IMG/VR virus record: IMGVR_UViG_3300037193_001894 | Span: 1 to 64,000 of that record | DNA length: 64,000 nucleotides | Reading direction: 5' to 3' (one strand) | Source of the DNA: a virus | Program-made: the position numbers and the translations under genes | The notes under the pieces: model-generated | Seen by the model: only the letters and a program-made list of their open reading frames with translations | What the model was told of the DNA's origin: nothing | Databases searched by the model: none | Shown: piece after piece, positions 1-64,000 of the stretch | Numbering within the stretch: the stretch's first letter is position 1 | Layout: each line of letters begins with the position of its first letter

Positions 1-685
1 AGGTGATTAGGAGCGAGAGTGCGGGCGCGTGCTTCAAGGTGAATGAGGGGCGTTGCTCCAGGCGCCACACCAAAGGCAGAACGAGAGCGGCGATTGCGAT
101 CTGTGCGAGCTCGACGCCGAGGTTGAATGACAGAAACGGAATCGCAGCCTGTTTCAAGCCACGATCGATCGTGCCGATGCCCAACTCGCGCAAAGCCGAT
201 GCGAACCCGAGGCCGTGGACCAGGCCGAACATGAACGTCACCAACCACCGCGCTGCAAGTCGTCGACGAAAAAGATTCTCCAGACCGACAAACACGATCG
301 AAGCGGCGATGACGGGCTCCACTAAAGCCGCGGAAACATTAATCACACCCAGCGTAGCCATCGCCAGAGTGAGCGAATGCGCCACGGTAAACGACGTGAT
401 GATCTTCGCGTTATCCCGCAGTGAACCCCCGGCGAGCAACAGCGCGAGCAGAAACGCCAGGTGATCGTAGCCGGTCAAAATGTGCTCGACGCCAAGCTGC
501 AGAAAACGCAGGAACGATTTGTTACCGCTGCCGGTCGGGCGCAAGTCGAGCGTGACGTCTGCTGATTCCGCGCTGAACATGCGTTCCGCCAGCAGCTTGT
601 TATCCTTGTCATAGACCGAGCAGAACTGCTTGTGTCCACGAGGTAGACTCGCGAGCACCGGCGCGCTGATTCGCAACCTCGCAGC
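1..685 (-). CDS. HupE/UreJ-family membrane protein, partial (runs off the window at its 3' end and is truncated at its 5' end); not phage-like
   Basis: Manual minus-strand translation (missing from the ORF track): ...LPRGHKQFCSV...FLQLGVEHILTGYDHLAFLLALLL...IITSFTVAHSLTL...VEPVIAASIVFVGLEN...FGLVHGLGFA...FNLGVELAQ, the characteristic HupE/UreJ motifs. Lower GC and different codon style than the rest of the window. Confidence 0.88.
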
Positions 686-3600
686 CCCGGGGCTCGCCGT
701 CAGCACCCTCACCGATCGGCCGACCTCGGAACGCCAGCACCTGGCTGTTCTTGAGGTGCTCCTCGTCCCTCCAGCCCATCTCGTCGAGGTACTGGTGGAG
801 GTGGTGGGGATTCCAGAACGCCGAGTAGCCGGGCTTGGGCTCCCAGTACTTGGCCAGGTCCGGGTGAGGAGCCTCGCCGATGTTGCGGGTGCTGGCGTGC
901 TCGGGGCCGAAGGGCTGGTCCTTGCCGTGCAGCCGGTAGTAGAGGCCGTCCTCCATCGGCAGCGGGCCAGTCTTCGCCGCTGTCCAGGTCCACTCACCCT
1001 TGCCGGTGTTCTCCCTGAGGTACGACCAGCCCTTGTCCTGCCGGGTGAGCCCGCCGTTGTGGTAGCGCTCCACCTCGTCGAGGAGGTGCTCGGGCTCGCC
1101 GTGGATGGAGCGGATGTGGCGGTGCTCCACCTCTCCGGGACGGCGCTCCTGGGCCAGCCTCTTGGACTCCTCCGGCCAGGCCGAACTCACGGAGCCCTTG
1201 GGGTGCATCTGGTCGGTGTGGGTGACCTCGATGGTCTTCGGGTCGAACGCGATCGCGCAGTGGTGTCCCTTCGGCCCCTCCACGTCGTTGCCGTAGGTGA
1301 TGCCGTCGTGGCCCTCGTAGCGCAGGTGCTTGACGTAGGCCTCGGCGATCTCCTTCTGCCGGGGGTGGAACTGGAGGTAGGACTCCATCGAGGAGTGCGG
1401 GCCGGGCCGGTCCTTGGGCTGAGGGGCGTCCAGGCGGCTGTTGATGCCCGCCCGGGTGGCCCCGCTGCCGTAGTTCCAGCGGTGGTTCTCGTCGTGCTTG
1501 TCGTCGTGGAAGTGGTCGCTGCGCATCGTGGTGTTCCAGACGTGCCGCAGCAGGTCGTGCTCGTTGGCGAAGTGCACCGGGTTCTTCATCTTGAGCCGGG
1601 CATGGAAGATCCGGCCGTGAGCGGTGCCGTGGTGCTCTCCGGCGAAGCCGTGGGCCACCGAGTGCAGCGGGGAGAAGTGCACCCCGAGCAGCCTGTTCAT
1701 CTGCGGCCCACCGAAGCCCGGGCCGGGAGCCTGATGGCCAGCGTGGACCGCTGCCGGGTCGGGGTGGCCCTCGTACTCGCCGATGGTGCCGTGGAACCAC
1801 TCGTCGTGGTGGTGGTACGGGTTGGCCAGGTAGCCGTCGGCGCTGGCGGTCTTGGCGAGGTGCCCCTCGTTCAGCACCTCCACGGGCAGGTGCTTGAGCC
1901 CCGCGTCAGAGGCGGCATGGATGCGATGGTTGCCGTTGAGCACCCGCCCATTCAGGACGCGGATGTGGTCGTCGTCGGCGTCGGCGGAGTCCTCGTCGTA
2001 GCCACTCTGGCGCATCTGCTCGGCATACTGGCGCACCTTCTGCTCGTCCACGGCGTCGGAGGAGCGCGGCAGTGCGTACTCCAGCAACTTCGAGACCGAC
2101 ATGCGGGTGGTGTCCCTGCGGGCAGCCTGCTTGGCCAGGTGGGCGTGCTCGTGGGCGGGCTCGATGCCCGCGACATGGGCCACGGAGCCGTCCACGGTGC
2201 GCCACTCGCCCAGCGCGGAGACCTGGTAGCCCTGGGCTCCCGGCTTGGGGTGGCAGCGCAGCACCGCGAACTCGCTGGGGTGCGAGGCAGCCAGGCCCTT
2301 CTCGTCGTTCATGATGAAGCCCGGGTCCATGTGTCCCCCGGTGAACTGCCGCCACGTCGCGAACGTCTTGTAGAACTGGCTGCGCTGGCGCATCAGGTCG
2401 TCGCCGTGCACGGGCTGGTGCCAGGCGGTGTGCATCTCCTTGCCGCCGAACCGGATCGGGGTGGACCTCGGGTGCGGCTGCACGTCCTCGCCGTACTTGG
2501 CCCGGGCCTCCTCGACCGTGTGGGTGGCGTTGTGGTGCTCCACGCCGTTCAGGACGTTCTGGAGGCCCTCGGGGTAGGGGTCACCGTGCTTCCACTCCCC
2601 GGAGTCCGGGTGCGGCCCGCCGTGGCTGTAGACCATGTGCTTCTCGAAGCCGCCCTCGTGGGCCTGGCGCATCATGTCGTGCGGGGTGATCTTGCCGTTG
2701 AGCACCGAGTGGTACTCGTGCAGCGCCCGGTGGATGTGGTGGGCCACCTCGGGGTCGTCGGTGAAGGAGATCGTGTCGCTCTCGCCGCCGCCCAGGCCGT
2801 TGCCGCCGCGCTGGCTCAACTCGTCGCGGCTCTTGAGGGTGCCGTCGTGCAGCACGGCGGTCTTGTTGGTGGTGACGTGCCACAGCGTCTGCGGCAGCGG
2901 CTTCCAGGCCAGCCCGTGCCGGGGGGCGTCGTAGCCGGTGTCCTGGTCGTGGCCGCGCCCGTGGTAGCCGTTGGCCTTGGCCTCCTCGGGGTGGAGGTCA
3001 CCTCGCGAGAGGGCCTTGCGGACCTCGTGGGTCCAGGTGTTCTGGATCCGACGCTGCCGATCGCCGTGGGCCAAGATCTCGTCGTCGGTGCTGCCCTCGG
3101 GGGTGGTCTGGTACTTCGGCTTGGGCTGCCTCCAGATCGGCTCGGCCGAGGCGAAGTGCGAGAGCAGGGAGGCCGTCGCCTTGGGGTTGACCAGGTAGTG
3201 GCCTCTCCCGTCGGGGTTGATCAGGTGGTCCTGGCCCCGCTCCCTTGGCTGCTGGTGGCGGTGCGGGCTGCTCTCGTGCAGCCACTCCCACTTCTTCATG
3301 TGGATCTGCTCGTCGTCGAACGCGATGGCGCAGTGATGCCCCTTGGAGCCCTCGTACTCGTTGCCGTAGGTCACCCCGTCGTGGCCCTGGTCCTGGAGGT
3401 GCCGCTTGAACCCCGAGGTGATCTCCTCGCGGTCGGGGTGGAAGCGCAGGTAGTGGTCGAGGTGCTCCCCGCCCCGGTCGCCCGGCCCGTTGGCGTCGAT
3501 GTTGGCGATCGCCTCCCGGTGGGCCGGGGTGATCATGAAGGCGTCCATCACCGGGTGCAGGTGGTGGGCCTCGGACACGTCATCGTTGTCCCACTCGCCG

Positions 3601-4127
3601 TCGATGAAGGCCCGACGGGCGTCGTCGTCGTTGAACAGCCCATCGTGGTCGTACTCGTGGCCGTTCTTGTGCGCCCACCTGATCGCATCGCGGCTCATGT
3701 CGAACTCGGAGTCGTAGTGCTTGGGGTTGCCGATGTGCAGGCGGCAGTGCGCGATCCGGGACTCGGGCACCGGAGAGGATCCCGAGCCGGGGCGACCTGA
3801 GGCGAAGGACCTCGCGGTCCACCGGTCGCTGGTGAAGTGGGTGCCCAGGTCGGTGTTCCAGTGCTTGTCGGAGTTCTCGCCGTACTCGGACCCGACCGGC
3901 CCGTAGTGCTCCAGTCGGCCACCCGGGGGCGGGGCGGTCGGGTTCAGGTGCGGGGAGGACAGGTTGTGCTCCCCGGCCGGGTCGGGCGCGGTGCTGCGGC
4001 GCTTCTCGGGGTCGTTGTAGAACGTCTCGCTGGTCCCGTGGTACCAGTGCCGCCCGCCGTCACTCGGGTTCGGCAGGTGCGGTGCCACCGTGATGGCAGA
4101 CCGGAAGAACGACGAGAGCGAGAACAC
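609..4127 (-). CDS. Large His-rich polyvalent protein with several ADP-ribosyltransferase-like modules and a ParB/Srx-like module; native C-terminus lost at the ~690 junction
   Basis: GTG at 4127 follows a GGAGG SD. Two homologous modules W[YF]HGT...LG[TV]HF[TS]...[RK]L[HK]..NP.H...GHDG[VI]TYGN..EG.KGHHCAIAFD. A third module LWHVTT...TLKS...ISFT...GEWR, a ParB-like motif VLNGNHRIHAA, and a fourth module YYRLH...GYSAF...DGEP. The last ~27 codons come from the foreign segment. Confidence 0.7.
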   Translation of the reverse strand: MFSLSSFFRSAITVAPHLPNPSDGGRHWYHGTSETFYNDPEKRRSTAPDPAGEHNLSSPHLNPTAPPPGGRLEHYGPVGSEYGENSDKHWNTDLGTHFTSDRWTARSFASGRPGSGSSPVPESRIAHCRLHIGNPKHYDSEFDMSRDAIRWAHKNGHEYDHDGLFNDDDARRAFIDGEWDNDDVSEAHHLHPVMDAFMITPAHREAIANIDANGPGDRGGEHLDHYLRFHPDREEITSGFKRHLQDQGHDGVTYGNEYEGSKGHHCAIAFDDEQIHMKKWEWLHESSPHRHQQPRERGQDHLINPDGRGHYLVNPKATASLLSHFASAEPIWRQPKPKYQTTPEGSTDDEILAHGDRQRRIQNTWTHEVRKALSRGDLHPEEAKANGYHGRGHDQDTGYDAPRHGLAWKPLPQTLWHVTTNKTAVLHDGTLKSRDELSQRGGNGLGGGESDTISFTDDPEVAHHIHRALHEYHSVLNGKITPHDMMRQAHEGGFEKHMVYSHGGPHPDSGEWKHGDPYPEGLQNVLNGVEHHNATHTVEEARAKYGEDVQPHPRSTPIRFGGKEMHTAWHQPVHGDDLMRQRSQFYKTFATWRQFTGGHMDPGFIMNDEKGLAASHPSEFAVLRCHPKPGAQGYQVSALGEWRTVDGSVAHVAGIEPAHEHAHLAKQAARRDTTRMSVSKLLEYALPRSSDAVDEQKVRQYAEQMRQSGYDEDSADADDDHIRVLNGRVLNGNHRIHAASDAGLKHLPVEVLNEGHLAKTASADGYLANPYHHHDEWFHGTIGEYEGHPDPAAVHAGHQAPGPGFGGPQMNRLLGVHFSPLHSVAHGFAGEHHGTAHGRIFHARLKMKNPVHFANEHDLLRHVWNTTMRSDHFHDDKHDENHRWNYGSGATRAGINSRLDAPQPKDRPGPHSSMESYLQFHPRQKEIAEAYVKHLRYEGHDGITYGNDVEGPKGHHCAIAFDPKTIEVTHTDQMHPKGSVSSAWPEESKRLAQERRPGEVEHRHIRSIHGEPEHLLDEVERYHNGGLTRQDKGWSYLRENTGKGEWTWTAAKTGPLPMEDGLYYRLHGKDQPFGPEHASTRNIGEAPHPDLAKYWEPKPGYSAFWNPHHLHQYLDEMGWRDEEHLKNSQVLAFRGRPIGEGADGEPRGCEVANQRAGARESTSWTQAVLLGL

Positions 4128-4139
4128 CAGGGACACCTC

Positions 4140-4174
4140 CACCCCTTCGGGGCGCTCAAGCCGTGACGGACAGC
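4140..4174 (-). promoter_or_regulatory. Putative phage late promoter, copy 1 (GCTGTC-N20-GAAGGGGTG)
   Basis: Same motif and spacing at 32027-32061 and 53540-53574; sits directly before the SD of the polyvalent gene. Confidence 0.65.
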
Positions 4175-4341
4175 GCAGCCACGAGGTCCTCGGAGGCGTC
4201 CTTGCGGGCGACGAAGCCCTGGCACACGAAACCCTTAGGCCCGGCGTGACAGCCGACGGCCTTGCACTTGGCTCCGGGGCGCTTGCCGTGGAAGGAGAAG
4301 GAGTGGCCGCAGTTGGCGCACGACTCCTGTAGCACTCCCAT
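4156..4341 (-). CDS. Small Cys/His-rich (putative zinc-binding) protein
   Basis: 61 aa, CANCGH...H...CKAVGCH...C; GGAGG SD upstream. Confidence 0.7.
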   Translation of the reverse strand: MGVLQESCANCGHSFSFHGKRPGAKCKAVGCHAGPKGFVCQGFVARKDASEDLVAALSVTA

Positions 4342-4406
4342 GAACGACCCTCCTAGCAGGTTTCCTTGGAGAGTCTCTCACAGAGGGCCGCTCAGGGGTA
4401 GACGTG

Positions 4407-4453
4407 GCGGAGCCCCCTCCACCGTGCTCGTCGGCCAGTGGAAGGGGCTCCGC
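4407..4453 (-). terminator. Stem-loop downstream of terL (putative terminator)
   Basis: Arms GCGGAGCCCC...GGGGCTCCGC with an extended imperfect inner stem; no clear U-tract. Confidence 0.5.
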
Positions 4454-4598
4454 TTCGAGTCCTTACGGGGTCCTGCCTCGCGCCGGGAGAGCCGGGTGTT
4501 TCGCCAGAAAGACCGACAAGCGCGTACAGCAGGGCCACGTGTGGCCTCGCGTCAAGGATCGCATACCAGGCAGGTCCGACACAACCCCAGGTTGCTTA

Positions 4599-6665
4599 CT
4601 AGCGCCGGGTGCCCCGACGCGGCATCCGGGAGGGCGTCATGTCGGCCCGGCCCCGTGCTCGGCCGAACGAGGAGAGTTGGGCCAGCCGCTGGTCGGTGTC
4701 GTGGTCGGCCGGTGCGCTCATCCCCGGGAACGGCTCCATGCCGCCCTCCATCGCCGCCCCGGGCCGGAAGGACGACAACTCCGAGTGCAGGAAGTTGTTC
4801 ACCTGCTCGCCGATCAGCACGTGGATGCACTCCATCATCGCGTCGGCGATGTCCTTGGACTGCACCGGACCCGACGAGGGGTGGTCCACCCGGCCGTTGA
4901 CCAGTTGGAGGAAGCGCAGTTCGAGTTCGGCCCGCTCGTAGTAGGGGGCGTGCACCAGATCGAGGTTGATCGCGGCCTTCGAGTTCTCCTTGACCTGCCA
5001 GTCGTACTGCCGCGTCGAGGTCTTCTCGAAGACCTGGACGTTCTTGGTCAGCCGGGGGTTGGCGGTGCGGATCTTCTTCTGCATCTTCTGGATCGAGGAG
5101 GTGGAGTTGTACTGGTCGTAGGTGAACTCGCCCGGCACGAAGGCCTTGATCAGGTTCTCCCAGATCCAGTTGTCCACGTGCTCGTAGTCGATGATGCTGT
5201 CGGGGAAGTCCTTCGGGTCGAAGTGGCCGATCTGGTCGAAGACGCAGTGCGGTCGGCCCTCCTCGTCGTACTCCACGTGGGCCAGGGCGTAGCCGAACTT
5301 GTCGTTGACCTTCGATGGGTCGGCGTGGCCCTTGTAGGTGTGCGCCATGATCCCCCGGGTCTGCATGAACAACTCGGGCGGGCCGTACTTGCTGGGGCGC
5401 TGCTGCCAGGGCCGGAAGACGTTCTTGACCTTCTCCTCGTTGAGGTAGGCGTCCAGGGCTGCGGCCCACTTCGCCCGGCGCTCGACCTTGAAGGTGTCGG
5501 GGTTGGCCCGCTCCTCGCGCTCCATCTGCTCGTCGTAGACCTGGATCGCCCCGCGCAGCACCACGAACTGCGGGTGCTCCACCATGTCGGGGTTCTCGGG
5601 GTCGTACTCGCCGAGGTCCCCCATGAACTCCTCGGGGAACAGCGGGAGGATCGCGGTGCGCTCCCAGTCCTTGTAGATGTCCCAGGAGGCCAACTGGAGC
5701 GAGAGCATGTCGGGGTAGGCGAAGTCCCCGTTCTCGTCCTTCTCGTTGGCGTGCAGCCAGTTGTCGTAGAACTGGCCCAGCATCTGCCAGGGGCTCGACG
5801 GCTCGACGATGAAGGCGTCCTTGCCGAACTGGTCCAGCGAGGGCTTCGCGGCCTCGTAGACCTCACCGGCCGACCGGTTGGCTCCGGAGGCCACCACGTG
5901 GGCCATCTCGTCGTAGGCCTGCATCATCGAGGTCGGACCACGACCGGCCATCACCGTGGACTCGCGGGGCTGGATGATGAACGTCGCCTGGTCCCGCTCG
6001 GTGCGGATCCCCTTGGCTGCCTGGTTCCGCATCCTCACGAAGTCGTGCGGCGCGTAGATCGACAACTTCTCGGTGTGGTCGTCGCTGATGTAGGGGGCGA
6101 AGCACGTCGAGCCGGTGATCACGTTCACCAGGTCGCCGAAGACCGTGGCCTTGGCCTGGTCGCGCTTGCCCGCGAAGATCAGGCAGACCAACTTCTTGTC
6201 GCGGTCCACCCCGTAGAAGCCCTGCGGGTCGCCCTTGGCCATGTAGTTCCAGAGCACGTAGGCCATGCACAGCGCCGTCACGTGGCCCTTGCCAGCGCGT
6301 CGGCCCATGACCAGCAGGACCTCGCGGAACCACTTGTGGCCCCGAGCCCGCAGCAGCCGCATCTTGAACAGCACGCCGGGGGCCAGCCCCTCGGTGCCGT
6401 TGCTCAGCCGGTAGGCCTCCTCCCACTCCTCGATGACCGTGTAGTCGTAGGGGGTGAACAGGTCCTCGCGGAGGAAGACGACCTTGATCAGCGTCGCCTG
6501 GCGGGGGTAGAGGTTGCCACGGTTGAGCCACTTCTCCCCGCACACGAAGGTGATCGGGTCCGGCACCTCGATACCGGTGAACAACTGGTGCATCGTGTCC
6601 AGGCCGAACGCCAAAGGGGGCGTACCCGCTTGGGATACGCCCCTCAGTGCCGTGGCCGAGGACAT
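4599..6665 (-). CDS. terL: Terminase large subunit
   Basis: Walker A VMGRRAGKG, Walker B AYDEMAH, motif III PSSP, C-terminal RNase H-like nuclease (HADPS...KDIADA). Confidence 0.9.
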   Translation of the reverse strand: MSSATALRGVSQAGTPPLAFGLDTMHQLFTGIEVPDPITFVCGEKWLNRGNLYPRQATLIKVVFLREDLFTPYDYTVIEEWEEAYRLSNGTEGLAPGVLFKMRLLRARGHKWFREVLLVMGRRAGKGHVTALCMAYVLWNYMAKGDPQGFYGVDRDKKLVCLIFAGKRDQAKATVFGDLVNVITGSTCFAPYISDDHTEKLSIYAPHDFVRMRNQAAKGIRTERDQATFIIQPRESTVMAGRGPTSMMQAYDEMAHVVASGANRSAGEVYEAAKPSLDQFGKDAFIVEPSSPWQMLGQFYDNWLHANEKDENGDFAYPDMLSLQLASWDIYKDWERTAILPLFPEEFMGDLGEYDPENPDMVEHPQFVVLRGAIQVYDEQMEREERANPDTFKVERRAKWAAALDAYLNEEKVKNVFRPWQQRPSKYGPPELFMQTRGIMAHTYKGHADPSKVNDKFGYALAHVEYDEEGRPHCVFDQIGHFDPKDFPDSIIDYEHVDNWIWENLIKAFVPGEFTYDQYNSTSSIQKMQKKIRTANPRLTKNVQVFEKTSTRQYDWQVKENSKAAINLDLVHAPYYERAELELRFLQLVNGRVDHPSSGPVQSKDIADAMMECIHVLIGEQVNNFLHSELSSFRPGAAMEGGMEPFPGMSAPADHDTDQRLAQLSSFGRARGRADMTPSRMPRRGTRR

Positions 6666-7105
6666 CAGTGCTTGTGCCCCGCGTGCTGCTGCTCAAGCGC
6701 CTTCATGGCTGCCGGGTCGGTCTTGATGACGCCCTTGTCGCCGAGTTCGAGGATGTCGTTGGTGACCTCGTGCACCTGCCGGTCGTGGTCGAAGTCCTTG
6801 CGCTCGGTGCGGTCGGAGATGCAGATCTCGGGGATCAGCACGCCGGGGATGTTGGTGTCCCACCAGGCCACCTGGACGATGAAGCCGATCTCGGCGAACC
6901 GCTCGTAGATCTCGCGGTTGAAGGCGTCGAGGTTGGTCCGTCGGCTGGAGCCGAGACGCTCGTTGAGCGCGGCGACGATCCGCTCGATCTCCATGATCTC
7001 CGAGTCGTGGATCTCGATCTTGGCGGTCAGCCCGGGAGCGTTGGGCTCCTGCTGCCGGGGCTGGTTCTGGCCGATGATCGGGATGTTCGGGTCGTTGAGG
7101 TTCAC
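6665..7105 (-). CDS. Hypothetical protein
   Basis: 3' part of ORF 6665..7513. GTG start overlaps the upstream TGA (GTGA); phage-like codon use from MNLNDPNIP. Confidence 0.7.
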   Translation of the reverse strand: MNLNDPNIPIIGQNQPRQQEPNAPGLTAKIEIHDSEIMEIERIVAALNERLGSSRRTNLDAFNREIYERFAEIGFIVQVAWWDTNIPGVLIPEICISDRTERKDFDHDRQVHEVTNDILELGDKGVIKTDPAAMKALEQQHAGHKH

Positions 7106-7875
7106 GCTGCCAACTCCAGGTTGTTGAGTCGGACGGTCTTCCGGCCGACGGGGAAGCACGCCTCGCCCCAGGTGCGGAGCAGGTCGCGCAGGTCTTCGTA
7201 CCGGATCAGGCCGGTGCCGTTGATGCCGTACTCGGTCCCCCAGGAGTTCACCCACCGGAAGACCCGGTAGCGCTTCCAGTAGTCCTCCCCCGGGATGCGC
7301 ATCGAGGGGTGGTAGCCGGTGACGCAGAGAGCGTGCCCGCCCACCTCGTCGCCGGTCACCTCCACCAGGCCCGAGGGGCGGGTGGAGTACATGCCTTCGA
7401 GCCAGGGGATGCCGATCACGGCCGGACCCTTGACGCTGACGCCCATCCGCAGGTCCTCGATCCCGAAGGCCCACTCGTGGCCGGTCTGGAGCCCCAGCAC
7501 GTCGCGTACCCACTTGGCCCCGGCGTTGACGCTGGTGCCCTCGTAGACCGGTGCCTCACCCTCCCACTCGTCGTTGCGCTGCGACCAGCGGTACCCGGCC
7601 CTGGCGTGCGCCTCGGCCTTCTCCTTGGTCACGTAGGGGTCCGGGTGGGGGCTGGCCATCAGTTCGTGGGTCCAGGCGTGGTTGACGCAGGACCCCTCCC
7701 GGTACTGGTCGAGCCGGATCTTGGAGGGCGTCCAGAACTTCGGCTCGTCCGGGACGGTGGTGGCGATCGAGGCCCGGACGGGGTAGACCAGCGACTGGGC
7801 GTCGTGGATGGAGACCCACCCCAGCCGGGGGTCGTCGGTGGGGAAGGTCTTCACATCGAGCGTGGGTGCGGTCAT
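7102..7875 (-). CDS. Papain-like (C1) cysteine peptidase
   Basis: DQYREGSCVNHA (oxyanion Q, catalytic C), GGHALCVTGY (H), VNSWGTEYGINGTG (N). Confidence 0.88.
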   Translation of the reverse strand: MTAPTLDVKTFPTDDPRLGWVSIHDAQSLVYPVRASIATTVPDEPKFWTPSKIRLDQYREGSCVNHAWTHELMASPHPDPYVTKEKAEAHARAGYRWSQRNDEWEGEAPVYEGTSVNAGAKWVRDVLGLQTGHEWAFGIEDLRMGVSVKGPAVIGIPWLEGMYSTRPSGLVEVTGDEVGGHALCVTGYHPSMRIPGEDYWKRYRVFRWVNSWGTEYGINGTGLIRYEDLRDLLRTWGEACFPVGRKTVRLNNLELAA

Positions 7876-7882
7876 GGGGTCC

Positions 7883-8953
7883 TCAGTTCAGGCGGGAGTG
7901 GCAGAGGTTGCATCGGGCGGCGTGGTCGGAGATGGCCTGTCCTCCGGCCCGCTCCAGCGCCCGCCTGGTGGAGATACGGCTGCGGATCTCCGGGTTGTTG
8001 GCCTGGTTGGTGATGTGGTTGACCAGGTGGAACATCGTCACCTCGTCCTCGGCCATCACCGCGTCAGGGAGGAGGTCCTCCATGCGGCCGATGGTCCGGG
8101 TCGGGAGCCCGTACTCCTGCGACATCCGGCGCAGCATCCCAGTGCGGTCGTCGTCGATCTTCTGGCTGCGCAGGTCGTAGAAGTGCTTGATGGACTTCTC
8201 CACGCCCTCGAACGCCCGCTTGGCCTCGGACCCGAACATGGCCAGGATCTCGCTCTCGTCGGCCCCGCGAGCGTCGATCCGCAGGCCCAGGTTGGGGATC
8301 TCCATCCCGTTGGTGCAGGCCAGCCGGAACAGGTACTCCTGCACCCAGGGGGCGAGGTTCTGCTTGCGGTTCTGCCCGACCCGCACCCCGCCGTGGGTGA
8401 TGTCGCCGATCTTGCGGTCCCCGCCGATGCCCCGGTCGAAGCCCTCGGGCACGATCACGTCGGCCCGGAAGTCGTCGGGCTCGCTCCACCACTCGACGAC
8501 CTGGGACTCCTCGGGCAGGAAGTCGATCAGCCGCTCCACCAAGTCGGCGACGGCGATCCGGCTGGTGTCGCCCCGGTAGACCTCGCGGATGCCGAAGTCG
8601 TTGTACTTGACGACCAGCGGCTCCTCCTTGGACCGGGAGATCCGGTGCTCCAGGATGAACTGCTGCTCGTCGCTGGGGATCCGGCCGAGGAACTTGGTCG
8701 GGATGTCGAAGAAGCCCGCGAGCGCGGTGAGCCCTCGGGGGGTCGCGGCGATCTCGTGCTTGCCGACGGTGATGGTGCCGACCCGGCGCTCCTCAGCCTC
8801 ATCCTCGGAGAGCCCGGCGTGGTCGGGCTCGGACTCCTCCTCGGTCAGCACGACCCGGACATCGACGCTGTTGCACGCGGCGGTGCTGCGGTTGTCGCGG
8901 ACCTCGTGCGCGAGGTCTGCGAGGGTGATGAAGTCTGTGTCTCGCAGGAACAT
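7883..8953 (-). CDS. DUF932-like protein
   Basis: FRLACTNGM motif typical of the DUF932 family; AGGAG SD. Confidence 0.6.
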   Translation of the reverse strand: MFLRDTDFITLADLAHEVRDNRSTAACNSVDVRVVLTEEESEPDHAGLSEDEAEERRVGTITVGKHEIAATPRGLTALAGFFDIPTKFLGRIPSDEQQFILEHRISRSKEEPLVVKYNDFGIREVYRGDTSRIAVADLVERLIDFLPEESQVVEWWSEPDDFRADVIVPEGFDRGIGGDRKIGDITHGGVRVGQNRKQNLAPWVQEYLFRLACTNGMEIPNLGLRIDARGADESEILAMFGSEAKRAFEGVEKSIKHFYDLRSQKIDDDRTGMLRRMSQEYGLPTRTIGRMEDLLPDAVMAEDEVTMFHLVNHITNQANNPEIRSRISTRRALERAGGQAISDHAARCNLCHSRLN

Positions 8954-8998
8954 CGTGGCTCTCCTTCTGTTGGGGTCTGGGGCAGCGTACTAGATTTA

Positions 8999-9679
8999 TT
9001 ATTCTTGCTGCTCCGCCCCTTCGGGCACCTCGTGGGCCTCCCCCTGGACCACATCCCGGCCTGCGGCCTTCGCCGCCAGGGCCTTGAGGATCGGGTTGCG
9101 GTTGAGGGCCTGTCCGTAGCGCTGGAAGACCTCGGGAGGCATGTGCTGCCGGGCCACCTCCAGGTGGATGAACATGGCCTCCTGGTACGCCTCGATGTCG
9201 TAGCCCTCGTCGGAGGTGGACTCGATCTTGTGCTGGAACTGGAGCGCCTGCATCAGGTCGCCCATGGACGGCTCGATCTCGCCGGACATCAGCCGCTCGA
9301 AGCCGCGCTTGACGACCATCTCGTTGACCACCACGTAGTCGGCCAGGTCGTCCTTGCCCGCGATCGCGGCCCCGAGTTGCTCGGCCCGGCGATCCACGAT
9401 CTGGCGGCGGGTGCTGGCCGGGGTGGGCAGGTGGCCCTGCCGGACGTGGTTGGCGATCGCCTCGTCCGAGGGGTGCGGGAGAGACCCGACCGGCATCTTC
9501 TGCAACTCGCGACCGATCGCCGAGTACGACCGGCCGATGATCAACTCGTTCTCGATGAACTGCCGGTGCGGGCTCTGGCAGGTCCGGCAGTTGTGGACCG
9601 AGACCATCGGGTAGTCGTGGCCCCCGACCCGGACCATCGACATCGAGGTGCTCGGCCGACGCTCGTGCGGATTGCTCAT
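8999..9679 (-). CDS. Zn-finger/HTH protein, candidate terminase small subunit
   Basis: CRTCQSPHRQFIENELIIGRSYSAIGRE...IANH followed by a helical region; a few genes upstream of terL; ATGA overlap. Confidence 0.5.
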   Translation of the reverse strand: MSNPHERRPSTSMSMVRVGGHDYPMVSVHNCRTCQSPHRQFIENELIIGRSYSAIGRELQKMPVGSLPHPSDEAIANHVRQGHLPTPASTRRQIVDRRAEQLGAAIAGKDDLADYVVVNEMVVKRGFERLMSGEIEPSMGDLMQALQFQHKIESTSDEGYDIEAYQEAMFIHLEVARQHMPPEVFQRYGQALNRNPILKALAAKAAGRDVVQGEAHEVPEGAEQQE

Positions 9680-10035
9680 GTGGGGTCCCATCCGGCCGTC
9701 CCCGAGAGGGGGCCTTCCTGTCCGGGCAGGCGGTTCTCCTGGACGTGTGAGGCCAGGGACTCGGTGCGCCTGCCCCGGACCACCCCGTCGCGGCTGTTGA
9801 GGTGCTCTGAGGAGGGGTTCCAGGCTCGGTGGTACATGCCCTTGCGGACCGAGGCGTCGGGGGTCCCCGAGGCCGAGTAGACCTCTCGGCCGCGCCGGTC
9901 CTGCTCCTTCCAGGGGGTCAGGATGTCGGACTTCTCGCTCATGGAGGTGACCCCCTCCAGGCTCTTGCGGATCAGTTCTGTGGCGGCGTCCTCCAACGCC
10001 TGGTGTACGCCGTAGCGCACGATCCCCCCGGTCAC
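9676..10035 (-). CDS. Hypothetical protein
   Basis: 119-aa ORF fills the gap and is coupled to both neighbours; alternative start at ~9942. Confidence 0.6.
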   Translation of the reverse strand: MTGGIVRYGVHQALEDAATELIRKSLEGVTSMSEKSDILTPWKEQDRRGREVYSASGTPDASVRKGMYHRAWNPSSEHLNSRDGVVRGRRTESLASHVQENRLPGQEGPLSGTAGWDPT

Positions 10036-10036
10036 C

Positions 10037-10414
10037 TCAGACCGCCTGCGCGAGTGCGGGCGTCGGGGTGTGGAACTTCCGGAGTTGGCCCGACTCGATC
10101 ATCACGATGATCCGCTTGAGGCCGTTGTTGGCGTACACGGCGACGGGGCTTGTCTCGGAGACCCCCATCATCCGTGCGGCCTCACGTTCCTTGATGTTGC
10201 GGTACAGGCACAACTCGATGGCCTGGCGCTGGCGGGGGCTTAGGTGGACGCGGCACTCGTAGAGGTACTGGATGTCCCACAGGGACCACTCTGTGCCGTC
10301 GGGAGCGATCAGGGTGTCGGTGCCCTCGGACTCGTAGAGGGACCGGAATGCTTGGAGGTTACGGAGCAACTCACGGAGTACCGCGAGGTTGATGGGTGCG
10401 ATCTCGCCCTGCAA
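10037..10414 (-). CDS. Sigma-70 region-4-like HTH transcription factor
   Basis: LSPRQRQAIELCLYRNIKEREAARMMGVSET...NGLKRI; start uncertain. Confidence 0.7.
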   Translation of the reverse strand: MQGEIAPINLAVLRELLRNLQAFRSLYESEGTDTLIAPDGTEWSLWDIQYLYECRVHLSPRQRQAIELCLYRNIKEREAARMMGVSETSPVAVYANNGLKRIIVMIESGQLRKFHTPTPALAQAV

Positions 10415-10553
10415 CTAAACCAGTGGCTCACCTTCTCTGGCCCCAAGTTCGGTGAACACCCTGTAGGCGGGTGGACGGTCATCCGCTCCGTCAGACACCA
10501 GGGTAACTCTGGTACCACCACTTTTTCCAGGAAGTCTTGGTAGAGACACTTCA

Positions 10554-11237
10554 CTAGGAGTAGAGCGAGTCCTTGAGCCGCTGGCCGAGCCGCTCCAGCG
10601 AGCGCACCAGGGCGTCGGCCTTGCGGCTGTAGAGGCTCTCGAAGATCGCGAAGTAGCGCTCGTCGCGGGAGCCAGCCCGGGCTCGCTGGGTCATCGCCTC
10701 GTCGGTCTTGCGACCACCCTGGGAGGTGTCGGAGAACTCGACCGCGAACCGCTCCTCCCACTGGGCCTTGGCGAACATCGCCTCACCCCAGGCGTCGGCA
10801 GCCTTCTGCTCCCACTCGAACAGACGGGTGTTGATCTGGAACAGGAACTCGTCGCGCTCCTTGGAGCCGAGCCGGGAGTAGTCCTCGATGTACCGCCCCG
10901 AGACGGTCTTGGCCCAGACCGGGAAGCCGTAGCGGTCGGTGAGGACCTCCCCGTCGTCGTTCACCTCGGGCTCGCGCACGATGTCGTAGATGTCGTTGAT
11001 GATCTGGTAGGCGTCGGCGAAGTTCGTCAGCACCCGGTCCTCGGCGGTCTGCAAGATCATCGAGATCAGCGGCGCGTCGTGGCCGTGCCAGTCGGTCCGC
11101 ATCCTGGTGAAGCCCGGCGTCCGGGTCTCCTTGGTGCGGTCCTCGTGCACGTCCACCTCGGCGGGCGTCTCGAAGTCCTCCGAGGCCTCCTTGACGGCAG
11201 CCTCGACCGCCTTCGCCTCAGCAATCTCGGTGCTCAT
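10554..11237 (-). CDS. Hypothetical helical protein in the recombination cluster
   Basis: 3' part of ORF 10554..11390 from MSTEIAEAK; GGGGAG SD. Confidence 0.7.
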   Translation of the reverse strand: MSTEIAEAKAVEAAVKEASEDFETPAEVDVHEDRTKETRTPGFTRMRTDWHGHDAPLISMILQTAEDRVLTNFADAYQIINDIYDIVREPEVNDDGEVLTDRYGFPVWAKTVSGRYIEDYSRLGSKERDEFLFQINTRLFEWEQKAADAWGEAMFAKAQWEERFAVEFSDTSQGGRKTDEAMTQRARAGSRDERYFAIFESLYSRKADALVRSLERLGQRLKDSLYS

Positions 11238-11238
11238 C

Positions 11239-11451
11239 TCAGGCTCCCCGGGGCGTGAAGGTCTTCCAGCCATACAGCACTGCGTCGCAGAGCGAGCAGG
11301 CCATGCGGTCCTGCTGCTTGCCCGGCAGGGTGGGGTGGTCGCGCACCTCGCGCTCCATCCGGTGAAACGTCCCGGGCTTGTCCGACCCATGCGGCCCCTT
11401 GCCGTTGGGGCATGGAGCGCTCGTGTCGAACTCGGGGTGCCTGATCTCCAT
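11239..11451 (-). CDS. Small hypothetical protein (C..H..CxxC)
   Basis: MEIRHPEFD...CSLCD; start overlaps the upstream stop (TGATG). Confidence 0.6.
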   Translation of the reverse strand: MEIRHPEFDTSAPCPNGKGPHGSDKPGTFHRMEREVRDHPTLPGKQQDRMACSLCDAVLYGWKTFTPRGA

Positions 11452-12089
11452 CACTGCTCGCTCCGCTTCTTGGCCCAGAGGTACTGGAGCCCGAGCAACA
11501 CGGAGTCGTGCACGTCCTGGTTCCAGCGGGTGGTGTTGCGCCGCTCCCGGGGGATCAGCAGGTTGACCCGGGAGGTGCCGTGCACCTTGTCGATCGAGGG
11601 TGCCCCCACGAGGTTCGCGTAGGCCTGCTGGCGGCTGATCATCACGATCGGGCAGGGCCAGATCGGGTGCTGGTCGTTGGCCCGCCTGACCTCGCGGGCA
11701 GCCATCAGCGAGGACTCCGTTCGGTACCCCATCACCGCAGGCATCTCGTGGACGATGGCCTCGACGCCCTGCCACGCCTTGACCACCTCCTCGATGGCCT
11801 CGCCCATGATCGCGGCCTTGGCGAAGGTCTCCTCGAACCCCTTGAGCCCGGCCGGAGCCTTGGCCTCCAGCCTCCCGCCAGCGTGGATGTAGAGCCCCGG
11901 CTCGGTGACGCTGTTGCCCGGCTCGTTCGCCACCAGGGACCATCCGGTCTTGGTCAGCGTCTGGTCGAAGGACAGCACCGCGCCATAGGCGAAGTCGTCC
12001 AGGGTGGGCTCGGTGAAGGCCCGCCGTCGGCCCCGCTTCCCCTTGTGCTCGCTGATCTTCTCGCGCAGGTCTTCCAGAGCGCTGGTCAT
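11451..12089 (-). CDS. RuvC-like Holliday junction resolvase
   Basis: VLSFDQTLTKTGWS, IVHEMP, NQDVHDSVLLG acidic residue pattern; ATGA overlap. Confidence 0.75.
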   Translation of the reverse strand: MTSALEDLREKISEHKGKRGRRRAFTEPTLDDFAYGAVLSFDQTLTKTGWSLVANEPGNSVTEPGLYIHAGGRLEAKAPAGLKGFEETFAKAAIMGEAIEEVVKAWQGVEAIVHEMPAVMGYRTESSLMAAREVRRANDQHPIWPCPIVMISRQQAYANLVGAPSIDKVHGTSRVNLLIPRERRNTTRWNQDVHDSVLLGLQYLWAKKRSEQ

Positions 12090-12931
12090 CGCATCCTCCC
12101 CACCGGACAGACGTTGCGAGCGAAGCAGGCCTTCGACTCCTTGGACTTGATCGCGCAGCAGGCATCGGGGAGGTCCCCGGTCCGCTCGGCCTCCCGGACC
12201 CGGCCGTACCGGGCCTTGAGGTCTGCCACGAAGCGGTAGTCGTAGGGCACCTCGATCTCGACCAACTTCCACGGGAAGCCGAGGACGCAGAACAGGATGA
12301 TCGCCTTCTGCATCCCGGTCATGTCGAGGTAGTCCTGGACCTGGGCGTAGTACTCAGGCTTCTTGGTCTTGAGCCAGTCCAGCGCGTGGTGCTCCAGCCC
12401 GAACGAGGCCCTGGGGTTGATCGTCTTGAACTCGAACAGGCCCCGGCCCCAGTCGTTGAGGGAGACCTGGAGGATCCCGTCCATGTGCCCCCTGCGGCCG
12501 AGCACCTTGTCCATCGCCCCGTACTCGTCGCACTCGTTCTTGCGGTTGCCGTGCTGGAGCCCGCAGGCGATGCAGGTGCCGACGGGCCTGAGCAGCAGCC
12601 CGGCGTCGATCAGGCAGGTCTGGATGAACGAGTGGACGGCGGTGCCCATGATCATCGCCATCCGGTTCTCGTAGGCGATGTCCTCGGGGATCAGATCGTC
12701 GGGGTCGGCGGTCAGGTAGTAGTACAACTGCCGCTCGCCCATCAGAGGGTGCGTGGAGGGGTGGAAGAACCCGTCCGGCCTGCGCTCGGTCCCCTCGTCG
12801 CGGAACGTCACGTCGAAGACCTTGGGGAACTTCGCCGCCTGCATGTAGGACTCGACCAGCGGAACGACCACCAGGTCCTGGCTGATCATCTGCGCCATGC
12901 GGCGGAACTTGGGGGTCGCCTGCGCGCTCAT
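12086..12931 (-). CDS. Cas4-like / PD-(D/E)XK exonuclease
   Basis: FHPS...GTAVHSFIQ...GHMDGIL...FEFKTIN...YAQVQDYL, with a C-terminal Cys cluster. Confidence 0.82.
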   Translation of the reverse strand: MSAQATPKFRRMAQMISQDLVVVPLVESYMQAAKFPKVFDVTFRDEGTERRPDGFFHPSTHPLMGERQLYYYLTADPDDLIPEDIAYENRMAMIMGTAVHSFIQTCLIDAGLLLRPVGTCIACGLQHGNRKNECDEYGAMDKVLGRRGHMDGILQVSLNDWGRGLFEFKTINPRASFGLEHHALDWLKTKKPEYYAQVQDYLDMTGMQKAIILFCVLGFPWKLVEIEVPYDYRFVADLKARYGRVREAERTGDLPDACCAIKSKESKACFARNVCPVGRMR

Positions 12932-13425
12932 CAGCAGCACCCCACCCTCGACGCCTCGTAGGGGAACCTGGCACAGCCCCGGCACGGGCCGCGCTTGACG
13001 AACATGCCGGGCACCGAGTCGGACTCGACAGGCCCGTGCTCGTGGTTGCCCTCCAGGCACCCGATCTCCTCGATCACCGCCATCTTGTTCGCGGCCTCCA
13101 GCACCTCGGCCATGTCGTGGGCGTTGACCGCTACCCAGTCCTTGTCCACCTCCAGCGCCTCGTTCTTGTACCAGCGCAGGCCGATCATGGGGCGCTCGCC
13201 ACCGGCCTGCTCGCGGGCCTTGGCGATCATCGACAGCGGGATGCTCAGGCTCTGGCGCAGCGTGGACTTGCCGTCCCAGGCGAACGCGAACCGCATGTTG
13301 TGGCGGCTGGTGCGGCCGTCCATCGGGTTGCGCCACTGGTTGCCGGAGCCCCTGCTGGCCTTGCCCTCGAACAGGGCCTCCAGGAACGCCTCGTGGGCGT
13401 CCCCCATCCTCTTGTTGAGGCTCAT
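12931..13425 (-). CDS. Hjc-like (PD-(D/E)XK) resolvase/endonuclease
   Basis: KRMGDAHE...RGSGNQW..PMDG...WDGKST...KAREQAGGERPMIGL. Confidence 0.65.
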   Translation of the reverse strand: MSLNKRMGDAHEAFLEALFEGKASRGSGNQWRNPMDGRTSRHNMRFAFAWDGKSTLRQSLSIPLSMIAKAREQAGGERPMIGLRWYKNEALEVDKDWVAVNAHDMAEVLEAANKMAVIEEIGCLEGNHEHGPVESDSVPGMFVKRGPCRGCARFPYEASRVGCC

Positions 13426-13769
13426 CGGGTGAACCTCCCGTAGGTCTCGGAGCAGAACAGGTCCACCCCGCCGTCGGGGTGCCCGGGGATCGGCCAGAAC
13501 AGCACCGAGTCGCCGGGGCGGAACGGCCGCTGGTGGCAGTTGCACACCGGAGGCTCCCGGTCGCCCTGGGGGTTGTAGACGACGAACCGGGGCGGGTTGT
13601 CCGGGTCGATGGGCTGGGGCTCGTCGCCCTCGGGCTCGACCGGCTCGGGCGGCGGCACCGAGGATGCCTGGTTGCTGCGGTGCACCTTGAGCAGCAGGTA
13701 CACCCAGACGGCCAGGACCAGGCTCAGCAGCAGCGAGCAGGCGATGATGGCGATGGCGGGGCCACTCAC
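13422..13769 (-). CDS. Small membrane protein
   Basis: N-terminal hydrophobic helix, Pro/Glu linker, CNCH...C C-terminal domain. Confidence 0.7.
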   Translation of the reverse strand: MSGPAIAIIACSLLLSLVLAVWVYLLLKVHRSNQASSVPPPEPVEPEGDEPQPIDPDNPPRFVVYNPQGDREPPVCNCHQRPFRPGDSVLFWPIPGHPDGGVDLFCSETYGRFTR

Positions 13770-14887
13770 GCCGACGCCACCTCATGCTCGAACTCGACAT
13801 CCATCTCCTCGCGCACGTCGCCGGAGAGGATCGCCAGCACCTCGGAGCGGATGAACTCCAGGTCGTCGGGGCACGCCCGCAGGTGCGCGCCGACCTTCTC
13901 CTTGCCCTGGAACCGGTGCGGGTCGCCGCCGTCGGGCCGGGGCAGGTAGTACCAGGCCCCGCGCTGCTCGATCACGTCGTGCAGCACGCCGACCAGGATC
14001 GCCTCGTCCACCTTGTCGATCCCGACCGTGCCGTACTCGTCGGTGTCGGCGTTGATGATGTAGTACTCGGCCTTCTTGCCCTGCACGGCGACCTTGGAGC
14101 GGACCACCCGGGCGCGGACCTGACGGCCGATGATGGTGTCCTCCTCGTCACCGGGCAGCCGGTACCGGATCGGCTCACCGCCGCCGTGCGACATCACCGT
14201 CTTGGTGGTGGTCGAGTACTTGAGCGCCTTGGGGCCAGCCGACTCGTCCATGCCCTGGGGGTTGGAGAGGTTGGCCCGGTGCTGGTTGATCAGGATCGCG
14301 GTGACCTTGTTGCGTCGGCACAGCACCGCGCAGCGCTTGACCATCCGGGTGATCACCTGGGCGTTGCGGCCCATCACCTTGTCCCCGGCCTCCTTCTCGA
14401 AGGCCTCCTTGGACTCCATGCCGCCGATCGAATCCACCACGATCATCGAGAACAGGCCGGTCTCGGCCTGCTGGGCGAGCATGTCGCTCACGTCCTCGGA
14501 GTCGTCGGGGTACAGGTGCAGCCAGTGGTCGTCGTCGGTCTGGAGGCCGAGCGCCTCGGCCCAGGCGTAGTCGAAGGTCTGCTCCATGTCGATGTACCCC
14601 ACCGCCTTGTCGGGGTACTTGCGCTGGGCCTCGACCATCCCGGCGATCGCGGTGGTGGTCTTGCCGACCCCCTCGGGGCCGACGATCTCGTGCATCCGGC
14701 CCTCGACGTACCCGCCCGTGCGGTGGGCGGCGTCCAGGGTCAGCGAGCCCGTGGAGATGACCTCGTAGCGCTGGACGGTCTCTCGGCGCACGACACGATC
14801 GCCGTAGCGCTTGGCCAACCTGTCGCGCAGCGCGGACATGCTGCTCGGCGGCGGGGCCGGGGCCTTCTTCTTGGTCTTCGGGGGCAC
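13766..14887 (-). CDS. recA: RecA/UvsX-like recombinase
   Basis: ISTGSLTLD, GPEGVGKTT, YIDMEQ, IVVDSIG, INQHR, GPKALKY, EQRGAWY. Confidence 0.93.
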   Translation of the reverse strand: MPPKTKKKAPAPPPSSMSALRDRLAKRYGDRVVRRETVQRYEVISTGSLTLDAAHRTGGYVEGRMHEIVGPEGVGKTTTAIAGMVEAQRKYPDKAVGYIDMEQTFDYAWAEALGLQTDDDHWLHLYPDDSEDVSDMLAQQAETGLFSMIVVDSIGGMESKEAFEKEAGDKVMGRNAQVITRMVKRCAVLCRRNKVTAILINQHRANLSNPQGMDESAGPKALKYSTTTKTVMSHGGGEPIRYRLPGDEEDTIIGRQVRARVVRSKVAVQGKKAEYYIINADTDEYGTVGIDKVDEAILVGVLHDVIEQRGAWYYLPRPDGGDPHRFQGKEKVGAHLRACPDDLEFIRSEVLAILSGDVREEMDVEFEHEVASA

Positions 14888-14897
14888 GGTGCTCTCC

Positions 14898-17800
14898 TCA
14901 CATCACGGGGTAGACAGCGGCGAGGTTCATGCCGCGCTCGTTCTTGATGACCTCGACGATGCGGAGGTCTCCGGTCGTCAAGTTGTTGCGGAACTTCTCC
15001 CAGGTCTTGCTGAACACCACGACATCGAGGTCGCTGCGCTCGGTGGCCAGGCTGAGGAAGGCCATCTCGTTCTTGTTGGAGTCGATGTGCTTGCGCACCC
15101 GGTTGACGACGACGGCGAGCAGGTAGATCCCCTCGGGGCCGTCGATGATCTCCTCGGCCTGGGCGGTCAGCACCTCCCGGTCCTCGACGTTGGTGATCTG
15201 GTCGAACGGGGTCGAGGAGAGGTGCAGGCCGAGCACCTCCATCTCGATCGTGCGCACGTCCACGTCGGTGTAGGGCTCGATCGTGGCGATGTCCAGCGGG
15301 GCGGGGGCCAGGTACTGGCGGCACGCCTTGGTGCACTTCTTCGGCGGGTCCTTCTTCTTGAGCGTCTTCCCCGTCCGGGGGTTGATCGGCGCGGGCTCGC
15401 TGGCCCAGTCGAAGGAGCAGCCGAGGTTGAACGGGTGCTCGGGGTTCGGCAGGTCGGTCTTGAACTGGCACCGGGCCGACTCCCCGGTCTTGTCCATCAG
15501 CAGCATCGTCTCCAGGCCGCGTCGGTTGGGCACCAGGGAGTCGAACGCGCCGATCTTGGCCAGGGTCGCCTGGACTCCCCGATCCACGCCGGAGCGCCCC
15601 TGGAAGTCCTCGAAGGACGAGTAGGGCTGTCCGGCCAGGATCTTCTCGCACGCAGCGTCGCCGAGCCCGCTGATCGCCTTGAGCCCGTACCGGACGCCGA
15701 GGCCGTGGGCGGTGAACGAGGTCGAGGACTCGTTGATGTCCGGGGGCAGGATCGAGAACCCCATCCGGCGAGCCTCGTTGACGAACTCGGGGATGCGCTC
15801 CTCCTTGACGGTGGAGAGCACCGAGGTGAAGAACTCGACCGGGTAGTGCACCTTGAGCCAGGCCGTCCAGTAGGCCAGCACTGCGTAGCCGTAGGCGTGC
15901 GCCCGGTTGAACGAGTACTTGGCGAACTCGGCCATCTGGTCCCACAGGTGCTGCGCGGCCTGCCGGTCCATCCCGTGGACGACGCACCCCTCGACGAACT
16001 TCTCCCCGGCAGCCTGGACCTTCTCGACCTTCTTCTTGCCCAGGATGCTGCGCACCGTGTCGGCCTCGGAGAGCGTGTAGCCCGCGAGCACCTTGCAGGT
16101 CTCCATGATGTCCTCCTGGTACAGGAGGCATCCGTAGGTCTTCGAGAGCACCGGCTCCAGCCGGGGGTCGGGGTAGATGACCTCGGAGTCGCCGTCACGG
16201 CGCTCGATGTAGAGGTCGGTCAGCCCCGCCCGCTTGGGTCCGGGCCGGACCAGGGTGAGCACGTCGGCGAACTCGTTCATGTTGCTCGGGCGGATGCGCT
16301 GGATCAGCCTGGTGCCGCTGGCGGTCTCCACCTGGAACACCCCGAGCGTGAGCCCGTCGCTGAGCGTGTCCCACACCATCGGGTCGTGGTACTCGTCCAC
16401 CCACTGGTGGATGTTGACCCGGTGCCCGCGCTTCTCCTCGATCAGGTCCACGCAGTTCTGGATCGTGTCGAGGGTGCGCAGGGTGAGGATGTCGAACTTG
16501 ATGTAGCCCATCCGCTCCAGGTCACCCATCTCGAACTGGGTGATCATCTGGCCCTGGCCCTCGCCCTCCTCGTCGCCCCTGCGGAGCGGGAGGCTGTCCA
16601 CCAGCGACTCGTCGGTGGAGACCACCAGACCGGCCGCGTGCTTGCCGTAGGACTTGAGGATCCCGACCAGCCTCTCGGCCATGTCGAACAACTCGGGGTA
16701 CTTCGCGGCGTACGGCTCCAGGAGGTCGCCCTCCTGCGCCCACAGGGCGTCCCAGGAGAGCCCCAGGCCCGCTGTGCTCGCCTCGGCCTCGGTGATGATC
16801 TTGGAGACCTTCTCCAGGTCCGCCCAGGCCGTCTCCGGCAACTGCGACTTCATCGCCCGGCCGAGGTCCTTGATGATGCCCTTGTTCTTGAGCCGCAGGT
16901 GGGTGCCCACCCGGACCACGCGCTCCGCGCCGTACTTGTCGGTGATGTAGTCCTGCACCCAGGGACGCCACGAGGTGGGGAAGTCCACGTCGAAGTCCGG
17001 GGGCGAGTCGCGACCCTCGGTGAGGAACCGCTCGAACAGCAGCCCACCCTCGATCGGATCCAGGTCGGTGATCCCGGCCAGGTAGGCGACGATCGACCCA
17101 CCGCCCGAGCCACGGCCGGGGCCGACCAGGCAGCCCGCACCCTTCGCGGAGGTCACGTAGTCAGCGACCTGGAGGTAGTAGCCGCAGTAGCGCTTGGAGA
17201 TGAGCAGGGCCATCTCGCGCTCAAAGCGGGCCATCGCGTCGTCGAGGCTGTAGGACTTGTTGGTGACCCGGTGCCAGTTGCTCAGGCACAGGTCCAGCAG
17301 CCGCTCAACGTCGCGCTCCTCGCCGCCCACCTTGGAGTAGACCGGCATCAGCACCCGGTGCTCGATGTGCGCGGTGCACCGGTCGGCGATCCTGGCGGTG
17401 CTGGCCACGGCCTCGTCCACGGCCTCGAAGCCGAGGTAGGCCAGCCCTGCACGGACCTCCGCCTCGCTCTTGACGTAGAGCCCGAGGTCGTGGGCGAACA
17501 GGTCGGTCTCGTCCTGCACGTCGGTGTTGGTGTTCGCGGCCACCCACGCCTTGTGCTCGTGGCGGTGCTCGGCGGTCGGGTAGTGCGAGTCCACGGTGGC
17601 CACGAGGGGAACGCCGTGCTCGCGGCCGAAGGCAACCATCGCCTCGTTGACCTTCTTCTGCTCCGGCAGGTCGTTGGGCATGACCTCCAGGTAGAACCGG
17701 TCACCGAAGATGCCCCGGAGCCGAGCGAGCCGCTCACGGGCCAGGGCCTCGTCGTCCTCGATCACGGGTACGGCCAGCGGGCCGCGCAGGCAGCCGGAGA

Positions 17801-18662
17801 GCACGATGATGCCCTCGCTGTGGCGCTCCAGGGTGTCCCAGTCGATCCGGGGGAACTTGCCGTAGAGCCCGTCACGGAAGCCCTCGGTGGAGATGGCCCA
17901 GAGGTTGCGCAGGCCCTGGTCGTCGATCGCCAGCAGCGTCAGGTGCCAGTAGCCGTACATCGCCTCGGAGAAGTCGGTCTTGCGGACCAGGTTCTTCTTG
18001 CGCTGCTCCAGCGTCATGTCGGCCAGGTCGGAGTCGGACACCCGACGGCCGTCCTCGGTCTCCCACCACTCGGCCATGCGGCGGAAGCGGTCGTCCTGGA
18101 AGTAGGCCTCCATGCCGAAGATCGGCTTGATCCCCGCAGCCTCACACTCGCGCTGGAGTGTGGGGTGCCCCGAGCAGACGCCGTGGTCGTTCAGCGAGAC
18201 GGCGCTCTGGCCGTGCTTGACGACCTCGGAGATGACCTCGGTGAGTCGCGAGCGGCCGTCCATCGGCGAGTACTCGGAGTGGGTGTGCAGGTGCACGAAG
18301 CCCGTGGCAGCGCCGGGCATCGCGTCGGCGGCGTCCAGCAGGTCGGTGTAGTCGGGGAAGGAGGGGAACTCGGACCAGCCCCTGATCAGGCTGTAGAAGC
18401 CTCGATCCTCGCTGCGCAGGTCCATGAACCGCTCGGTGGCGATCGCGGCCCAGCCGCCGCTGTGCAGCGGTGCAGCCAGGGCACCAGCGCCTGCGGCTGC
18501 GGCGCGTGCCCAGAACGGTGCGGAGATGTGCAGCAGCGAGTCCGTCACGTACCAACGGATGCCGAGGTCGTCCTCCAACAGGCTGTTCGCCGGATAGGTC
18601 CGGTGATCCACCATGACGGTCTCGGTCGTGCTGCCGTACGTCTCGATGAGTGAGTACGACAT
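14898..18662 (-). CDS. dnaE: DNA polymerase III alpha subunit (DnaE-like) with N-terminal extension
   Basis: PHP domain FVHLHTHSEYS/DHG/SGCL/DSHY, GPGRGSGGGS, PDFDVDF, KFDIL, FNRAHAYGY, C-terminal OB fold. Confidence 0.96.
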   Translation of the reverse strand: MSYSLIETYGSTTETVMVDHRTYPANSLLEDDLGIRWYVTDSLLHISAPFWARAAAAGAGALAAPLHSGGWAAIATERFMDLRSEDRGFYSLIRGWSEFPSFPDYTDLLDAADAMPGAATGFVHLHTHSEYSPMDGRSRLTEVISEVVKHGQSAVSLNDHGVCSGHPTLQRECEAAGIKPIFGMEAYFQDDRFRRMAEWWETEDGRRVSDSDLADMTLEQRKKNLVRKTDFSEAMYGYWHLTLLAIDDQGLRNLWAISTEGFRDGLYGKFPRIDWDTLERHSEGIIVLSGCLRGPLAVPVIEDDEALARERLARLRGIFGDRFYLEVMPNDLPEQKKVNEAMVAFGREHGVPLVATVDSHYPTAEHRHEHKAWVAANTNTDVQDETDLFAHDLGLYVKSEAEVRAGLAYLGFEAVDEAVASTARIADRCTAHIEHRVLMPVYSKVGGEERDVERLLDLCLSNWHRVTNKSYSLDDAMARFEREMALLISKRYCGYYLQVADYVTSAKGAGCLVGPGRGSGGGSIVAYLAGITDLDPIEGGLLFERFLTEGRDSPPDFDVDFPTSWRPWVQDYITDKYGAERVVRVGTHLRLKNKGIIKDLGRAMKSQLPETAWADLEKVSKIITEAEASTAGLGLSWDALWAQEGDLLEPYAAKYPELFDMAERLVGILKSYGKHAAGLVVSTDESLVDSLPLRRGDEEGEGQGQMITQFEMGDLERMGYIKFDILTLRTLDTIQNCVDLIEEKRGHRVNIHQWVDEYHDPMVWDTLSDGLTLGVFQVETASGTRLIQRIRPSNMNEFADVLTLVRPGPKRAGLTDLYIERRDGDSEVIYPDPRLEPVLSKTYGCLLYQEDIMETCKVLAGYTLSEADTVRSILGKKKVEKVQAAGEKFVEGCVVHGMDRQAAQHLWDQMAEFAKYSFNRAHAYGYAVLAYWTAWLKVHYPVEFFTSVLSTVKEERIPEFVNEARRMGFSILPPDINESSTSFTAHGLGVRYGLKAISGLGDAACEKILAGQPYSSFEDFQGRSGVDRGVQATLAKIGAFDSLVPNRRGLETMLLMDKTGESARCQFKTDLPNPEHPFNLGCSFDWASEPAPINPRTGKTLKKKDPPKKCTKACRQYLAPAPLDIATIEPYTDVDVRTIEMEVLGLHLSSTPFDQITNVEDREVLTAQAEEIIDGPEGIYLLAVVVNRVRKHIDSNKNEMAFLSLATERSDLDVVVFSKTWEKFRNNLTTGDLRIVEVIKNERGMNLAAVYPVM

Positions 18663-18685
18663 CGGCTCTCCCTAGAGCAAGAGCC

Positions 18686-18724
18686 CCCTCCCACCCCGAT
18701 GGGGGTCGCGGTGGGGTGGGAGGG
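18686..18724 (-). terminator. Hairpin between the ssb-like gene and dnaE
   Basis: Perfect 12-bp arms CCCTCCCACCCC / GGGGTGGGAGGG. Confidence 0.6.
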
Positions 18725-18739
18725 AGCCCTCACGTTCTC

Positions 18740-19714
18740 TCAGTCGATGTCCGAGACCGACGACGACGCGCCGACCGGGGCGGGCTGGCCCTGGCTGCGG
18801 ACGCGCTCACGCATCGCCGCCAGGCGGTCCTGGTCAACATCGGTGTCGTCGTTCTTGGGCACCTCGGGAGCCGAGGACTCGCCCTTCGACGAACCCTCGC
18901 CCTTGCTCGGGACCGTCTTGGTCTCGTCGAAGAACCGGGCGTAGAACTCGTCGCTGGCCCGGTCGGAGAGGATCTTCACGAGGTCGATGTTCTGAGCCTT
19001 CATCGACTCCTCGTACTTCTTCCACCGCTCCGTGCCCGGGGCGAGGTTCTCGGTGATCCCCAGGCCGATGTGGGTGTAGACGGCATCCTTGCCCTCGCCG
19101 GTCCGCTTGACCACGAAGTCCTGGTTGCAGATCGTCCCGCCGAACGCCGAGGCGATCGCCGACAGCCCGTTGAAGTAGTTGCTCGGGGCCATGTTGACCA
19201 CGACGATCCGGCGCTCCTGGAGGACCTTGCCGGTCGGCTCGCCCTTCTCGTCCCGCTCGTCGATCTCGCGGATCGCGTCGCGGAAGCCGAGCCGCTTGCC
19301 GATCTGCGACTCCTCGATCTCACCGGCCGCAGCCATCTCCTTGGTGCCGACGACCTCCTCGCGGATGCAAGCCAGCGCCCAGTTCCGGATGGTCGGCTTG
19401 CACGGGCGACCCCACTGGTTGGTGAGCCCCTGGTCGCAGATGTAGCAGTCCTTGAACTGCCCCTCGAACGCCTCGTCGTACCGGCACACGGCGGGCATCG
19501 ACTTGGGCCAGTTGCCCTCGTAGTCCTTGGGCTTGTTCTTCGTGGGCACCGAAGCGTGCTGGTCCACGAAGATCCAGTCGTCCTTGTCGGTGAGGTAGCG
19601 CAGGACCTCCTGCTCGCCCTCGTCGATGCTCAGGTACTCGACCCGAGCGAAGCGACCTCCGCCCTGGTTCTCTGCGGCCTTGGTTGCCTGGTCTCCGCCC
19701 TTGCGAAACGCCAT
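18740..19714 (-). CDS. Single-stranded DNA-binding protein (phage type, putative)
   Basis: Lies between primase and polymerase; H/C..CYIC metal motif, DFVVKRTGEGKDAVY resembling gp32-type SSBs, acidic tail. Confidence 0.6.
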   Translation of the reverse strand: MAFRKGGDQATKAAENQGGGRFARVEYLSIDEGEQEVLRYLTDKDDWIFVDQHASVPTKNKPKDYEGNWPKSMPAVCRYDEAFEGQFKDCYICDQGLTNQWGRPCKPTIRNWALACIREEVVGTKEMAAAGEIEESQIGKRLGFRDAIREIDERDEKGEPTGKVLQERRIVVVNMAPSNYFNGLSAIASAFGGTICNQDFVVKRTGEGKDAVYTHIGLGITENLAPGTERWKKYEESMKAQNIDLVKILSDRASDEFYARFFDETKTVPSKGEGSSKGESSAPEVPKNDDTDVDQDRLAAMRERVRSQGQPAPVGASSSVSDID

Positions 19715-19718
19715 GGGA

Positions 19719-20702
19719 TTACCTGCTCTCTATTGCTGGACGCACGGTGTGTGCGCTGATCTGGGTGTGCAGTGCTATTGCGGCGCGAGAGGCCAGGTCG
19801 GGCGAGACCTGGACCCCCTTGTTGAGGAAGACCACCCACTCCTCGTCCACCGAGGCAACGGCGTAGGGGTGCGGCTGGTTTCCCATCAGGCCGACGGCGA
19901 GCGTCGGGCTGATCCCTCTCTCCGACAACTCGGTGATCAGAGCGGCCTGCCACTCGGCGAGCCTCTCGGTATCCCACTTCGTGGTCTTCCAGAGGTAGAA
20001 CGAATACTGCCAGTCTGCACCGACAGTTTCGTGGTGCGGATCCTCATCGAACTCGTCTTCACCAACCGTGTCAAGCGACTCGCCGGAATCACTTGAATCG
20101 GTTACGAGGCCACCCGATGTCTCCGGCTCCAACTTGTACCCCCAGTCGTCGAGCACGGACTCGGCGGTGGTGTAGTCGCCGGTCTCGCTCCTCTTGGACG
20201 CCTCGGCGGCAGCCCTCAACTTGAGGGCCTCCTGCACGTACTCGTCGTCGAGGTACTGCTCGCCCAGAGGGAGCGCGTCGTACGCCCCACGCACCTCGGG
20301 GTTGAGCAACTGGGTCATGCAGTAGGTCAGCCGCCGAGAGTCCTGGCCACCCTTGTCGAAGTAGGCCAGGCGGAGATCCTTGCGGGTCGCACCGACATAC
20401 GGCCAAGGGATGCCCAGGTCCCGGTAGTAGCGGTTGGGGTCCCACGCGAACAGCGGACCGGCCAGCGCCATCGTGCGGCTCGTGGAGCACCTCCGGGGTC
20501 CCGACCCAACCAGCGCAGGCTCTGCGCCCGTCCCAGGCCGGTCTGGGGGCTCGTAGAGCCGCTTGGGGATCGGGTCGTATGCGTCCTCGACGTGCCTGGG
20601 GGCACCCTCGCGCACGTAGTTGATCCCAGCGGTGGACGAGCCGAGGTGCTCCTCGTACTTGCGCACGATGTGGCTGAGGTCCAGTGCCTCGCGGAACGGC
20701 AT
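19719..20702 (-). CDS. Protein with a degenerate DnaJ-like J domain
   Basis: DPNRYYRDLGI...ATRKDLRLAY...LLNPEVRGAYD matches the J-domain helix pattern, but HPD is absent. Confidence 0.65.
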   Translation of the reverse strand: MPFREALDLSHIVRKYEEHLGSSTAGINYVREGAPRHVEDAYDPIPKRLYEPPDRPGTGAEPALVGSGPRRCSTSRTMALAGPLFAWDPNRYYRDLGIPWPYVGATRKDLRLAYFDKGGQDSRRLTYCMTQLLNPEVRGAYDALPLGEQYLDDEYVQEALKLRAAAEASKRSETGDYTTAESVLDDWGYKLEPETSGGLVTDSSDSGESLDTVGEDEFDEDPHHETVGADWQYSFYLWKTTKWDTERLAEWQAALITELSERGISPTLAVGLMGNQPHPYAVASVDEEWVVFLNKGVQVSPDLASRAAIALHTQISAHTVRPAIESR

Positions 20703-20706
20703 CGCG

Positions 20707-21090
20707 CTACTCCTTCTCGGTCTCGTCCGCCAGGTCACCCTCGTCCTGGTCGGACCACTCGTTGCTGCTGGCGGTCTTGGACACCGCGTCGCCGTCCTCG
20801 TTGAGGATCTGGCCGGTGCCGTGCTTCCTGAGGCTCATCTCGTCACCCCCCTCCACGATGTCGTCGTGCTGGAAGACGTAGAGGTACCTGCGGCCGAAGG
20901 GGACCTTGGTGTAGGCGAGCGCGTACTGGTAGTGGAACTGGCCGCGCCTGACCACGTTGCCCTCGGAGTCCTTCTCGACGAAGCAGTGGCCCGGCTCGGA
21001 GAGGAACGGGTCCAGGGGCAGGTCCAGACGACGCTCGTCGCCGTCGGCCGGGCCTCCCCAGAACCCTACGGTCGTGGTCATCGTCATCAT
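20707..21090 (-). CDS. Hypothetical protein
   Basis: 3' part of ORF 20707..22041 (FWGGPADG motif); ATGA overlap. Confidence 0.65.
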   Translation of the reverse strand: MMTMTTTVGFWGGPADGDERRLDLPLDPFLSEPGHCFVEKDSEGNVVRRGQFHYQYALAYTKVPFGRRYLYVFQHDDIVEGGDEMSLRKHGTGQILNEDGDAVSKTASSNEWSDQDEGDLADETEKE

Positions 21091-22274
21091 GCGCACCCCC
21101 CGTCGTGCGCCTTGGCCATGCAGCGGTAGCAGGTCAGCGCGTTCGGCCGCTGCCAGATCACCCAGGGCACGGCCTCGGAGTGCAGGTCCCTCAGGTCGTC
21201 GTTGTCCATCTCCCCAGGATCGGCCGAAAACGGGCTTTCCACGGCCCAAACGTCGGTGTACTGGGCAACCGTCTCCAAGATGCCCTTCTTGGTCACCTTG
21301 CCGCGCCGGTCGGTGAGGTCGAGGTAGGCACCCCAGCCCGCTGGGTCGTTGTCGAGGTGGAACACCACCCGCTTGTACCGGCCGAGCAACTTGGCCTGCC
21401 GCTCGGTGATGTCCGCCCCGAAGGTGGCCACGGTGTGGAAGTCCTCGCGGTCCTGCACCAGCACGCTGAACGGGCTCTCGAAGACGTTGACCTCCTCGAA
21501 CCGCTCGGGGGCGTAGTTGAACAGCGTGGAGTCCTTGGGGAAGTCGGTCGAGGACTTGTACTTCGGGGTCCCGTCGCTGGCCAGCCGTCGCGTCTGCCAG
21601 CCCACCAGGTCGCCGCGCCAGAAGTGCGGGATGACGATGCGCTCGCTCGGGGGCAGGGCCTGCCGGGTGCCGTCGGCCTTCACCCGGAAGCCCATCGGGA
21701 ACCGCTCGGAGTAGCCGATCTGGAACCGGACGGCGTTCTCCTCGGGGACGCCCCGGCCACCGACGTTGCGGCCGTCGGCGTCGTACTCGATCGGGTCGGT
21801 CACCCAGGGGTGCAGCAGCCGCCACGGGTCCAGCACCTGGGGGTCGTAGATCGGCATGGGGGCGCGCTCGCCCTTGGTGCCGTAGAGGGCCTGGAAGAAC
21901 CGCAGCAGCGCGGAGAGGTCCATGACCTCGCCGTCGGTCCCGGTCTCCTTCGCCAGCCACTTGCGGGCCTCGGTCGAGGAGCCGCCCCGGTGCTCGGCGA
22001 TGAACCACAGCAGCCCGCCCGACCGCTTGCACCCCAGGCACTTGAACGTCAACTTCTTGTAGTTGAGGGCGGCGGTCGGGTCGTGGTCCTGGTTGCGGTG
22101 CTCACCGAGCACGCAGGGGATGATCAACTCCTTGCGGGTCGCGGAGTGGCTGTGCACCCGCAGTTGGAACTCGTCGAGGAGTTCTCGGCACAGCCGCTCC
22201 TTCTCCGGCTCCGGCAGCAGCGCCGCCTCGAAGGGCTGGGAGGAGGGGGCTTCGCCCCTACGGAACGCCGTCAT
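21087..22274 (-). CDS. DNA primase (Zn-finger plus TOPRIM)
   Basis: C...H...FKCLGC zinc domain, RIVIP...GWQTR...PKYK, FESPFS, LDNDPAG; true start MTAFRRG. Confidence 0.88.
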   Translation of the reverse strand: MTAFRRGEAPSSQPFEAALLPEPEKERLCRELLDEFQLRVHSHSATRKELIIPCVLGEHRNQDHDPTAALNYKKLTFKCLGCKRSGGLLWFIAEHRGGSSTEARKWLAKETGTDGEVMDLSALLRFFQALYGTKGERAPMPIYDPQVLDPWRLLHPWVTDPIEYDADGRNVGGRGVPEENAVRFQIGYSERFPMGFRVKADGTRQALPPSERIVIPHFWRGDLVGWQTRRLASDGTPKYKSSTDFPKDSTLFNYAPERFEEVNVFESPFSVLVQDREDFHTVATFGADITERQAKLLGRYKRVVFHLDNDPAGWGAYLDLTDRRGKVTKKGILETVAQYTDVWAVESPFSADPGEMDNDDLRDLHSEAVPWVIWQRPNALTCYRCMAKAHDGGCA

Positions 22275-22594
22275 GACCCCACCACCGCCCGGATCTGCTC
22301 CATCTGCTCGGGCGTGCGCTGCGCGCTGTGGTCCACGTACTTGCCGTGCTTGAGGGTGTGCAGGTTGCCCTTGGGCGCACCGCCCGTGGCGGGCCGGTAC
22401 TCCTTGTGCCAGGCGAGCACCGCCTCGATGTCGAACATCGCGGCCCGCTTGCGTCCGCCCGCAGGGCTGGGGGAGATGACCTGCGCGACCATCTCGGGGA
22501 ACCCGTTGCGGGCTCGCCGCTGGTGCCACATGTAGACCTGGTTGGCCGAGACGCCGAGCAGCCTCCCGAGGTCGGTGTACCCCGCTACCTCCAT
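22271..22594 (-). CDS. HTH DNA-binding protein
   Basis: GYTDLGRLLGVSANQVYMWHQR...FP...FDIEAVLAW (AlpA/excisionase-like fold). Confidence 0.75.
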   Translation of the reverse strand: MEVAGYTDLGRLLGVSANQVYMWHQRRARNGFPEMVAQVISPSPAGGRKRAAMFDIEAVLAWHKEYRPATGGAPKGNLHTLKHGKYVDHSAQRTPEQMEQIRAVVGS

Positions 22595-22597
22595 CGC

Positions 22598-23908
22598 CTA
22601 GTCCCCCACCGTGATCTCGTGCCGGACACGGTACGAGCCGTGCTCGGGATCCCAGATGATCTGCCAGTTCTTGATGTCCTCGCGGCGGGCAGCGAGGATC
22701 TGGAACTTCGCCACCTTGTTGATCCGCTCGGCCTGGTTCTGGTGCAGGGCGAACACCCAGTTCGCGGCCCGCTCGACACCGGCCGACTCCGCGAGGTGCT
22801 GCATCTCGTGGTAGTCCTGCTTCTTCGCGGCCTCCATGCCAGCCCGGTTGATCTGGTGGGCCAGCAGCAGCGCGATCGGGTCCCGGCCGTCCTTGATCAG
22901 GTCGGACAACTCGTGGACGTTCTCGTTGAACAACTCGTGCCGGGGCTTGCGTCCGGGGTTCGGGTGCTCGACGTGGGTCAACTGGTCGATGGCCACCCGC
23001 TGCACCCCGAGCATCTTCGCCTCGCGGATCATCATCTCCGGGGTCCTGGAGCCACGCGGCGGGGCGATGATGTGCAACTGCCCCGGCATGTCGGGGAGCA
23101 CCTCGTGGATGAACTTGCGGACCTGCTGGACCTGCTCCTCGTCCACGGTGCCGCGCTGCCAGTGCCGAGGGTTGATCCCCAGGTGCAGGCACACGATCCG
23201 GTCCAGGGTCATCTCGACCGAGTTCTCCAGGGTGAACAGGCAGAAGTCGTTGCCCTGCTCGGCCCACTCGAACTTGGCCACCCGGTCCAGGAAGTAGGAC
23301 TTGCCGACCTTGGGGCCTGCGGCGACCACCGCCATCTCCCCGGGGTGCACCCCGCCCGTGTGCTCGTCGATCTGCGGCAGCCCGAAGGTGATGCCCTTGG
23401 TGGCCGAGCCCTCCTCGACGCGGCGCTCGTACGCGGCCAGCGCGGTGGTGAACCCCTCGGAGGCGAGAGCCCGGTTCGACCGGTCCTGGAGCCGGGCGCT
23501 GACGGTGAACAACTCGTTGGTGACCTCGGCCAGCATCTCCACCTTGGTGGTGACCGGGGCCTGGGCCATCCGGGTGCTGGCGTCCTTGATGAAGGTCTGC
23601 CACTCCCGGCCCGCGTAGAGGTCCTTGAGGCTGTCGATCGCGGACTCGATCGTGTCGATCTCGATGTCCTCGTCGGGGAGTTCGACCTCCTCCTCCTCCA
23701 GCGTCTCGCCCCAGGTGGCCAGGAGGAACTCCCGGCTGGGGGCCTGCCGACGGCCGGAGTCGAAGTAGTAGTCCAGTGCCCAGGCGACCATCGGCCGCAG
23801 CGGCTCGGTGGGCACGCACTCCAGGTCGAGCCCGCGACGGGCCAGGGTCTCCAGGGCGTCGATGTCGCTCAGGCTGGCGTAGAGCACATCCTCGGAGTGG
23901 GTGGTCAT
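22598..23908 (-). CDS. dnaB: DnaB-like replicative helicase
   Basis: AAGPKVGKS, FTLEN, AIDQL, HQINR, LAESAGVERAAN; start MTTHSED. Confidence 0.92.
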   Translation of the reverse strand: MTTHSEDVLYASLSDIDALETLARRGLDLECVPTEPLRPMVAWALDYYFDSGRRQAPSREFLLATWGETLEEEEVELPDEDIEIDTIESAIDSLKDLYAGREWQTFIKDASTRMAQAPVTTKVEMLAEVTNELFTVSARLQDRSNRALASEGFTTALAAYERRVEEGSATKGITFGLPQIDEHTGGVHPGEMAVVAAGPKVGKSYFLDRVAKFEWAEQGNDFCLFTLENSVEMTLDRIVCLHLGINPRHWQRGTVDEEQVQQVRKFIHEVLPDMPGQLHIIAPPRGSRTPEMMIREAKMLGVQRVAIDQLTHVEHPNPGRKPRHELFNENVHELSDLIKDGRDPIALLLAHQINRAGMEAAKKQDYHEMQHLAESAGVERAANWVFALHQNQAERINKVAKFQILAARREDIKNWQIIWDPEHGSYRVRHEITVGD

Positions 23909-24720
23909 CCCAGGGCCACCGGTCGGGAGATGTTGTTGAGCGCGTCGCTCTTGGCGCGCTCGCGCACCCGGATGCGGAAGGACTCCCCGGTGACCTCGTG
24001 GTCCAGGCACGCCTCGGCCAGCAGGCTCATCACTGCCCCGCCGTAGCCGGAGTTCATCTCGTCCATGGAGTAGTTGGTCGTGATGATCGTCGGCCGGGAG
24101 TTGGCCACCCGGGACCTGATCACGGTGTCGAAGATCGAGCCAGCGAGTTCGACCTTGCCCTTGTACTCCTTGCCCACGTCGTCCACCACGAGCACCCCGG
24201 CGTTGGTCACGCGGCGGACGAACCACTCGCGCTCCTCGGCGCTGTGCCAGCCTGCGGTGTAGGCGTCGAGCATCTCGTTGAACTGGGTGAAGTAGCCGTC
24301 GTGCCCGAACGCGATCAGCGACTTGAGCAGCAGGGTCGCCAGCATCGTCTTGCCGGTGCCCGACTGCTTCCCGAGGAGGATGAAGCCCAGCCCCGCGCTG
24401 GTGTAGGCCTTGGCGTTCTCGCCGTACTCCACGATCGCGTTGACGACCGCCTTGGGGACCTGGCTGTCCACGTCCTGCCAGGTGAGCCGCTGGTACTTCA
24501 ACCCGACGCCGCAGTGGCGCAGGTGGCAGTACAGCAGCCACTGGCTGGGGCAGTCGCACTCCGTCTCACCCTCGGGGGAGATGAAGACCTTCTCGCCCTT
24601 GCAGGTGATGCACGAGGCGTAGGGGTCCCGCCACAGGTCGGGGTGGCGTCTGCGGAGCCGGTCGAAGTCGGCGTCAGGCAGCGGCTTGATATGCGACGGC
24701 AGGGGCGGCAAGGTCAGCAT
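23905..24720 (-). CDS. DnaC/IstB-like helicase loader ATPase
   Basis: CITC..CDC, GKQSGTGKT, LVVDDVGKE, PTIITTN. Confidence 0.9.
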   Translation of the reverse strand: MLTLPPLPSHIKPLPDADFDRLRRRHPDLWRDPYASCITCKGEKVFISPEGETECDCPSQWLLYCHLRHCGVGLKYQRLTWQDVDSQVPKAVVNAIVEYGENAKAYTSAGLGFILLGKQSGTGKTMLATLLLKSLIAFGHDGYFTQFNEMLDAYTAGWHSAEEREWFVRRVTNAGVLVVDDVGKEYKGKVELAGSIFDTVIRSRVANSRPTIITTNYSMDEMNSGYGGAVMSLLAEACLDHEVTGESFRIRVRERAKSDALNNISRPVALG

Positions 24721-24765
24721 GGCTCTCCCGGAGTGCTGATGGTCGGTCGGACGCTCTGGCGGGCG

Positions 24766-25173
24766 TCAGGACAGGTTGTCGGCGATGGGTTGTGCGAAGT
24801 AGGGGTCGGAGCCCTTGCAGAAGCGGTTCACGGAGATCGGGGCGTTGCGCCACATCCCGCCATGGACCTGGAACGCGGCCCTGGAGATGGCGACGGCCTT
24901 CTCGATCCCCCAGCGCGAGATGAAGCCCTTGAAGATCCCGGCCTCCTTCTTCGGGTCCCGCACCTGGGGACCATGCGCCGCCTCGATCTCTCCGACCACG
25001 TAGTCCCGCAGGTCCGACCAGTTCCACATGGCCTCGGGCTTGGCCAAGAAGCCCCGCTGGTCGCTCGCCGGGATCACGGTGACCCGTTCCTCCACCTGGG
25101 GGACCGGAGTCGATCGGGTGATCACTCGCCGGGTGGACTGTGCGGTGTCGAGGTCATTGTCGAAGTCGAGCAT
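24766..25173 (-). CDS. Hypothetical protein upstream of the helicase loader
   Basis: 135-aa ORF with AAGGAG SD. Confidence 0.75.
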   Translation of the reverse strand: MLDFDNDLDTAQSTRRVITRSTPVPQVEERVTVIPASDQRGFLAKPEAMWNWSDLRDYVVGEIEAAHGPQVRDPKKEAGIFKGFISRWGIEKAVAISRAAFQVHGGMWRNAPISVNRFCKGSDPYFAQPIADNLS

Positions 25174-25203
25174 GGTCGGGCAACTCCTTGGAGAGGTCGT
25201 AAC

Positions 25204-25638
25204 TCAGCGGGTGGTCTGATCGTTGCGCAGGAGGGTCTCCCAGAACGGAGTCCCGATCTTCTCGACGGCCGTGCGCACCAGGGAGTGCTCGGCGGCGAGA
25301 AGGGAGGTTGAGGAGATGAGGATCAGGTCGGCCCGGCCCTTGTGGACCATGGCGACGGTGATCGGCTCGTCGGTCTGGCTCGCGCCCCACTCGGTGACGG
25401 GCACGGGGGTGGCGACCAGCCAGTGGTAGTCGTCGAGCCCCACGATGTAACCGGCCACCTCGTGGTACGGCTGACTGCCGAGGAACCGGAAGGTGACCTT
25501 GCGGCCCTTCAACGCAGCATGGGTGATCTGCTTGTTCGACATGGAGGAGCCGAGACGACCCCGGGGTGCGAGCGCGCCTCGCGGGCTTTCCGTCACCGTT
25601 CCCCCGCTCACACTGCCTCCACCGAAAGAGAGCCCCAT
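25204..25638 (-). CDS. Hypothetical protein (start uncertain; ~25597 or 25542 also possible)
   Basis: Phage-like codon use from MSNKQITH; small beta-rich domain. Confidence 0.65.
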   Translation of the reverse strand: MGLSFGGGSVSGGTVTESPRGALAPRGRLGSSMSNKQITHAALKGRKVTFRFLGSQPYHEVAGYIVGLDDYHWLVATPVPVTEWGASQTDEPITVAMVHKGRADLILISSTSLLAAEHSLVRTAVEKIGTPFWETLLRNDQTTR

Positions 25639-25723
25639 CCCACTCTTGGACCAGGAAGGGCGGGATGGGGCACGCAGTGGGCCTCACCTCGTCTGGCGAA
25701 CCGAGGGGGTTGTAGGTCAAGTC

Positions 25724-25783
25724 GGTCGATTCAAGTGAATCGACCCAGATCACACAGTAGGACCCGGTAACGACGGAGGTCAA
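25724..25783 (-). promoter_or_regulatory. SigA-like promoter of the replication operon with a downstream palindromic operator
   Basis: TTGACC (25778-25783)-N18-TACTGT (25754-25759); perfect inverted repeat GGTCGATTCA-AG-TGAATCGACC at 25724-25745. Confidence 0.65.
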
Positions 25784-25920
25784 GCACTTCGTGGAGAACC
25801 GTGTTCGGCGTGTCGTGGTAACCGATTGAAACGGTACCGGCGAGGCTCTGCACGGTTCGGAAGTCCGTGCCCGAGAGAAGGTCTGCTGCCCCGAATCCAG
25901 AACGGAAGATAGCAGAAAAG

Positions 25921-25957
25921 AAGGACCCACCGAGCGCGACACGCCCGGTGGGTCCTT
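25921..25957 (-). terminator. Intrinsic terminator
   Basis: 12-bp arms AAGGACCCACCG/CGGTGGGTCCTT followed on the minus strand by CTTTTCT, directly after a stop codon. Confidence 0.75.
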
Positions 25958-25964
25958 GGCTAGA

Positions 25965-26204
25965 TCAAGAAGTTGGCTGAACGGCGGCTTTCTTCTGACC
26001 AGACGGCTGCTTGCGCCTCCGCCGAAGGGTCTTGACCTCAGTCCCCTCGGGCGGCAAGAACGGCGCGATGCACTTGGCGCAGAGATCTTTGTGCACCTCC
26101 CCCGAGAGCACACTCCCCTCGAATCTCTGCACCAGCCGCTGCCGCTGCGAAGCGTTGATCACCGCTCCGCAGCCATCACACTGGTAACCCCGGAACGCAC
26201 TCAT
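25965..26204 (-). CDS. Small zinc-ribbon protein
   Basis: CDGC...DLCAKC, basic tail; ATGA overlap. Confidence 0.65.
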   Translation of the reverse strand: MSAFRGYQCDGCGAVINASQRQRLVQRFEGSVLSGEVHKDLCAKCIAPFLPPEGTEVKTLRRRRKQPSGQKKAAVQPTS

Positions 26205-27088
26205 ACCGGCGTCCCCTCCTTCCACAAACCCCCCACATAGAGCCTCTGCCGAACCGACTCCAGTCGGTAGCGAGTCAGGAACGACAACAGGCCCTCGTAC
26301 ATCGCGCTGGATGGGTCGGTCGGCTCGAACATGGGGAGTTCCGGTAGCGCGAGACCTTCCGGGGGAGTCCTTAGATCGACCAGCCGCAACGCGACTTGCA
26401 CCTGCCCCCAGTGTTCTCTAACGGCAGGGTGCTCTACAGCATCCAGGCTCCACCCGGACTTCGCAAGATTTTTCAATGCTGTCTTCATCCCGAACCGGGG
26501 GACGCCCGGCACACCGTCGGAGATGTCACCGGCCAGGGCCATCGCCAGGGCCAGATGCTCGGGCTCGCAGCCGTGCTCCTCGCGCACCCGCTGCACGGTC
26601 CACCGGTCGGTGTCGGCCCCGCCCGAGGACAGCCGGACCTGCTCCACCTCGTCGCACAGCAACTGGAGGAAGTCCTTGTCGCTGGAGAGGATCACCGCCC
26701 TCTCGCCAGCGGGGCGGTGGTGGACGTACCAGGAGATCAGGTCGTCGGCCTCGAAGCCCGGCCGGTCGATCTGGTGGATCCCCGACAGCGCCAGGAACTC
26801 CCGGGCCAGCGCGAAGGTGCCGCGCTTGCGCTCGTCGAACTCGGGGTCGGGGGCCTGGAGCCGGTTGGCCTTGTACTCGGGGTAGAGGGCCACCCGGAAC
26901 GCCGAGCGGCCTCCGTCCCAGCAGACCACCAGCCGGTCCGGGTCCTCCTCGCGCACGTGCCGCGAGAGGGTGTTGATGAACACCATCAGCGGCCCGGTGT
27001 TCACGCCGTCGGCGGACAGAGAGGTGCGGGCCATAGCGTGTACGGCCCGCATGGCGAGGTTGTTCCCATCCACGACGAGAGTAGTCAC
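26201..27088 (-). CDS. 5'-3' exonuclease / flap endonuclease (Pol I N-terminal type)
   Basis: LVVDGNNL, YPEYKANR, FEADDLI, SSDKDFLQL, LAGDISDGVPGVPRFGMKTA. Confidence 0.93.
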   Translation of the reverse strand: MTTLVVDGNNLAMRAVHAMARTSLSADGVNTGPLMVFINTLSRHVREEDPDRLVVCWDGGRSAFRVALYPEYKANRLQAPDPEFDERKRGTFALAREFLALSGIHQIDRPGFEADDLISWYVHHRPAGERAVILSSDKDFLQLLCDEVEQVRLSSGGADTDRWTVQRVREEHGCEPEHLALAMALAGDISDGVPGVPRFGMKTALKNLAKSGWSLDAVEHPAVREHWGQVQVALRLVDLRTPPEGLALPELPMFEPTDPSSAMYEGLLSFLTRYRLESVRQRLYVGGLWKEGTPV

Positions 27089-27092
27089 GTCA

Positions 27093-27626
27093 TCACTCGC
27101 CCATCCCGTCCAGGCGCTGGGCGGTGACCCAGCCCATGATCCGGTCCACTGCGACCTCGGCCATGTCGGTGTGGTCGGCGGTCTCGAACCAGTGCGGGTG
27201 CTCGTCCTCGGCCTTCTCCAGCGCCTTGCTGACCTCAGCGACCAAGGTGTCCCGGTCGGCGTCGTGCATCCGCAGGATCGAGCGGGCGTAGACCAGGCCG
27301 TCCAACTGCTCCTCGTACCAGTCCCGGACGGTGTTGCGCCCGTTGAAGGGCCGGTGGCCCTGGCGGTAGCGCTGGATGCCGACCTGGCGGCGCTCCTCGA
27401 TGTCGCGGATCAGCAGGGTCTGGTCGTCCTCCAGGGACTCGTCTCCGTCCGGCAGCACCTGGTCGCCGGGACGGGTCCGCAACGCCTCACCCTCCTCCGA
27501 GTCAGTCCAGAGCCAGTCTCCACCGCTCTGCCGATAGACCCGGCCGCACTCGCGGCAGGTCAACTCGGGAGAGTCGGGGTTCAAGGGGAAGACCCCGGGG
27601 TGGGTGCAGGCTTCGGGGCGCTTCAT
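27093..27626 (-). CDS. Putative MazG-like nucleotide pyrophosphohydrolase with an N-terminal Cys motif
   Basis: ERRQVGIQRY...NGRNTVRDWYEEQLDGLVY resembles the all-helical NTP-PPase EExxD motif. Confidence 0.45.
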   Translation of the reverse strand: MKRPEACTHPGVFPLNPDSPELTCRECGRVYRQSGGDWLWTDSEEGEALRTRPGDQVLPDGDESLEDDQTLLIRDIEERRQVGIQRYRQGHRPFNGRNTVRDWYEEQLDGLVYARSILRMHDADRDTLVAEVSKALEKAEDEHPHWFETADHTDMAEVAVDRIMGWVTAQRLDGMGE

Positions 27627-27815
27627 CGGAACGTCACCTCGCCCTTCTGGGCCTCGACCTCGGTGCGCAGCGAGCGCCAGCCCAGCAGGTTGCCGATCCT
27701 GGGGAGGTGGCCGAGCGAGATGCTGCCCTTGCTGACCGGCACCGGCTCATGCCTCGACCAACTCGGCCAGGTGGAGCCTGCGGAGGGTCTCGCGGCCGAG
27801 CGGCTGCTCGCTCAC
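27623..27815 (-). pseudogene. Small gene with an apparent frameshift near 27750
   Basis: GTG-SEQPLGRETLRRLHLAELVE stops at 27747, while another frame continues HEPVPVSKG...GEVTFR to an ATGA overlap at 27623. Confidence 0.4.
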
Positions 27816-28051
27816 AGGCCCTCCACCTTGATCCGCTGCACCATGCCGTCGGGCAGCCGTCGGCGAGCGGTTCCGTCGCTGCCCACGTCGGAGGCCGTGA
27901 CCAACTCGAAGTTGTGGATCGCGTCGGCCCGGTCCGGGTGGCTCTCGGTGTCCTTCGCCAGCGGCTCGCCGTTGTCGCCGTAGAACGTCCAGTACCACTG
28001 CCGGGGCGAGTTCGGGTCGCCCTCGTTGCTGTCTCGGAATCTGACTCTCAT
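27812..28051 (-). CDS. DUF1508/YegP-like small protein
   Basis: QWYWTFYGDNGEPLAKDTESH; own ATG with GAGG SD. Confidence 0.6.
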   Translation of the reverse strand: MRVRFRDSNEGDPNSPRQWYWTFYGDNGEPLAKDTESHPDRADAIHNFELVTASDVGSDGTARRRLPDGMVQRIKVEGL

Positions 28052-28360
28052 GACCCCTCCTCGGGATCCGGGGCGTCGGCGGTGACCTCGATCAGTTCCG
28101 CGTCCCCGGCGTTGATGTGGATGACCGCCTCCGGCTGGAGCGGCAGCAGAGCGTTGGCGTCGATCCGCAGGGTGAGCCTGGTGACCAGGGCTCCGGCCTT
28201 GGTCTTGCCGGTGGGCTTCTTCTGGGTGAGGTTGGTGACCTTGCCCCCCCCTCAGGATGGGCCGGTCCTTGCTGTCGATGTCGTAGCGGTACGAGGACCA
28301 GACCGGCTCGATCGTGGCGTAGAACACCGCATCGACGTACTCGGGCTGCTTGCTGGTCAT
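28048..28360 (-). CDS. Hypothetical protein, frameshifted at a G8 run (28244-28251)
   Basis: Removing one G gives ...PILRGGKVTNLTQKKP...DPEEGS* with phage codon use and an ATGA overlap at 28048-28051. Confidence 0.6.
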
Positions 28361-28689
28361 CAGTCCTCCTCGCGAGGCTGGGCGTAGTGGTACCCGGTGA
28401 ACAGGCCGTCGGCCCAGACCATGGCTGTCTTCATCACCAGGTCGAGGTTGGCCTGCAACTGCTGCGGGTCCTTGATCTGGAGGTAGGACATCGCCCGGCT
28501 GAGGCCGACGTAGGCCGAGGACTTCGGATCAACCACGGACCCGATCAGCGACTGCCAGTCCCAGTCCTCCTCGGAGGCGGGCTCGTCGATCTTGGTCGAG
28601 ACGATCGCCATCAGCCGCTCGAAGTCCTCGTGGTCGGGGATGTCGAACGGCGGGTCGGGATGGGGCTCGGGACGGATCTGCTCCGTCAT
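28360..28689 (-). CDS. Hypothetical protein
   Basis: 3' part of ORF 28360..29160 from MTEQIRP; TGATG coupling on both sides. Confidence 0.7.
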   Translation of the reverse strand: MTEQIRPEPHPDPPFDIPDHEDFERLMAIVSTKIDEPASEEDWDWQSLIGSVVDPKSSAYVGLSRAMSYLQIKDPQQLQANLDLVMKTAMVWADGLFTGYHYAQPREED

Positions 28690-29360
28690 CAGATCACCCC
28701 GTAGAGCCGGGCGTTGACCTTGGCCATCAGGATGGTGTGGGCGAGCCGGGTGCCGTCGATGATGCCCTGCTGGGCCAGCGCGTGGGCCATCCGCTCGATG
28801 TCGGCCAGCGTGTAGTACCGGGCGGTGTGGGCGTCGGGGTCGATCACCTTCCCGACCCCATCGCAGGCCGAGCACTGCCGGGTCTTGAGTTGTCCCGTCC
28901 CCTTGCACTTCGAGCACTTGACCCCGGACGGCAGGCGCTTGAACTCCAGGGGCTTGCCGTCGAGGAGGAAGTACCCGTGCGGGTACTGCTGGGGGATGGT
29001 CGTGCGGCCCCGGCCCTTGCAGTTCGAGCAGGTGCCGGGCCGCTTCTTCTCCTCGATCTGGACCTTGCCGGTGCCCTTGCAGTGCGGGCAGCGAACGTCG
29101 CGCTCCTTGTCCGGCCGGGACCTCCAGCGGAGCCAGTCGGCCCCCTTGCCGAAGAAGCACTTGGCGACCTCCTGCACCGAGAAGTGCGGGATCTCCAGGC
29201 CGGTCTTGGGGTCCTTGTCGAACATCGAGTCGTCGAGCCAGAACCGTCGGCCGCTGGGGTGGATCAGGTCCATGCTCGACAAGATCAACGGCTCGGACCC
29301 GTACCCCACCACCTCGATCGTCGGCTTCTGCTGGGTCTCGGTCTCTGGGCTCATCATCAT
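28689..29360 (-). CDS. MerR-like HTH protein with four CxxCxGxG zinc-finger repeats
   Basis: FSVQEVAK.FFGK..DWLRW...RYYTLADIE interrupted by CPHCKGTG, CSNCKGRG, CSKCKGTG, CSACDGVG. Confidence 0.72.
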   Translation of the reverse strand: MMMSPETETQQKPTIEVVGYGSEPLILSSMDLIHPSGRRFWLDDSMFDKDPKTGLEIPHFSVQEVAKCFFGKGADWLRWRSRPDKERDVRCPHCKGTGKVQIEEKKRPGTCSNCKGRGRTTIPQQYPHGYFLLDGKPLEFKRLPSGVKCSKCKGTGQLKTRQCSACDGVGKVIDPDAHTARYYTLADIERMAHALAQQGIIDGTRLAHTILMAKVNARLYGVI

Positions 29361-29388
29361 CCTTCTCGGGTGCTGGGGAAGCCGGTCA

Positions 29389-29424
29389 CCCCGGGGCGGT
29401 CTCGGGAGTGCACCCGCCCCGGGG
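29389..29424 (-). terminator. Intergenic hairpin
   Basis: CCCCGGGGCGG/CCGCCCCGGGG arms directly after a stop codon. Confidence 0.5.
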
Positions 29425-29433
29425 GAGTACCGG

Positions 29434-30201
29434 CTACTTCTTGGAGTTGCGCGTGTAGAGGCCGACCGAGGGCTTGCCGACCCTGGTCATGCGCTTGATC
29501 GCCCGGAGGATGCCGTCGCGGACCTCGGGCTTGTTGGCAGCGTTGGACAGCGCCTTGGCCTCGTCGAACACCCGGACCTCACGGGTCATCGCGAGGTACT
29601 CCTCGCGGGTGATCGCGCCCTCGTCCAGCAGGTCGAGGAGGGCCTCGGGGGAGGCGTCCACGGAGATGGTGCCGTTGCGGTACTCGCGGCTCCACTCCTT
29701 GTTGGTGCCCGGGACCGGGCAGCGCTCGGGGTTGCCCTTCGAGCAGAGGATGTAGTGCCCCTCCGAGGTCCGGTCGGTGGCCTCCACGACGACGTGGCCA
29801 CCACGGACGACGGCCTTGGGGACCGCCACGCCACGCTCCTCGGCGTCCACGTCCATGTGGGTGCGGATGATGGTCTTGAGCGACTCGTCGCGCTGGCTGA
29901 TCATGTCGGCGATCACCCCGAGCACCTGGCGCTCCTCGAAGACGGCGGTCTTCTCCTCGTCGGTCAGCGTGCGCCGGGTGTCGGGCTGGACGGAGGCGAA
30001 CACGTCCTTGAGCCGGACCAGGGCGTCCTTGACCTCCTCGGTCAACTCGACCGGCTTGGGCACCGAGGGGAACGGCACCTCGGTGGTGCGCGCCACGTCG
30101 GCGTGGTACGGCTCGACCAGCGCGGTGGTCAGGTCCTTGAGGCTGCCGTGCTCCTTGAGCACGATCCTGCCCCGCTCGATGTACGGCTCGATCTCGGTCA
30201 T
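29434..30201 (-). CDS. Hypothetical protein
   Basis: 255-aa ORF, AAGGAG SD, own promoter. Confidence 0.8.
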   Translation of the reverse strand: MTEIEPYIERGRIVLKEHGSLKDLTTALVEPYHADVARTTEVPFPSVPKPVELTEEVKDALVRLKDVFASVQPDTRRTLTDEEKTAVFEERQVLGVIADMISQRDESLKTIIRTHMDVDAEERGVAVPKAVVRGGHVVVEATDRTSEGHYILCSKGNPERCPVPGTNKEWSREYRNGTISVDASPEALLDLLDEGAITREEYLAMTREVRVFDEAKALSNAANKPEVRDGILRAIKRMTRVGKPSVGLYTRNSKK

Positions 30202-30237
30202 GGTGGCGCTCCTTGCCTGGTTCTCTCTGACTCCGCC

Positions 30238-30267
30238 AGACTACCAAGCATTCCCGGGGTTACACAA
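30238..30267 (-). promoter_or_regulatory. SigA-like promoter
   Basis: TTGTGT-N18-TAGTCT with a TGG extension, between a terminator and an SD. Confidence 0.6.
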
Positions 30268-30285
30268 GAATCCTTGGGGACAAAG

Positions 30286-30323
30286 AGAGGAGCCCCGGCT
30301 GCCGTCCTAACCGGGGCTCCTCT
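30286..30323 (-). terminator. Terminator of the lysis cassette
   Basis: 13-bp arms AGAGGAGCCCCGG/CCGGGGCTCCTCT followed by CTTTGT on the minus strand. Confidence 0.75.
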
Positions 30324-30343
30324 GGTTCTGGCGAACCGGACGC

Positions 30344-30886
30344 TCAGCGCCTGATCCTGCGCAGGCGGTAGGCGAGCCCCACAGACACGCCCCCTGCCAC
30401 CGTCAACGGTCCCCAGACGCTCGGCCCGGAGAACACCAGGACCGTAGCGAGCGTGACCACCAGCATGACCTCACCGAGCCCCATGATGCCGCCCTCGCCG
30501 CGCACCGGGCCACCCCCGGCCCCTCCGGGTGCCGTCACCGGGTCGTAGCGAGGTGTGGTGCGGATCGAGCCGACCAGGGTGGTGAGCGTGCCGAGGAAGG
30601 TCACGACGACGGTCACCTGGTCGGGGGTCCAGTGCAGTACTCCGAGGCTGACGCAGAAGACCACCCCGGACCGGCCCAGGTCGGTGAGGACCATCACCGG
30701 GAAGGGCTTTGTCAGGAAGCCCTTGGCCACCGCGAGGATCGCGATGAACAGGGCTACCAGGTTGGTCTGCTGGTCGCCGGAGAGGCTGAACAGCCCGAGA
30801 GCGATCGCCACGACGACGAAACTCTCGAACGCATCCAGGAGCAGCGCGGGCTCCCGGACCAGTGCCTTGAAACGGTCCACCGTCAC
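30344..30886 (-). CDS. Holin-like multi-pass membrane protein
   Basis: Several hydrophobic helices, basic C-terminus, GTGA-coupled to the endolysin. Confidence 0.75.
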   Translation of the reverse strand: MTVDRFKALVREPALLLDAFESFVVVAIALGLFSLSGDQQTNLVALFIAILAVAKGFLTKPFPVMVLTDLGRSGVVFCVSLGVLHWTPDQVTVVVTFLGTLTTLVGSIRTTPRYDPVTAPGGAGGGPVRGEGGIMGLGEVMLVVTLATVLVFSGPSVWGPLTVAGGVSVGLAYRLRRIRR

Positions 30887-31839
30887 TGTCCTCCTGATTC
30901 GATCTGGTCGTCGTTCACCACGACGGTGAACGACACGTCCATGGCCTCCAGCAGGCCCTTGATCTCCTGCGGGGTGGCCCCCTGGTCGATCTTGTCGATG
31001 GCGTCGCGGAGTAGGCCCTTGATGGCCCGGTCGCGGCGGTAGGAGCCCTCCATGAAGGCGTCCAGCCGCCGCAGCACCTGCGCGACCGAGACCGACTTGT
31101 CGGGGTGGGGGTAGATGTCGTCGCTGAGTTGCATCTCGTCCTCCTGCGGGGGCTGTTCGTCCTGGATGCCGAAGCGGCGGACCTCGGCCCGCCCGGATGA
31201 TGTGGTGTAGCCGAGCCGGTCGATCTTGCGGGTGGGAGCCCAGGTCTTGTGCTCCATGTGGTAGCCCGAGAGGTCCGCGCTCCGGGCTGGCCGCTTGCCC
31301 TCGCCGTTGATGCGCCAGATCGCGTGGGTCAGCCCGGCGTTGGCCCGGCCCATGAACTCGCGGAAGGTCATGCTCTTGCCGGTGCGCCGGTTGGTGTACG
31401 TGCGGTCCCAGACCGCCTCGGACAGCCCGCCCTCGTACTCGGTGCCCCAGGCGTAGGGCCGGGCGTTGTCCTTGGGGATCGTGTAGGAGCCCATCGGCCC
31501 CCGGACCGTCAGCGGGCCTCCGTAGCCGGGGTGGTTGGCCAGCCCCAGGCACTTGATCCGGTAGACGAGATCGACGCCTGCGGTGCCGTTGCACAGGGGA
31601 CCGCCCAGGGCCGAGGTGCCGACCGTGACCAGGTGCAGGCCGGGCGTCGGGTTGCTCGGCGTCGGGTTGGAGACGATGTGGTGCGAGGTGACCGCGAAGG
31701 GGCGCAGCGCGTTCCACCGGTCGCCGGAGACGGGACGGCCCTCGACCACCTCGATGGAGACCTCCGGCACGCCGAAGTCGAGCAGCACGTCCTTGACGAT
31801 CCTGGCCCGCTCGATCGCCCGATCGCGTCCGGCGCTCAT
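30883..31839 (-). CDS. Endolysin, N-acetylmuramoyl-L-alanine amidase (Amidase_2 type)
   Basis: SHHIV, LANHPGYG, GTEYEG, MEHKTWAPTRKID zinc-amidase motifs. Confidence 0.85.
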   Translation of the reverse strand: MSAGRDRAIERARIVKDVLLDFGVPEVSIEVVEGRPVSGDRWNALRPFAVTSHHIVSNPTPSNPTPGLHLVTVGTSALGGPLCNGTAGVDLVYRIKCLGLANHPGYGGPLTVRGPMGSYTIPKDNARPYAWGTEYEGGLSEAVWDRTYTNRRTGKSMTFREFMGRANAGLTHAIWRINGEGKRPARSADLSGYHMEHKTWAPTRKIDRLGYTTSSGRAEVRRFGIQDEQPPQEDEMQLSDDIYPHPDKSVSVAQVLRRLDAFMEGSYRRDRAIKGLLRDAIDKIDQGATPQEIKGLLEAMDVSFTVVVNDDQIESGGQ

Positions 31840-31994
31840 CGGTCGATCCCGTTCGACTCGTCGTCGAGGTCGTCGATCGCCTCGTACAGGACCTGGCCGA
31901 GCACGGCCTGCTCGGGACCCACCTCGTTCGGGTGGTCCAGGCCCGCCTCGGGGTCGGTGTCGATCGCGGGCAGGTCTACTGGCTGCTCTGACAT
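31836..31994 (-). CDS. Small acidic protein, first gene of the lysis cassette (not in ORF track)
   Basis: MSEQPVDLPAIDTDPEAGLDHPNEVGPEQAVLGQVLYEAIDDLDDESNGIDR; GAGGGG SD; ATGA overlap with the endolysin. Confidence 0.65.
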   Translation of the reverse strand: MSEQPVDLPAIDTDPEAGLDHPNEVGPEQAVLGQVLYEAIDDLDDESNGIDR

Positions 31995-32026
31995 ATCCCA
32001 CCCCTCTGAATGACGAAGCGCCCCTG

Positions 32027-32061
32027 CACCCCTTCAAGGGGCTCAGGGACGCTTCGACAGC
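32027..32061 (-). promoter_or_regulatory. Putative phage late promoter, copy 2
   Basis: GCTGTC-N20-GAAGGGGTG upstream of the lysis cassette. Confidence 0.65.
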
Positions 32062-32077
32062 AGACCGGTTGAAATGG

Positions 32078-34006
32078 TCAGTTTGCGTAGAACTCCTTGA
32101 CCGTGGAGAAGTCGGTGGCCCGGGGGCTGCCCGGCAGGCCCTTGACGATCTTGCCGCCCCAGCCGGTGTTGGTGAGCCTGGAGTCGAGGATGGCCACGAC
32201 GCCCTTGTCCTCGGCGGTGCGGATCAGACGGCCGTAGCCCTGGACAAGGGTCAGCGTCATCATCGGGATGGTCAGGTCCCGGAAGGACGACCCGCCGAGC
32301 CGCTCGACCTGCTCGGAGCGGGCCGCGAAGACCGGCTCGGTCGGCACCGGGAAGGGCAACTTGTCGATGACGACCAGGCGGCAGGTGTCGCCCTGGAAGT
32401 CCACCCCGGTGAAGAACGACTTGAGCGCGAACAGCACCGAGTGGGTGTCCTCGACGAACCGAGCCGCCAGGTCCTTGTTCGAGCCCTGGCCCTGGACCAG
32501 CGGGGTGTAGCCCTGCATCTCCAGCCACGGCGAGAGGGTGTCGTACGCGGCCTGCATCGAGGCGCGGCTGGTGAACAGCATCAGAGCGCCACCGCCAGCG
32601 GCCGAGATCAACTCCTGCATCGCCACGCCGGACCAGGACAGCCAGGCAGCCCGCTCCTTGGGGGAGGGGATCGCCCGGTCCGGGGTGTAGAGCAGCGCCT
32701 GCTTGGTGTAGTCGAACGGGGTGCCGACGTTCATCGACTCGGTGGTCTCGGGGAGCCCGAGCCGGTCCTTGATGAAGGAGAAGTCCCCGTTGACCGAGAG
32801 CGTCGCGGAGATGAGCACGGACGGGGTGGTGTCCCACAGCCACGCGGCAAGGTAGGAGCCGACGTGCACCGGGGCCGTCTTGATCAGGGTCTGCTTGCCC
32901 GCCCGGTTCTCGGTGACCTCGGTCCAGCGGACCAGCAGGTCGTCGTCCATCGTCATGGCGTCCACGAGCCGGTCGGCGTAGTTGTTGGCCCGCTTGACCA
33001 GCCGGGTGCGCTTGGTCTCCTCCTTGACATCGCCACGGCTGATCGTGATCTCGTCGATCTCCTCGGCGAACGCACGCAGGGCCTCGACCAACTCCATGAA
33101 CACCTCGGAGTTGTCCACGAAGAACCGCAGCGGGAGCCGCTCCCTGTCGCCCTTCTCGTCGATGAGCGCCCAGACCTCCTCGGTCTTCATCGCCACCTCG
33201 GTGTCGTTCTTGAGGGCGACGCCCTGGACGGCGGCGAAGGTGTTGACCTCGCCGACCATCGCGGTGATGCCGGTCTTGCGGACCTCGCTGCCCAGCGCGT
33301 TGGTGGCGTACTCCTCGGTCTCGTGGGCCTCGTCGATCAGCACCAGGTCGTACTCGCCGAGCATCGTGGCGTAGCCGTCGGTCATCTCGCGGACCTTGAG
33401 GTCGGCCATCAGCATCGCGGTGTTGGTCACCACGACCTGGGCCTCGCGGCCCTTCGCCTTGGCCTTCTCGGCGAAGCAGACCTCGCCGAAGGGGCACTTG
33501 CGCTTGCCGGGGCACTCGTTGGAGGTCGAGGCGACGTAGGAGAACTCCTCCTTGGTCACGGGGGTCTCGAAGTGCTCGCGGTCCCCGGTGTGGTTGTCGT
33601 CGGCCTCCAACTCGTCCAGCATCGCCTTGAGGTGGGGAACGCGGGCCTGGGCCTTGGGGTCCACGGCCTTGGCCCGGCAGAAGTAGTTGGACCGGCCCTT
33701 GACCAGCGCCCAGGTGAACGGGACGCCGAGGTGCTCCTGGAGGAACGGCACGTCCTTGTTGGCGTACTGCTCCATCAGCGCGATCGTGGCGGTGGCGACG
33801 ATGGTCTTCTTGCCGCCGAGGATGGCGGGGATCATCGTGGCCAGCGACTTGCCGGTGCCGCAGCCAGCCTCGGCCAGCCCGTGCCCGCCCTCGGCGATGA
33901 TCTTCTCCACGAAGGCGGCGAGGGCCTGCTGCTGGGGGCGCTCGGTGTAGCCGGGCAACTTCGCGGCGAGCACCTTCTCTGCGTCTGCGAAGGTCTTGAT
34001 CGTCAT
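32078..34006 (-). CDS. DinG/YoaA-family Fe-S SF2 helicase
   Basis: RPQQ, EAGCGTGKS, KGRSNYFC plus three more Cys, DEAH, SATL, LFTS, GVDFQG, QGYGRLIR; AGGAG SD before the ATG at 34006. Confidence 0.92.
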   Translation of the reverse strand: MTIKTFADAEKVLAAKLPGYTERPQQQALAAFVEKIIAEGGHGLAEAGCGTGKSLATMIPAILGGKKTIVATATIALMEQYANKDVPFLQEHLGVPFTWALVKGRSNYFCRAKAVDPKAQARVPHLKAMLDELEADDNHTGDREHFETPVTKEEFSYVASTSNECPGKRKCPFGEVCFAEKAKAKGREAQVVVTNTAMLMADLKVREMTDGYATMLGEYDLVLIDEAHETEEYATNALGSEVRKTGITAMVGEVNTFAAVQGVALKNDTEVAMKTEEVWALIDEKGDRERLPLRFFVDNSEVFMELVEALRAFAEEIDEITISRGDVKEETKRTRLVKRANNYADRLVDAMTMDDDLLVRWTEVTENRAGKQTLIKTAPVHVGSYLAAWLWDTTPSVLISATLSVNGDFSFIKDRLGLPETTESMNVGTPFDYTKQALLYTPDRAIPSPKERAAWLSWSGVAMQELISAAGGGALMLFTSRASMQAAYDTLSPWLEMQGYTPLVQGQGSNKDLAARFVEDTHSVLFALKSFFTGVDFQGDTCRLVVIDKLPFPVPTEPVFAARSEQVERLGGSSFRDLTIPMMTLTLVQGYGRLIRTAEDKGVVAILDSRLTNTGWGGKIVKGLPGSPRATDFSTVKEFYAN

Positions 34007-34224
34007 GGCTGTCTCCTGGTGTCGGGCTCTCTGGCTGGTCTCAGCGTACACCAAGGAATCTGGGTGCGCGACACCGGAGATAGAAAAAACTCTGGGGGCT
34101 CGGCAGGCCGGGTCGCCGTGCACCCAGGCCCCGTAGTGCACCGAGTCCGGATCCGACTCCTTGGTCCACCCGCCGTTGGCGATCCCGACCGGGTGCGAGC
34201 AGGACTCCACCGCCACCTCAGCGC

Positions 34225-34446
34225 TCATGCGTTCTCCTCGTACCAGCAGCGGAGCCGGTCGGCCTCGATGTCGGCCGAGGCCTGCGTCGGATGGGCCTGC
34301 TTGATCTTCCCCAGCCCCGGGCGCTGCCCCGGGAAGGAGCCGGTCGCCCGATCGTAGACACCGTAGACCACCTTGCGGGGGCCGACCGGGATCGGCTTGA
34401 CGATGAACCGGACCGCGCCGGTCGGCAGCGTCCTCTCGGGGGTCAC
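34225..34446 (-). CDS. Small hypothetical protein
   Basis: 3' part of ORF 34225..35070 from the GTG; GTGA/ATGA overlaps. Confidence 0.6.
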   Translation of the reverse strand: MTPERTLPTGAVRFIVKPIPVGPRKVVYGVYDRATGSFPGQRPGLGKIKQAHPTQASADIEADRLRCWYEENA

Positions 34447-35207
34447 GAGGCCTCCAGGGCTCGGGCGGTGGCCAGCGCGTGGGTGCGGGGCTTGGAGCCG
34501 GACGGCCCGAACCGTCCCGCCTTGACGTTGGCCCGGATCGCCTCCGCCGCCTGGTGCCGGGCGGTGTAGCCGACCAGCCTGCGCTGCGCGGCCTCGCGCT
34601 GGCTCTCGGCCTGGGCCTTCTCCTGGCGCTTGGCGGCAGCGGCCTGCCGGGACCGCTCGGCCTGGGTGACCACCGGATGCCCGGGCTTCGGCACGTCGGC
34701 CATGGTGTACCGGACCCGCTTGGCCTTGAACGAGGCCCGCAGGGTGTCGGCGTGCGTCTTGCCCATCTGGTAGCGGACCAGGGTGAGCAGCACCCCGGCG
34801 AACTCCGGCCCGTGGTGGGCGTGGTGGTAGCCGGTCAGGCAGTGCGCGATCTCGTGGAGGATCACCACCTCGCTGCGGCGGTGGACCTGGCTGACGGTGA
34901 TCTCGCCGTACGCCCCGTGCGAGCCCCGGCCCGCGACCACGGTGATCTTGCGTCGCCCCCAGCGGGACTGGAACCAGGCGGCGCTGGTCACGGCGTCCAC
35001 GTAGGCCTGGGTGGCGGCGACGGTCGGGCACTTCATCTGGACGGACTTGCCGTCCTCGATGACTCCCCATCCGGCGACGTGCTGGGTGTCCACGAGGTGC
35101 TTGGTCGCCGTCCGGCTGACCCGGAGGTCCCTGATCGCGTCCTCGGCGTCGTAGAGCCGCTGGCGCTGGTTGTCCCGGGCCTGGCCGGGGCGCAGTGCGT
35201 TCGGCAT
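34443..35207 (-). CDS. HExxH zinc metallopeptidase-like protein
   Basis: VILHEIAHCLTG...HHGPEFAGVLL; QRQRLYDAE N-terminus like actinobacterial Rv0185-type proteins. Confidence 0.75.
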   Translation of the reverse strand: MPNALRPGQARDNQRQRLYDAEDAIRDLRVSRTATKHLVDTQHVAGWGVIEDGKSVQMKCPTVAATQAYVDAVTSAAWFQSRWGRRKITVVAGRGSHGAYGEITVSQVHRRSEVVILHEIAHCLTGYHHAHHGPEFAGVLLTLVRYQMGKTHADTLRASFKAKRVRYTMADVPKPGHPVVTQAERSRQAAAAKRQEKAQAESQREAAQRRLVGYTARHQAAEAIRANVKAGRFGPSGSKPRTHALATARALEAS

Positions 35208-35208
35208 C

Positions 35209-35511
35209 TCAGAGCAGCCCCTTCGCGTTCGCGATCCGGGTGACCTCGGTCTTCTGGGTCGGGTAGGCCGTGAAGGGCTTCAAGTGCCGGTTCGCCTCCA
35301 GGGTCTTCTCCCAGCCCGCGAGGGCCTCCCACTCCACGAGGTGGATCCGGTAGGCGGCACCCCGGACGTTCTTGACCTTCTCGACCCGGGCGACGGTGAC
35401 GGTTGCCATCTGTCCCCCGAACGGGTCGAAGGTGCGGCGCTGGAGCCGATCGCCGGGCTCCAGGTCCCGGGGGATCACCCGGGTCGTGTACTCGAATGTC
35501 TCGTCCGTCAT
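35209..35511 (-). CDS. Hypothetical protein
   Basis: From MTDETFEY; GGGAG SD; extended -10 TGGTAAGAT at ~35576-35584. Confidence 0.65.
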   Translation of the reverse strand: MTDETFEYTTRVIPRDLEPGDRLQRRTFDPFGGQMATVTVARVEKVKNVRGAAYRIHLVEWEALAGWEKTLEANRHLKPFTAYPTQKTEVTRIANAKGLL

Positions 35512-35727
35512 GACTCTCCCTGGTGTCGTGCTGGCCCCTCTGGCGGGGGCAGGACCACTGCCGGTCCCTGGGACCATCTTACCACATTCCTTGGAGTGGC
35601 CTTTTCTCACAGGATTCCGGGGGTGGGGGCCATTAGGCCTAGTAAGGCTTGACAGGCTTATTAGGCTCTACCAAGTCGGACAGGCTCTCCTGGCCAGAGC
35701 GGTTCTAAAGACAGATACCCCGGTCTA

Positions 35728-35748
35728 TTAGAGCCCGAAGGGCTCTAA
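35728..35748. terminator. Perfect hairpin in a lower-GC intergenic region
   Basis: TTAGAGCCC-GAA-GGGCTCTAA. Confidence 0.5.
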
Positions 35749-35788
35749 CAAGGTGCCCTCCCTCGTGCCGCTCCGTGAGGTTGCAGCA

Positions 35789-36217
35789 TCAACCGTTCGG
35801 ACGGAGCATCCCGGAGCCCTGGGCCATGGCCTGGGAGACCATCTCGCTACGCTGCTGCCGCATCTGCTCGGCCATCTGGAGGACCAGCGAGGTGATCTCG
35901 TCCTCCTCCACGTGCATCGGGGCCATGGCCATCAGCGGGACCTTCGAGGCGGCACCGAGGAAGCCCGAGTCCATGGCCAGGTAGATCGCCATCATCGGCT
36001 GGGGCTGGCCCTGCTGGTCTGGGACAACCACCATCGAGACCGCGAAGCAGAGGTCCTCGGCCACCTCGTCGCAGGCGTTGCGGACCATCACCGCCGTCGA
36101 GGACACCAGGTCCTTCTTGGGGATGTTGAACCGGAGCGGCGGCAGCGGCCGGTCGTTCAGGACCGCCTCCTGGGCGTCCAGGAACGCCTCCTGGATCTCG
36201 GGGTTCTCGTCGCTCAT
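35789..36217 (-). CDS. Hypothetical protein
   Basis: 3' part of ORF 35789..37135 from MSDENPE; ATGA overlap. Confidence 0.7.
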   Translation of the reverse strand: MSDENPEIQEAFLDAQEAVLNDRPLPPLRFNIPKKDLVSSTAVMVRNACDEVAEDLCFAVSMVVVPDQQGQPQPMMAIYLAMDSGFLGAASKVPLMAMAPMHVEEDEITSLVLQMAEQMRQQRSEMVSQAMAQGSGMLRPNG

Positions 36218-37830
36218 GCGCGGGCTCTCTTTCTGGGGTTCCGGGCGATCTGGAGCATCTGGCGACGCTCCGCTGCGGTGATGAAGTCCTCCCCGGAGTC
36301 GGTGTCGTCGAGGAGGGTGTCCTGCTGGGCGTTGCGCTCGATCATCGCGTTGGCGACGGTCTCCTCCACCGTCTGGTGGACGAAGAAGGTCATGCAGGTC
36401 GTGGACTCGGCCTCGGAGTCGATCCGGTGGGTGCGGTTGATCCGCTGGGTGCGGTTGGCGAAGGTCAGCGCCGACTCGTACTCGACAACGTAGGTGGCCT
36501 GGGGTAGGTTCACGCCTCTCGCCCCGGCGTCTGAGGAGAGCAGCACGGCCGGGTTCGGGCTCGACTTGAACTTGGCCCGCTCGATGGAGGTCTCCTCCAA
36601 CGACATCCCGCCCCAGGTCAGGTAGACCTCGAACTTCTTCTTCCTCAGCGCCCTCGCCAGCAGGGGCAGCACGGACGGACCGAAGAAGGAGAACACGACG
36701 GCCTTGGCACCCTGCCCATGAACGACCGGCTCCAGGTAGTCGATCAGGCCCTGCTCCTTCACGGCGCTGACGGACCTGAAATAATCTTCCCCGAGTTCCT
36801 CGACGAGCATCCGGGCCAACCGGCTGCTGCCGTGCTTCGCGGAGTGGATGATGCTCTCGGGATGGTTGGCCACCATCCGCTTGATCGTGTGCAGGCCGGG
36901 CACCGGCTCGGCCCCGGGCTCCTGGAGGTCGCAGACCATCTCGTAGAGGTCGCGCTGGTCGTCGGCCATGGTGAACCAGCGGCTCTCCTCGACCTGCTTG
37001 GGGAACTCCGCCATCACCTCGGGGTCGGACTTGCGCACCCGCAGGATCATCGGCTTGGCGATCTCGGCGAACCTCGGCATCCGGTCCTTGTAGTAGTGCG
37101 GACGGCCGTACGGGTCGCGGCTGCGGACGAACCACTCGAACTCCTTGACCAGCGGCATCGACTTGGGGTCGGCCAGCCGGAGTTGGCTGTAGGCGTCCTC
37201 GTAGTCGCGCTCGATGGGCGTGGCGGTCATCTCCAGCACCCGGGTGACCTCACCCTTGCGCATCGCCCCCAGGGAGCGGAACCAGGACTTGTAGTTGTCG
37301 GACTCGCGGTTCTTGACCTTGGTGGACTCGTCGTAGACCACGAGCACCCGCTTGCCCTTGAACATCTCCATCAGCGGCCCGTCGGCCAGCGACTTGCCCC
37401 GCTTGCCGGGCACCCGGACGACCTTGGACAGGTCGGCCTTCCCGGTCTCGTAGGTGGTGATCAGCACCTGCGGCAGCCCGTTCTTCTCCAGGCGCTTCAT
37501 CCGGCCGGTGCCGTGGTGCACCGCCGCGCTCAGCCGGGTGAACTTGGCGAAGTCCGAGGGCCACTCGTCGGCGGTGATCTTGCCCTTCTCGGCCACCAGC
37601 AGCACGTGGTCGATCTTGTCGTCCTCGAACATGAACGCGGACAGCGCCATGGCCAAGTGGGACTTGCCGGTGCCGGTGTCCCACACGGCCATGACGCCGC
37701 CGCCCTGCTCCAACTTGAGGTAGGCCCGGGCGATCCCGTCCTCCTGGAAGCCGTACAGCCCCCGGGGAGAGTGGTAGAGCGCGCCGTCGGGCCACCCCGG
37801 CTCCGGGGCCTCCACGGGCTCGGCGCTCAC
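36214..37830 (-). CDS. SNF2-like SF2 helicase
   Basis: LYGFQ, DTGTGKS, ITTYET, YDEST, MTATP, SSDAGARGVNL, QRINRTHR. Confidence 0.88.
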   Translation of the reverse strand: MSAEPVEAPEPGWPDGALYHSPRGLYGFQEDGIARAYLKLEQGGGVMAVWDTGTGKSHLAMALSAFMFEDDKIDHVLLVAEKGKITADEWPSDFAKFTRLSAAVHHGTGRMKRLEKNGLPQVLITTYETGKADLSKVVRVPGKRGKSLADGPLMEMFKGKRVLVVYDESTKVKNRESDNYKSWFRSLGAMRKGEVTRVLEMTATPIERDYEDAYSQLRLADPKSMPLVKEFEWFVRSRDPYGRPHYYKDRMPRFAEIAKPMILRVRKSDPEVMAEFPKQVEESRWFTMADDQRDLYEMVCDLQEPGAEPVPGLHTIKRMVANHPESIIHSAKHGSSRLARMLVEELGEDYFRSVSAVKEQGLIDYLEPVVHGQGAKAVVFSFFGPSVLPLLARALRKKKFEVYLTWGGMSLEETSIERAKFKSSPNPAVLLSSDAGARGVNLPQATYVVEYESALTFANRTQRINRTHRIDSEAESTTCMTFFVHQTVEETVANAMIERNAQQDTLLDDTDSGEDFITAAERRQMLQIARNPRKRARA

Positions 37831-38144
37831 TCGACCGGTACGGGTCGGCTCAGCAGGTCCCACCAGACCTGGGAGCCGTCCTCGTCGAGGCGCTCCTCCA
37901 GCGGGATGCAGTGCACCATCTCGTCGCCGTCGTAGAGCACGACGATGAGGTCAGGGTCCTGGAGCGGGCACATCGGAGGGAAGTGCCCGACGAAGGAGAC
38001 CCGACCGTCGCGGATGAAGCGGGACGCGGGAACGCGGACCCCGTTGTACTCCATCGACCAGGGCTGGCGGGAGTGCAGGGCGCGCTCGACCAGTCGCCAG
38101 CGCATGAGCGCCTGAGCGATCTGGATCTCCAGCGAGCGGTCCAC
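37827..38144 (-). CDS. Hypothetical protein
   Basis: GTG after GGAGG SD; GTGA-coupled to the SNF2 gene. Confidence 0.7.
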   Translation of the reverse strand: MDRSLEIQIAQALMRWRLVERALHSRQPWSMEYNGVRVPASRFIRDGRVSFVGHFPPMCPLQDPDLIVVLYDGDEMVHCIPLEERLDEDGSQVWWDLLSRPVPVE

Positions 38145-38176
38145 GGTGTCCTCCACAGGATTTCTTGCTAGTGGCA

Positions 38177-38206
38177 AGGTTACCCATGGACCCTTGCTTT
38201 AGTCCA
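38177..38206 (-). promoter_or_regulatory. SigA-like promoter at the tail/early-gene boundary
   Basis: TGGACT-N18-TAACCT; overlapped by the inverted repeat CATGGAC...GTCCATG. Confidence 0.5.
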
Positions 38207-38225
38207 TGCTGTTGCGCTATGGGTC

Positions 38226-38759
38226 TCAGGCCCCTATCCCGACCTCCTGGACGACCTCGGCGTACCCCTCGCCCTTGTAGACCAGCACCCGGGCTGGCTC
38301 CATCCGGACTCCCCAGCCTCGCTCGCCCACGATGATCTCGGTGAACTCCGGGGGCTCCAGCCCCACCTGCTGGGCGACCTCGGCATAGGAGGTCCGATCC
38401 TGGTAGGTCGAGTCGTAGCCGACCAACTCCTCCACCAGGGCGTACCCCTCGCGGGTGGAGACCGCCGTCTGGGAGACCTCCTGCGCCACCTCGGCGTACG
38501 ACGTGCGGTCCTGGTAGAACGAGTCGTAGCCGATCAGTTCGGCGACCGAGGAGTACCCCTCCCGGGTGGAGGTGGCCACCAGCGCGACCTGCTGGGCCAC
38601 CTCAGCGTACGAGGTCCGATCGTGGTAGATCGAGTCGTAGCCGATCAACTCAGCGACGGAGGCGTAGCCCTCCTGCTGAGGGGTGCCAGGGATCGGCTCG
38701 GAGGCCCCGGCGTCCTCGCCGTAGACCCCTTCGCCGTAGACGCCCTCGCCGTAGGCCAT
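38226..38759 (-). CDS. Tail-associated protein with three 37-aa repeats
   Basis: MAYGEGVYGEGVYGE then EGY..V.EL.GYDS.Y.DRTSYAEVAQ.V three times; TGATG coupling. Confidence 0.75.
   Translation of the reverse strand: MAYGEGVYGEGVYGEDAGASEPIPGTPQQEGYASVAELIGYDSIYHDRTSYAEVAQQVALVATSTREGYSSVAELIGYDSFYQDRTSYAEVAQEVSQTAVSTREGYALVEELVGYDSTYQDRTSYAEVAQQVGLEPPEFTEIIVGERGWGVRMEPARVLVYKGEGYAEVVQEVGIGA
38361..38672 (-). repeat. Degenerate ~111-bp coding tandem repeat (about 3 copies)
   Basis: Recurring GAGTCGTAGCCGA at ~38410, ~38521 and ~38632. Confidence 0.75.
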
Positions 38760-40543
38760 CAGGACACGCGGAAGGCGTCTAGTGCGACACGGGCCTGTCC
38801 CGTCCCCAGGAACCTCCCGAACCCGACGTACGCCGGGGTGAAGGTGATGGCCAGAGACACCTCGGTCCGGAGGGTCGGCGCGAGCCGGTGCCCCTGCCAC
38901 ACGGATGCGTAGTAGGTGTTCCCGCCCTTGCGGATCGAGGCCCACGTCGGGACCCCGAGATGCCAGTTGTTGTTGGCGCTGTTGATGATGGCCGTGGTGG
39001 TCCCGTTGACCCAGGCGGTGATCTGTCGGATACGTGCAGTGGCTTCGGCGGACGGCCCCGAGTCGAGGCTGATGCCGATCCCGTTCCCCGCCGAGTCCAC
39101 GATGTACGGACCCCAGAACTGCCGGTCGGCGGTCCCGCCGTGCTCCGCCAGGGTGGTCACCCGGAAGTCACCTGCCGGGACGGGCTGGTGGATACCCTGC
39201 TCCACCGCCTGGCCGGTCGGGATGTCGAACAGCACGCACCCCGGAGCGAGGGTCTTGTCCAGGACCACCCACGATGCGGTCCCGAGGTTCTTCTTCGTCC
39301 ACTTCGCGTTCAGGCCGCTGATCGGACCCGACATACCAGAGGCGTCGTTGAACTCGTCGTCCTTCGCGTTCGCCGTCACCAACTGGGCTCGGTGGTCTGG
39401 CGTCCCGTCGCCCTGCGAAGAGGCGGCTCCGCCGATGACCTTCCCCCCGCCACCGCTCGGGGAGATGGAGAACTCGATCAGACCGAGATCGAACCAGGTG
39501 TCGCTGGTCATCCCCATCAGCGTGATGTTGCCGTCCGTGGTCACCTGGATGCGAGCCTCGCCGAGGTCGTTCCGCCCCATCAAGCCGAACTGGGCAACGA
39601 GTGGGCGATGCCCAACAGGAAGCGTGGCGAAGTTGCTGGCGGTGGTGAAGGCCGTCGTGCCAGAGTTCCGCACCGCACCCCGGACCTGGGCCACGTCCCC
39701 CACCAGTCGGTACTGGGGGGCCTCGCCCCACCGATTGGAGTTCGACGCCCAGCCGGTGTTCAGCGGCAGCGGCTGCCAGTTGGTGACGGTGAGCGTCGCA
39801 CCAGAGCCCGCGTTGGCGACCCCTCCGACTCCATACACGCACACCGTCGTCCCGGCCAGGAAGTTCCCGCTGGCGGGCTTCAACGTCAGCGAGGTCAGCG
39901 CAGCAGTGCTCTCCCACATCAGCGAGGTCTTGCCGTTCCAACTGACCCCGGAGGTCACCGTGGACCAGTCACTCTGGAGCACCTTGTGGTGGGTCGTCGA
40001 GCGGTAGTTCGGGATGACGATGCGCCCCGCACCGAAGTACCCTGCGGCCTGAGTCGATCCCGGGAGGAACCCCAGACTCTGGTCGTCTCCAACCGACACG
40101 TCATGGGCCGAGGAACTGGCGTAGTGGTGCTTGCGGCGGTAGTTGGCTGCCGTCGCGTCGCCGTTCACGACCCCCTGCAACTCCACCGATGCCGCCGCTG
40201 CCGTCCCCCGGGCAACGAAGTCCACCACGAGGCTGTCGTACTCGGCAGCGAGGTCGGTCGAAGTCAGGTCAATCGTCGCCGCATCTGCGGAGAGGGTGAC
40301 CTTCTTCAAGAGGGTCATCCCTGCTCCCCCCGACGCGGATGGGACGGTCAGCCAGTTCCCCCAGGCCGCACCGTCCCACCGCTCGATCGCACCGTGGTCC
40401 GAGCAGGGGTAGAGAGTGCCCGCCACCAGAGGGGCTGACGGGCGCGAGGCGTGGTTGCCTGGGGGCAGCAGCAGGGACTCGATGGCAGCGTTGACCTGAG
40501 CGCCCCACACGTCGCTGGGGCCGGGGGTAGGCAGGCTAGGCAT
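38759..40543 (-). CDS. Tail fibre / receptor-binding protein
   Basis: G/A/T/S-rich, modular; PQYRLVGDVAQVRG...FATLPVGHRP fibre-type module; end of the tail operon. Confidence 0.75.
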   Translation of the reverse strand: MPSLPTPGPSDVWGAQVNAAIESLLLPPGNHASRPSAPLVAGTLYPCSDHGAIERWDGAAWGNWLTVPSASGGAGMTLLKKVTLSADAATIDLTSTDLAAEYDSLVVDFVARGTAAAASVELQGVVNGDATAANYRRKHHYASSSAHDVSVGDDQSLGFLPGSTQAAGYFGAGRIVIPNYRSTTHHKVLQSDWSTVTSGVSWNGKTSLMWESTAALTSLTLKPASGNFLAGTTVCVYGVGGVANAGSGATLTVTNWQPLPLNTGWASNSNRWGEAPQYRLVGDVAQVRGAVRNSGTTAFTTASNFATLPVGHRPLVAQFGLMGRNDLGEARIQVTTDGNITLMGMTSDTWFDLGLIEFSISPSGGGGKVIGGAASSQGDGTPDHRAQLVTANAKDDEFNDASGMSGPISGLNAKWTKKNLGTASWVVLDKTLAPGCVLFDIPTGQAVEQGIHQPVPAGDFRVTTLAEHGGTADRQFWGPYIVDSAGNGIGISLDSGPSAEATARIRQITAWVNGTTTAIINSANNNWHLGVPTWASIRKGGNTYYASVWQGHRLAPTLRTEVSLAITFTPAYVGFGRFLGTGQARVALDAFRVS

Positions 40544-40549
40544 CGCTCA

Positions 40550-41410
40550 TCACGTCCAGGTCGCGGCGCTCGTGACCAACCGCTGTCGAGAGAGGGCCAA
40601 CTGGGCGTTGACCGGCGTGGTGCGTCGCAGGGTCAGCACCGGGGAGATCGCCTGCGCCGCCAGGTTCGCCACCGACACTCCGGGGCTGGCGGCTGCAACG
40701 AAGGTGGTGCCGTCCGCCGACAGCGTGTGCTGTCCGACCTGGGAGGGGCTCACCTCGGTCAGGGCCTGCATGAAGACCTTGATCCCGGACGCGGCCAGGC
40801 TGGGGCTGTCGTTCTTGACCCGGAAAGTCTTGTCCCCGGTCGAGTTCTGCTGGACGTTGCCCCAGTCGAAGTGCGTGGGGTGGTTGTCCAGCGGCTCGTC
40901 CAGGGTCGGGTGCCACAGCCGCATCCGGTGCAGGGCCTGGCCGGTGGTGGCCTTGCCGTAAAGGTGGATCGAGGTGGCCCGTGCGTCTCCGGTGTTCGCC
41001 TTGAGCCGGATCATCTGGTAGTTGGCCGCTCCGGCTCCGGCCAGGTCGTAGATGTCGGAGCGGTACCGGGTAGCCACCTGGTTGATAGTGGTCGGGATCG
41101 CGGCGTCGATCAGGGTCCAGGTGCCGTCGATCAGGGTGGTGGAGTCGTTCGACCCCTCCATCCGCCAGGTGACCCCAGCGCCCCACGCCGAGTCGATGTA
41201 GATGTGGCTGATGTCCATCCGGTAGGGGAAGACGAAGCCGATGTAAACGGAGTCGTAGCCGTCCACGTTCGCGGCGGACTCGTCGTTGAAGTACGTCTTG
41301 GAGGCGCTGATCTCCGTCACCACGTTCGAGCCGTTGATGAAGTAGACCCGGCTCCCGTCTCGGTCGTACTCGATCTTGGGTGCGGGCAGGTCCGCGTGTG
41401 ATCCGGCCAT
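40550..41410 (-). CDS. Minor tail protein (paralog A)
   Basis: Shares YDRDG, DGTWT, HLYGK, WHPTL..PL, DWGN, VKN and M.ALT with the gene at 41652-42518. Confidence 0.75.
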   Translation of the reverse strand: MAGSHADLPAPKIEYDRDGSRVYFINGSNVVTEISASKTYFNDESAANVDGYDSVYIGFVFPYRMDISHIYIDSAWGAGVTWRMEGSNDSTTLIDGTWTLIDAAIPTTINQVATRYRSDIYDLAGAGAANYQMIRLKANTGDARATSIHLYGKATTGQALHRMRLWHPTLDEPLDNHPTHFDWGNVQQNSTGDKTFRVKNDSPSLAASGIKVFMQALTEVSPSQVGQHTLSADGTTFVAAASPGVSVANLAAQAISPVLTLRRTTPVNAQLALSRQRLVTSAATWT

Positions 41411-41655
41411 CAGGTCACATCTCCTTCATAGGACTGGGCCGTTGCGTCGGCCTGATTCAGGATCACGATCCGGTTGATCGTCGGCACAATCGGTGTGCCC
41501 CACCCCTTCTGGGGCACGAGTACGTCCAGCGTGGGGGGTATCTCGAACCCGACGTTGAGGACCGCCTCGAAGGTCGCATCGGGGCTGGAGGCAAGGAACG
41601 ACGACGGGTCGAACCCGACGTTCTCGTATGCCTCCACGGTGGCGTCCTGACTCAT
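41410..41655 (-). CDS. Small tail-associated protein
   Basis: Two AT.EA..NVGF repeats and KGWG; coupled on both sides. Confidence 0.7.
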   Translation of the reverse strand: MSQDATVEAYENVGFDPSSFLASSPDATFEAVLNVGFEIPPTLDVLVPQKGWGTPIVPTINRIVILNQADATAQSYEGDVT

Positions 41656-42518
41656 GAGACCCAGCCTCCCGCCGTGGCGTAGATGCGCTGGGTCCAGAGG
41701 CTCAAGACTGCCGTGGCCAGCAGGCTCTGCTGGATGGTGACCAGCCCGCTGATCTCCCCAGGGGCGAGGGACGGGATGACGGCAGCGGCCCCCAGGGGGC
41801 CTCCCTCGTAGGCGAACTGGTGCTGGCTGACGAAGGTGGGGTTGGCGTCGGTCAGGGCCTCCATCCCGACCGTGATGTTGGTCGCCGTGACCAGGTTCGA
41901 GACGTTCTTGACTCGGACCTGGCGGGACTCCGAGGTGCCCCGAGGCCGGTTCCCCCAGTCCAGGTGCGCGGGCGAGTCGCTCAGCGGCTGGTTCAGCGTC
42001 GGGTGCCAGAACTCCAGCCGATCGGAGTCCTCAGACCTCTTGCCGTACAGATGCAGCGTGGCGATCTGCGAGGAGGAGAGTTGCGCGGAGTGGCTCATCA
42101 GGACCCGCATGGTCTTGACGTTCACCAGGGGCTGCGGAACTGCGGCGACGAGCGTCCGGTATCCGGGGATGGCCGTCCCCCGGTGGGAGATCGAGCCTCG
42201 CCCAGTCCAGGTCCCGTCGTAGCCGTTGGTGGTGTCCTCGGAGGTCTCCACGGTGCTGATGAACCGGTACTGCCCACCGAAGGCCCCGGCATCCGCGAAG
42301 TAGTGGGTGATGGTGACCCGCTTCGGGAAGAAGAACATCACCCAGTTATTGCCGCTCCGGTTCACCACGTCGCCGCTGTTCTCGTTGTTCATCACCTTCA
42401 ACTCGGCAGCGGTCACCGGGACCACGGTCTGGGTGCCGCTGGGCATGGTGTAGGCCACCGTGCCGTCCCGGTCGTAGGCGATCCGGGGGCCGGGGACATC
42501 GGGGTAGTTACCGGCGAT
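41652..42518 (-). CDS. Minor tail protein (paralog B), apparent ATC start
   Basis: The frame extends upstream of the track's GTG (42458) as IAGNYPDVPGPRIAYDRDG, matching paralog A MAGSHADLPAPKIEYDRDG; AAGGAGG lies 9 nt before the ATC. Confidence 0.7.
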   Translation of the reverse strand: MAGNYPDVPGPRIAYDRDGTVAYTMPSGTQTVVPVTAAELKVMNNENSGDVVNRSGNNWVMFFFPKRVTITHYFADAGAFGGQYRFISTVETSEDTTNGYDGTWTGRGSISHRGTAIPGYRTLVAAVPQPLVNVKTMRVLMSHSAQLSSSQIATLHLYGKRSEDSDRLEFWHPTLNQPLSDSPAHLDWGNRPRGTSESRQVRVKNVSNLVTATNITVGMEALTDANPTFVSQHQFAYEGGPLGAAAVIPSLAPGEISGLVTIQQSLLATAVLSLWTQRIYATAGGWVS

Positions 42519-42969
42519 CTGAACCAGCCTCCTTCAGCAGGAACCAGGCCTCCAGGCCTGCCTCGTGGTCCGGGGCGTCCACCTTCCGGCCCCGATTGAG
42601 TGCAGGGCGACAGCCGGGTGGACGCAGGGCAACTGCGGAGCGACCCTTGACCTGCTCCTCCGTGAAGAGGTAGGTCGAGCCTCCGGCGATCACTGCGAGG
42701 ATGTCGAACCCGCCCTCGCACGGCGTGCGATCCTCCTGGTCACGAGTCGATCGCCGGGTCACCCTCACGTCGGCGTCCCAGCGGTCTCGGCCCGTGTTGT
42801 AGCAGGCCAACTTCACCTGCACGCGCTTCAGCACGCCATCGGTATCGGTGATGAGGTCGTAGCCCTGAGCGTGCCCCCAGGGCACAGAGATTCCGACGCC
42901 CTTCTCCGCAGCAGCGGCGGCGAAGCGCATCTCGGCTGCGGTCCCCGCACCGCACGGTGTCCATCCCAT
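42508..42969 (-). mobile_element. Free-standing PD-(D/E)XK endonuclease of the type associated with group I introns (homing-like)
   Basis: GTAAE...GISVPWG...GYDLI...KRVQVK...FDILAV...TYLF; inserted in the tail operon. Confidence 0.75.
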
Positions 42970-43598
42970 CAGACCCTCCTCACGCGGACCTGGACCACCA
43001 GGTCGGATCCTGCTGCGTCGGTGCCCACCTGGTCGATGTCGATGGTCAGGTAGTCCTCGACCTCCAGCACAGGGTCATTCGGGGTCGCCGTGCTGGTGTT
43101 GCCTCCGGCCGGGATGGTCGGCTGCGACGCCTGGCTGGTGAAGATCGTGTTGCCGTTCTTGTTCACGTCCACGATCAGCGGCTGCCCGGCCGGTGGCGTG
43201 CCCACCGAGACCCGGATCACCTCGATGACCGACGCCTCCTCGATGTAGAAGCGCAGGTTCCCGACCTGCGGGCTGGCCATCCCAGCCAGGGTGAACGAGA
43301 ACGTCTCCTTGTCGAAGTCGGTGTTGCCGACCGAGACGTTCTCGAAGTAGATCTCCTGGGTGGAGCCCGACGGGGTGACGCCGATCCGCACGATCTGGGG
43401 CTGGTCGAGGTAGAAGTCGATCACCCCGTCCTCGATCGTGAACGGGTTCGGCAGGGGCGTCCCGCCGACGGACTCGGAGTAGATCGCCTCCATGATCAGG
43501 TCGGTGGTGCCGGGGTCCAGCAGGCGCACGATGCTGTTGGTCATCAGGTTGCCTGCGTCGTCCTGGACCGGCCGGTGGAAGTGCTCTCGGGTGGGCAT
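42969..43598 (-). CDS. Minor tail protein
   Basis: SVGTPPAG..LIVDVNKNG.TIF...LTIDIDQVG...GSDLVV module common in phage tail genes. Confidence 0.75.
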   Translation of the reverse strand: MPTREHFHRPVQDDAGNLMTNSIVRLLDPGTTDLIMEAIYSESVGGTPLPNPFTIEDGVIDFYLDQPQIVRIGVTPSGSTQEIYFENVSVGNTDFDKETFSFTLAGMASPQVGNLRFYIEEASVIEVIRVSVGTPPAGQPLIVDVNKNGNTIFTSQASQPTIPAGGNTSTATPNDPVLEVEDYLTIDIDQVGTDAAGSDLVVQVRVRRV

Positions 43599-43607
43599 GT
43601 CGATTCC

Positions 43608-46145
43608 TTACTCGGAGGCCGGGACGGCGGACGGGATGACGAGGGACTCGCCGAGGACGATGTTGGTGCCGTAGACCGAGGAGGAGGCCCGGGCTTCGCC
43701 CTCCCAGACACCTCGGGGCTGGTCGCCGTCGAGGTACCCCTGCTCGAACTCGGTGAGGTCGAGACCGTTGTCGGTGACGAACGCGCAGTCCACGTAGATC
43801 ACGGTGCCCGAAGGGGGCGGGGGCGCGTACCCGGCGTCGCCGATCTGCGGAGCCGAGGCGAACTCGATGAACAGCAGCCAGTGCGTGGCCTGGTCGCTGG
43901 TCGCGGTGTTGAGGTAGCGGAACGGCTCCCACTCCACCCCCGGCCCGATGCGTACCGGGAAGGAGATCGAGTCCTCCTTGACGAAGACGCTCACGCCGTA
44001 CGGGCGCTCGTAGTACCGGGCGTACAGCGTCACCCAGATCTCGTCGTCGGGGCTGGAGATCTGGACCTCGCCGGAGAGCGTCCGGAACTCGGGGATCCGG
44101 AACATGCCGTGGTGCTCGCCCTGGAGGTCGCCCTGCTCGGGGCCGTCGGGTCCCTTGACCAGCAGGCCCGCCCGCTGCCCCGTCGATCCGACGGTGTACT
44201 TGAACACCCGGTTGCCGTGGTGGGAGTTGTTCACCTCCACCATCTCGATGGCGACCATGTTGAACTCGACCGCGAGGATCTCCACCGAGGGGTTGGCCTC
44301 GATGTTGACCTGCAACCCCTCGCTGACCATCCAGGACTTGAGCAGCGCGAAGGTCTGCGGGGTGCCGAAGTAGTAGGCCAGCGGCGTCGCCCAGTCCCCC
44401 GTGGTGGCATCCGCCGTCCGAGGGATGAGGTAGCCGTTCACGTCGAGGGCGCGGAAGAACTCGTCGGAGAAGGTGATCGAGTACTCCTGGACCGTCCCGT
44501 CCCCGGTCACCGGGATCTGCTCGTTGCCGAGCATGTAGGTCTGGCTGACCGAGCCGAGGTACCAGGACCAGACCGCATCGGCGGTGCTGCGGACCCGGAC
44601 CTTCATCTCCATCGCGAGCACGTCGGTCATCGTGGTGCGGCCCTCGGGCAAGGAGACCACCGCCGAGGGGCTGCTCGACCAGGCCTCAGCGAGCCGGACT
44701 CCGGTGGCGTCGTCGCCGTCGGTCCACGGGTGCGTGCCGCTCGATCCGACCGCCACGAAGTCCCCGGCGATCGCACTCATCGCGGCGGGCTGGGCCGAGG
44801 CCTGGGTGATGTCGGGATCGGCGGTGTCGAGCCCGCCGTAGAGCGAGAAGTGCAGGATCGTGCAGTGGTCCTGGTAGGTGGGGTTCTCGCTGAACTGGTC
44901 GAGCCAGGACCAGCCGAAGTAGCCGTTCCCGTTCGGGGTGATGACCGGGAGGATCCAGTCCTCGTAGCCGGAGAGGGTGTAGTGGTTCTCCACCGCGTCC
45001 TGGCTGCTGACCTCCGAGTCGAGGTGCAGGGTCGGCGCGGTGTACTCGTGGGTGGCCGTGAGGGTGTCGTCGAGGATGAGCAGTTGCAGGGTGCGTCCGA
45101 TCTCGGTGTTCTCGAACGGGTCGCTCTGGTCGAGGTCGATGACGGTGACGAAGTTGCCGGGCTTCCACTCCTGGAGCCACCAGATGTAGGAGCCGCGAGA
45201 GCCCCGGGTCTGGGCCAGGATCACGTCGGGGTCCGCCACGAGGTCCGTGCCGTTCCACCGGAACCGGCGCAGGATCAGCCGGTCGGAGAGGTCGCTGGCC
45301 GAGTTGTTGTAGGTGGTCTCCTGGATCGCGGCGATGACCGAGCCGTCGCTGGCCCCGCAGGTGTTGACGAAGCCGGTGACGCCGTTGGAGGACGTGTAGG
45401 TGTAGGTGTAGAAGTCGGCGGTCTGGTCGAGCAGAGTCCCGGAGTAGTCGTAGACCCGGAAGTACTGGTGGTCGCCGCTTTGGAGGTAGTCGGTCTGCAC
45501 CTTGACCGCGAACACGCCGGTTCCGAGTGTGTGAGCCCTGCCGGGCGACCAGGAGTCCTTCGCCCCCAGCGGGACCACGAAGGACAGGTCCGGGAGGATG
45601 GTCTCCCCGTCCCCGGCGATGTCGAACCGGATCAGGAAGACGCCCCGGTGCTCGGTGGCCCCGTTGTTGGTCCAGCCATTCACGAAGATGACGCCGTGCA
45701 CCGTGTTGCCGGTGCGCCACCAGGAGTCCGCCCAGTCCGAGTACGACGGCCTGGCGTCGAGCACCGTGGCCCACTCGGCGGGCAGGTTCTCCGAGGAGAA
45801 GATGACGGTCGGGGCCACGTCGTCGGCGGAGGGGTTCTGCGCGACAGCATCGGTCGCGGGCTTGTCCTTGACGATGCCCGCAGCCAACTGCCCCGGGCTG
45901 CCGTCGCCGATCGAGTTGGTGACCAGCACCACCCCTCCCCCGATCGGGTGGTACTGCGGCACGTGCGGCTGCTGGTCGGCGAGGTACTTGCGGTCGGAGA
46001 CGCCCTGGGAGCCCAGCCGGGCGTTGACCAGCGCCCCGGAGGCGACCAGCACCCGGTCGTCGGCCAGGGGGTAGCCCTCCGGCGTGTAGCCCCACTGCCC
46101 GAAGGTGTTCGGGGCCAACTTGGTGACGGCGAGGGTCTCAGCCAC
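43608..46145 (-). CDS. Large beta-rich tail/baseplate protein with a C-terminal CBM-like module
   Basis: GTG after GGAGG; aromatic/beta-rich; ends IYVD...YLDGD...WEG. Confidence 0.7.
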   Translation of the reverse strand: MAETLAVTKLAPNTFGQWGYTPEGYPLADDRVLVASGALVNARLGSQGVSDRKYLADQQPHVPQYHPIGGGVVLVTNSIGDGSPGQLAAGIVKDKPATDAVAQNPSADDVAPTVIFSSENLPAEWATVLDARPSYSDWADSWWRTGNTVHGVIFVNGWTNNGATEHRGVFLIRFDIAGDGETILPDLSFVVPLGAKDSWSPGRAHTLGTGVFAVKVQTDYLQSGDHQYFRVYDYSGTLLDQTADFYTYTYTSSNGVTGFVNTCGASDGSVIAAIQETTYNNSASDLSDRLILRRFRWNGTDLVADPDVILAQTRGSRGSYIWWLQEWKPGNFVTVIDLDQSDPFENTEIGRTLQLLILDDTLTATHEYTAPTLHLDSEVSSQDAVENHYTLSGYEDWILPVITPNGNGYFGWSWLDQFSENPTYQDHCTILHFSLYGGLDTADPDITQASAQPAAMSAIAGDFVAVGSSGTHPWTDGDDATGVRLAEAWSSSPSAVVSLPEGRTTMTDVLAMEMKVRVRSTADAVWSWYLGSVSQTYMLGNEQIPVTGDGTVQEYSITFSDEFFRALDVNGYLIPRTADATTGDWATPLAYYFGTPQTFALLKSWMVSEGLQVNIEANPSVEILAVEFNMVAIEMVEVNNSHHGNRVFKYTVGSTGQRAGLLVKGPDGPEQGDLQGEHHGMFRIPEFRTLSGEVQISSPDDEIWVTLYARYYERPYGVSVFVKEDSISFPVRIGPGVEWEPFRYLNTATSDQATHWLLFIEFASAPQIGDAGYAPPPPSGTVIYVDCAFVTDNGLDLTEFEQGYLDGDQPRGVWEGEARASSSVYGTNIVLGESLVIPSAVPASE

Positions 46146-49100
46146 GAGGCACCTCCCTGATCCACTGGGTCGCCACGACCGTGCCTCCCTCGGCCTCCCA
46201 GCCGTCGGTGTTGCCGCTCTCGCCACCGGGGTTGATCGAGAGGTTCCGCCAGAACGCCGTGGGGGTCTCCACGACCGGGGGCTCCTGGAGCAGGAACTGC
46301 CGGTAGAGGAACCACCAGTTCTCCGGGATGGGCTTGCTCCAGGTCTTGAACATCGGGCTGTCGGTGACCGCAGGGAACTGGTCGTACGGCGTCTGGTTCG
46401 GCCCGCCGTGCTCGATGGTCTCGCGGGGCATCGCGCCCAACTCCATCGTGGAGTACCAGGGCCGGATCAGCAGCGCGCTCACGTGGGCGTTCTGGCGGTA
46501 GGAGCGGACCCGGAAGCGCAGGCTGGAGCCGTCCCCGACATCCTGGGTCTCCGAGGGCACCGAGGGGAACAGGAAGGCCGCGTGCGGGTTGTTGCGGATG
46601 TCGAAGACCCGGTACCAGGTGTTGCCGTCGTCGTTGGAGAACTCCCACACGATGGGGTCCTCGAACAGCGAGATGTTGTCCACGTAGAAGGTGTCGCGGG
46701 TCGCGCCCTCCTGGTAGAGCCGGACCGAGACCCGGCCGTCGTAGCCCTCGAAGCCCTCGGCCTGGTTGACCAGCGCCACGTCGTCCCAGGTCGGCGCGTA
46801 CGGCGCGGGGTCGGACGCCTCGATGGCGTCCCAGGTGCCCAGCGCCTCCACGTCGGCCCAGGTGCGGCCGGGGTCGGGGACGGACCCGCCCTCGCCGACG
46901 GTGTGTCCGACGTACCACTCGGTGATCCGGCCGGGCTGGGCGTAGGCGACCTCATCGGCGAGCACCTCGCCGGTCTCCGCGACGATCTGGAGGTGCAGCG
47001 GCCCACCGAGGTTGGTCGGCGCGTACACCCGGGCCGCAGCGTAGATCCGGCCACCCACGGCGGGGTAGAGGAACTGGCTGCTCTCGATGCCCCCGGTCGA
47101 GGCCGGGGTGCCCTCCAGGGTGTCGGCAGCCAGGTCGTCCCAGACCGGCAGGTTCGGGTCCGGCTCGGACCCCTCGATGTCGTTCCAGGTGCCCATCTGC
47201 TCGATGAAGTTCCAGAACCCGTTCGAGGCCAGGGAGTCCCCGGCGACCGCCACCCGGTCCACCCGCACGGTGGTGCCGATGTCGGTGTTGAGGTCGCTGC
47301 TCTGGGTGATCTGAGCCCCGCCGTAGCGCCTCCAGCGCAGCAGCCGGGGGTCGTTGAAGTCCGGGTCCGAGAGCATCTGGTGGGGAGGCGTCTGAGAGGT
47401 GGCGAACTGGATCCCCCGGACGTTGCGGCGCGAGGAGAGCACCTTGCTGGTGGCCTCGACGTAGCCGCCGATCAGGGAAGCGGCAGTGAGCCCGGAGGGG
47501 CTGTCGAGACGCCAAGGCCGAGCGCTGGTCTCCAGCACGTCCATGTCGTGGAAGTGGAGCAGGTACTCCTCGGTGTCGTCGGCGGCGGTGTAGTCCACCT
47601 TGAACATCCGGATCGAGTTCAGCCCGACGAAGTAGGCCACCTTCGCGGTGTGCCGGACCTCGATGGTCTCGTAGTAGTGCCGACCGACCTGGGTGAAGCG
47701 CGGGGCCTGCCGGACGCCCTGGTGCCAGGGGATCAGGTTGAACGAAGGGCTCAGCGCCTTGAGCCGGTCCTGCGCGTTCGGGTCCTCGGCGTAGAGCGCC
47801 TCGGTCGGGGTGTACTCGGGGTAGACGTTCTCCGAGTGGACGAGGTTCATCAGGCGCTGCTGGTCGGCGAACCGGACCACCGCCCCGAGGTCCTGGTTGA
47901 CCTTCGCGCCGGAGCCGCCCGGGGATGCCTCGGAGGCCCCGCTCACGTTGCGGAGCGCGACCGAGTTCTCGTAGGTCTCGCGGGTGAACACCTTGACCTT
48001 GCGGGTCATCGGGAAGATCGAGGAGTAGGGCTGGGCGACGAGGTTGGTGAACTCGAACTTGAAGAAGCGGGCGAGCACCGGGTCGAACTTCAAGAGCCCC
48101 TTGTGCAACTTGAAGTCGCGGTTGATCGGGGTCCACTCCAGGGACTCGTAGATGTCGCCGGGGCCACCGACGAACCCCCACGGGTTGATCGAGTCGTCGC
48201 CGACGGTGCGGGTGTCGGGGTTCTGCCGGAGCAGCGCGTTGCGGGTGTGGTCCGGCCGCTCCTCGCCGATCTCCGGGCGGGCCAGGAACTCCCCGAGGGT
48301 GTCGGCGGACAGGAACTCCTCGCCGTCGAACGCGCCCTGCTTGAGGATCGCCCCGGCCAGGATGTACCCGCCCCGGCCCACGTCGGCGTTGGAGTCCTTG
48401 CGCAGCGCCCCGAACCTCAGGGTCCCGGCCAGGTCCTGGTCGGCGAACGGGAGCCCGGTCGCGAGGTCGATCCCGCTGGCCTGGGGGACGTACGGCGCAG
48501 CGGACGCCCCGGCGTTGAAGTCCGGCATCAGCATCTGCACCTGGTCGCCCTCGGAGACCACCACGACGCGCAGCGAGTCGTTGACGACGAAGGTCGCCGG
48601 GGCCGCGAGCGTCGCGCCCCGGACGGTGGCCACGATCTGGCTGTCCTTCCACTCGACCCGGAGGCCGGGCCAGTCGATGAACACCCGGGGGTCGGTGGAG
48701 GTGGAGGCGAACTGCGGCTGGATGGCCAGCCCGACCCACCAGTCCTTGGCCGGGTCCCACTGGATCATCGTGTTGTCGATGTCGAGGTAGCCGAAGTCCT
48801 CGGCGGGGAACAGGACGCCGCTGGCCTTGGAGGACACCGCGCCACGGGGCTGGAGGCCCGGGAAGCGCAGCGGGGAGTCGGAGGCCTCGAAGCCCCCGGA
48901 CAGGTCGAGCGCCTGGGCGGAGTAGTAGAGGTTGACGCTGACCCCGGAGGTGGTCGGGTCCACCTCGAAGCGGTCCACCGTCTGGGGTCCGCCGTTGCCG
49001 TCCCGGGCGTCGGCGTAGAGGTTGACCACGGCGTACGGCACCGGCTGGGGCTCGCACTTCCAGATGTCGTCCTCGCCGACGCGCTGCGACTTGGGGGTCC

Positions 49101-49863
49101 GGGCGATCGCGGCCCTGGTCGGCCAGAGGATGTCCGAGGCGCTGTACTGGCGCAGCACGAAGTCCACCGGGGAGCCGAGCAGGTCGGTGGAGGAGGAGAA
49201 GGTCTCGGCCAGGTCCACCTGCTGGGTGGGGGTGAGGTCGCCCGGCAGGTCGGTGCGGTCGGCGACGGTGTGGCCGACCTGGAAGTCCTGCACGGCCAGC
49301 GAGTAGTTGACCGGATCCCCACGGCGGTCCCGGGGGACGCCCTTGGTGGGGATGCGGGTGAGCACCAGCCGGAACCGGCTGGCCTTGATGTTGCGCGAGT
49401 GCACGTTCACGTCGTGCCAGTGGCCCGCGCCCCGGTGCTGGTGGTGGCGGTGGGTGTTGTCGAAGACGCCCTCGTGGACCACCTTCGGGGTGGAGTCCTT
49501 GAGGGTGACCACCACCGGCTTGCCGTTGCGCTTGCGGCGGACCGGACGCCACTCCTCGTACCGCTCGTTGTAGTACTGGAGCCAGGCCCGGCAGGGGAAG
49601 TTCGACAGCCTGAACTGGAACTTGTTGACCAACTTGGTCGTGTTCAGGCTCACCTCCATCACCTCGCGGATCGGCGAGGTGGCCCGGCGCTGCGGGGTGG
49701 CCCAGAACCGGTTCGGGGAGTCCCACTTGGTGCCGCCCAGGGCAGCAGTGTTGGCCTCGTAGAGGCTCTTGAGGTCCTCCAGCGGCACGCCGTCGATGTA
49801 GAGCCGGGAGAGCACCTCTCCGTTCAGGCCCGGGGCCACGGAGATCGCGGGGATCTTAGCCAT
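46138..49863 (-). CDS. Large baseplate/tail structural protein
   Basis: ~1240 aa from MAKIPAIS; follows the baseplate genes; TW.D.E..GTW repeats. Confidence 0.75.
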   Translation of the reverse strand: MAKIPAISVAPGLNGEVLSRLYIDGVPLEDLKSLYEANTAALGGTKWDSPNRFWATPQRRATSPIREVMEVSLNTTKLVNKFQFRLSNFPCRAWLQYYNERYEEWRPVRRKRNGKPVVVTLKDSTPKVVHEGVFDNTHRHHQHRGAGHWHDVNVHSRNIKASRFRLVLTRIPTKGVPRDRRGDPVNYSLAVQDFQVGHTVADRTDLPGDLTPTQQVDLAETFSSSTDLLGSPVDFVLRQYSASDILWPTRAAIARTPKSQRVGEDDIWKCEPQPVPYAVVNLYADARDGNGGPQTVDRFEVDPTTSGVSVNLYYSAQALDLSGGFEASDSPLRFPGLQPRGAVSSKASGVLFPAEDFGYLDIDNTMIQWDPAKDWWVGLAIQPQFASTSTDPRVFIDWPGLRVEWKDSQIVATVRGATLAAPATFVVNDSLRVVVVSEGDQVQMLMPDFNAGASAAPYVPQASGIDLATGLPFADQDLAGTLRFGALRKDSNADVGRGGYILAGAILKQGAFDGEEFLSADTLGEFLARPEIGEERPDHTRNALLRQNPDTRTVGDDSINPWGFVGGPGDIYESLEWTPINRDFKLHKGLLKFDPVLARFFKFEFTNLVAQPYSSIFPMTRKVKVFTRETYENSVALRNVSGASEASPGGSGAKVNQDLGAVVRFADQQRLMNLVHSENVYPEYTPTEALYAEDPNAQDRLKALSPSFNLIPWHQGVRQAPRFTQVGRHYYETIEVRHTAKVAYFVGLNSIRMFKVDYTAADDTEEYLLHFHDMDVLETSARPWRLDSPSGLTAASLIGGYVEATSKVLSSRRNVRGIQFATSQTPPHQMLSDPDFNDPRLLRWRRYGGAQITQSSDLNTDIGTTVRVDRVAVAGDSLASNGFWNFIEQMGTWNDIEGSEPDPNLPVWDDLAADTLEGTPASTGGIESSQFLYPAVGGRIYAAARVYAPTNLGGPLHLQIVAETGEVLADEVAYAQPGRITEWYVGHTVGEGGSVPDPGRTWADVEALGTWDAIEASDPAPYAPTWDDVALVNQAEGFEGYDGRVSVRLYQEGATRDTFYVDNISLFEDPIVWEFSNDDGNTWYRVFDIRNNPHAAFLFPSVPSETQDVGDGSSLRFRVRSYRQNAHVSALLIRPWYSTMELGAMPRETIEHGGPNQTPYDQFPAVTDSPMFKTWSKPIPENWWFLYRQFLLQEPPVVETPTAFWRNLSINPGGESGNTDGWEAEGGTVVATQWIREVPRG

Positions 49864-51229
49864 GCGGCACGGCCTCCATCCGGGGCTCCGAGAAGGGGTG
49901 CGAGACGAGCACGCCCTCCGAGGCGTACCGAGCCGCCAGCGCACGGCGGGGGTCCATGATCGACCGGTCGGCGGTGAACCGCTCGCGGGTGCCGTCGCGG
50001 TAGGTCACCAGTTGGTCGGTGCGGGTGTCGGTGATCGGCCCTCGGCCTGGCTCGTCCTTGGCGTCGTCGTTGGGGTCGAAGGAGTACGACTTCACCGCGA
50101 CCACCTCGGGGTTGTACGACCACTCCGCAGCCTGCTGGACAGACCACGGGGGCTTCGGGATCGAGCGGCGGTCGGAGGCGAGCAGGCCCTCCAACTCCTG
50201 GCGCAGCGAGAGCGGGTACGGCTCGATCCCCTCGGGGGTGATCAGGTCGCCGCGAGGGGCCACCCGGGTGGAGACCTCCCAGTAGTTGGAGTCGGCCACC
50301 AGGTTGGTGATCGGCGCGTCGCGGTGCAGGGCCACGCCGTCGGGGTTGACCGTCAGCAGGACGCTGGCGGGCTTGAGCACGTTGAGCACCCGGATGATGG
50401 CGCTCATGTCCTCGGCCCGCTGCCGGTCCGCCTCGTCCTGGCCGTCCTCGTCGGCGATCCGGATGTAGTCCTTCTTCGGGTGCACGACGACCTCGGCCCG
50501 GGTGTTGATCCCGGTGCGGCCGATGGTCACGATGTCCTCGACCTGGCTCCACGACGGCAGGTTCGGGCTGGGGTTGGACTGCTCGATCTGGTCCCAGGTG
50601 CCCAGGGCCTCGACCTCGTTCCAGGTGAGCCCGGTGCTGCCGGTGCCGAACGTGTCGAGCAGGCTCCAGACCTCGTAGATCTCGCACTCGACCTGGGTGA
50701 TCGCCTCGGCCGCAGCCTTGATGCCCGGCAGCGTCGCCCCGAGGTTGATCGCGGAGGCCAGCCTGTAGATCCGGTCCCGGAACGCCGCGTCGCGGTTCTC
50801 GATCTGGTCCCACTCGTTCGGCGTGGCCGTGTCGGTGTGGGGGTTGATCCAGAGCAGTTCGTTGGCGAAGCGCGAGATCCCGAAGATCGCCCCGTAGAAC
50901 CGGTCGAGGTCGTAGAAGTGCGTGCTCTGCAAGGCGTTCTGGAACTGCACGACCGTGTTGCGCTTGCGCAGTTGCCCGGCCCCGGACTCGCCGAGCAGGG
51001 CCTTCATCAGCCGGACCAGGTGGCTGTCCTCGCGCAGGTCGTAGAGGTTGTCCGGGAAGTGCGCCAGCCGGTCGCTGACGGACTTGTCCGGGATGGCCAT
51101 GCCGGTGGCCGAGGAGAGGCCGGTGACCTGCGGGGTGCTCGGGTCGATCTGGGTGGACATGATGTCCTGGAACGGCCGGTCGGTGCCGTCGAAGAACGGC
51201 TCGTTCTGGGTGAAGATCGCCTCGGTCAT
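49856..51229 (-). CDS. Baseplate wedge-like protein
   Basis: LDRFYGAIFGISR...FRDRI...GATLPGIKAA (gpI-like pattern); follows baseplate J. Confidence 0.7.
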   Translation of the reverse strand: MTEAIFTQNEPFFDGTDRPFQDIMSTQIDPSTPQVTGLSSATGMAIPDKSVSDRLAHFPDNLYDLREDSHLVRLMKALLGESGAGQLRKRNTVVQFQNALQSTHFYDLDRFYGAIFGISRFANELLWINPHTDTATPNEWDQIENRDAAFRDRIYRLASAINLGATLPGIKAAAEAITQVECEIYEVWSLLDTFGTGSTGLTWNEVEALGTWDQIEQSNPSPNLPSWSQVEDIVTIGRTGINTRAEVVVHPKKDYIRIADEDGQDEADRQRAEDMSAIIRVLNVLKPASVLLTVNPDGVALHRDAPITNLVADSNYWEVSTRVAPRGDLITPEGIEPYPLSLRQELEGLLASDRRSIPKPPWSVQQAAEWSYNPEVVAVKSYSFDPNDDAKDEPGRGPITDTRTDQLVTYRDGTRERFTADRSIMDPRRALAARYASEGVLVSHPFSEPRMEAVPHG

Positions 51230-53100
51230 CACAGGCCCCCGAACGAGTTCTCCGCCCGCAGCACCTTGACTGCGGAGTGGAACACCGGCAACTCCCCGTC
51301 GCCGAACCGCAGGTCGGAGGGTCGCCCGGTGGCATCGACGAACGACTGCGTGACGACGCCCTCGACCATCCGCTGCACGCCGACGGTGTAGCCGTTCGGG
51401 GCGGCGGAGTTGTACCCGGCGTGGTCGCCGCCGTGCAGGAAGCGCACGTTGTCCACGCCCGGGACGTTGTGGACGATCTGGAGCAGGTCGGAGATCTGCA
51501 CCCGGCCCTGGAAGCCAGCCCGGACGAAGTGCTCGCCCAGCGCCCGGTCGATCTCGGAGTTCACCACCGGCTGGTTGGCCCGGGGCTCGTACATGATCGC
51601 CAGGGAGAGCCGCAGTTCGACCAACTTCGCCTGGTGGGTCCTGGCGTCCACCCCGAGCAGCCGCCAGCGCTCCACGGCCGTCTGGATGCTCGCCACCATG
51701 GCGTTGTAGAGGTAGGGCGCGGTGCTCTGCCCGCCGACCGTGAAGACCGCGCCGTCGGGCGGCAGGTAGCCGACGGCGTTGTGCCACTCCAGGCCGAACG
51801 CGGAGGTCGGGGTGTAGCCGAAGGCGTCGTCCTGGTGCACCACCCGGTAGGCGTAGCGGACGGTCTCCCCGCCGATCGTGGCCTCGGTCCCCATCGGGTT
51901 CGCTGCGGTCGCCAGGCCGAACACCTGGCCGCTGACGCTCAGCGTCGAGGGCACGGCCATGATCGGGCCGAAGGCGAGCGGGACGAAGACGTTGCCGATG
52001 GCCGGAGGGGTCTCGTCGAAGCGGCGGAACTTGTGCCGCGACAGGGGGTCCACCGTGGGCAGCGCGATGTCGTTGAAGACGTTGGTGGAGTTGAACACGA
52101 CGGTCTGCACCGCAGACTGAGCCCGACGGCCTCCGACCCAGAGGTCCACCCGGTTGGTGATGCCCGACTCCGGCCGGTTGCGGCTGGCCAGAGGCTGGTA
52201 CTCGAAGTCCACCTCGATCATGGTCTCGTCGGGGATCTTGGTGGCGTCGAGCACGTTGACCTTCGGCGGGTTGACCGTGGTGTCCCAGGAGTAGTCGCGG
52301 CCCTTGAGCGCGATGTCTCCGGCGTCGATGTTCTCCCCGACGAACACCGGCTCGCTGTAGATGTAGAAGGCGTCGTCCACGGTGGTCTGGCCGACCCCGG
52401 CGACGATCTGCACCTGCTCGCGGCGCTTCTTGCTAGCGCCGATCACGTTGGCGGCGTAGCAGTTCGGGTCGTCCAGGGCGACGCCGAGGTACATCTGCTC
52501 GGTGCCCGCGAGGTTGCGGAAGACCGTCTTCTTCCAGCGGGTCCGCAGTTCCTCGTCGGTCTCCTGCGAGGTGCCCCCGGTCAGCGGGCTGACGTTGGCC
52601 ACCGAGCCGACCCCGGCGATCGGGGTGGAGATGGCCGTCAGAGCGTTGGCCGCGAGGTTGCCAGACGGGCCGCTCTCGACCGCCTGGACGGCCACGGTGA
52701 CGCTCATCGCCCCGGGCTCGATGTAGGCCCCCGAGACGGTCTGCACGACCACCGGGGGCGTCGTGGTGGAGGTGATCTCGGTGTTGACCGGGATGAAGAC
52801 CGTGCTGGTCAGCGAGGAGGACGCGGCGCGGGTGAACACCACGGTGCCCGAGGCCCGCTTGCCCGCCAGCCGCGCCAAGCCGAACAACTGCACGAAGTCG
52901 TCGAGGTCGGCCTCGATCTTCGAGTCGATGTCGTACTGGTAGGACAGCAGGTAGGAGTCGATGTAGGCCTCGGCCACGGACTCCGACACCGCGTCGATGA
53001 TCTTGCGGGTGGTGGTGCCTACCGAGGTGTCGAGTTCGGGATCGGTCAGCCGCAGGGTGGAGATGATCTGGCTGGCCACATCGTTGATTCGCGCCGTCAC
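51229..53100 (-). CDS. Baseplate J-like protein
   Basis: LDDF..FGLAR...ASGTVVF, VQAVESGPSGN, LTGGTSQETDEELRTR. Confidence 0.9.
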   Translation of the reverse strand: MTARINDVASQIISTLRLTDPELDTSVGTTTRKIIDAVSESVAEAYIDSYLLSYQYDIDSKIEADLDDFVQLFGLARLAGKRASGTVVFTRAASSSLTSTVFIPVNTEITSTTTPPVVVQTVSGAYIEPGAMSVTVAVQAVESGPSGNLAANALTAISTPIAGVGSVANVSPLTGGTSQETDEELRTRWKKTVFRNLAGTEQMYLGVALDDPNCYAANVIGASKKRREQVQIVAGVGQTTVDDAFYIYSEPVFVGENIDAGDIALKGRDYSWDTTVNPPKVNVLDATKIPDETMIEVDFEYQPLASRNRPESGITNRVDLWVGGRRAQSAVQTVVFNSTNVFNDIALPTVDPLSRHKFRRFDETPPAIGNVFVPLAFGPIMAVPSTLSVSGQVFGLATAANPMGTEATIGGETVRYAYRVVHQDDAFGYTPTSAFGLEWHNAVGYLPPDGAVFTVGGQSTAPYLYNAMVASIQTAVERWRLLGVDARTHQAKLVELRLSLAIMYEPRANQPVVNSEIDRALGEHFVRAGFQGRVQISDLLQIVHNVPGVDNVRFLHGGDHAGYNSAAPNGYTVGVQRMVEGVVTQSFVDATGRPSDLRFGDGELPVFHSAVKVLRAENSFGGL

Positions 53101-53528
53101 AGGGTCACCGTCCGGTTGAGTTCCACGTCCAGCCCGGCCTGAGTGGTCAGGCTGATCCGGATCGAGATCGAGTCGTCACGCACCTGGGCCTCGATGTCGT
53201 TGACCTTCCGCACCACGTCGGCCGTGGCGAAGCGGCTGCGGCGTCCGTTGAGCATGTCCTGGTAGACCTCCTGGTCCTGGATCGCGATGTACTGCGCGAT
53301 CACCCGGGACACCTCGGAGCGCACCTGGAACTCCATGTCCTCGGTCAGGGGCTGGCCGATGTAGTCGATGAGCACCGAGCCCCATCGGTCCCCGTGGAAC
53401 CGGTCGGTGCCCCAGCGCTCCCCAAGGGCCAGCGAGAGGTCCTGCCGGACCTTCGTCGCTCCGGAGACCACGGCGTGGCCGGACTGACCGACCACCAGGT
53501 CCCCGTTGCTGAGCGCGAGAGTCTTCAT
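53097..53528 (-). CDS. Baseplate wedge subunit (gp25/W-like)
   Basis: MKTLAL.NGDLV...QDL..ALGE..G.DRFH..WGS; directly upstream of J. Confidence 0.75.
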   Translation of the reverse strand: MKTLALSNGDLVVGQSGHAVVSGATKVRQDLSLALGERWGTDRFHGDRWGSVLIDYIGQPLTEDMEFQVRSEVSRVIAQYIAIQDQEVYQDMLNGRRSRFATADVVRKVNDIEAQVRDDSISIRISLTTQAGLDVELNRTVTL

Positions 53529-53539
53529 CCGTGCACCTC

Positions 53540-53574
53540 CATCCCTTCATGGGCCTCACCGGGGGACCGACAGC
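53540..53574 (-). promoter_or_regulatory. Putative phage late promoter, copy 3
   Basis: GCTGTC-N20-GAAGGGATG filling a short intergenic gap before the baseplate genes. Confidence 0.65.
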
Positions 53575-53582
53575 GAATGCGC

Positions 53583-53939
53583 TCAGTCCAGCGACCTGGT
53601 GAACGAGGCCCCCTCCTCGACGACCAGCCCGAGTTCGAGCAGCGCGTCGAGGATCTCGATGGTCAGCGGGTCAGCACCGTCCCGGGGCGCGGTGATCACG
53701 GGCGGGGTCGGCTTGCTCGCCTTGGTCAGGAAGACCCATCCGCCGAACTGCTTGGTGATCGTCCAGACATCGCCCGGCTTCGGCCACGCGCCGCCGCCCA
53801 TGCGGCTGAGCACGGACACCTGGACCTCCATGCCCTGGCTGTCGCGGCACAGCGCGAAGCCGTGGTCGGAGATTATTTCATGTACCTGGACGCGCTTCAC
53901 GTCGAACCCGACGCCTCGGGTCATCGGCTGCCTGGCCAT
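53583..53939 (-). CDS. Putative baseplate spike/OB-fold small protein
   Basis: Follows the hub gene; WPKPGDVW motif. Confidence 0.55.
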   Translation of the reverse strand: MARQPMTRGVGFDVKRVQVHEIISDHGFALCRDSQGMEVQVSVLSRMGGGAWPKPGDVWTITKQFGGWVFLTKASKPTPPVITAPRDGADPLTIEILDALLELGLVVEEGASFTRSLD

Positions 53940-56900
53940 CAGACCAGCACCTCCTGGTCACCGGGCCGGAACGGGCCTCCCGGCAGGTCGGGGATCACGG
54001 GGTTGACCGGGGCGTTCCCGGCCCCGCGCCCAGGCTGGTAGCCCGACGCCAGCGGCAGCCCGAACAGGGCGTGGTTCTTGTCGGCCTCGCCGCGTGGCAT
54101 GTACGCCGGGGCGGCGATGTTGACCATCGTGTCGAACCGGCCACCCTCGCCGAACGAGAACGAGTGGGTCACCGTGGTGATGTAGGCCTGGAAGTCGAAG
54201 GCCGGGGCCTGGAGCAGCAGGCCGGGCCAGGCCTCCGGCATCCAGGTCATCGGGATGTCGGAGTTGTACTGGTAGGCCCACTGCCGCATGAACATGTAGA
54301 CGGCCGAGAAGAACTCCGCCTTCGGACCCACCAGCCCGTCCATCATCTGGAAGTCCGGCCGGGCTCCGAACCGCTTGTAGACCCACTGGGCGAACCCCGG
54401 GGCGTCCTTGGGCTTGATCCCGAACAGCCCGGCCATCATGTCGGGGCTGTCGATGTTGGCCACGCCCAGCGTGGTGGTCGGGAGCAGGGCCTCCTGGACG
54501 AAGTTGGTGTAGACCCCGCCGTTGGACAGGTCCAGGCCCGCCGTCTCACCGGTCTGGGTGAACTGGTGGGTGACGAAGTGGTCGTCGGACCAGATGACGT
54601 TGAAGTCCTGGATCTCGATCGGCTCGACCCGCAGTTTCCCGGCCGTGCCCCACAGCCCGTAGTAGTCGGGGAACCAGCCGATCAGGTCGCCGTTCGGGGC
54701 CGAGCAGAACGAGCGCATCGTCGAGGAGAACAGGTTCTTGATGTAGGGCAGCAAGGGCTGGTCGTTGAGCATCGTGCGGACCCCGGTGAGCGCGTTGGCG
54801 AGCACGCTCTGCGAGGAGGTCGCGTCGAAGATCGGGTACCACGGGGCGTCCCCGAACAGGGCGTCGATCGGGTCGTTCGGGTTGTACCCCGGCAGTTCGC
54901 TGGCGGGAGGCGGGTCCGTCCAGCCGTCGGTGATGCCCCCGGTCGTCCCGGCCCCTCCGGTCGTCCCGTCGCTGGCCGTGGAGGACCACATCCCGTCGGT
55001 GATGAACTTCGCCGGATCCACGTCGTTGCCGTAGCGGTAGGGGGCCGAGCGGACCTCCAGGTGCAGGTGGTCGCCGAACGACCGGCCGGTGTCGCCGACC
55101 TCGCCCAACTTGGTGCCGGTGGTGACCTTCTGCCCCTCGGAGACGCTGACCTGGCTCAGGTGCCCGTAGATCACCTGGAAGTCGCCGACCTGCTGGGTCA
55201 CCGAGAGGCCATAGTCCCCGTTGCTCCCGGCCTGGACGATCCGGCCGTTGTCGATCGCCTCCACCCGGTCCCCGGTCACCGCGAACCCGAAGTCGATGCC
55301 GGTGTGGTAGCCCGCCGCCCAGGAGCCCTTCGCCCGGTACGGGGTGGTGATCGAGTTGGCCTCCACCGGCCAGTGCCGGGTCCCGCCCACCTGCACCGAG
55401 GACGAGTCCCCAGTGGTGATCGGGCCTCCGCCTGAACCGGCGTACGCCAGCGCCGGGATCAGCCCGCCGAAGTCCCAGTAGGACTGGGAGTTGCTCGTCA
55501 CCCCTGCCGGGACACCGGAGCGGTGCGCCCCGACGGTCTTCTTGCCGTCGCCGAGACTCATCTCGACGTGGTAGGTGCCCGAGGGCTGGCCGTTGCGCGA
55601 GACGAACAGCAGCGCCCCGGGAGTGCGCAGCGCCTCGGACACGGAGATCCGCCTGCACCAGCCCGCCTGTGCCGCCGAGGTGCGCGGCGTCCCCGCGAGG
55701 TGCCCCAGGGTGTCCAGCACCACCCTCTGCACGAACGAGGAGCAGTCCAGTCCGGGCGGAGGGTTCTGGGTCAGGATGTCCAGCCGGGTCCCGCCGTACT
55801 GCTGGGTGTAGCGGATGTTGGGGTAGCGCTCGACGAGGCTGAGCGCCACCCCGAGGGCGTTGAGCCCGGTGCGCACCGAGGAGTTGCCCGAGCGGGGCGG
55901 ACGGCCGGTCGGCCCACCTCGGTCGTCGGCCTCCTGCCTCTTGGTCTTCAACATCTTCCGGACCAGGGCGTAGGCCATGTCCTCGTACTGGGCGTACCGG
56001 TCGGGGTAGGCCGAGACCTGCACGTCCTGGGCCAGAGCGCCGAGGCTCATCTTCTGCCAGCCGGAGTGATCGAACAGCCCGGGAGTGCCGCCAGCGGTGC
56101 CGCCGTGCAGGAACTTCTTCGTCGAGGAGGCAGGGTTCATCCGCTCGGCGATCGTCCCCCAGGAGGCCCGCTGCTGGAACAGGCCCACCGAGTCGTGGTC
56201 GCCAGCGGCCGACCCGTCGTTGGGGAAGTTCTTCGACTCGGGGTACTTGTCCGAGGCGAGGTTGCGCAGCCCGGTCTCCACCATCGACACCGCGAGCGCG
56301 GTGGCCAGCACCTTGGCCTCGTAGCCCCTCGCGGCCTTGTTCGCCGCGATCAGGTCGTAGGCGGTGCTGACGATCAACTCGGCGTTCTTGCGCTGCACCC
56401 GGTCCAGGGTGTGACCGGCGAAGGTGGTCTGCGACCCCAGGGTGCCCAGGAAGCCTCCGGGCACGTCGGGGTAGTTGGCGAGGTCGGCCTCGCTGCCACC
56501 GACGCCCGCCGAGTCAGCGACGCCGCCGAAGGTCGCCCCAGTCCCGAGGGAGGCCTTGTACTCGGCGGCGAGCCGGTCCGACTCCTCGGTCCACACGTCG
56601 GCCTGCTGAGCCATCTTGACGACGATCTCGTACCAGTCCTGAGGGATCTTCCCGATGTGCACCTTCGAGCGCGGCCAGCCGACGACCTTCTCCAGGACGG
56701 TCTGGATGACGTTGAGGATCGAGCCGTCCACGTCCTTGCGGGCCTGGGTCAGCGCGGTCATCACCATGGTCTGGCTCTGTGCCGTGAAGGAGTCCCAGTA
56801 CCAGTACTGGAGCCGCTTGAGCGAGCACGAGGCGGAGATCGGCACCTCGCGAGGCCAGGCGGTCTTGAGCGGCACCGAGTTGAGCAGGCCGGTGAAGGTG

Positions 56901-57124
56901 CGCACCCAGGCGACCCGGCGCATGAACACCACGATCCGGTCGTTGGGCATGAACACCCCGTCGTACTTGCGCCGGGCGTTCATCAGCGTGAAGTCGAAGG
57001 TGCTCACCCCGTCCGAGCGGCGCACCATCGTGCCCCCGGTCAGGTCGCCGGACACGTCGATGACGCCGTGCTTCTCGCTCTCGATGTAGCACCGGATCCC
57101 GGGGCTGTAGATCAACGTGGGCAT
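53939..57124 (-). CDS. Baseplate hub / tail lysin with lysozyme-like, NlpC/P60 and M23 peptidase domains
   Basis: VETGLRNL...DSVGLFQQR; GLDCSSFV...HVEM; HTGIDF...YGHL...HLHLEVR, nested between N- and C-terminal hub-like regions. Confidence 0.88.
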   Translation of the reverse strand: MPTLIYSPGIRCYIESEKHGVIDVSGDLTGGTMVRRSDGVSTFDFTLMNARRKYDGVFMPNDRIVVFMRRVAWVRTFTGLLNSVPLKTAWPREVPISASCSLKRLQYWYWDSFTAQSQTMVMTALTQARKDVDGSILNVIQTVLEKVVGWPRSKVHIGKIPQDWYEIVVKMAQQADVWTEESDRLAAEYKASLGTGATFGGVADSAGVGGSEADLANYPDVPGGFLGTLGSQTTFAGHTLDRVQRKNAELIVSTAYDLIAANKAARGYEAKVLATALAVSMVETGLRNLASDKYPESKNFPNDGSAAGDHDSVGLFQQRASWGTIAERMNPASSTKKFLHGGTAGGTPGLFDHSGWQKMSLGALAQDVQVSAYPDRYAQYEDMAYALVRKMLKTKRQEADDRGGPTGRPPRSGNSSVRTGLNALGVALSLVERYPNIRYTQQYGGTRLDILTQNPPPGLDCSSFVQRVVLDTLGHLAGTPRTSAAQAGWCRRISVSEALRTPGALLFVSRNGQPSGTYHVEMSLGDGKKTVGAHRSGVPAGVTSNSQSYWDFGGLIPALAYAGSGGGPITTGDSSSVQVGGTRHWPVEANSITTPYRAKGSWAAGYHTGIDFGFAVTGDRVEAIDNGRIVQAGSNGDYGLSVTQQVGDFQVIYGHLSQVSVSEGQKVTTGTKLGEVGDTGRSFGDHLHLEVRSAPYRYGNDVDPAKFITDGMWSSTASDGTTGGAGTTGGITDGWTDPPPASELPGYNPNDPIDALFGDAPWYPIFDATSSQSVLANALTGVRTMLNDQPLLPYIKNLFSSTMRSFCSAPNGDLIGWFPDYYGLWGTAGKLRVEPIEIQDFNVIWSDDHFVTHQFTQTGETAGLDLSNGGVYTNFVQEALLPTTTLGVANIDSPDMMAGLFGIKPKDAPGFAQWVYKRFGARPDFQMMDGLVGPKAEFFSAVYMFMRQWAYQYNSDIPMTWMPEAWPGLLLQAPAFDFQAYITTVTHSFSFGEGGRFDTMVNIAAPAYMPRGEADKNHALFGLPLASGYQPGRGAGNAPVNPVIPDLPGGPFRPGDQEVLV

Positions 57125-57750
57125 CAGACTCCGGGCTCCCCGATCTCGTTGCCGACCCGGACGCCCTGCGAGGCGACGGCTGCCGGGGCCGACCCGTTCA
57201 GCGCGGCCTGGATCGCCGGGGCCTGGTTGCCGTTCAACTGCACGCCGGTCGGATAGAAGTACTGGGTCTCCTCCGAGCGCACAGCGGCGAGGTCACCCTG
57301 GACGATCGAGATGTCGAAGTCCTCGTTCCAGTCGATGTGCTCCCGGGAGCACTCGAAGGTGATGGCGGGCGAGTAGACCATCTCCCCGAGCACCTTGCCG
57401 AACTCGGCCCCGCTCGTCGGCACCCCGGCCCTGCGGAAGTTGCGGGAGGGCACCTCCACCAGCATCTGCGGCGTGGTCTTCTGCTTGAGGTCGAGGTCGA
57501 GGGCGTGCTCGGAGAAGCCCATCAGGTAGCGGCTGAGCGAGCGCCGCTCGGCCTGGCCGATCAGGTCCACCACCACGGCGAACTGGGTCGGGGCGGTGCG
57601 GTGCGGGTAGAACGCCCGGGAGGCCCGGGCCTGGGACTCCTCGGCCACCATCTCGAACCCGAAGGTCACCTGCTTGGCCCGCACCCGGTACACCCGGCGC
57701 TGGCCGTCCTTGGTGTAGGACAGCGTGCAGTTGAGCCCGCTCCTGGCCAC
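57124..57750 (-). CDS. Tail/baseplate protein
   Basis: 208 aa, coupled within the tail operon. Confidence 0.7.
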   Translation of the reverse strand: MARSGLNCTLSYTKDGQRRVYRVRAKQVTFGFEMVAEESQARASRAFYPHRTAPTQFAVVVDLIGQAERRSLSRYLMGFSEHALDLDLKQKTTPQMLVEVPSRNFRRAGVPTSGAEFGKVLGEMVYSPAITFECSREHIDWNEDFDISIVQGDLAAVRSEETQYFYPTGVQLNGNQAPAIQAALNGSAPAAVASQGVRVGNEIGEPGV

Positions 57751-57996
57751 CTAGAACACCTCCTCCTGGGCGAAGGGCCGGTCGAGGTCTGCATCCTCGA
57801 ACACGCTCTCCTCGACACCCTGCTCGGGGGCGAAGTCGGGCACGCTGAGCCGGGCGTAGGTCGCCTCGTCGATGTCGTGGGCCATCCCGCCCTCGGTGAA
57901 GGCGAAGCCGGACATCACCACGCCGACGCGGTTCGTCGGCGGCAGCGGCATGGAGACCCGCACGTCGGATCCCCACTGAGCATCGTCGCGCTCCAT
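57751..57996 (-). CDS. Small acidic hypothetical protein
   Basis: From MERDDAQ; TGATG coupling. Confidence 0.65.
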   Translation of the reverse strand: MERDDAQWGSDVRVSMPLPPTNRVGVVMSGFAFTEGGMAHDIDEATYARLSVPDFAPEQGVEESVFEDADLDRPFAQEEVF

Positions 57997-58679
57997 CAGA
58001 CCCCCGCCTCCGCTCCGCGCAGTGCCGCCGCGCCCTTGGGCGACGACCCGTCCACGGAGTCCTTGACGCTGCCGTAGTAGTCGCCGAAGTTGCCGTTGTA
58101 CTCCGAGGGCTTCCAGCCCACGCCCTGGGAGATGCGGCTGATGTAGCCGTTGATCGCCTTGGCCCTGGCCTTGTCGAGCATCCCGTTGGAGGACCCGGCC
58201 CGGACCAGGGCGTCGGAGGCCTCCTGCACCACCTGGAGGGTCAGCACGTAGCCGTGGGAGAACTTGCCGGTGCTCAGCGAGATCACGCCGCCGTCGGGGT
58301 CGGCGATGTCCTTGATGTAGACCCGGAACCGCCAGTTCTCCGGAGGGTAGGCGAACACCGCTGGCCGGTGCATCTTGGCGTGCTGCTGGGCGTCGCGGGC
58401 CTGCCACTCCATCATCTGCCGGATCCGCAGCGTGAACCTCTTGGCCAGCCGCCAGGAGCGCCCCTCGTGCTCAGCGGTGCCGTCGGCCCTGCTGCGGTCC
58501 TCGCCGAACAGGCCCTGGATGGTGATGTCGGAGAGCGTGGCCCCGTTGACCTGCACCACGCGCCCGCCGACGGTGTTGGTCACCGAGGTGTTGACCTTGA
58601 AGTTCCAGTCAATGGACTGCGGGTCGATCCGGAACCGGATCCCCATCCCGTCGGGGAAGCCCAGCGTCGCGAAGCCCAT
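57996..58679 (-). CDS. Tail protein (tube-initiator-like)
   Basis: FRIDPQSI...TVGGRVVQ...ITIQG; follows the tape measure gene. Confidence 0.65.
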   Translation of the reverse strand: MGFATLGFPDGMGIRFRIDPQSIDWNFKVNTSVTNTVGGRVVQVNGATLSDITIQGLFGEDRSRADGTAEHEGRSWRLAKRFTLRIRQMMEWQARDAQQHAKMHRPAVFAYPPENWRFRVYIKDIADPDGGVISLSTGKFSHGYVLTLQVVQEASDALVRAGSSNGMLDKARAKAINGYISRISQGVGWKPSEYNGNFGDYYGSVKDSVDGSSPKGAAALRGAEAGV

Positions 58680-60898
58680 CAGCCACCACCCATCGCCCCG
58701 GAGCCCCGGTGGGTGGGCTTGCGCGGCTCGCCGTCGGCGTCCTCGGCGTAGCCGGAGACGCGGAGCAGCCTGCTGGCCTCGGGGGACAGGTCGATCTGGA
58801 CCCGGGTCCCCTTCCAGCCCTTGCTGTTGCCGCCCGGCTTGTCGCCGGGGTGCTCCTTGAAGTACTCCTCCGCGCTCTGCCCGACGGACGCACCCTTGCC
58901 CTTCTGCTTGGCCTCCTTCGCGGCCTTCTTCCGGGCGGTGCCGTCCACCTCCCCTCCGGTGAACGCGCCGATGTCCTCGCCGCCGTACTCCCCGCCGACG
59001 AACTTGGCCTGGCCGCTCTGCAACTGCCCGGAGTAGTACTTGATGGCCTCCTCCAGCGAGACCACCTTCGAGCCCTTGGGGCCACGGACCTGGACCTTCT
59101 GGTCCTTCTGGGAGTCCTCGCTGAGGCCCTGGAGCATCGCCTCCATCGCGCCCGAGCGGCTCTTGGTCTTCTCGGCCTGGCCGATGTACGCCTCGGTGGC
59201 ACCGGCCGCAGACGACCCGAACAGGCCGTTGCCGTGCTCGCGGAGTTCACCCTGCCAGTCCTTGGCGTTGATCAGGCCCTGCTTGCCCTTCTTGGCCGCG
59301 ACGCCCTTCGAGCCCCGGGCGGTGGACTTGCCGCTGAGGTCGGTCTTGCCGACGTTGGCCTGCTTCTGGGCGGAGACGGCACCAGCGGTCTGGCCGTTCA
59401 ACTCCCGGATCAGGTGCATGGTCGCGTCCTGGTGGGACCGGAACTGCATCCCGTAGAACTGCGAGGCCATCTGCTGGAAGGCCACCGGGTCGAGGTCTCC
59501 GGCCCGGTTCCAGAACTCGGTGGCGATCGCCTCGGACTCGGCCGACGGGTCGGCCTGGAGCGCCTCGGAGCGGCTCTTGATCTCGTTGTTGAGCCAGCGC
59601 CACAGGCCGGGGTCGTAGCCCTCGATGTAGGACTGCAAGGTCTGCGCGCCCATCTGGGATGCCGCGTTGTTCACCCGGGTGGGGTTGGTGCGCTCCATCG
59701 TGTTGAGTTGGTTCAGCGAGACGCCCATGCTGCCCGCGAGCATGTAGCGGTAGGAGTTGTTGCTCATCTGGCCCGACGGGTCGAGGTGCTGGAAGCCCCG
59801 ACCACCCATGGTCATCGCCTGGGCGCGGTTCTCGGCCACGGTGGTCGAGGACGCCCCGAAGCCCGACTGGATCGCGGTGTTCACCAGTTCGGTCAACTGC
59901 GCCCGAGCCTGCTGGGCGTTCACCCCGGCGTCGCCAGCGGACAGGGAGAGGTCGTCGAGCGCGTCCTTGAGTTGCATCAGGTCGGTGTTGGCGCTGCGCG
60001 AGGCGACCGAGAGCACCTGGAGCGACTCGGGCACCGAGGCCCCGAACGCCTCCTTGGACTGGTACATGAAGTCCATGGCGTCCTCGCGGTTCTGCGCCAT
60101 GTCGTCGGAGCCGTTGTTGTAGCCCAGCGCGGTCGCGCCCTTGAACGCCTGCCGGGCCTCCTGCTCGTTGAACAGCCGCCCGTACTCGACGCGCTGCCAC
60201 TCCTCGCCCATCCGCTCGCCGATGGCCTCGATGTGGCCACCCGAGCCGCCGACGCTGCGGTAGAAGTTGTTCTTGTTGATCTGCGACTGGTACTCGCTGA
60301 TCAGGTTGGCCCCGAGTTGCAAGGCCGGGACCGCGCTGACCGCGCCGCCCCAGATCTTGTTGCTCAGCCCCGGCCCGTAGCCGCCCTGGGGCACGTACGG
60401 GGTCCTGGGGGTGCCACCGGGCTGCGGAGCACCTGCCGGAGCGCCAGCGCCCCCGCCAGAGCCTCCAGAGCCGCCTCCGGCCGATCCTCCGGTGGGTCCC
60501 GACGGGGCTCCCGAGCCCCCGCCCTGGCCCGGGATGATCTGCTGCGCGGGAGAGGAGCCGGTCTGCACCGGCTGTCCGGCTCGGGCCTGGGGGTCGAGGC
60601 CACTGCTCGCGTCCCAGCCCCGGAGGCCGAGCACCTGCCGACCGGCGCTCCTGACGCTGGAGGTCATCCCCGCGAGGTTGTCCCAGGACTGCTGGGGGCC
60701 GACCGAGGCCTTGAGGCTGCCCAGCGCGGCCGAGCGCGACCGGACGGACTGCGGGGCGGTGTCGCCGAGCAGCGACTGCATCGCCGCAGTCTGCTGGCGC
60801 TGCGACTCCACGATCTGATCCACGGAGTTCTGGAACGCCTGCACCACAGGGCCGAGGGCGTCCACCCCGCTCTCGGGCCGATCGAGTCCGACAGCCAT
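58679..60898 (-). CDS. Tape measure protein
   Basis: A/G/Q/S-rich helical ~740 aa directly after the tail assembly chaperones. Confidence 0.75.
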   Translation of the reverse strand: MAVGLDRPESGVDALGPVVQAFQNSVDQIVESQRQQTAAMQSLLGDTAPQSVRSRSAALGSLKASVGPQQSWDNLAGMTSSVRSAGRQVLGLRGWDASSGLDPQARAGQPVQTGSSPAQQIIPGQGGGSGAPSGPTGGSAGGGSGGSGGGAGAPAGAPQPGGTPRTPYVPQGGYGPGLSNKIWGGAVSAVPALQLGANLISEYQSQINKNNFYRSVGGSGGHIEAIGERMGEEWQRVEYGRLFNEQEARQAFKGATALGYNNGSDDMAQNREDAMDFMYQSKEAFGASVPESLQVLSVASRSANTDLMQLKDALDDLSLSAGDAGVNAQQARAQLTELVNTAIQSGFGASSTTVAENRAQAMTMGGRGFQHLDPSGQMSNNSYRYMLAGSMGVSLNQLNTMERTNPTRVNNAASQMGAQTLQSYIEGYDPGLWRWLNNEIKSRSEALQADPSAESEAIATEFWNRAGDLDPVAFQQMASQFYGMQFRSHQDATMHLIRELNGQTAGAVSAQKQANVGKTDLSGKSTARGSKGVAAKKGKQGLINAKDWQGELREHGNGLFGSSAAGATEAYIGQAEKTKSRSGAMEAMLQGLSEDSQKDQKVQVRGPKGSKVVSLEEAIKYYSGQLQSGQAKFVGGEYGGEDIGAFTGGEVDGTARKKAAKEAKQKGKGASVGQSAEEYFKEHPGDKPGGNSKGWKGTRVQIDLSPEASRLLRVSGYAEDADGEPRKPTHRGSGAMGGG

Positions 60899-61949
60899 CA
60901 GACCCACTCCCCTGGCACGGGGCGCTCGCCGTCAGCGCCGGAGACGCTGATCTCGTCCTGGCCCATCATCTGCGCGAGCAGGGCCAACTCGTCATCGGCG
61001 ATGTCGGAGGGGGACTGCCAGCGCACGCCGGAGTAGTCGTACTCCACACCGTCCTGGGCCAGGGAGTCCTCGGCTTCGAGGTCGGCAGCCTCGCCGGGGA
61101 AGTACTCGGGGAAGACCTCGGCCGGGCTGGCACCTGCTGCGATCTGGGCCAGCCGGAAGTCGCTGACGAAGCGCTCGCCCTTGTCGAGGGTGTCCTGACG
61201 CTGGAGGAGTTCCAGCCCGATCTCCTGCACCACCGACAGCCTCCTTCCTCGCATCAGCCCCCTCCGCTCGACGAGACGGAGTTGGTGCTCTAGCCAGTCG
61301 TCGATTCGGCTGGGGCTGACGCTTTTCCCATGGCCTCCACGACACTGGTGGTCTTCATCTCCAGTTCGAGGTACTTGAGGTAGACGGCCTCGATGGTGAA
61401 CTGGAACCAGCGGGCCTTGACGTAGTTGAAGCGCTGGTACGCCCAGGCGAAGTCGTTGGAGTCCGCAGCCACCGGGACCGGCAGGTCCGAGCCGTCCACC
61501 TTCTGCGTGGCCAGGGCGACCATCGCGGTGCGGTAGGCGAGCCCGGCTCCCATCGTCTGGTCGTACTCCTTGGTCAGCAGGGTGACCGCGAGCAGTTCAT
61601 CGACGGTGAGGGTCCGGATCACGAACTTGTGGCCGAGCCACTCGAACTCCCGAGACAGCGACCCGATGAAGGCCAGGCCGTGGAAGTCGTCGCGGTAGCG
61701 CGGGTCGAACTCCGGAAGCCGGTTGCCCTCCTCGTCCAGCAGCGGCCCAACCTCCTCCTCCGGCACGGGGTCGAAGATGCTGGGTCGGGCCTGTGCGAGG
61801 TCGAAGGGGGCGAAGCCCTCCTCGTCGGTCTGCGGCTCAGGCGACTCCTTGGCCTGCGGGTCGGAGGGGAAGTCCAGGCCGAGGTCGAGGGTCTCCTCGT
61901 GGAACTCGTCCTGCAACTCCTGCGACCCGTCGCCCGGGGGCAACGGCAT
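60898..61949 (-). CDS. Tail assembly chaperone, long form via -1 programmed frameshift
   Basis: GGGAAAA at 61323-61329; the -1 frame is open (KSVSPSRIDDWLEHQLRLVERRGL) into ORF 60898..61254. Confidence 0.82.
61290..61949 (-). CDS. Tail assembly chaperone, short form
   Basis: From MPLPPGD with AGGAG SD; FVIRTLTVDELL; ends ...MGK. Confidence 0.82.
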   Translation of the reverse strand: MPLPPGDGSQELQDEFHEETLDLGLDFPSDPQAKESPEPQTDEEGFAPFDLAQARPSIFDPVPEEEVGPLLDEEGNRLPEFDPRYRDDFHGLAFIGSLSREFEWLGHKFVIRTLTVDELLAVTLLTKEYDQTMGAGLAYRTAMVALATQKVDGSDLPVPVAADSNDFAWAYQRFNYVKARWFQFTIEAVYLKYLELEMKTTSVVEAMGKASAPAESTTG

Positions 61950-61969
61950 GTTGGCTCTCCTTCTCGGGA

Positions 61970-62482
61970 TCAGCGGCGGCGGTTGAGCGGGGAGGTGTGG
62001 GTGTAGGCCACGGTGATCCCCTTGGTGACCGCGAGCGCCCCGACGGTAACGGTGTCCCCGTCGTTGATGTCCACGATCACGCAGTTGTGGTAGACCTTGC
62101 CCCGCCAGCGGCCTGGCTGCCGCTCGGTGCCCGGGGGCTTGATGATCTGCTGGCAGGTGACGTACTGCGGGTCGGCCGCGAGACGCCGGAAGATCTCGAC
62201 GATGTTGTAGGTGCCCGCCAGCCCGGCCAACTGCTCCCAGACGGCGGTGTTCCACAACTCGCGGACGGTCAGCATCAGCGTGCCGCCCTGGAGCACGCGG
62301 CTGGTCGCGATCTCGACCGGGTGCTCGTAGCCGATGGGGTGGATGAACTGGTACGGCTGACCCAGGTCGGAGAACGCCCGCTGCCCGGAGTCCTCGATGC
62401 CCTCGCAGAACGCGATGGGCTTCCCTCGGTACTGGAACGTGGTGTAGCCGGAACCGACTACACGGACCTTGGTGTTGGGCAT
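61970..62482 (-). CDS. Tail tube protein
   Basis: 170 aa directly after the sheath; beta-rich tube-like pattern. Confidence 0.8.
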   Translation of the reverse strand: MPNTKVRVVGSGYTTFQYRGKPIAFCEGIEDSGQRAFSDLGQPYQFIHPIGYEHPVEIATSRVLQGGTLMLTVRELWNTAVWEQLAGLAGTYNIVEIFRRLAADPQYVTCQQIIKPPGTERQPGRWRGKVYHNCVIVDINDGDTVTVGALAVTKGITVAYTHTSPLNRRR

Positions 62483-62503
62483 CTCTCGGCCGATCCTTCC
62501 GGG

Positions 62504-63997
62504 TTAGGCTGCTGCGTCCTGCTCCTCGATGAGGATCTCGCTCGTGCTGAGGTCCATCGAGAAGGAGACGGTGATGTAGTTGAGGGGCAGGAACGGGCGG
62601 TAGGTGAACTGGGCCTCGATCGCCGTCGGGTCCCCGCTGGGCAGGGACTGCTGGCGGACCTGGAGGTCGAGCCACTCGCGCAGCACCAGGTCGGTCTCGG
62701 CCGCGTCGAGGATCCCGGTCAGGATGCCCTTGACCCGGATGGTCATCTCGTCGTCGATCGGGTCACCGATCAGGTCGGCCGCGATGATGCCCTCGGAGAC
62801 CAACTGGTAGAGCGTGTCCTGCGAGCGGGTGACGCTGATCTCGCGGGTGAGCAGGCTCGTCGGGTCGGTGGAGATCCCGTGCCGGACGACCAGCCGGTTG
62901 GACCGGCCTACCTCGGTGACCGCCACCCCGGCCGCAGACAGGGTGTTCTTGAAGGTCCGCGTCATCTCGCTCTTGACCGTGGTCGGGATGCCGCTGAACC
63001 CGTAGATCTGCTGCTGGGTCAGGCCCCGGTTGAGGTCCGAGGCCGCGAGCCGCCCGGCGTACGCCGCCGCCAGGTACTGGCCACCGACCTCGGTGGTCTG
63101 GCCGAGGTTGTTGTTGTAGAGGTGCATCCGGTTCGGGAACGCCAGCATCACCCGCTTGGAGCCCACCGCAGCGGCCACCTCGTCGAAGGACGTGCCCGAG
63201 TCGTCGTAGAGCGTGTCCGCCCCCACGAAGGCGATCCGGCCGAAGCCGGAGGCTGCCTGGGTCTCGCAGTGGGTGCGGGCGTCGGAGACCAGCCCGGCGA
63301 AGCCCGAGGTGTAGGCCGTCCCGTCGGTGTCGGGGGCCGCGAAGACCGGCACCAGCAGCGTCGTGGAGTAGGACTCCTGCAACTTGGTGTAGGCCTGCTG
63401 GAACCGGGTGCGCAGGTTGATCTCGGTCGTGGTCGGCTCCACGGCCAGGCAGACCACGGTGCCCGCGCCGTTCTCGAACGCGATCCTGGCAGCCAGGGAC
63501 ACCGGGCTGGCGACCTGGGATCCGTCCGGGTCGCTGGGCAGCGAGGAGAGCATCGCCGGGCCGTAGATCTGCTCGACCGAGTAGTACTCGTCGAAGCGCT
63601 GCGGGGAGTAGTAGGTCTCGTCGGCGTAGGAGTAGGAGACGGTGACGACCTCCCCCTCGGTGACGGCCGTCGATGCCCCGACTCGGGCGATCGTGGTGGA
63701 CTCGCTGGCGGTGGCTCCGCGCACCAGCGCGTAGTCGGTGTTCTCCACCAGGACCGTGCCGTCGGCCTTGGTCACCACGAGGTCCGGGCTGGTGTCGCTG
63801 TCGGGCAGCACGCCCTTGTTCAGCAGCGGCTTGGCCGTCGTCGTCAGCGTGACCGACTCGGTGGAGACCTGGTACCCCCGAGCCTGGCCAACAACGGTGA
63901 CGGTCGTGGTCGGCACGCCGACGGGGGTGACGATGCCCTCGGCGTTCCCCCGGACATAGACCCCGGGCGGGTTGTACTGAGTGAAGTCAACAGTCAC
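62504..63997 (-). CDS. Tail sheath protein
   Basis: YNPPGVYV start, AAAYAG, VVRHGIST, PFLPLNYITVSF end. Confidence 0.9.
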   Translation of the reverse strand: MTVDFTQYNPPGVYVRGNAEGIVTPVGVPTTTVTVVGQARGYQVSTESVTLTTTAKPLLNKGVLPDSDTSPDLVVTKADGTVLVENTDYALVRGATASESTTIARVGASTAVTEGEVVTVSYSYADETYYSPQRFDEYYSVEQIYGPAMLSSLPSDPDGSQVASPVSLAARIAFENGAGTVVCLAVEPTTTEINLRTRFQQAYTKLQESYSTTLLVPVFAAPDTDGTAYTSGFAGLVSDARTHCETQAASGFGRIAFVGADTLYDDSGTSFDEVAAAVGSKRVMLAFPNRMHLYNNNLGQTTEVGGQYLAAAYAGRLAASDLNRGLTQQQIYGFSGIPTTVKSEMTRTFKNTLSAAGVAVTEVGRSNRLVVRHGISTDPTSLLTREISVTRSQDTLYQLVSEGIIAADLIGDPIDDEMTIRVKGILTGILDAAETDLVLREWLDLQVRQQSLPSGDPTAIEAQFTYRPFLPLNYITVSFSMDLSTSEILIEEQDAAA

Positions 63998-64000
63998 TGG

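Follow-up and report, generated by a model that had tools for sequence, protein, structure and literature searches.

What does a rigidly spaced motif of two boxes do in front of the virion and lysis genes of a phage? We asked this of the first 64 kb (the window) of an 81-kb contig from an uncultured phage. The phage is a large actinophage with 67% G+C, and almost all genes of its contig lie on the same strand. Roughly one gene in two lacks an assigned function. Its kin are the Cluster C mycobacteriophages and Rhodococcus phage E3; at the nucleotide level, no close relative was detected in the phage collection. An earlier note on this DNA had described three minus-strand copies of the pattern GCTGTC-N10-TGAG-N6-GAAGGGRTG and proposed a phage-specific late promoter. 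We followed the motif through five genomes, namely the contig itself (G000) and four related uncultured contigs, in which the intergenic share is 7–14% per genome. Complete relatives in our comparisons were G001, G002 and G005.

Geometry and distribution of the motif

The window contains exactly three exact matches to the pattern, all on the minus strand and all where they had been reported. Copy 1 (4140–4174, matrix score 35.8 bits) precedes a giant 'polyvalent' gene and is directly abutted by GGAGGTG. Copy 2 (32027–32061, 38.8 bits) lies between a DinG-type helicase gene and a likely lysis unit. Copy 3 (53540–53574, 34.0 bits) precedes baseplate genes, is again abutted by GGAGGTG and has an ATG 11 nt downstream. 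No further copy with up to three mismatches was found in the window. Dinucleotide-preserving shuffles never contained the exact pattern (0 of 100), a test that is circular on its own because the pattern was written from the same three copies. Beyond the window, three further stretches of the contig match the pattern with one mismatch or none, again on the strand of the window copies, and three additional sites keep both boxes and their spacing without TGAG. That is, the three motif-bearing units first noticed are confirmed but belong to a total of nine in the whole contig, and each of the four related contigs has 12 to 16 sites.

Across the five genomes the core consensus is T-GCTGTC-N20-GAAGGGRTG-RRGR, a site of 40 nt with two boxes and an information content of about 35 bits. 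All 46 strict matches have a spacer of 20 nt; spacers of 14–19 and 21–24 nt were never seen. Conservation extends to columns that had played no part in selecting the sites: T at −1 (50/59), A or T at position 19 (51/59), C at position 23 (58/59) and purines at positions 36–39. The spacer length given in the earlier note is therefore invariant, but the TGAG at spacer positions 11–14 is specific to the G000 lineage, and just its A (position 19) is widely kept across the relatives. On the template strand the upstream TGTC box reads GACAG or GACAT. The downstream box varies among related phages (GAAGGGGTG, GAAGAGGTG, CAATAGGTG), and the forward-strand 9-mer occurs almost solely together with the upstream box.

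The earlier note had called for a scan of the full genome and its relatives, and had named equal frequency inside genes and on both strands as one outcome that would speak against a promoter. In our matrix scan of the five genomes, sites of at least 20 bits numbered 66 on the coding strand and 0 on the reverse strand, and all 59 seed sites checked against gene calls were intergenic. Since nearly all genes lie on one strand, the strand bias as such indicates co-orientation with transcription only. A matrix built from G001, G002 and G005 alone recovered exactly the nine sites of G000 (26.8–33.5 bits). The next-best position in G000 reached 3.1 bits and the best reverse-strand position 1.4 bits, which leaves a gap of more than 23 bits.

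Genes and signals around the sites

The genes behind the nine sites of the contig comprise a capsid-proximal gene (a DUF3626 enzyme gene behind the capsid gene), the WhiB-like gene, neck-region, tail sheath and baseplate genes, the lysis unit and the giant gene. Sites in the complete relatives are concentrated in the virion block, with one more before the giant gene. Within the replication and recombination blocks (about 4.6–31.8 kb and 32.1–43 kb of the window), we found no site except copy 2 before the lysis unit. The identities originally given to the genes behind the three copies agree with ours. Behind copy 3 lie, on the minus strand (51229–53528), a baseplate protein gene (53097–53528; phrog_2669, E = 5e-22) and a baseplate wedge gene (51229–53079; phrog_6, E = 1e-41), which are syntenic with E3 gp121 and gp122. 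The gap in front of them (53529–53582) is 54 nt long and almost filled by the motif. Copy 2 precedes a three-gene unit (30344–31994, minus strand) whose products are an acidic protein of 52 aa, a likely endolysin of the amidase type (318 aa) and a holin-like, multi-span membrane protein of 180 aa. The 318-aa protein has a weak PHROG endolysin match (E = 4e-4), and no Pfam match was found in the unit, which judging by its predicted products is likely a lysis cassette.

The giant multi-module gene behind copy 1 is listed as an ORF at 609–4142 (minus strand). This longest ORF begins inside the motif, and the spacing of the Shine-Dalgarno (SD) sequence indicates that the start is probably the GTG at 4127. 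The gene has no PHROG match. Its orthologues in G001, G002 and G005 also carry the motif, and because of this conservation in three complete relatives we count it in the motif regulon, in agreement with its earlier placement. The motif also precedes the gene of the phage's WhiB-like protein, which is conserved.

The distance from motif to start codon is not fixed. Values between 9 and about 90 nt occur, most often 9–12 nt, and at about one third of sites a GGAGG SD abuts the motif with the start codon 9–12 nt away. The copies had been described as lying immediately before an SD, which is literally true of copies 1 and 3 but not of copy 2, whose SD follows about 20 nt further on and where the start codon of the 52-aa ORF is 32 nt downstream of the motif. 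On the upstream side, a strong hairpin ends within 8 nt of 21 of the 66 sites, compared with 72 of 1,500 random positions. These counts were obtained with a stricter threshold than our initial one of −18 kcal/mol, which did not discriminate (29% in controls). The hairpins directly upstream of about one third of the sites are terminators. At copy 2, a very stable hairpin (32014–32056, minus strand; −42 kcal/mol, z = −6.9; none of 200 shuffles folded as well) encloses the spacer and the downstream box, and is probably the terminator of the DinG-type helicase gene overlapping the putative promoter. Copies 1 and 3 show no excess structure (z = +0.7).

A promoter or another kind of signal

We read the motif as a late-gene promoter of this phage lineage, with a probability of about 0.75. 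The motif itself, its rigid geometry, conservation and placement, and the types of gene behind it were observed directly; promoter activity, late timing, the start site and the reading factor are predictions from them. The sites are oriented with transcription, intergenic, conserved at orthologous places before virion and lysis genes and the giant gene, and often found behind a terminator. The proposal of a phage-specific late promoter is supported by this pattern, and the computational tests able to refute a promoter all came out in its favour. The sequence turned up in a single RNA library, a plant metatranscriptome, as two small contigs; two raw RNA runs under an identical organism label yielded none of it.

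The motif does not resemble a promoter of the host's SigA. Promoters of this sigma factor (sigma-70 group 1) have a TAnnnT −10 element and a TTGACA-like −35 element 16–19 nt upstream. TAnnnT is absent from the 40-nt matrix, whose positions 27–35 read GAAGGGRTG, and the region that would have to be melted is G+C-rich without a recognisable −10 element. Nor does the upstream box qualify as a −35 element: the GACA core of GCTGTC is read from the other strand, so that the TGTC box is inverted relative to the canonical TTGACA, and the spacing is an invariant 20 nt. SigA-like promoters do occur separately, as had been claimed, and only the replication region contains them: TTGTGT-N18-TAGTCT, whose −10 element follows a TGG (30238–30267), TTGACC-N18-TACTGT (25754–25783) and one with the extended −10 element TGGTAAGAT (35576–35584), all on the minus strand. 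They were identified with a custom intergenic scan, as an E. coli-type promoter and terminator scan was uninformative for this DNA of 67% G+C.

Could the motif instead act in the mRNA, as a site for processing or ribosome standby, an enhancer of translation, or the target of a translational regulator in late leaders? Its restriction to the coding strand near gene starts would fit, as would the purine-rich, SD-like 9-mer (the GAAGGAGTG variant contains AAGGAG, and GGTG matches an extended SD) and the GGAGG that follows straight after about a third of sites. We nevertheless consider a role in mRNA very unlikely. The 66 distinct sites share no consensus RNA structure (RNAalifold energy 0.0), no pair of columns among them has excess pairing above 0.18, and spacer plus 9-mer fold only slightly better than a control sequence. 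Two boxes at an invariant distance around an unconserved spacer fit protein–DNA recognition, the variable distance to the start codon is not that of a translation-initiation signal, and the third of sites just behind a terminator would therefore often be untranscribed from upstream. Other many-copy, oriented, intergenic motifs of actinophages suggest a different role. Cluster K start-associated sequences keep a constant, short distance to start codons. Stoperators of the temperate Cluster A phages are 13-nt repressor sites found genome-wide; they are asymmetric, mainly intergenic, oriented with transcription and present in many copies per genome, and the L5 consensus also contains TGTC (PMC3029335). 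The motif differs from both in its length of 40 nt, its two parts, its limitation to late genes and its variable start-codon distance. With a helix-turn-helix protein conserved in the lineage, the sites might still be oriented operators of the stoperator kind, or loading sites for an elongation or antitermination factor, the true promoters being elsewhere. However, we saw no other conserved candidate promoter in the short intergenic regions, such as the gap before the baseplate genes; where a strong terminator immediately precedes the site, transcription has to be restarted and not blocked; and the site has two parts and 40 nt, unlike a 13-nt operator, and is confined to late genes and not spread genome-wide. 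We consider such a role unlikely.

The remaining alternatives accept a promoter and differ in its reader. An unrecognised phage-encoded RNA polymerase, as opposed to a reprogrammed host polymerase, would account for the high information content, the invariant geometry and a conservation running through the likely start site, which resemble phage-polymerase promoters more than those of the sigma-70 type, and it might hide among the genes without assigned function. The three complete relatives gave no match to PF00940 (T7-type) or PF00623 (multisubunit), although a positive control was lacking for PF00940 and such searches would miss very divergent polymerases. The conserved region-4-like and WhiB-like proteins are both partners of host polymerase, and we regard a phage polymerase as improbable. 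We give even less credence to a host alternative sigma factor whose promoter class the phage has borrowed. Boxes that are G-rich or contain GTC are recognised by many alternative sigma factors of actinobacteria, and no region-2 domain was found on the phage side. In the genomes of 185,579 species, however, the strict motif gave only scattered single matches in unrelated phyla, at chance level, with no clustering in any actinobacterium, and we rejected both a host promoter class and prophage copies on this basis. The divergence of the downstream box among related phages fits co-evolution with a phage factor, and we know of no promoter class with a 20-nt spacing.

Candidate readers and known systems

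If the motif is a late promoter, transcription would restart at it before the virion, lysis, WhiB and giant-protein genes, incoming transcription often having been stopped by the terminator just upstream. It would probably begin at the purines right after the GTG (motif positions 35–38), since about a third of the sites have an abutting SD and a start codon 9–12 nt away; GCTGTC would then sit at about −35 to −30. Unmodified SigA holoenzyme is probably not the reader, because the TAnnnT hexamer is missing. A host RNA polymerase reprogrammed by phage proteins is more likely.

The best candidate for reading the upstream box is the stand-alone sigma-70 region-4-like protein of 125 aa encoded at 10037–10414 (minus strand). 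It matches the region-4 helix-turn-helix family PF08281 with 27.1 bits (cut-off 25.7), and the nearest sequences with solved structures come, at weak E-values of 0.2–0.6, from region 4 in PhyR, an ECF sigma factor, FliA and SigF. All 61 homologues are small (101–179 aa) and consist of region 4 only. Its gene keeps a syntenic position in G001, G002 and G005, and homologues occur in Catera and in E3 (gp160). The conserved genes next to it are present in roughly 350 contigs. Sigma region 2 (PF04542), with which a complete sigma factor binds core enzyme and reads and melts the −10 element, had no match in the five genomes, so that no such protein is at hand to explain how the downstream box is recognised. 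We looked for a split sigma factor, but the model of the 227-aa product of the gene just upstream (pLDDT 85) resembles T4 UvsY and not a sigma fold, and we rejected the idea. DUF7236, encoded just downstream, gave a poor model as a partner (pLDDT 66, pTM 0.23), and a protein atlas search for it returned nothing. Outside the close clade, co-occurrence of factor and motif is imperfect. Catera has a homologue but its related 9-mer is distributed 6:6 over the strands, and for lack of this strand bias we do not claim the motif for Bixzunavirus. Mycobacterium phage Myrna has strand-biased 9-mers (GAAGAGGTG/GAATAGGTG), and no homologue of the region-4-like protein was found in it.

Several known systems offer parallels. 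T4 middle promoters combine a MotA box with a sigma-70 −10 element in AsiA-driven 'sigma appropriation'. Like them, the motif has two parts, with a phage-specific upstream box in place of the host −35 element, precedes a temporal class of genes and would be read by a phage protein together with host polymerase. In contrast, T4 middle promoters keep the normal −10 element, the candidate factor here looks like region 4 and not like MotA or AsiA, and the spacing is different and invariant. The phage-encoded sigma factors SPO1 gp28 and gp33/34 and phiEco32 gp36 also serve phage-specific, well-conserved two-box promoters before middle or late genes; they carry a region-2 domain, whereas only a region-4 protein was found in the motif-bearing phages. 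T4-type late promoters (gp55/gp33) consist of a single extended −10 box without an upstream element, unlike the two boxes of the motif.

The upstream box itself points to another parallel. Both sigma region 4 and the C-terminal domain of WhiA read GACA (PMC10243135), and as TGTC is GACA on the template strand, the core contacted by region-4-type helix-turn-helix domains, it is plausible that the 10037–10414 product reads this box. At WhiA/WhiB promoters, a helix-turn-helix domain resembling sigma region 4 by mimicry recognises an asymmetric GACA box, with participation of a WhiB-family protein (PMC10243135). The phage has a similarly asymmetric box with GACA, and its own WhiB-like gene lies behind the motif. 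However, the WhiA motif is GACAC at variable positions and on either strand (PMC10243135), whereas the template strand of the phage box has GACAG or GACAT, always equally far from the second box. Moreover, the phage protein matches sigma region-4 models and lacks a homing-endonuclease-like domain. We therefore rejected the idea that it is a WhiA and keep WhiA as an analogy.

A cognate motif was found in E3, where GCTGTC-N20-CAATAGGYR precedes late genes (LysM-like, lipase, tail fibre and structural). The upstream box and the 20-nt spacing are the same and gp160 lies in the same gene neighbourhood, but positions 1, 4 and 5 of the downstream box are different. We saw no more than about eight such sites in E3, some with a weaker upstream box. 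In the literature searched we found no description of the E3 or Myrna motifs, of this promoter class, or of the late promoters of Cluster C and E3-type myoviruses.

How late transcription might run on a partial sigma factor can be put as a tentative model, which we think is possible but on balance doubtful. The free-standing region-4 protein would replace or assist region 4 of the host sigma factor at the inverted GACA near −35, and a second phage factor, possibly with the WhiB-like protein, would read the G-rich box that replaces the −10 element. If true, this would be a promoter without the −11A/−7T melting signal and a new form of host polymerase appropriation. Should a protein with region 4 only indeed read the motif, it would represent a new variant of host-polymerase reprogramming.

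For the biology of these phages, the motif provides a precise, testable consensus for the whole clade. It assigns genes of unknown function, among them the giant multi-module gene and a gene for a SopF-type enzyme, to the late regulon, and singles out one small, conserved protein as the probable switch. Since the cultured relatives E3 and Myrna carry cognate versions, the prediction can be tested at the bench.

Motif sites in the contig and its uncultured relatives

The window covers the first 64 kb of an 81,351-bp IMG/VR viral contig that is rated 55% complete; the window has 67% G+C, with all genes on the minus strand. In the phage collection, nucleotide search gave no close relative. The major head protein shares 63-64% identity with its counterparts in Cluster C mycobacteriophages (Myrna, Catera, Bxz1 type) and in Rhodococcus phage E3, and the gene order is E3-like (head, neck, sheath, tape measure, baseplate, helicases, DNA polymerase, recombination genes, sigma region-4-like gene, terminase).

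The pattern GCTGTC-N10-TGAG-N6-GAAGGGRTG, described in an earlier note from three sites, has exactly three matches in the window, all on the minus strand as stated there: 4140-4174 (copy 1), 32027-32061 (copy 2) and 53540-53574 (copy 3). It was not matched in 100 shuffles, and up to three mismatches revealed no further window copies. Since the pattern was written from these three copies, the real test lies outside them. Within the remaining 17 kb of the contig, three sites (contig positions 67320-67354, 76122-76156 and 78976-79010) match the pattern with no more than one mismatch. A further three copies retain both GCTGTC and GAAGGRRTG, 20 nt apart, but not TGAG: 80365-80399 behind the capsid gene, 76499-76533 before a WhiB-like gene and 64033-64067 before the sheath gene.

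Scanning IMG/VR, we detected several 60-160-kb contigs with multiple GCTGTC-N20-GAAGGGRTG matches. Five of these contained 6-12 sites each at up to one mismatch with a strand ratio of 45:1, and a reversed control pattern had no matches. Four of the relatives found (G001, G002, G004 and G005) were then taken whole, with genes called by third-position G+C. Among the five genomes, 59 forward versus 3 reverse sites were obtained at up to two mismatches, and all 59 forward sites lie between genes, though intergenic DNA makes up only 7-14% of these genomes. Scores of a 40-column matrix were two-peaked, with 66 forward sites (9, 12, 16, 15 and 14 per genome) and no reverse site at 20 bits or more. 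When trained on G001, G002 and G005 alone, the matrix recovered exactly the nine sites of our contig (26.8-33.5 bits), versus 3.1 bits for the next-best position and 1.4 for the best reverse position. Over the contig and its relatives, the sites were intergenic and almost all on one strand, not equally frequent inside genes and on both strands, an outcome that the earlier note had named as refuting.

Anatomy and placement of the motif

All 46 strict matches have a 20-nt spacer between the two boxes; spacers of 14-19 or 21-24 nt do not occur. Counting from the G of GCTGTC, columns outside the site-selection criteria are conserved as well: T at -1 (50/59), A or T at 19 (51/59), C at 22 (41/59), C at 23 (58/59) and purines at 36-39. 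The first box has an essentially invariant TGTC, preceded by variable positions 1 and 2 (G/C and C/A). As a consensus, the TGAG of the original pattern (positions 17-20) is confined to this contig and to G004, its closest relative; elsewhere just the A at 19 persists. The total relative entropy of about 35 bits far exceeds what is needed to specify one site in 150 kb. At all sites (positions 27-40), the second box looks like an extended Shine-Dalgarno sequence (AAGG.GGTG). GGAGG is often the next element, and the pair has the look of a tandem Shine-Dalgarno; the only explanation we can offer is purine richness.

Genes downstream of the nine sites are the giant multi-module gene (609-4142, minus strand; copy 1), the likely lysis unit (copy 2), the baseplate genes (copy 3), the tail sheath gene, a neck-region gene, the WhiB-like gene, two genes without known function (181 and 211 aa) and, behind the capsid gene, a DUF3626 (SopF-type) enzyme gene. 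In the complete relatives the virion block is filled with sites, roughly one per 4 kb, and one further site precedes the giant-gene orthologue. Of the 66 sites, 21 have a hairpin of -23 kcal/mol or below that ends no more than 8 nt from the motif (versus 72 of 1,500 random positions); in this contig the sites near the capsid gene and before the WhiB-like gene belong to this group. Start codons most often lie 9-12 nt from the motif, with GGAGG adjoining it; the other distances range from 16 to about 90 nt. The longest open reading frame of the giant gene begins at a GTG inside copy 1 (4127-4142 region); a start at the GTG at 4127, 8 nt after GGAGG, is more likely. A 59-aa frame that would overlap copy 1 (4156-4335, minus strand) is a doubtful gene with a weak coding score.

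Alternative explanations and candidate readers

A structured RNA was ruled out, as RNAalifold gave no consensus structure over the 66 distinct sites and no column pair showed notable excess pairing. The variable distance to the start codon likewise rules out a translation signal linked to it. SigA promoters were excluded because the motif lacks TAnnnT. Between genes, SigA-like promoters (TTGNNN-N18-TAnnnT or TGnTAnnnT) occur at window positions 35584, 30267, 25914 and 25783 only, all in the replication region; the earlier note had placed them before the early and replication units. No host promoter class was detected, as scanning of species genomes gave scattered single matches only. Phage RNA polymerase families had no match in three complete relatives, in a search that lacked a positive control for the T7 type and that divergent enzymes would escape.

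The invariant TGTC reads GACA on the template strand, inverted relative to TTGACA, and a cryo-EM study of WhiA/WhiB reports GACA as the sequence whose bases are contacted both by sigma region 4 and by the C-terminal domain of WhiA (PMC10243135). The protein encoded at 10037-10414 (minus strand) passes the Pfam threshold for sigma-70 region 4, and each of its 61 homologues, 101-179 aa in length, comprises region 4 only. Its gene occupies the same neighbourhood in G001, G002, G005 and E3, where the counterpart gp160 carries a sigma-70 region-4 annotation, and Catera has a homologue. It is the obvious candidate, and a plausible one, for a reader of the TGTC box. Related phages carry different second boxes (GAAGGGGTG in this contig, GAAGAGGTG in G005 as in Myrna, CAATAGGYR in E3), which argues for a phage-encoded reader rather than the conserved host sigma factor. 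No sigma region-2 domain that might read this box was detectable. A partial-sigma mechanism is possible and would be the more novel reading.

Adjoining the region-4-like gene, a conserved 227-aa protein (10554-11237, minus strand) has no Pfam family and 354 homologues. Its confident model (pLDDT 85) has a UvsY-like fold, with chains of the T4 recombination mediator UvsY as best structural matches (probability 0.99, target TM 0.66, but E = 0.25). Given these matches and the neighbouring RecA-like, exonuclease and resolvase genes, the modelled protein probably belongs with the recombination genes and may be an actinophage UvsY analogue. On its other side, the region-4-like gene is invariably followed by a DUF7236 gene (239 homologues), in this contig after a gap of 1 nt (9676-10035, minus strand) and likewise in the relatives and in E3. 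The structure model of the DUF7236 protein is poor. The early region of the complete relative G001 encodes a 110-aa LuxR/GerE-type helix-turn-helix protein (L106, contig positions 52993-53325), possibly another transcription regulator, in a stretch missing from this contig.

Proposed late promoter function

Terminator, motif, Shine-Dalgarno sequence and gene follow each other, and gaps as short as 54 nt contain no other conserved element, which argues for a promoter at the motif. At about one third of the sites only 9-12 nt, all Shine-Dalgarno and spacer, separate motif and start codon; the start site should therefore lie at or before the Shine-Dalgarno sequence, that is, at the conserved purines 35-38. 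With such a start, GCTGTC would occupy the classical -35 place (about -35 to -30) and GAAGGGRTG would cover about -9 to -1, unlike a sigma-70-type -10. On comparative evidence the late-promoter reading of the earlier note is well supported, and the motif is probably a phage-specific late promoter. In the literature searched, neither the motif nor any late promoter of this phage group was described; according to a 2022 review, few mycobacteriophage late promoters have been characterised (PMC9262239).

Two contigs of a plant-associated metatranscriptome (342 and 240 nt; L007 13321-13662 and 16883-17122) match the phage at 99% or more, and four runs from a single 2022 study contain 78-97% of the words sampled from the searched stretch (L007:9000-17351).

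Among cultured phages, E3 (L128) carries GCTGTC-N20-CAATAGGYR before several late genes (36535-36569, 44516-44550 and others). Including weaker upstream boxes, such sites precede gp76, gp84, gp86, gp87, gp100 and gp102, among them genes annotated as encoding tail-fibre and structural proteins. In Myrna, the 9-mer GAAKAGRTG occurs ten times on the forward strand and never on the reverse. In Catera, each strand carries six related 9-mers, and the motif is therefore not claimed for Bixzunavirus. The E3 motif and the Myrna 9-mers may be cognate late promoters in cultured phages.

Fold analysis revealed no excess structure at copies 1 and 3. At copy 2, the spacer and second box lie inside a 19-pair hairpin (32014-32056, minus strand; -42 kcal/mol, z = -6.9) directly after the stop codon of the helicase gene. 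Here terminator and promoter seem to share the same bases, and such an overlapping terminator would shield the lysis unit from early transcription.
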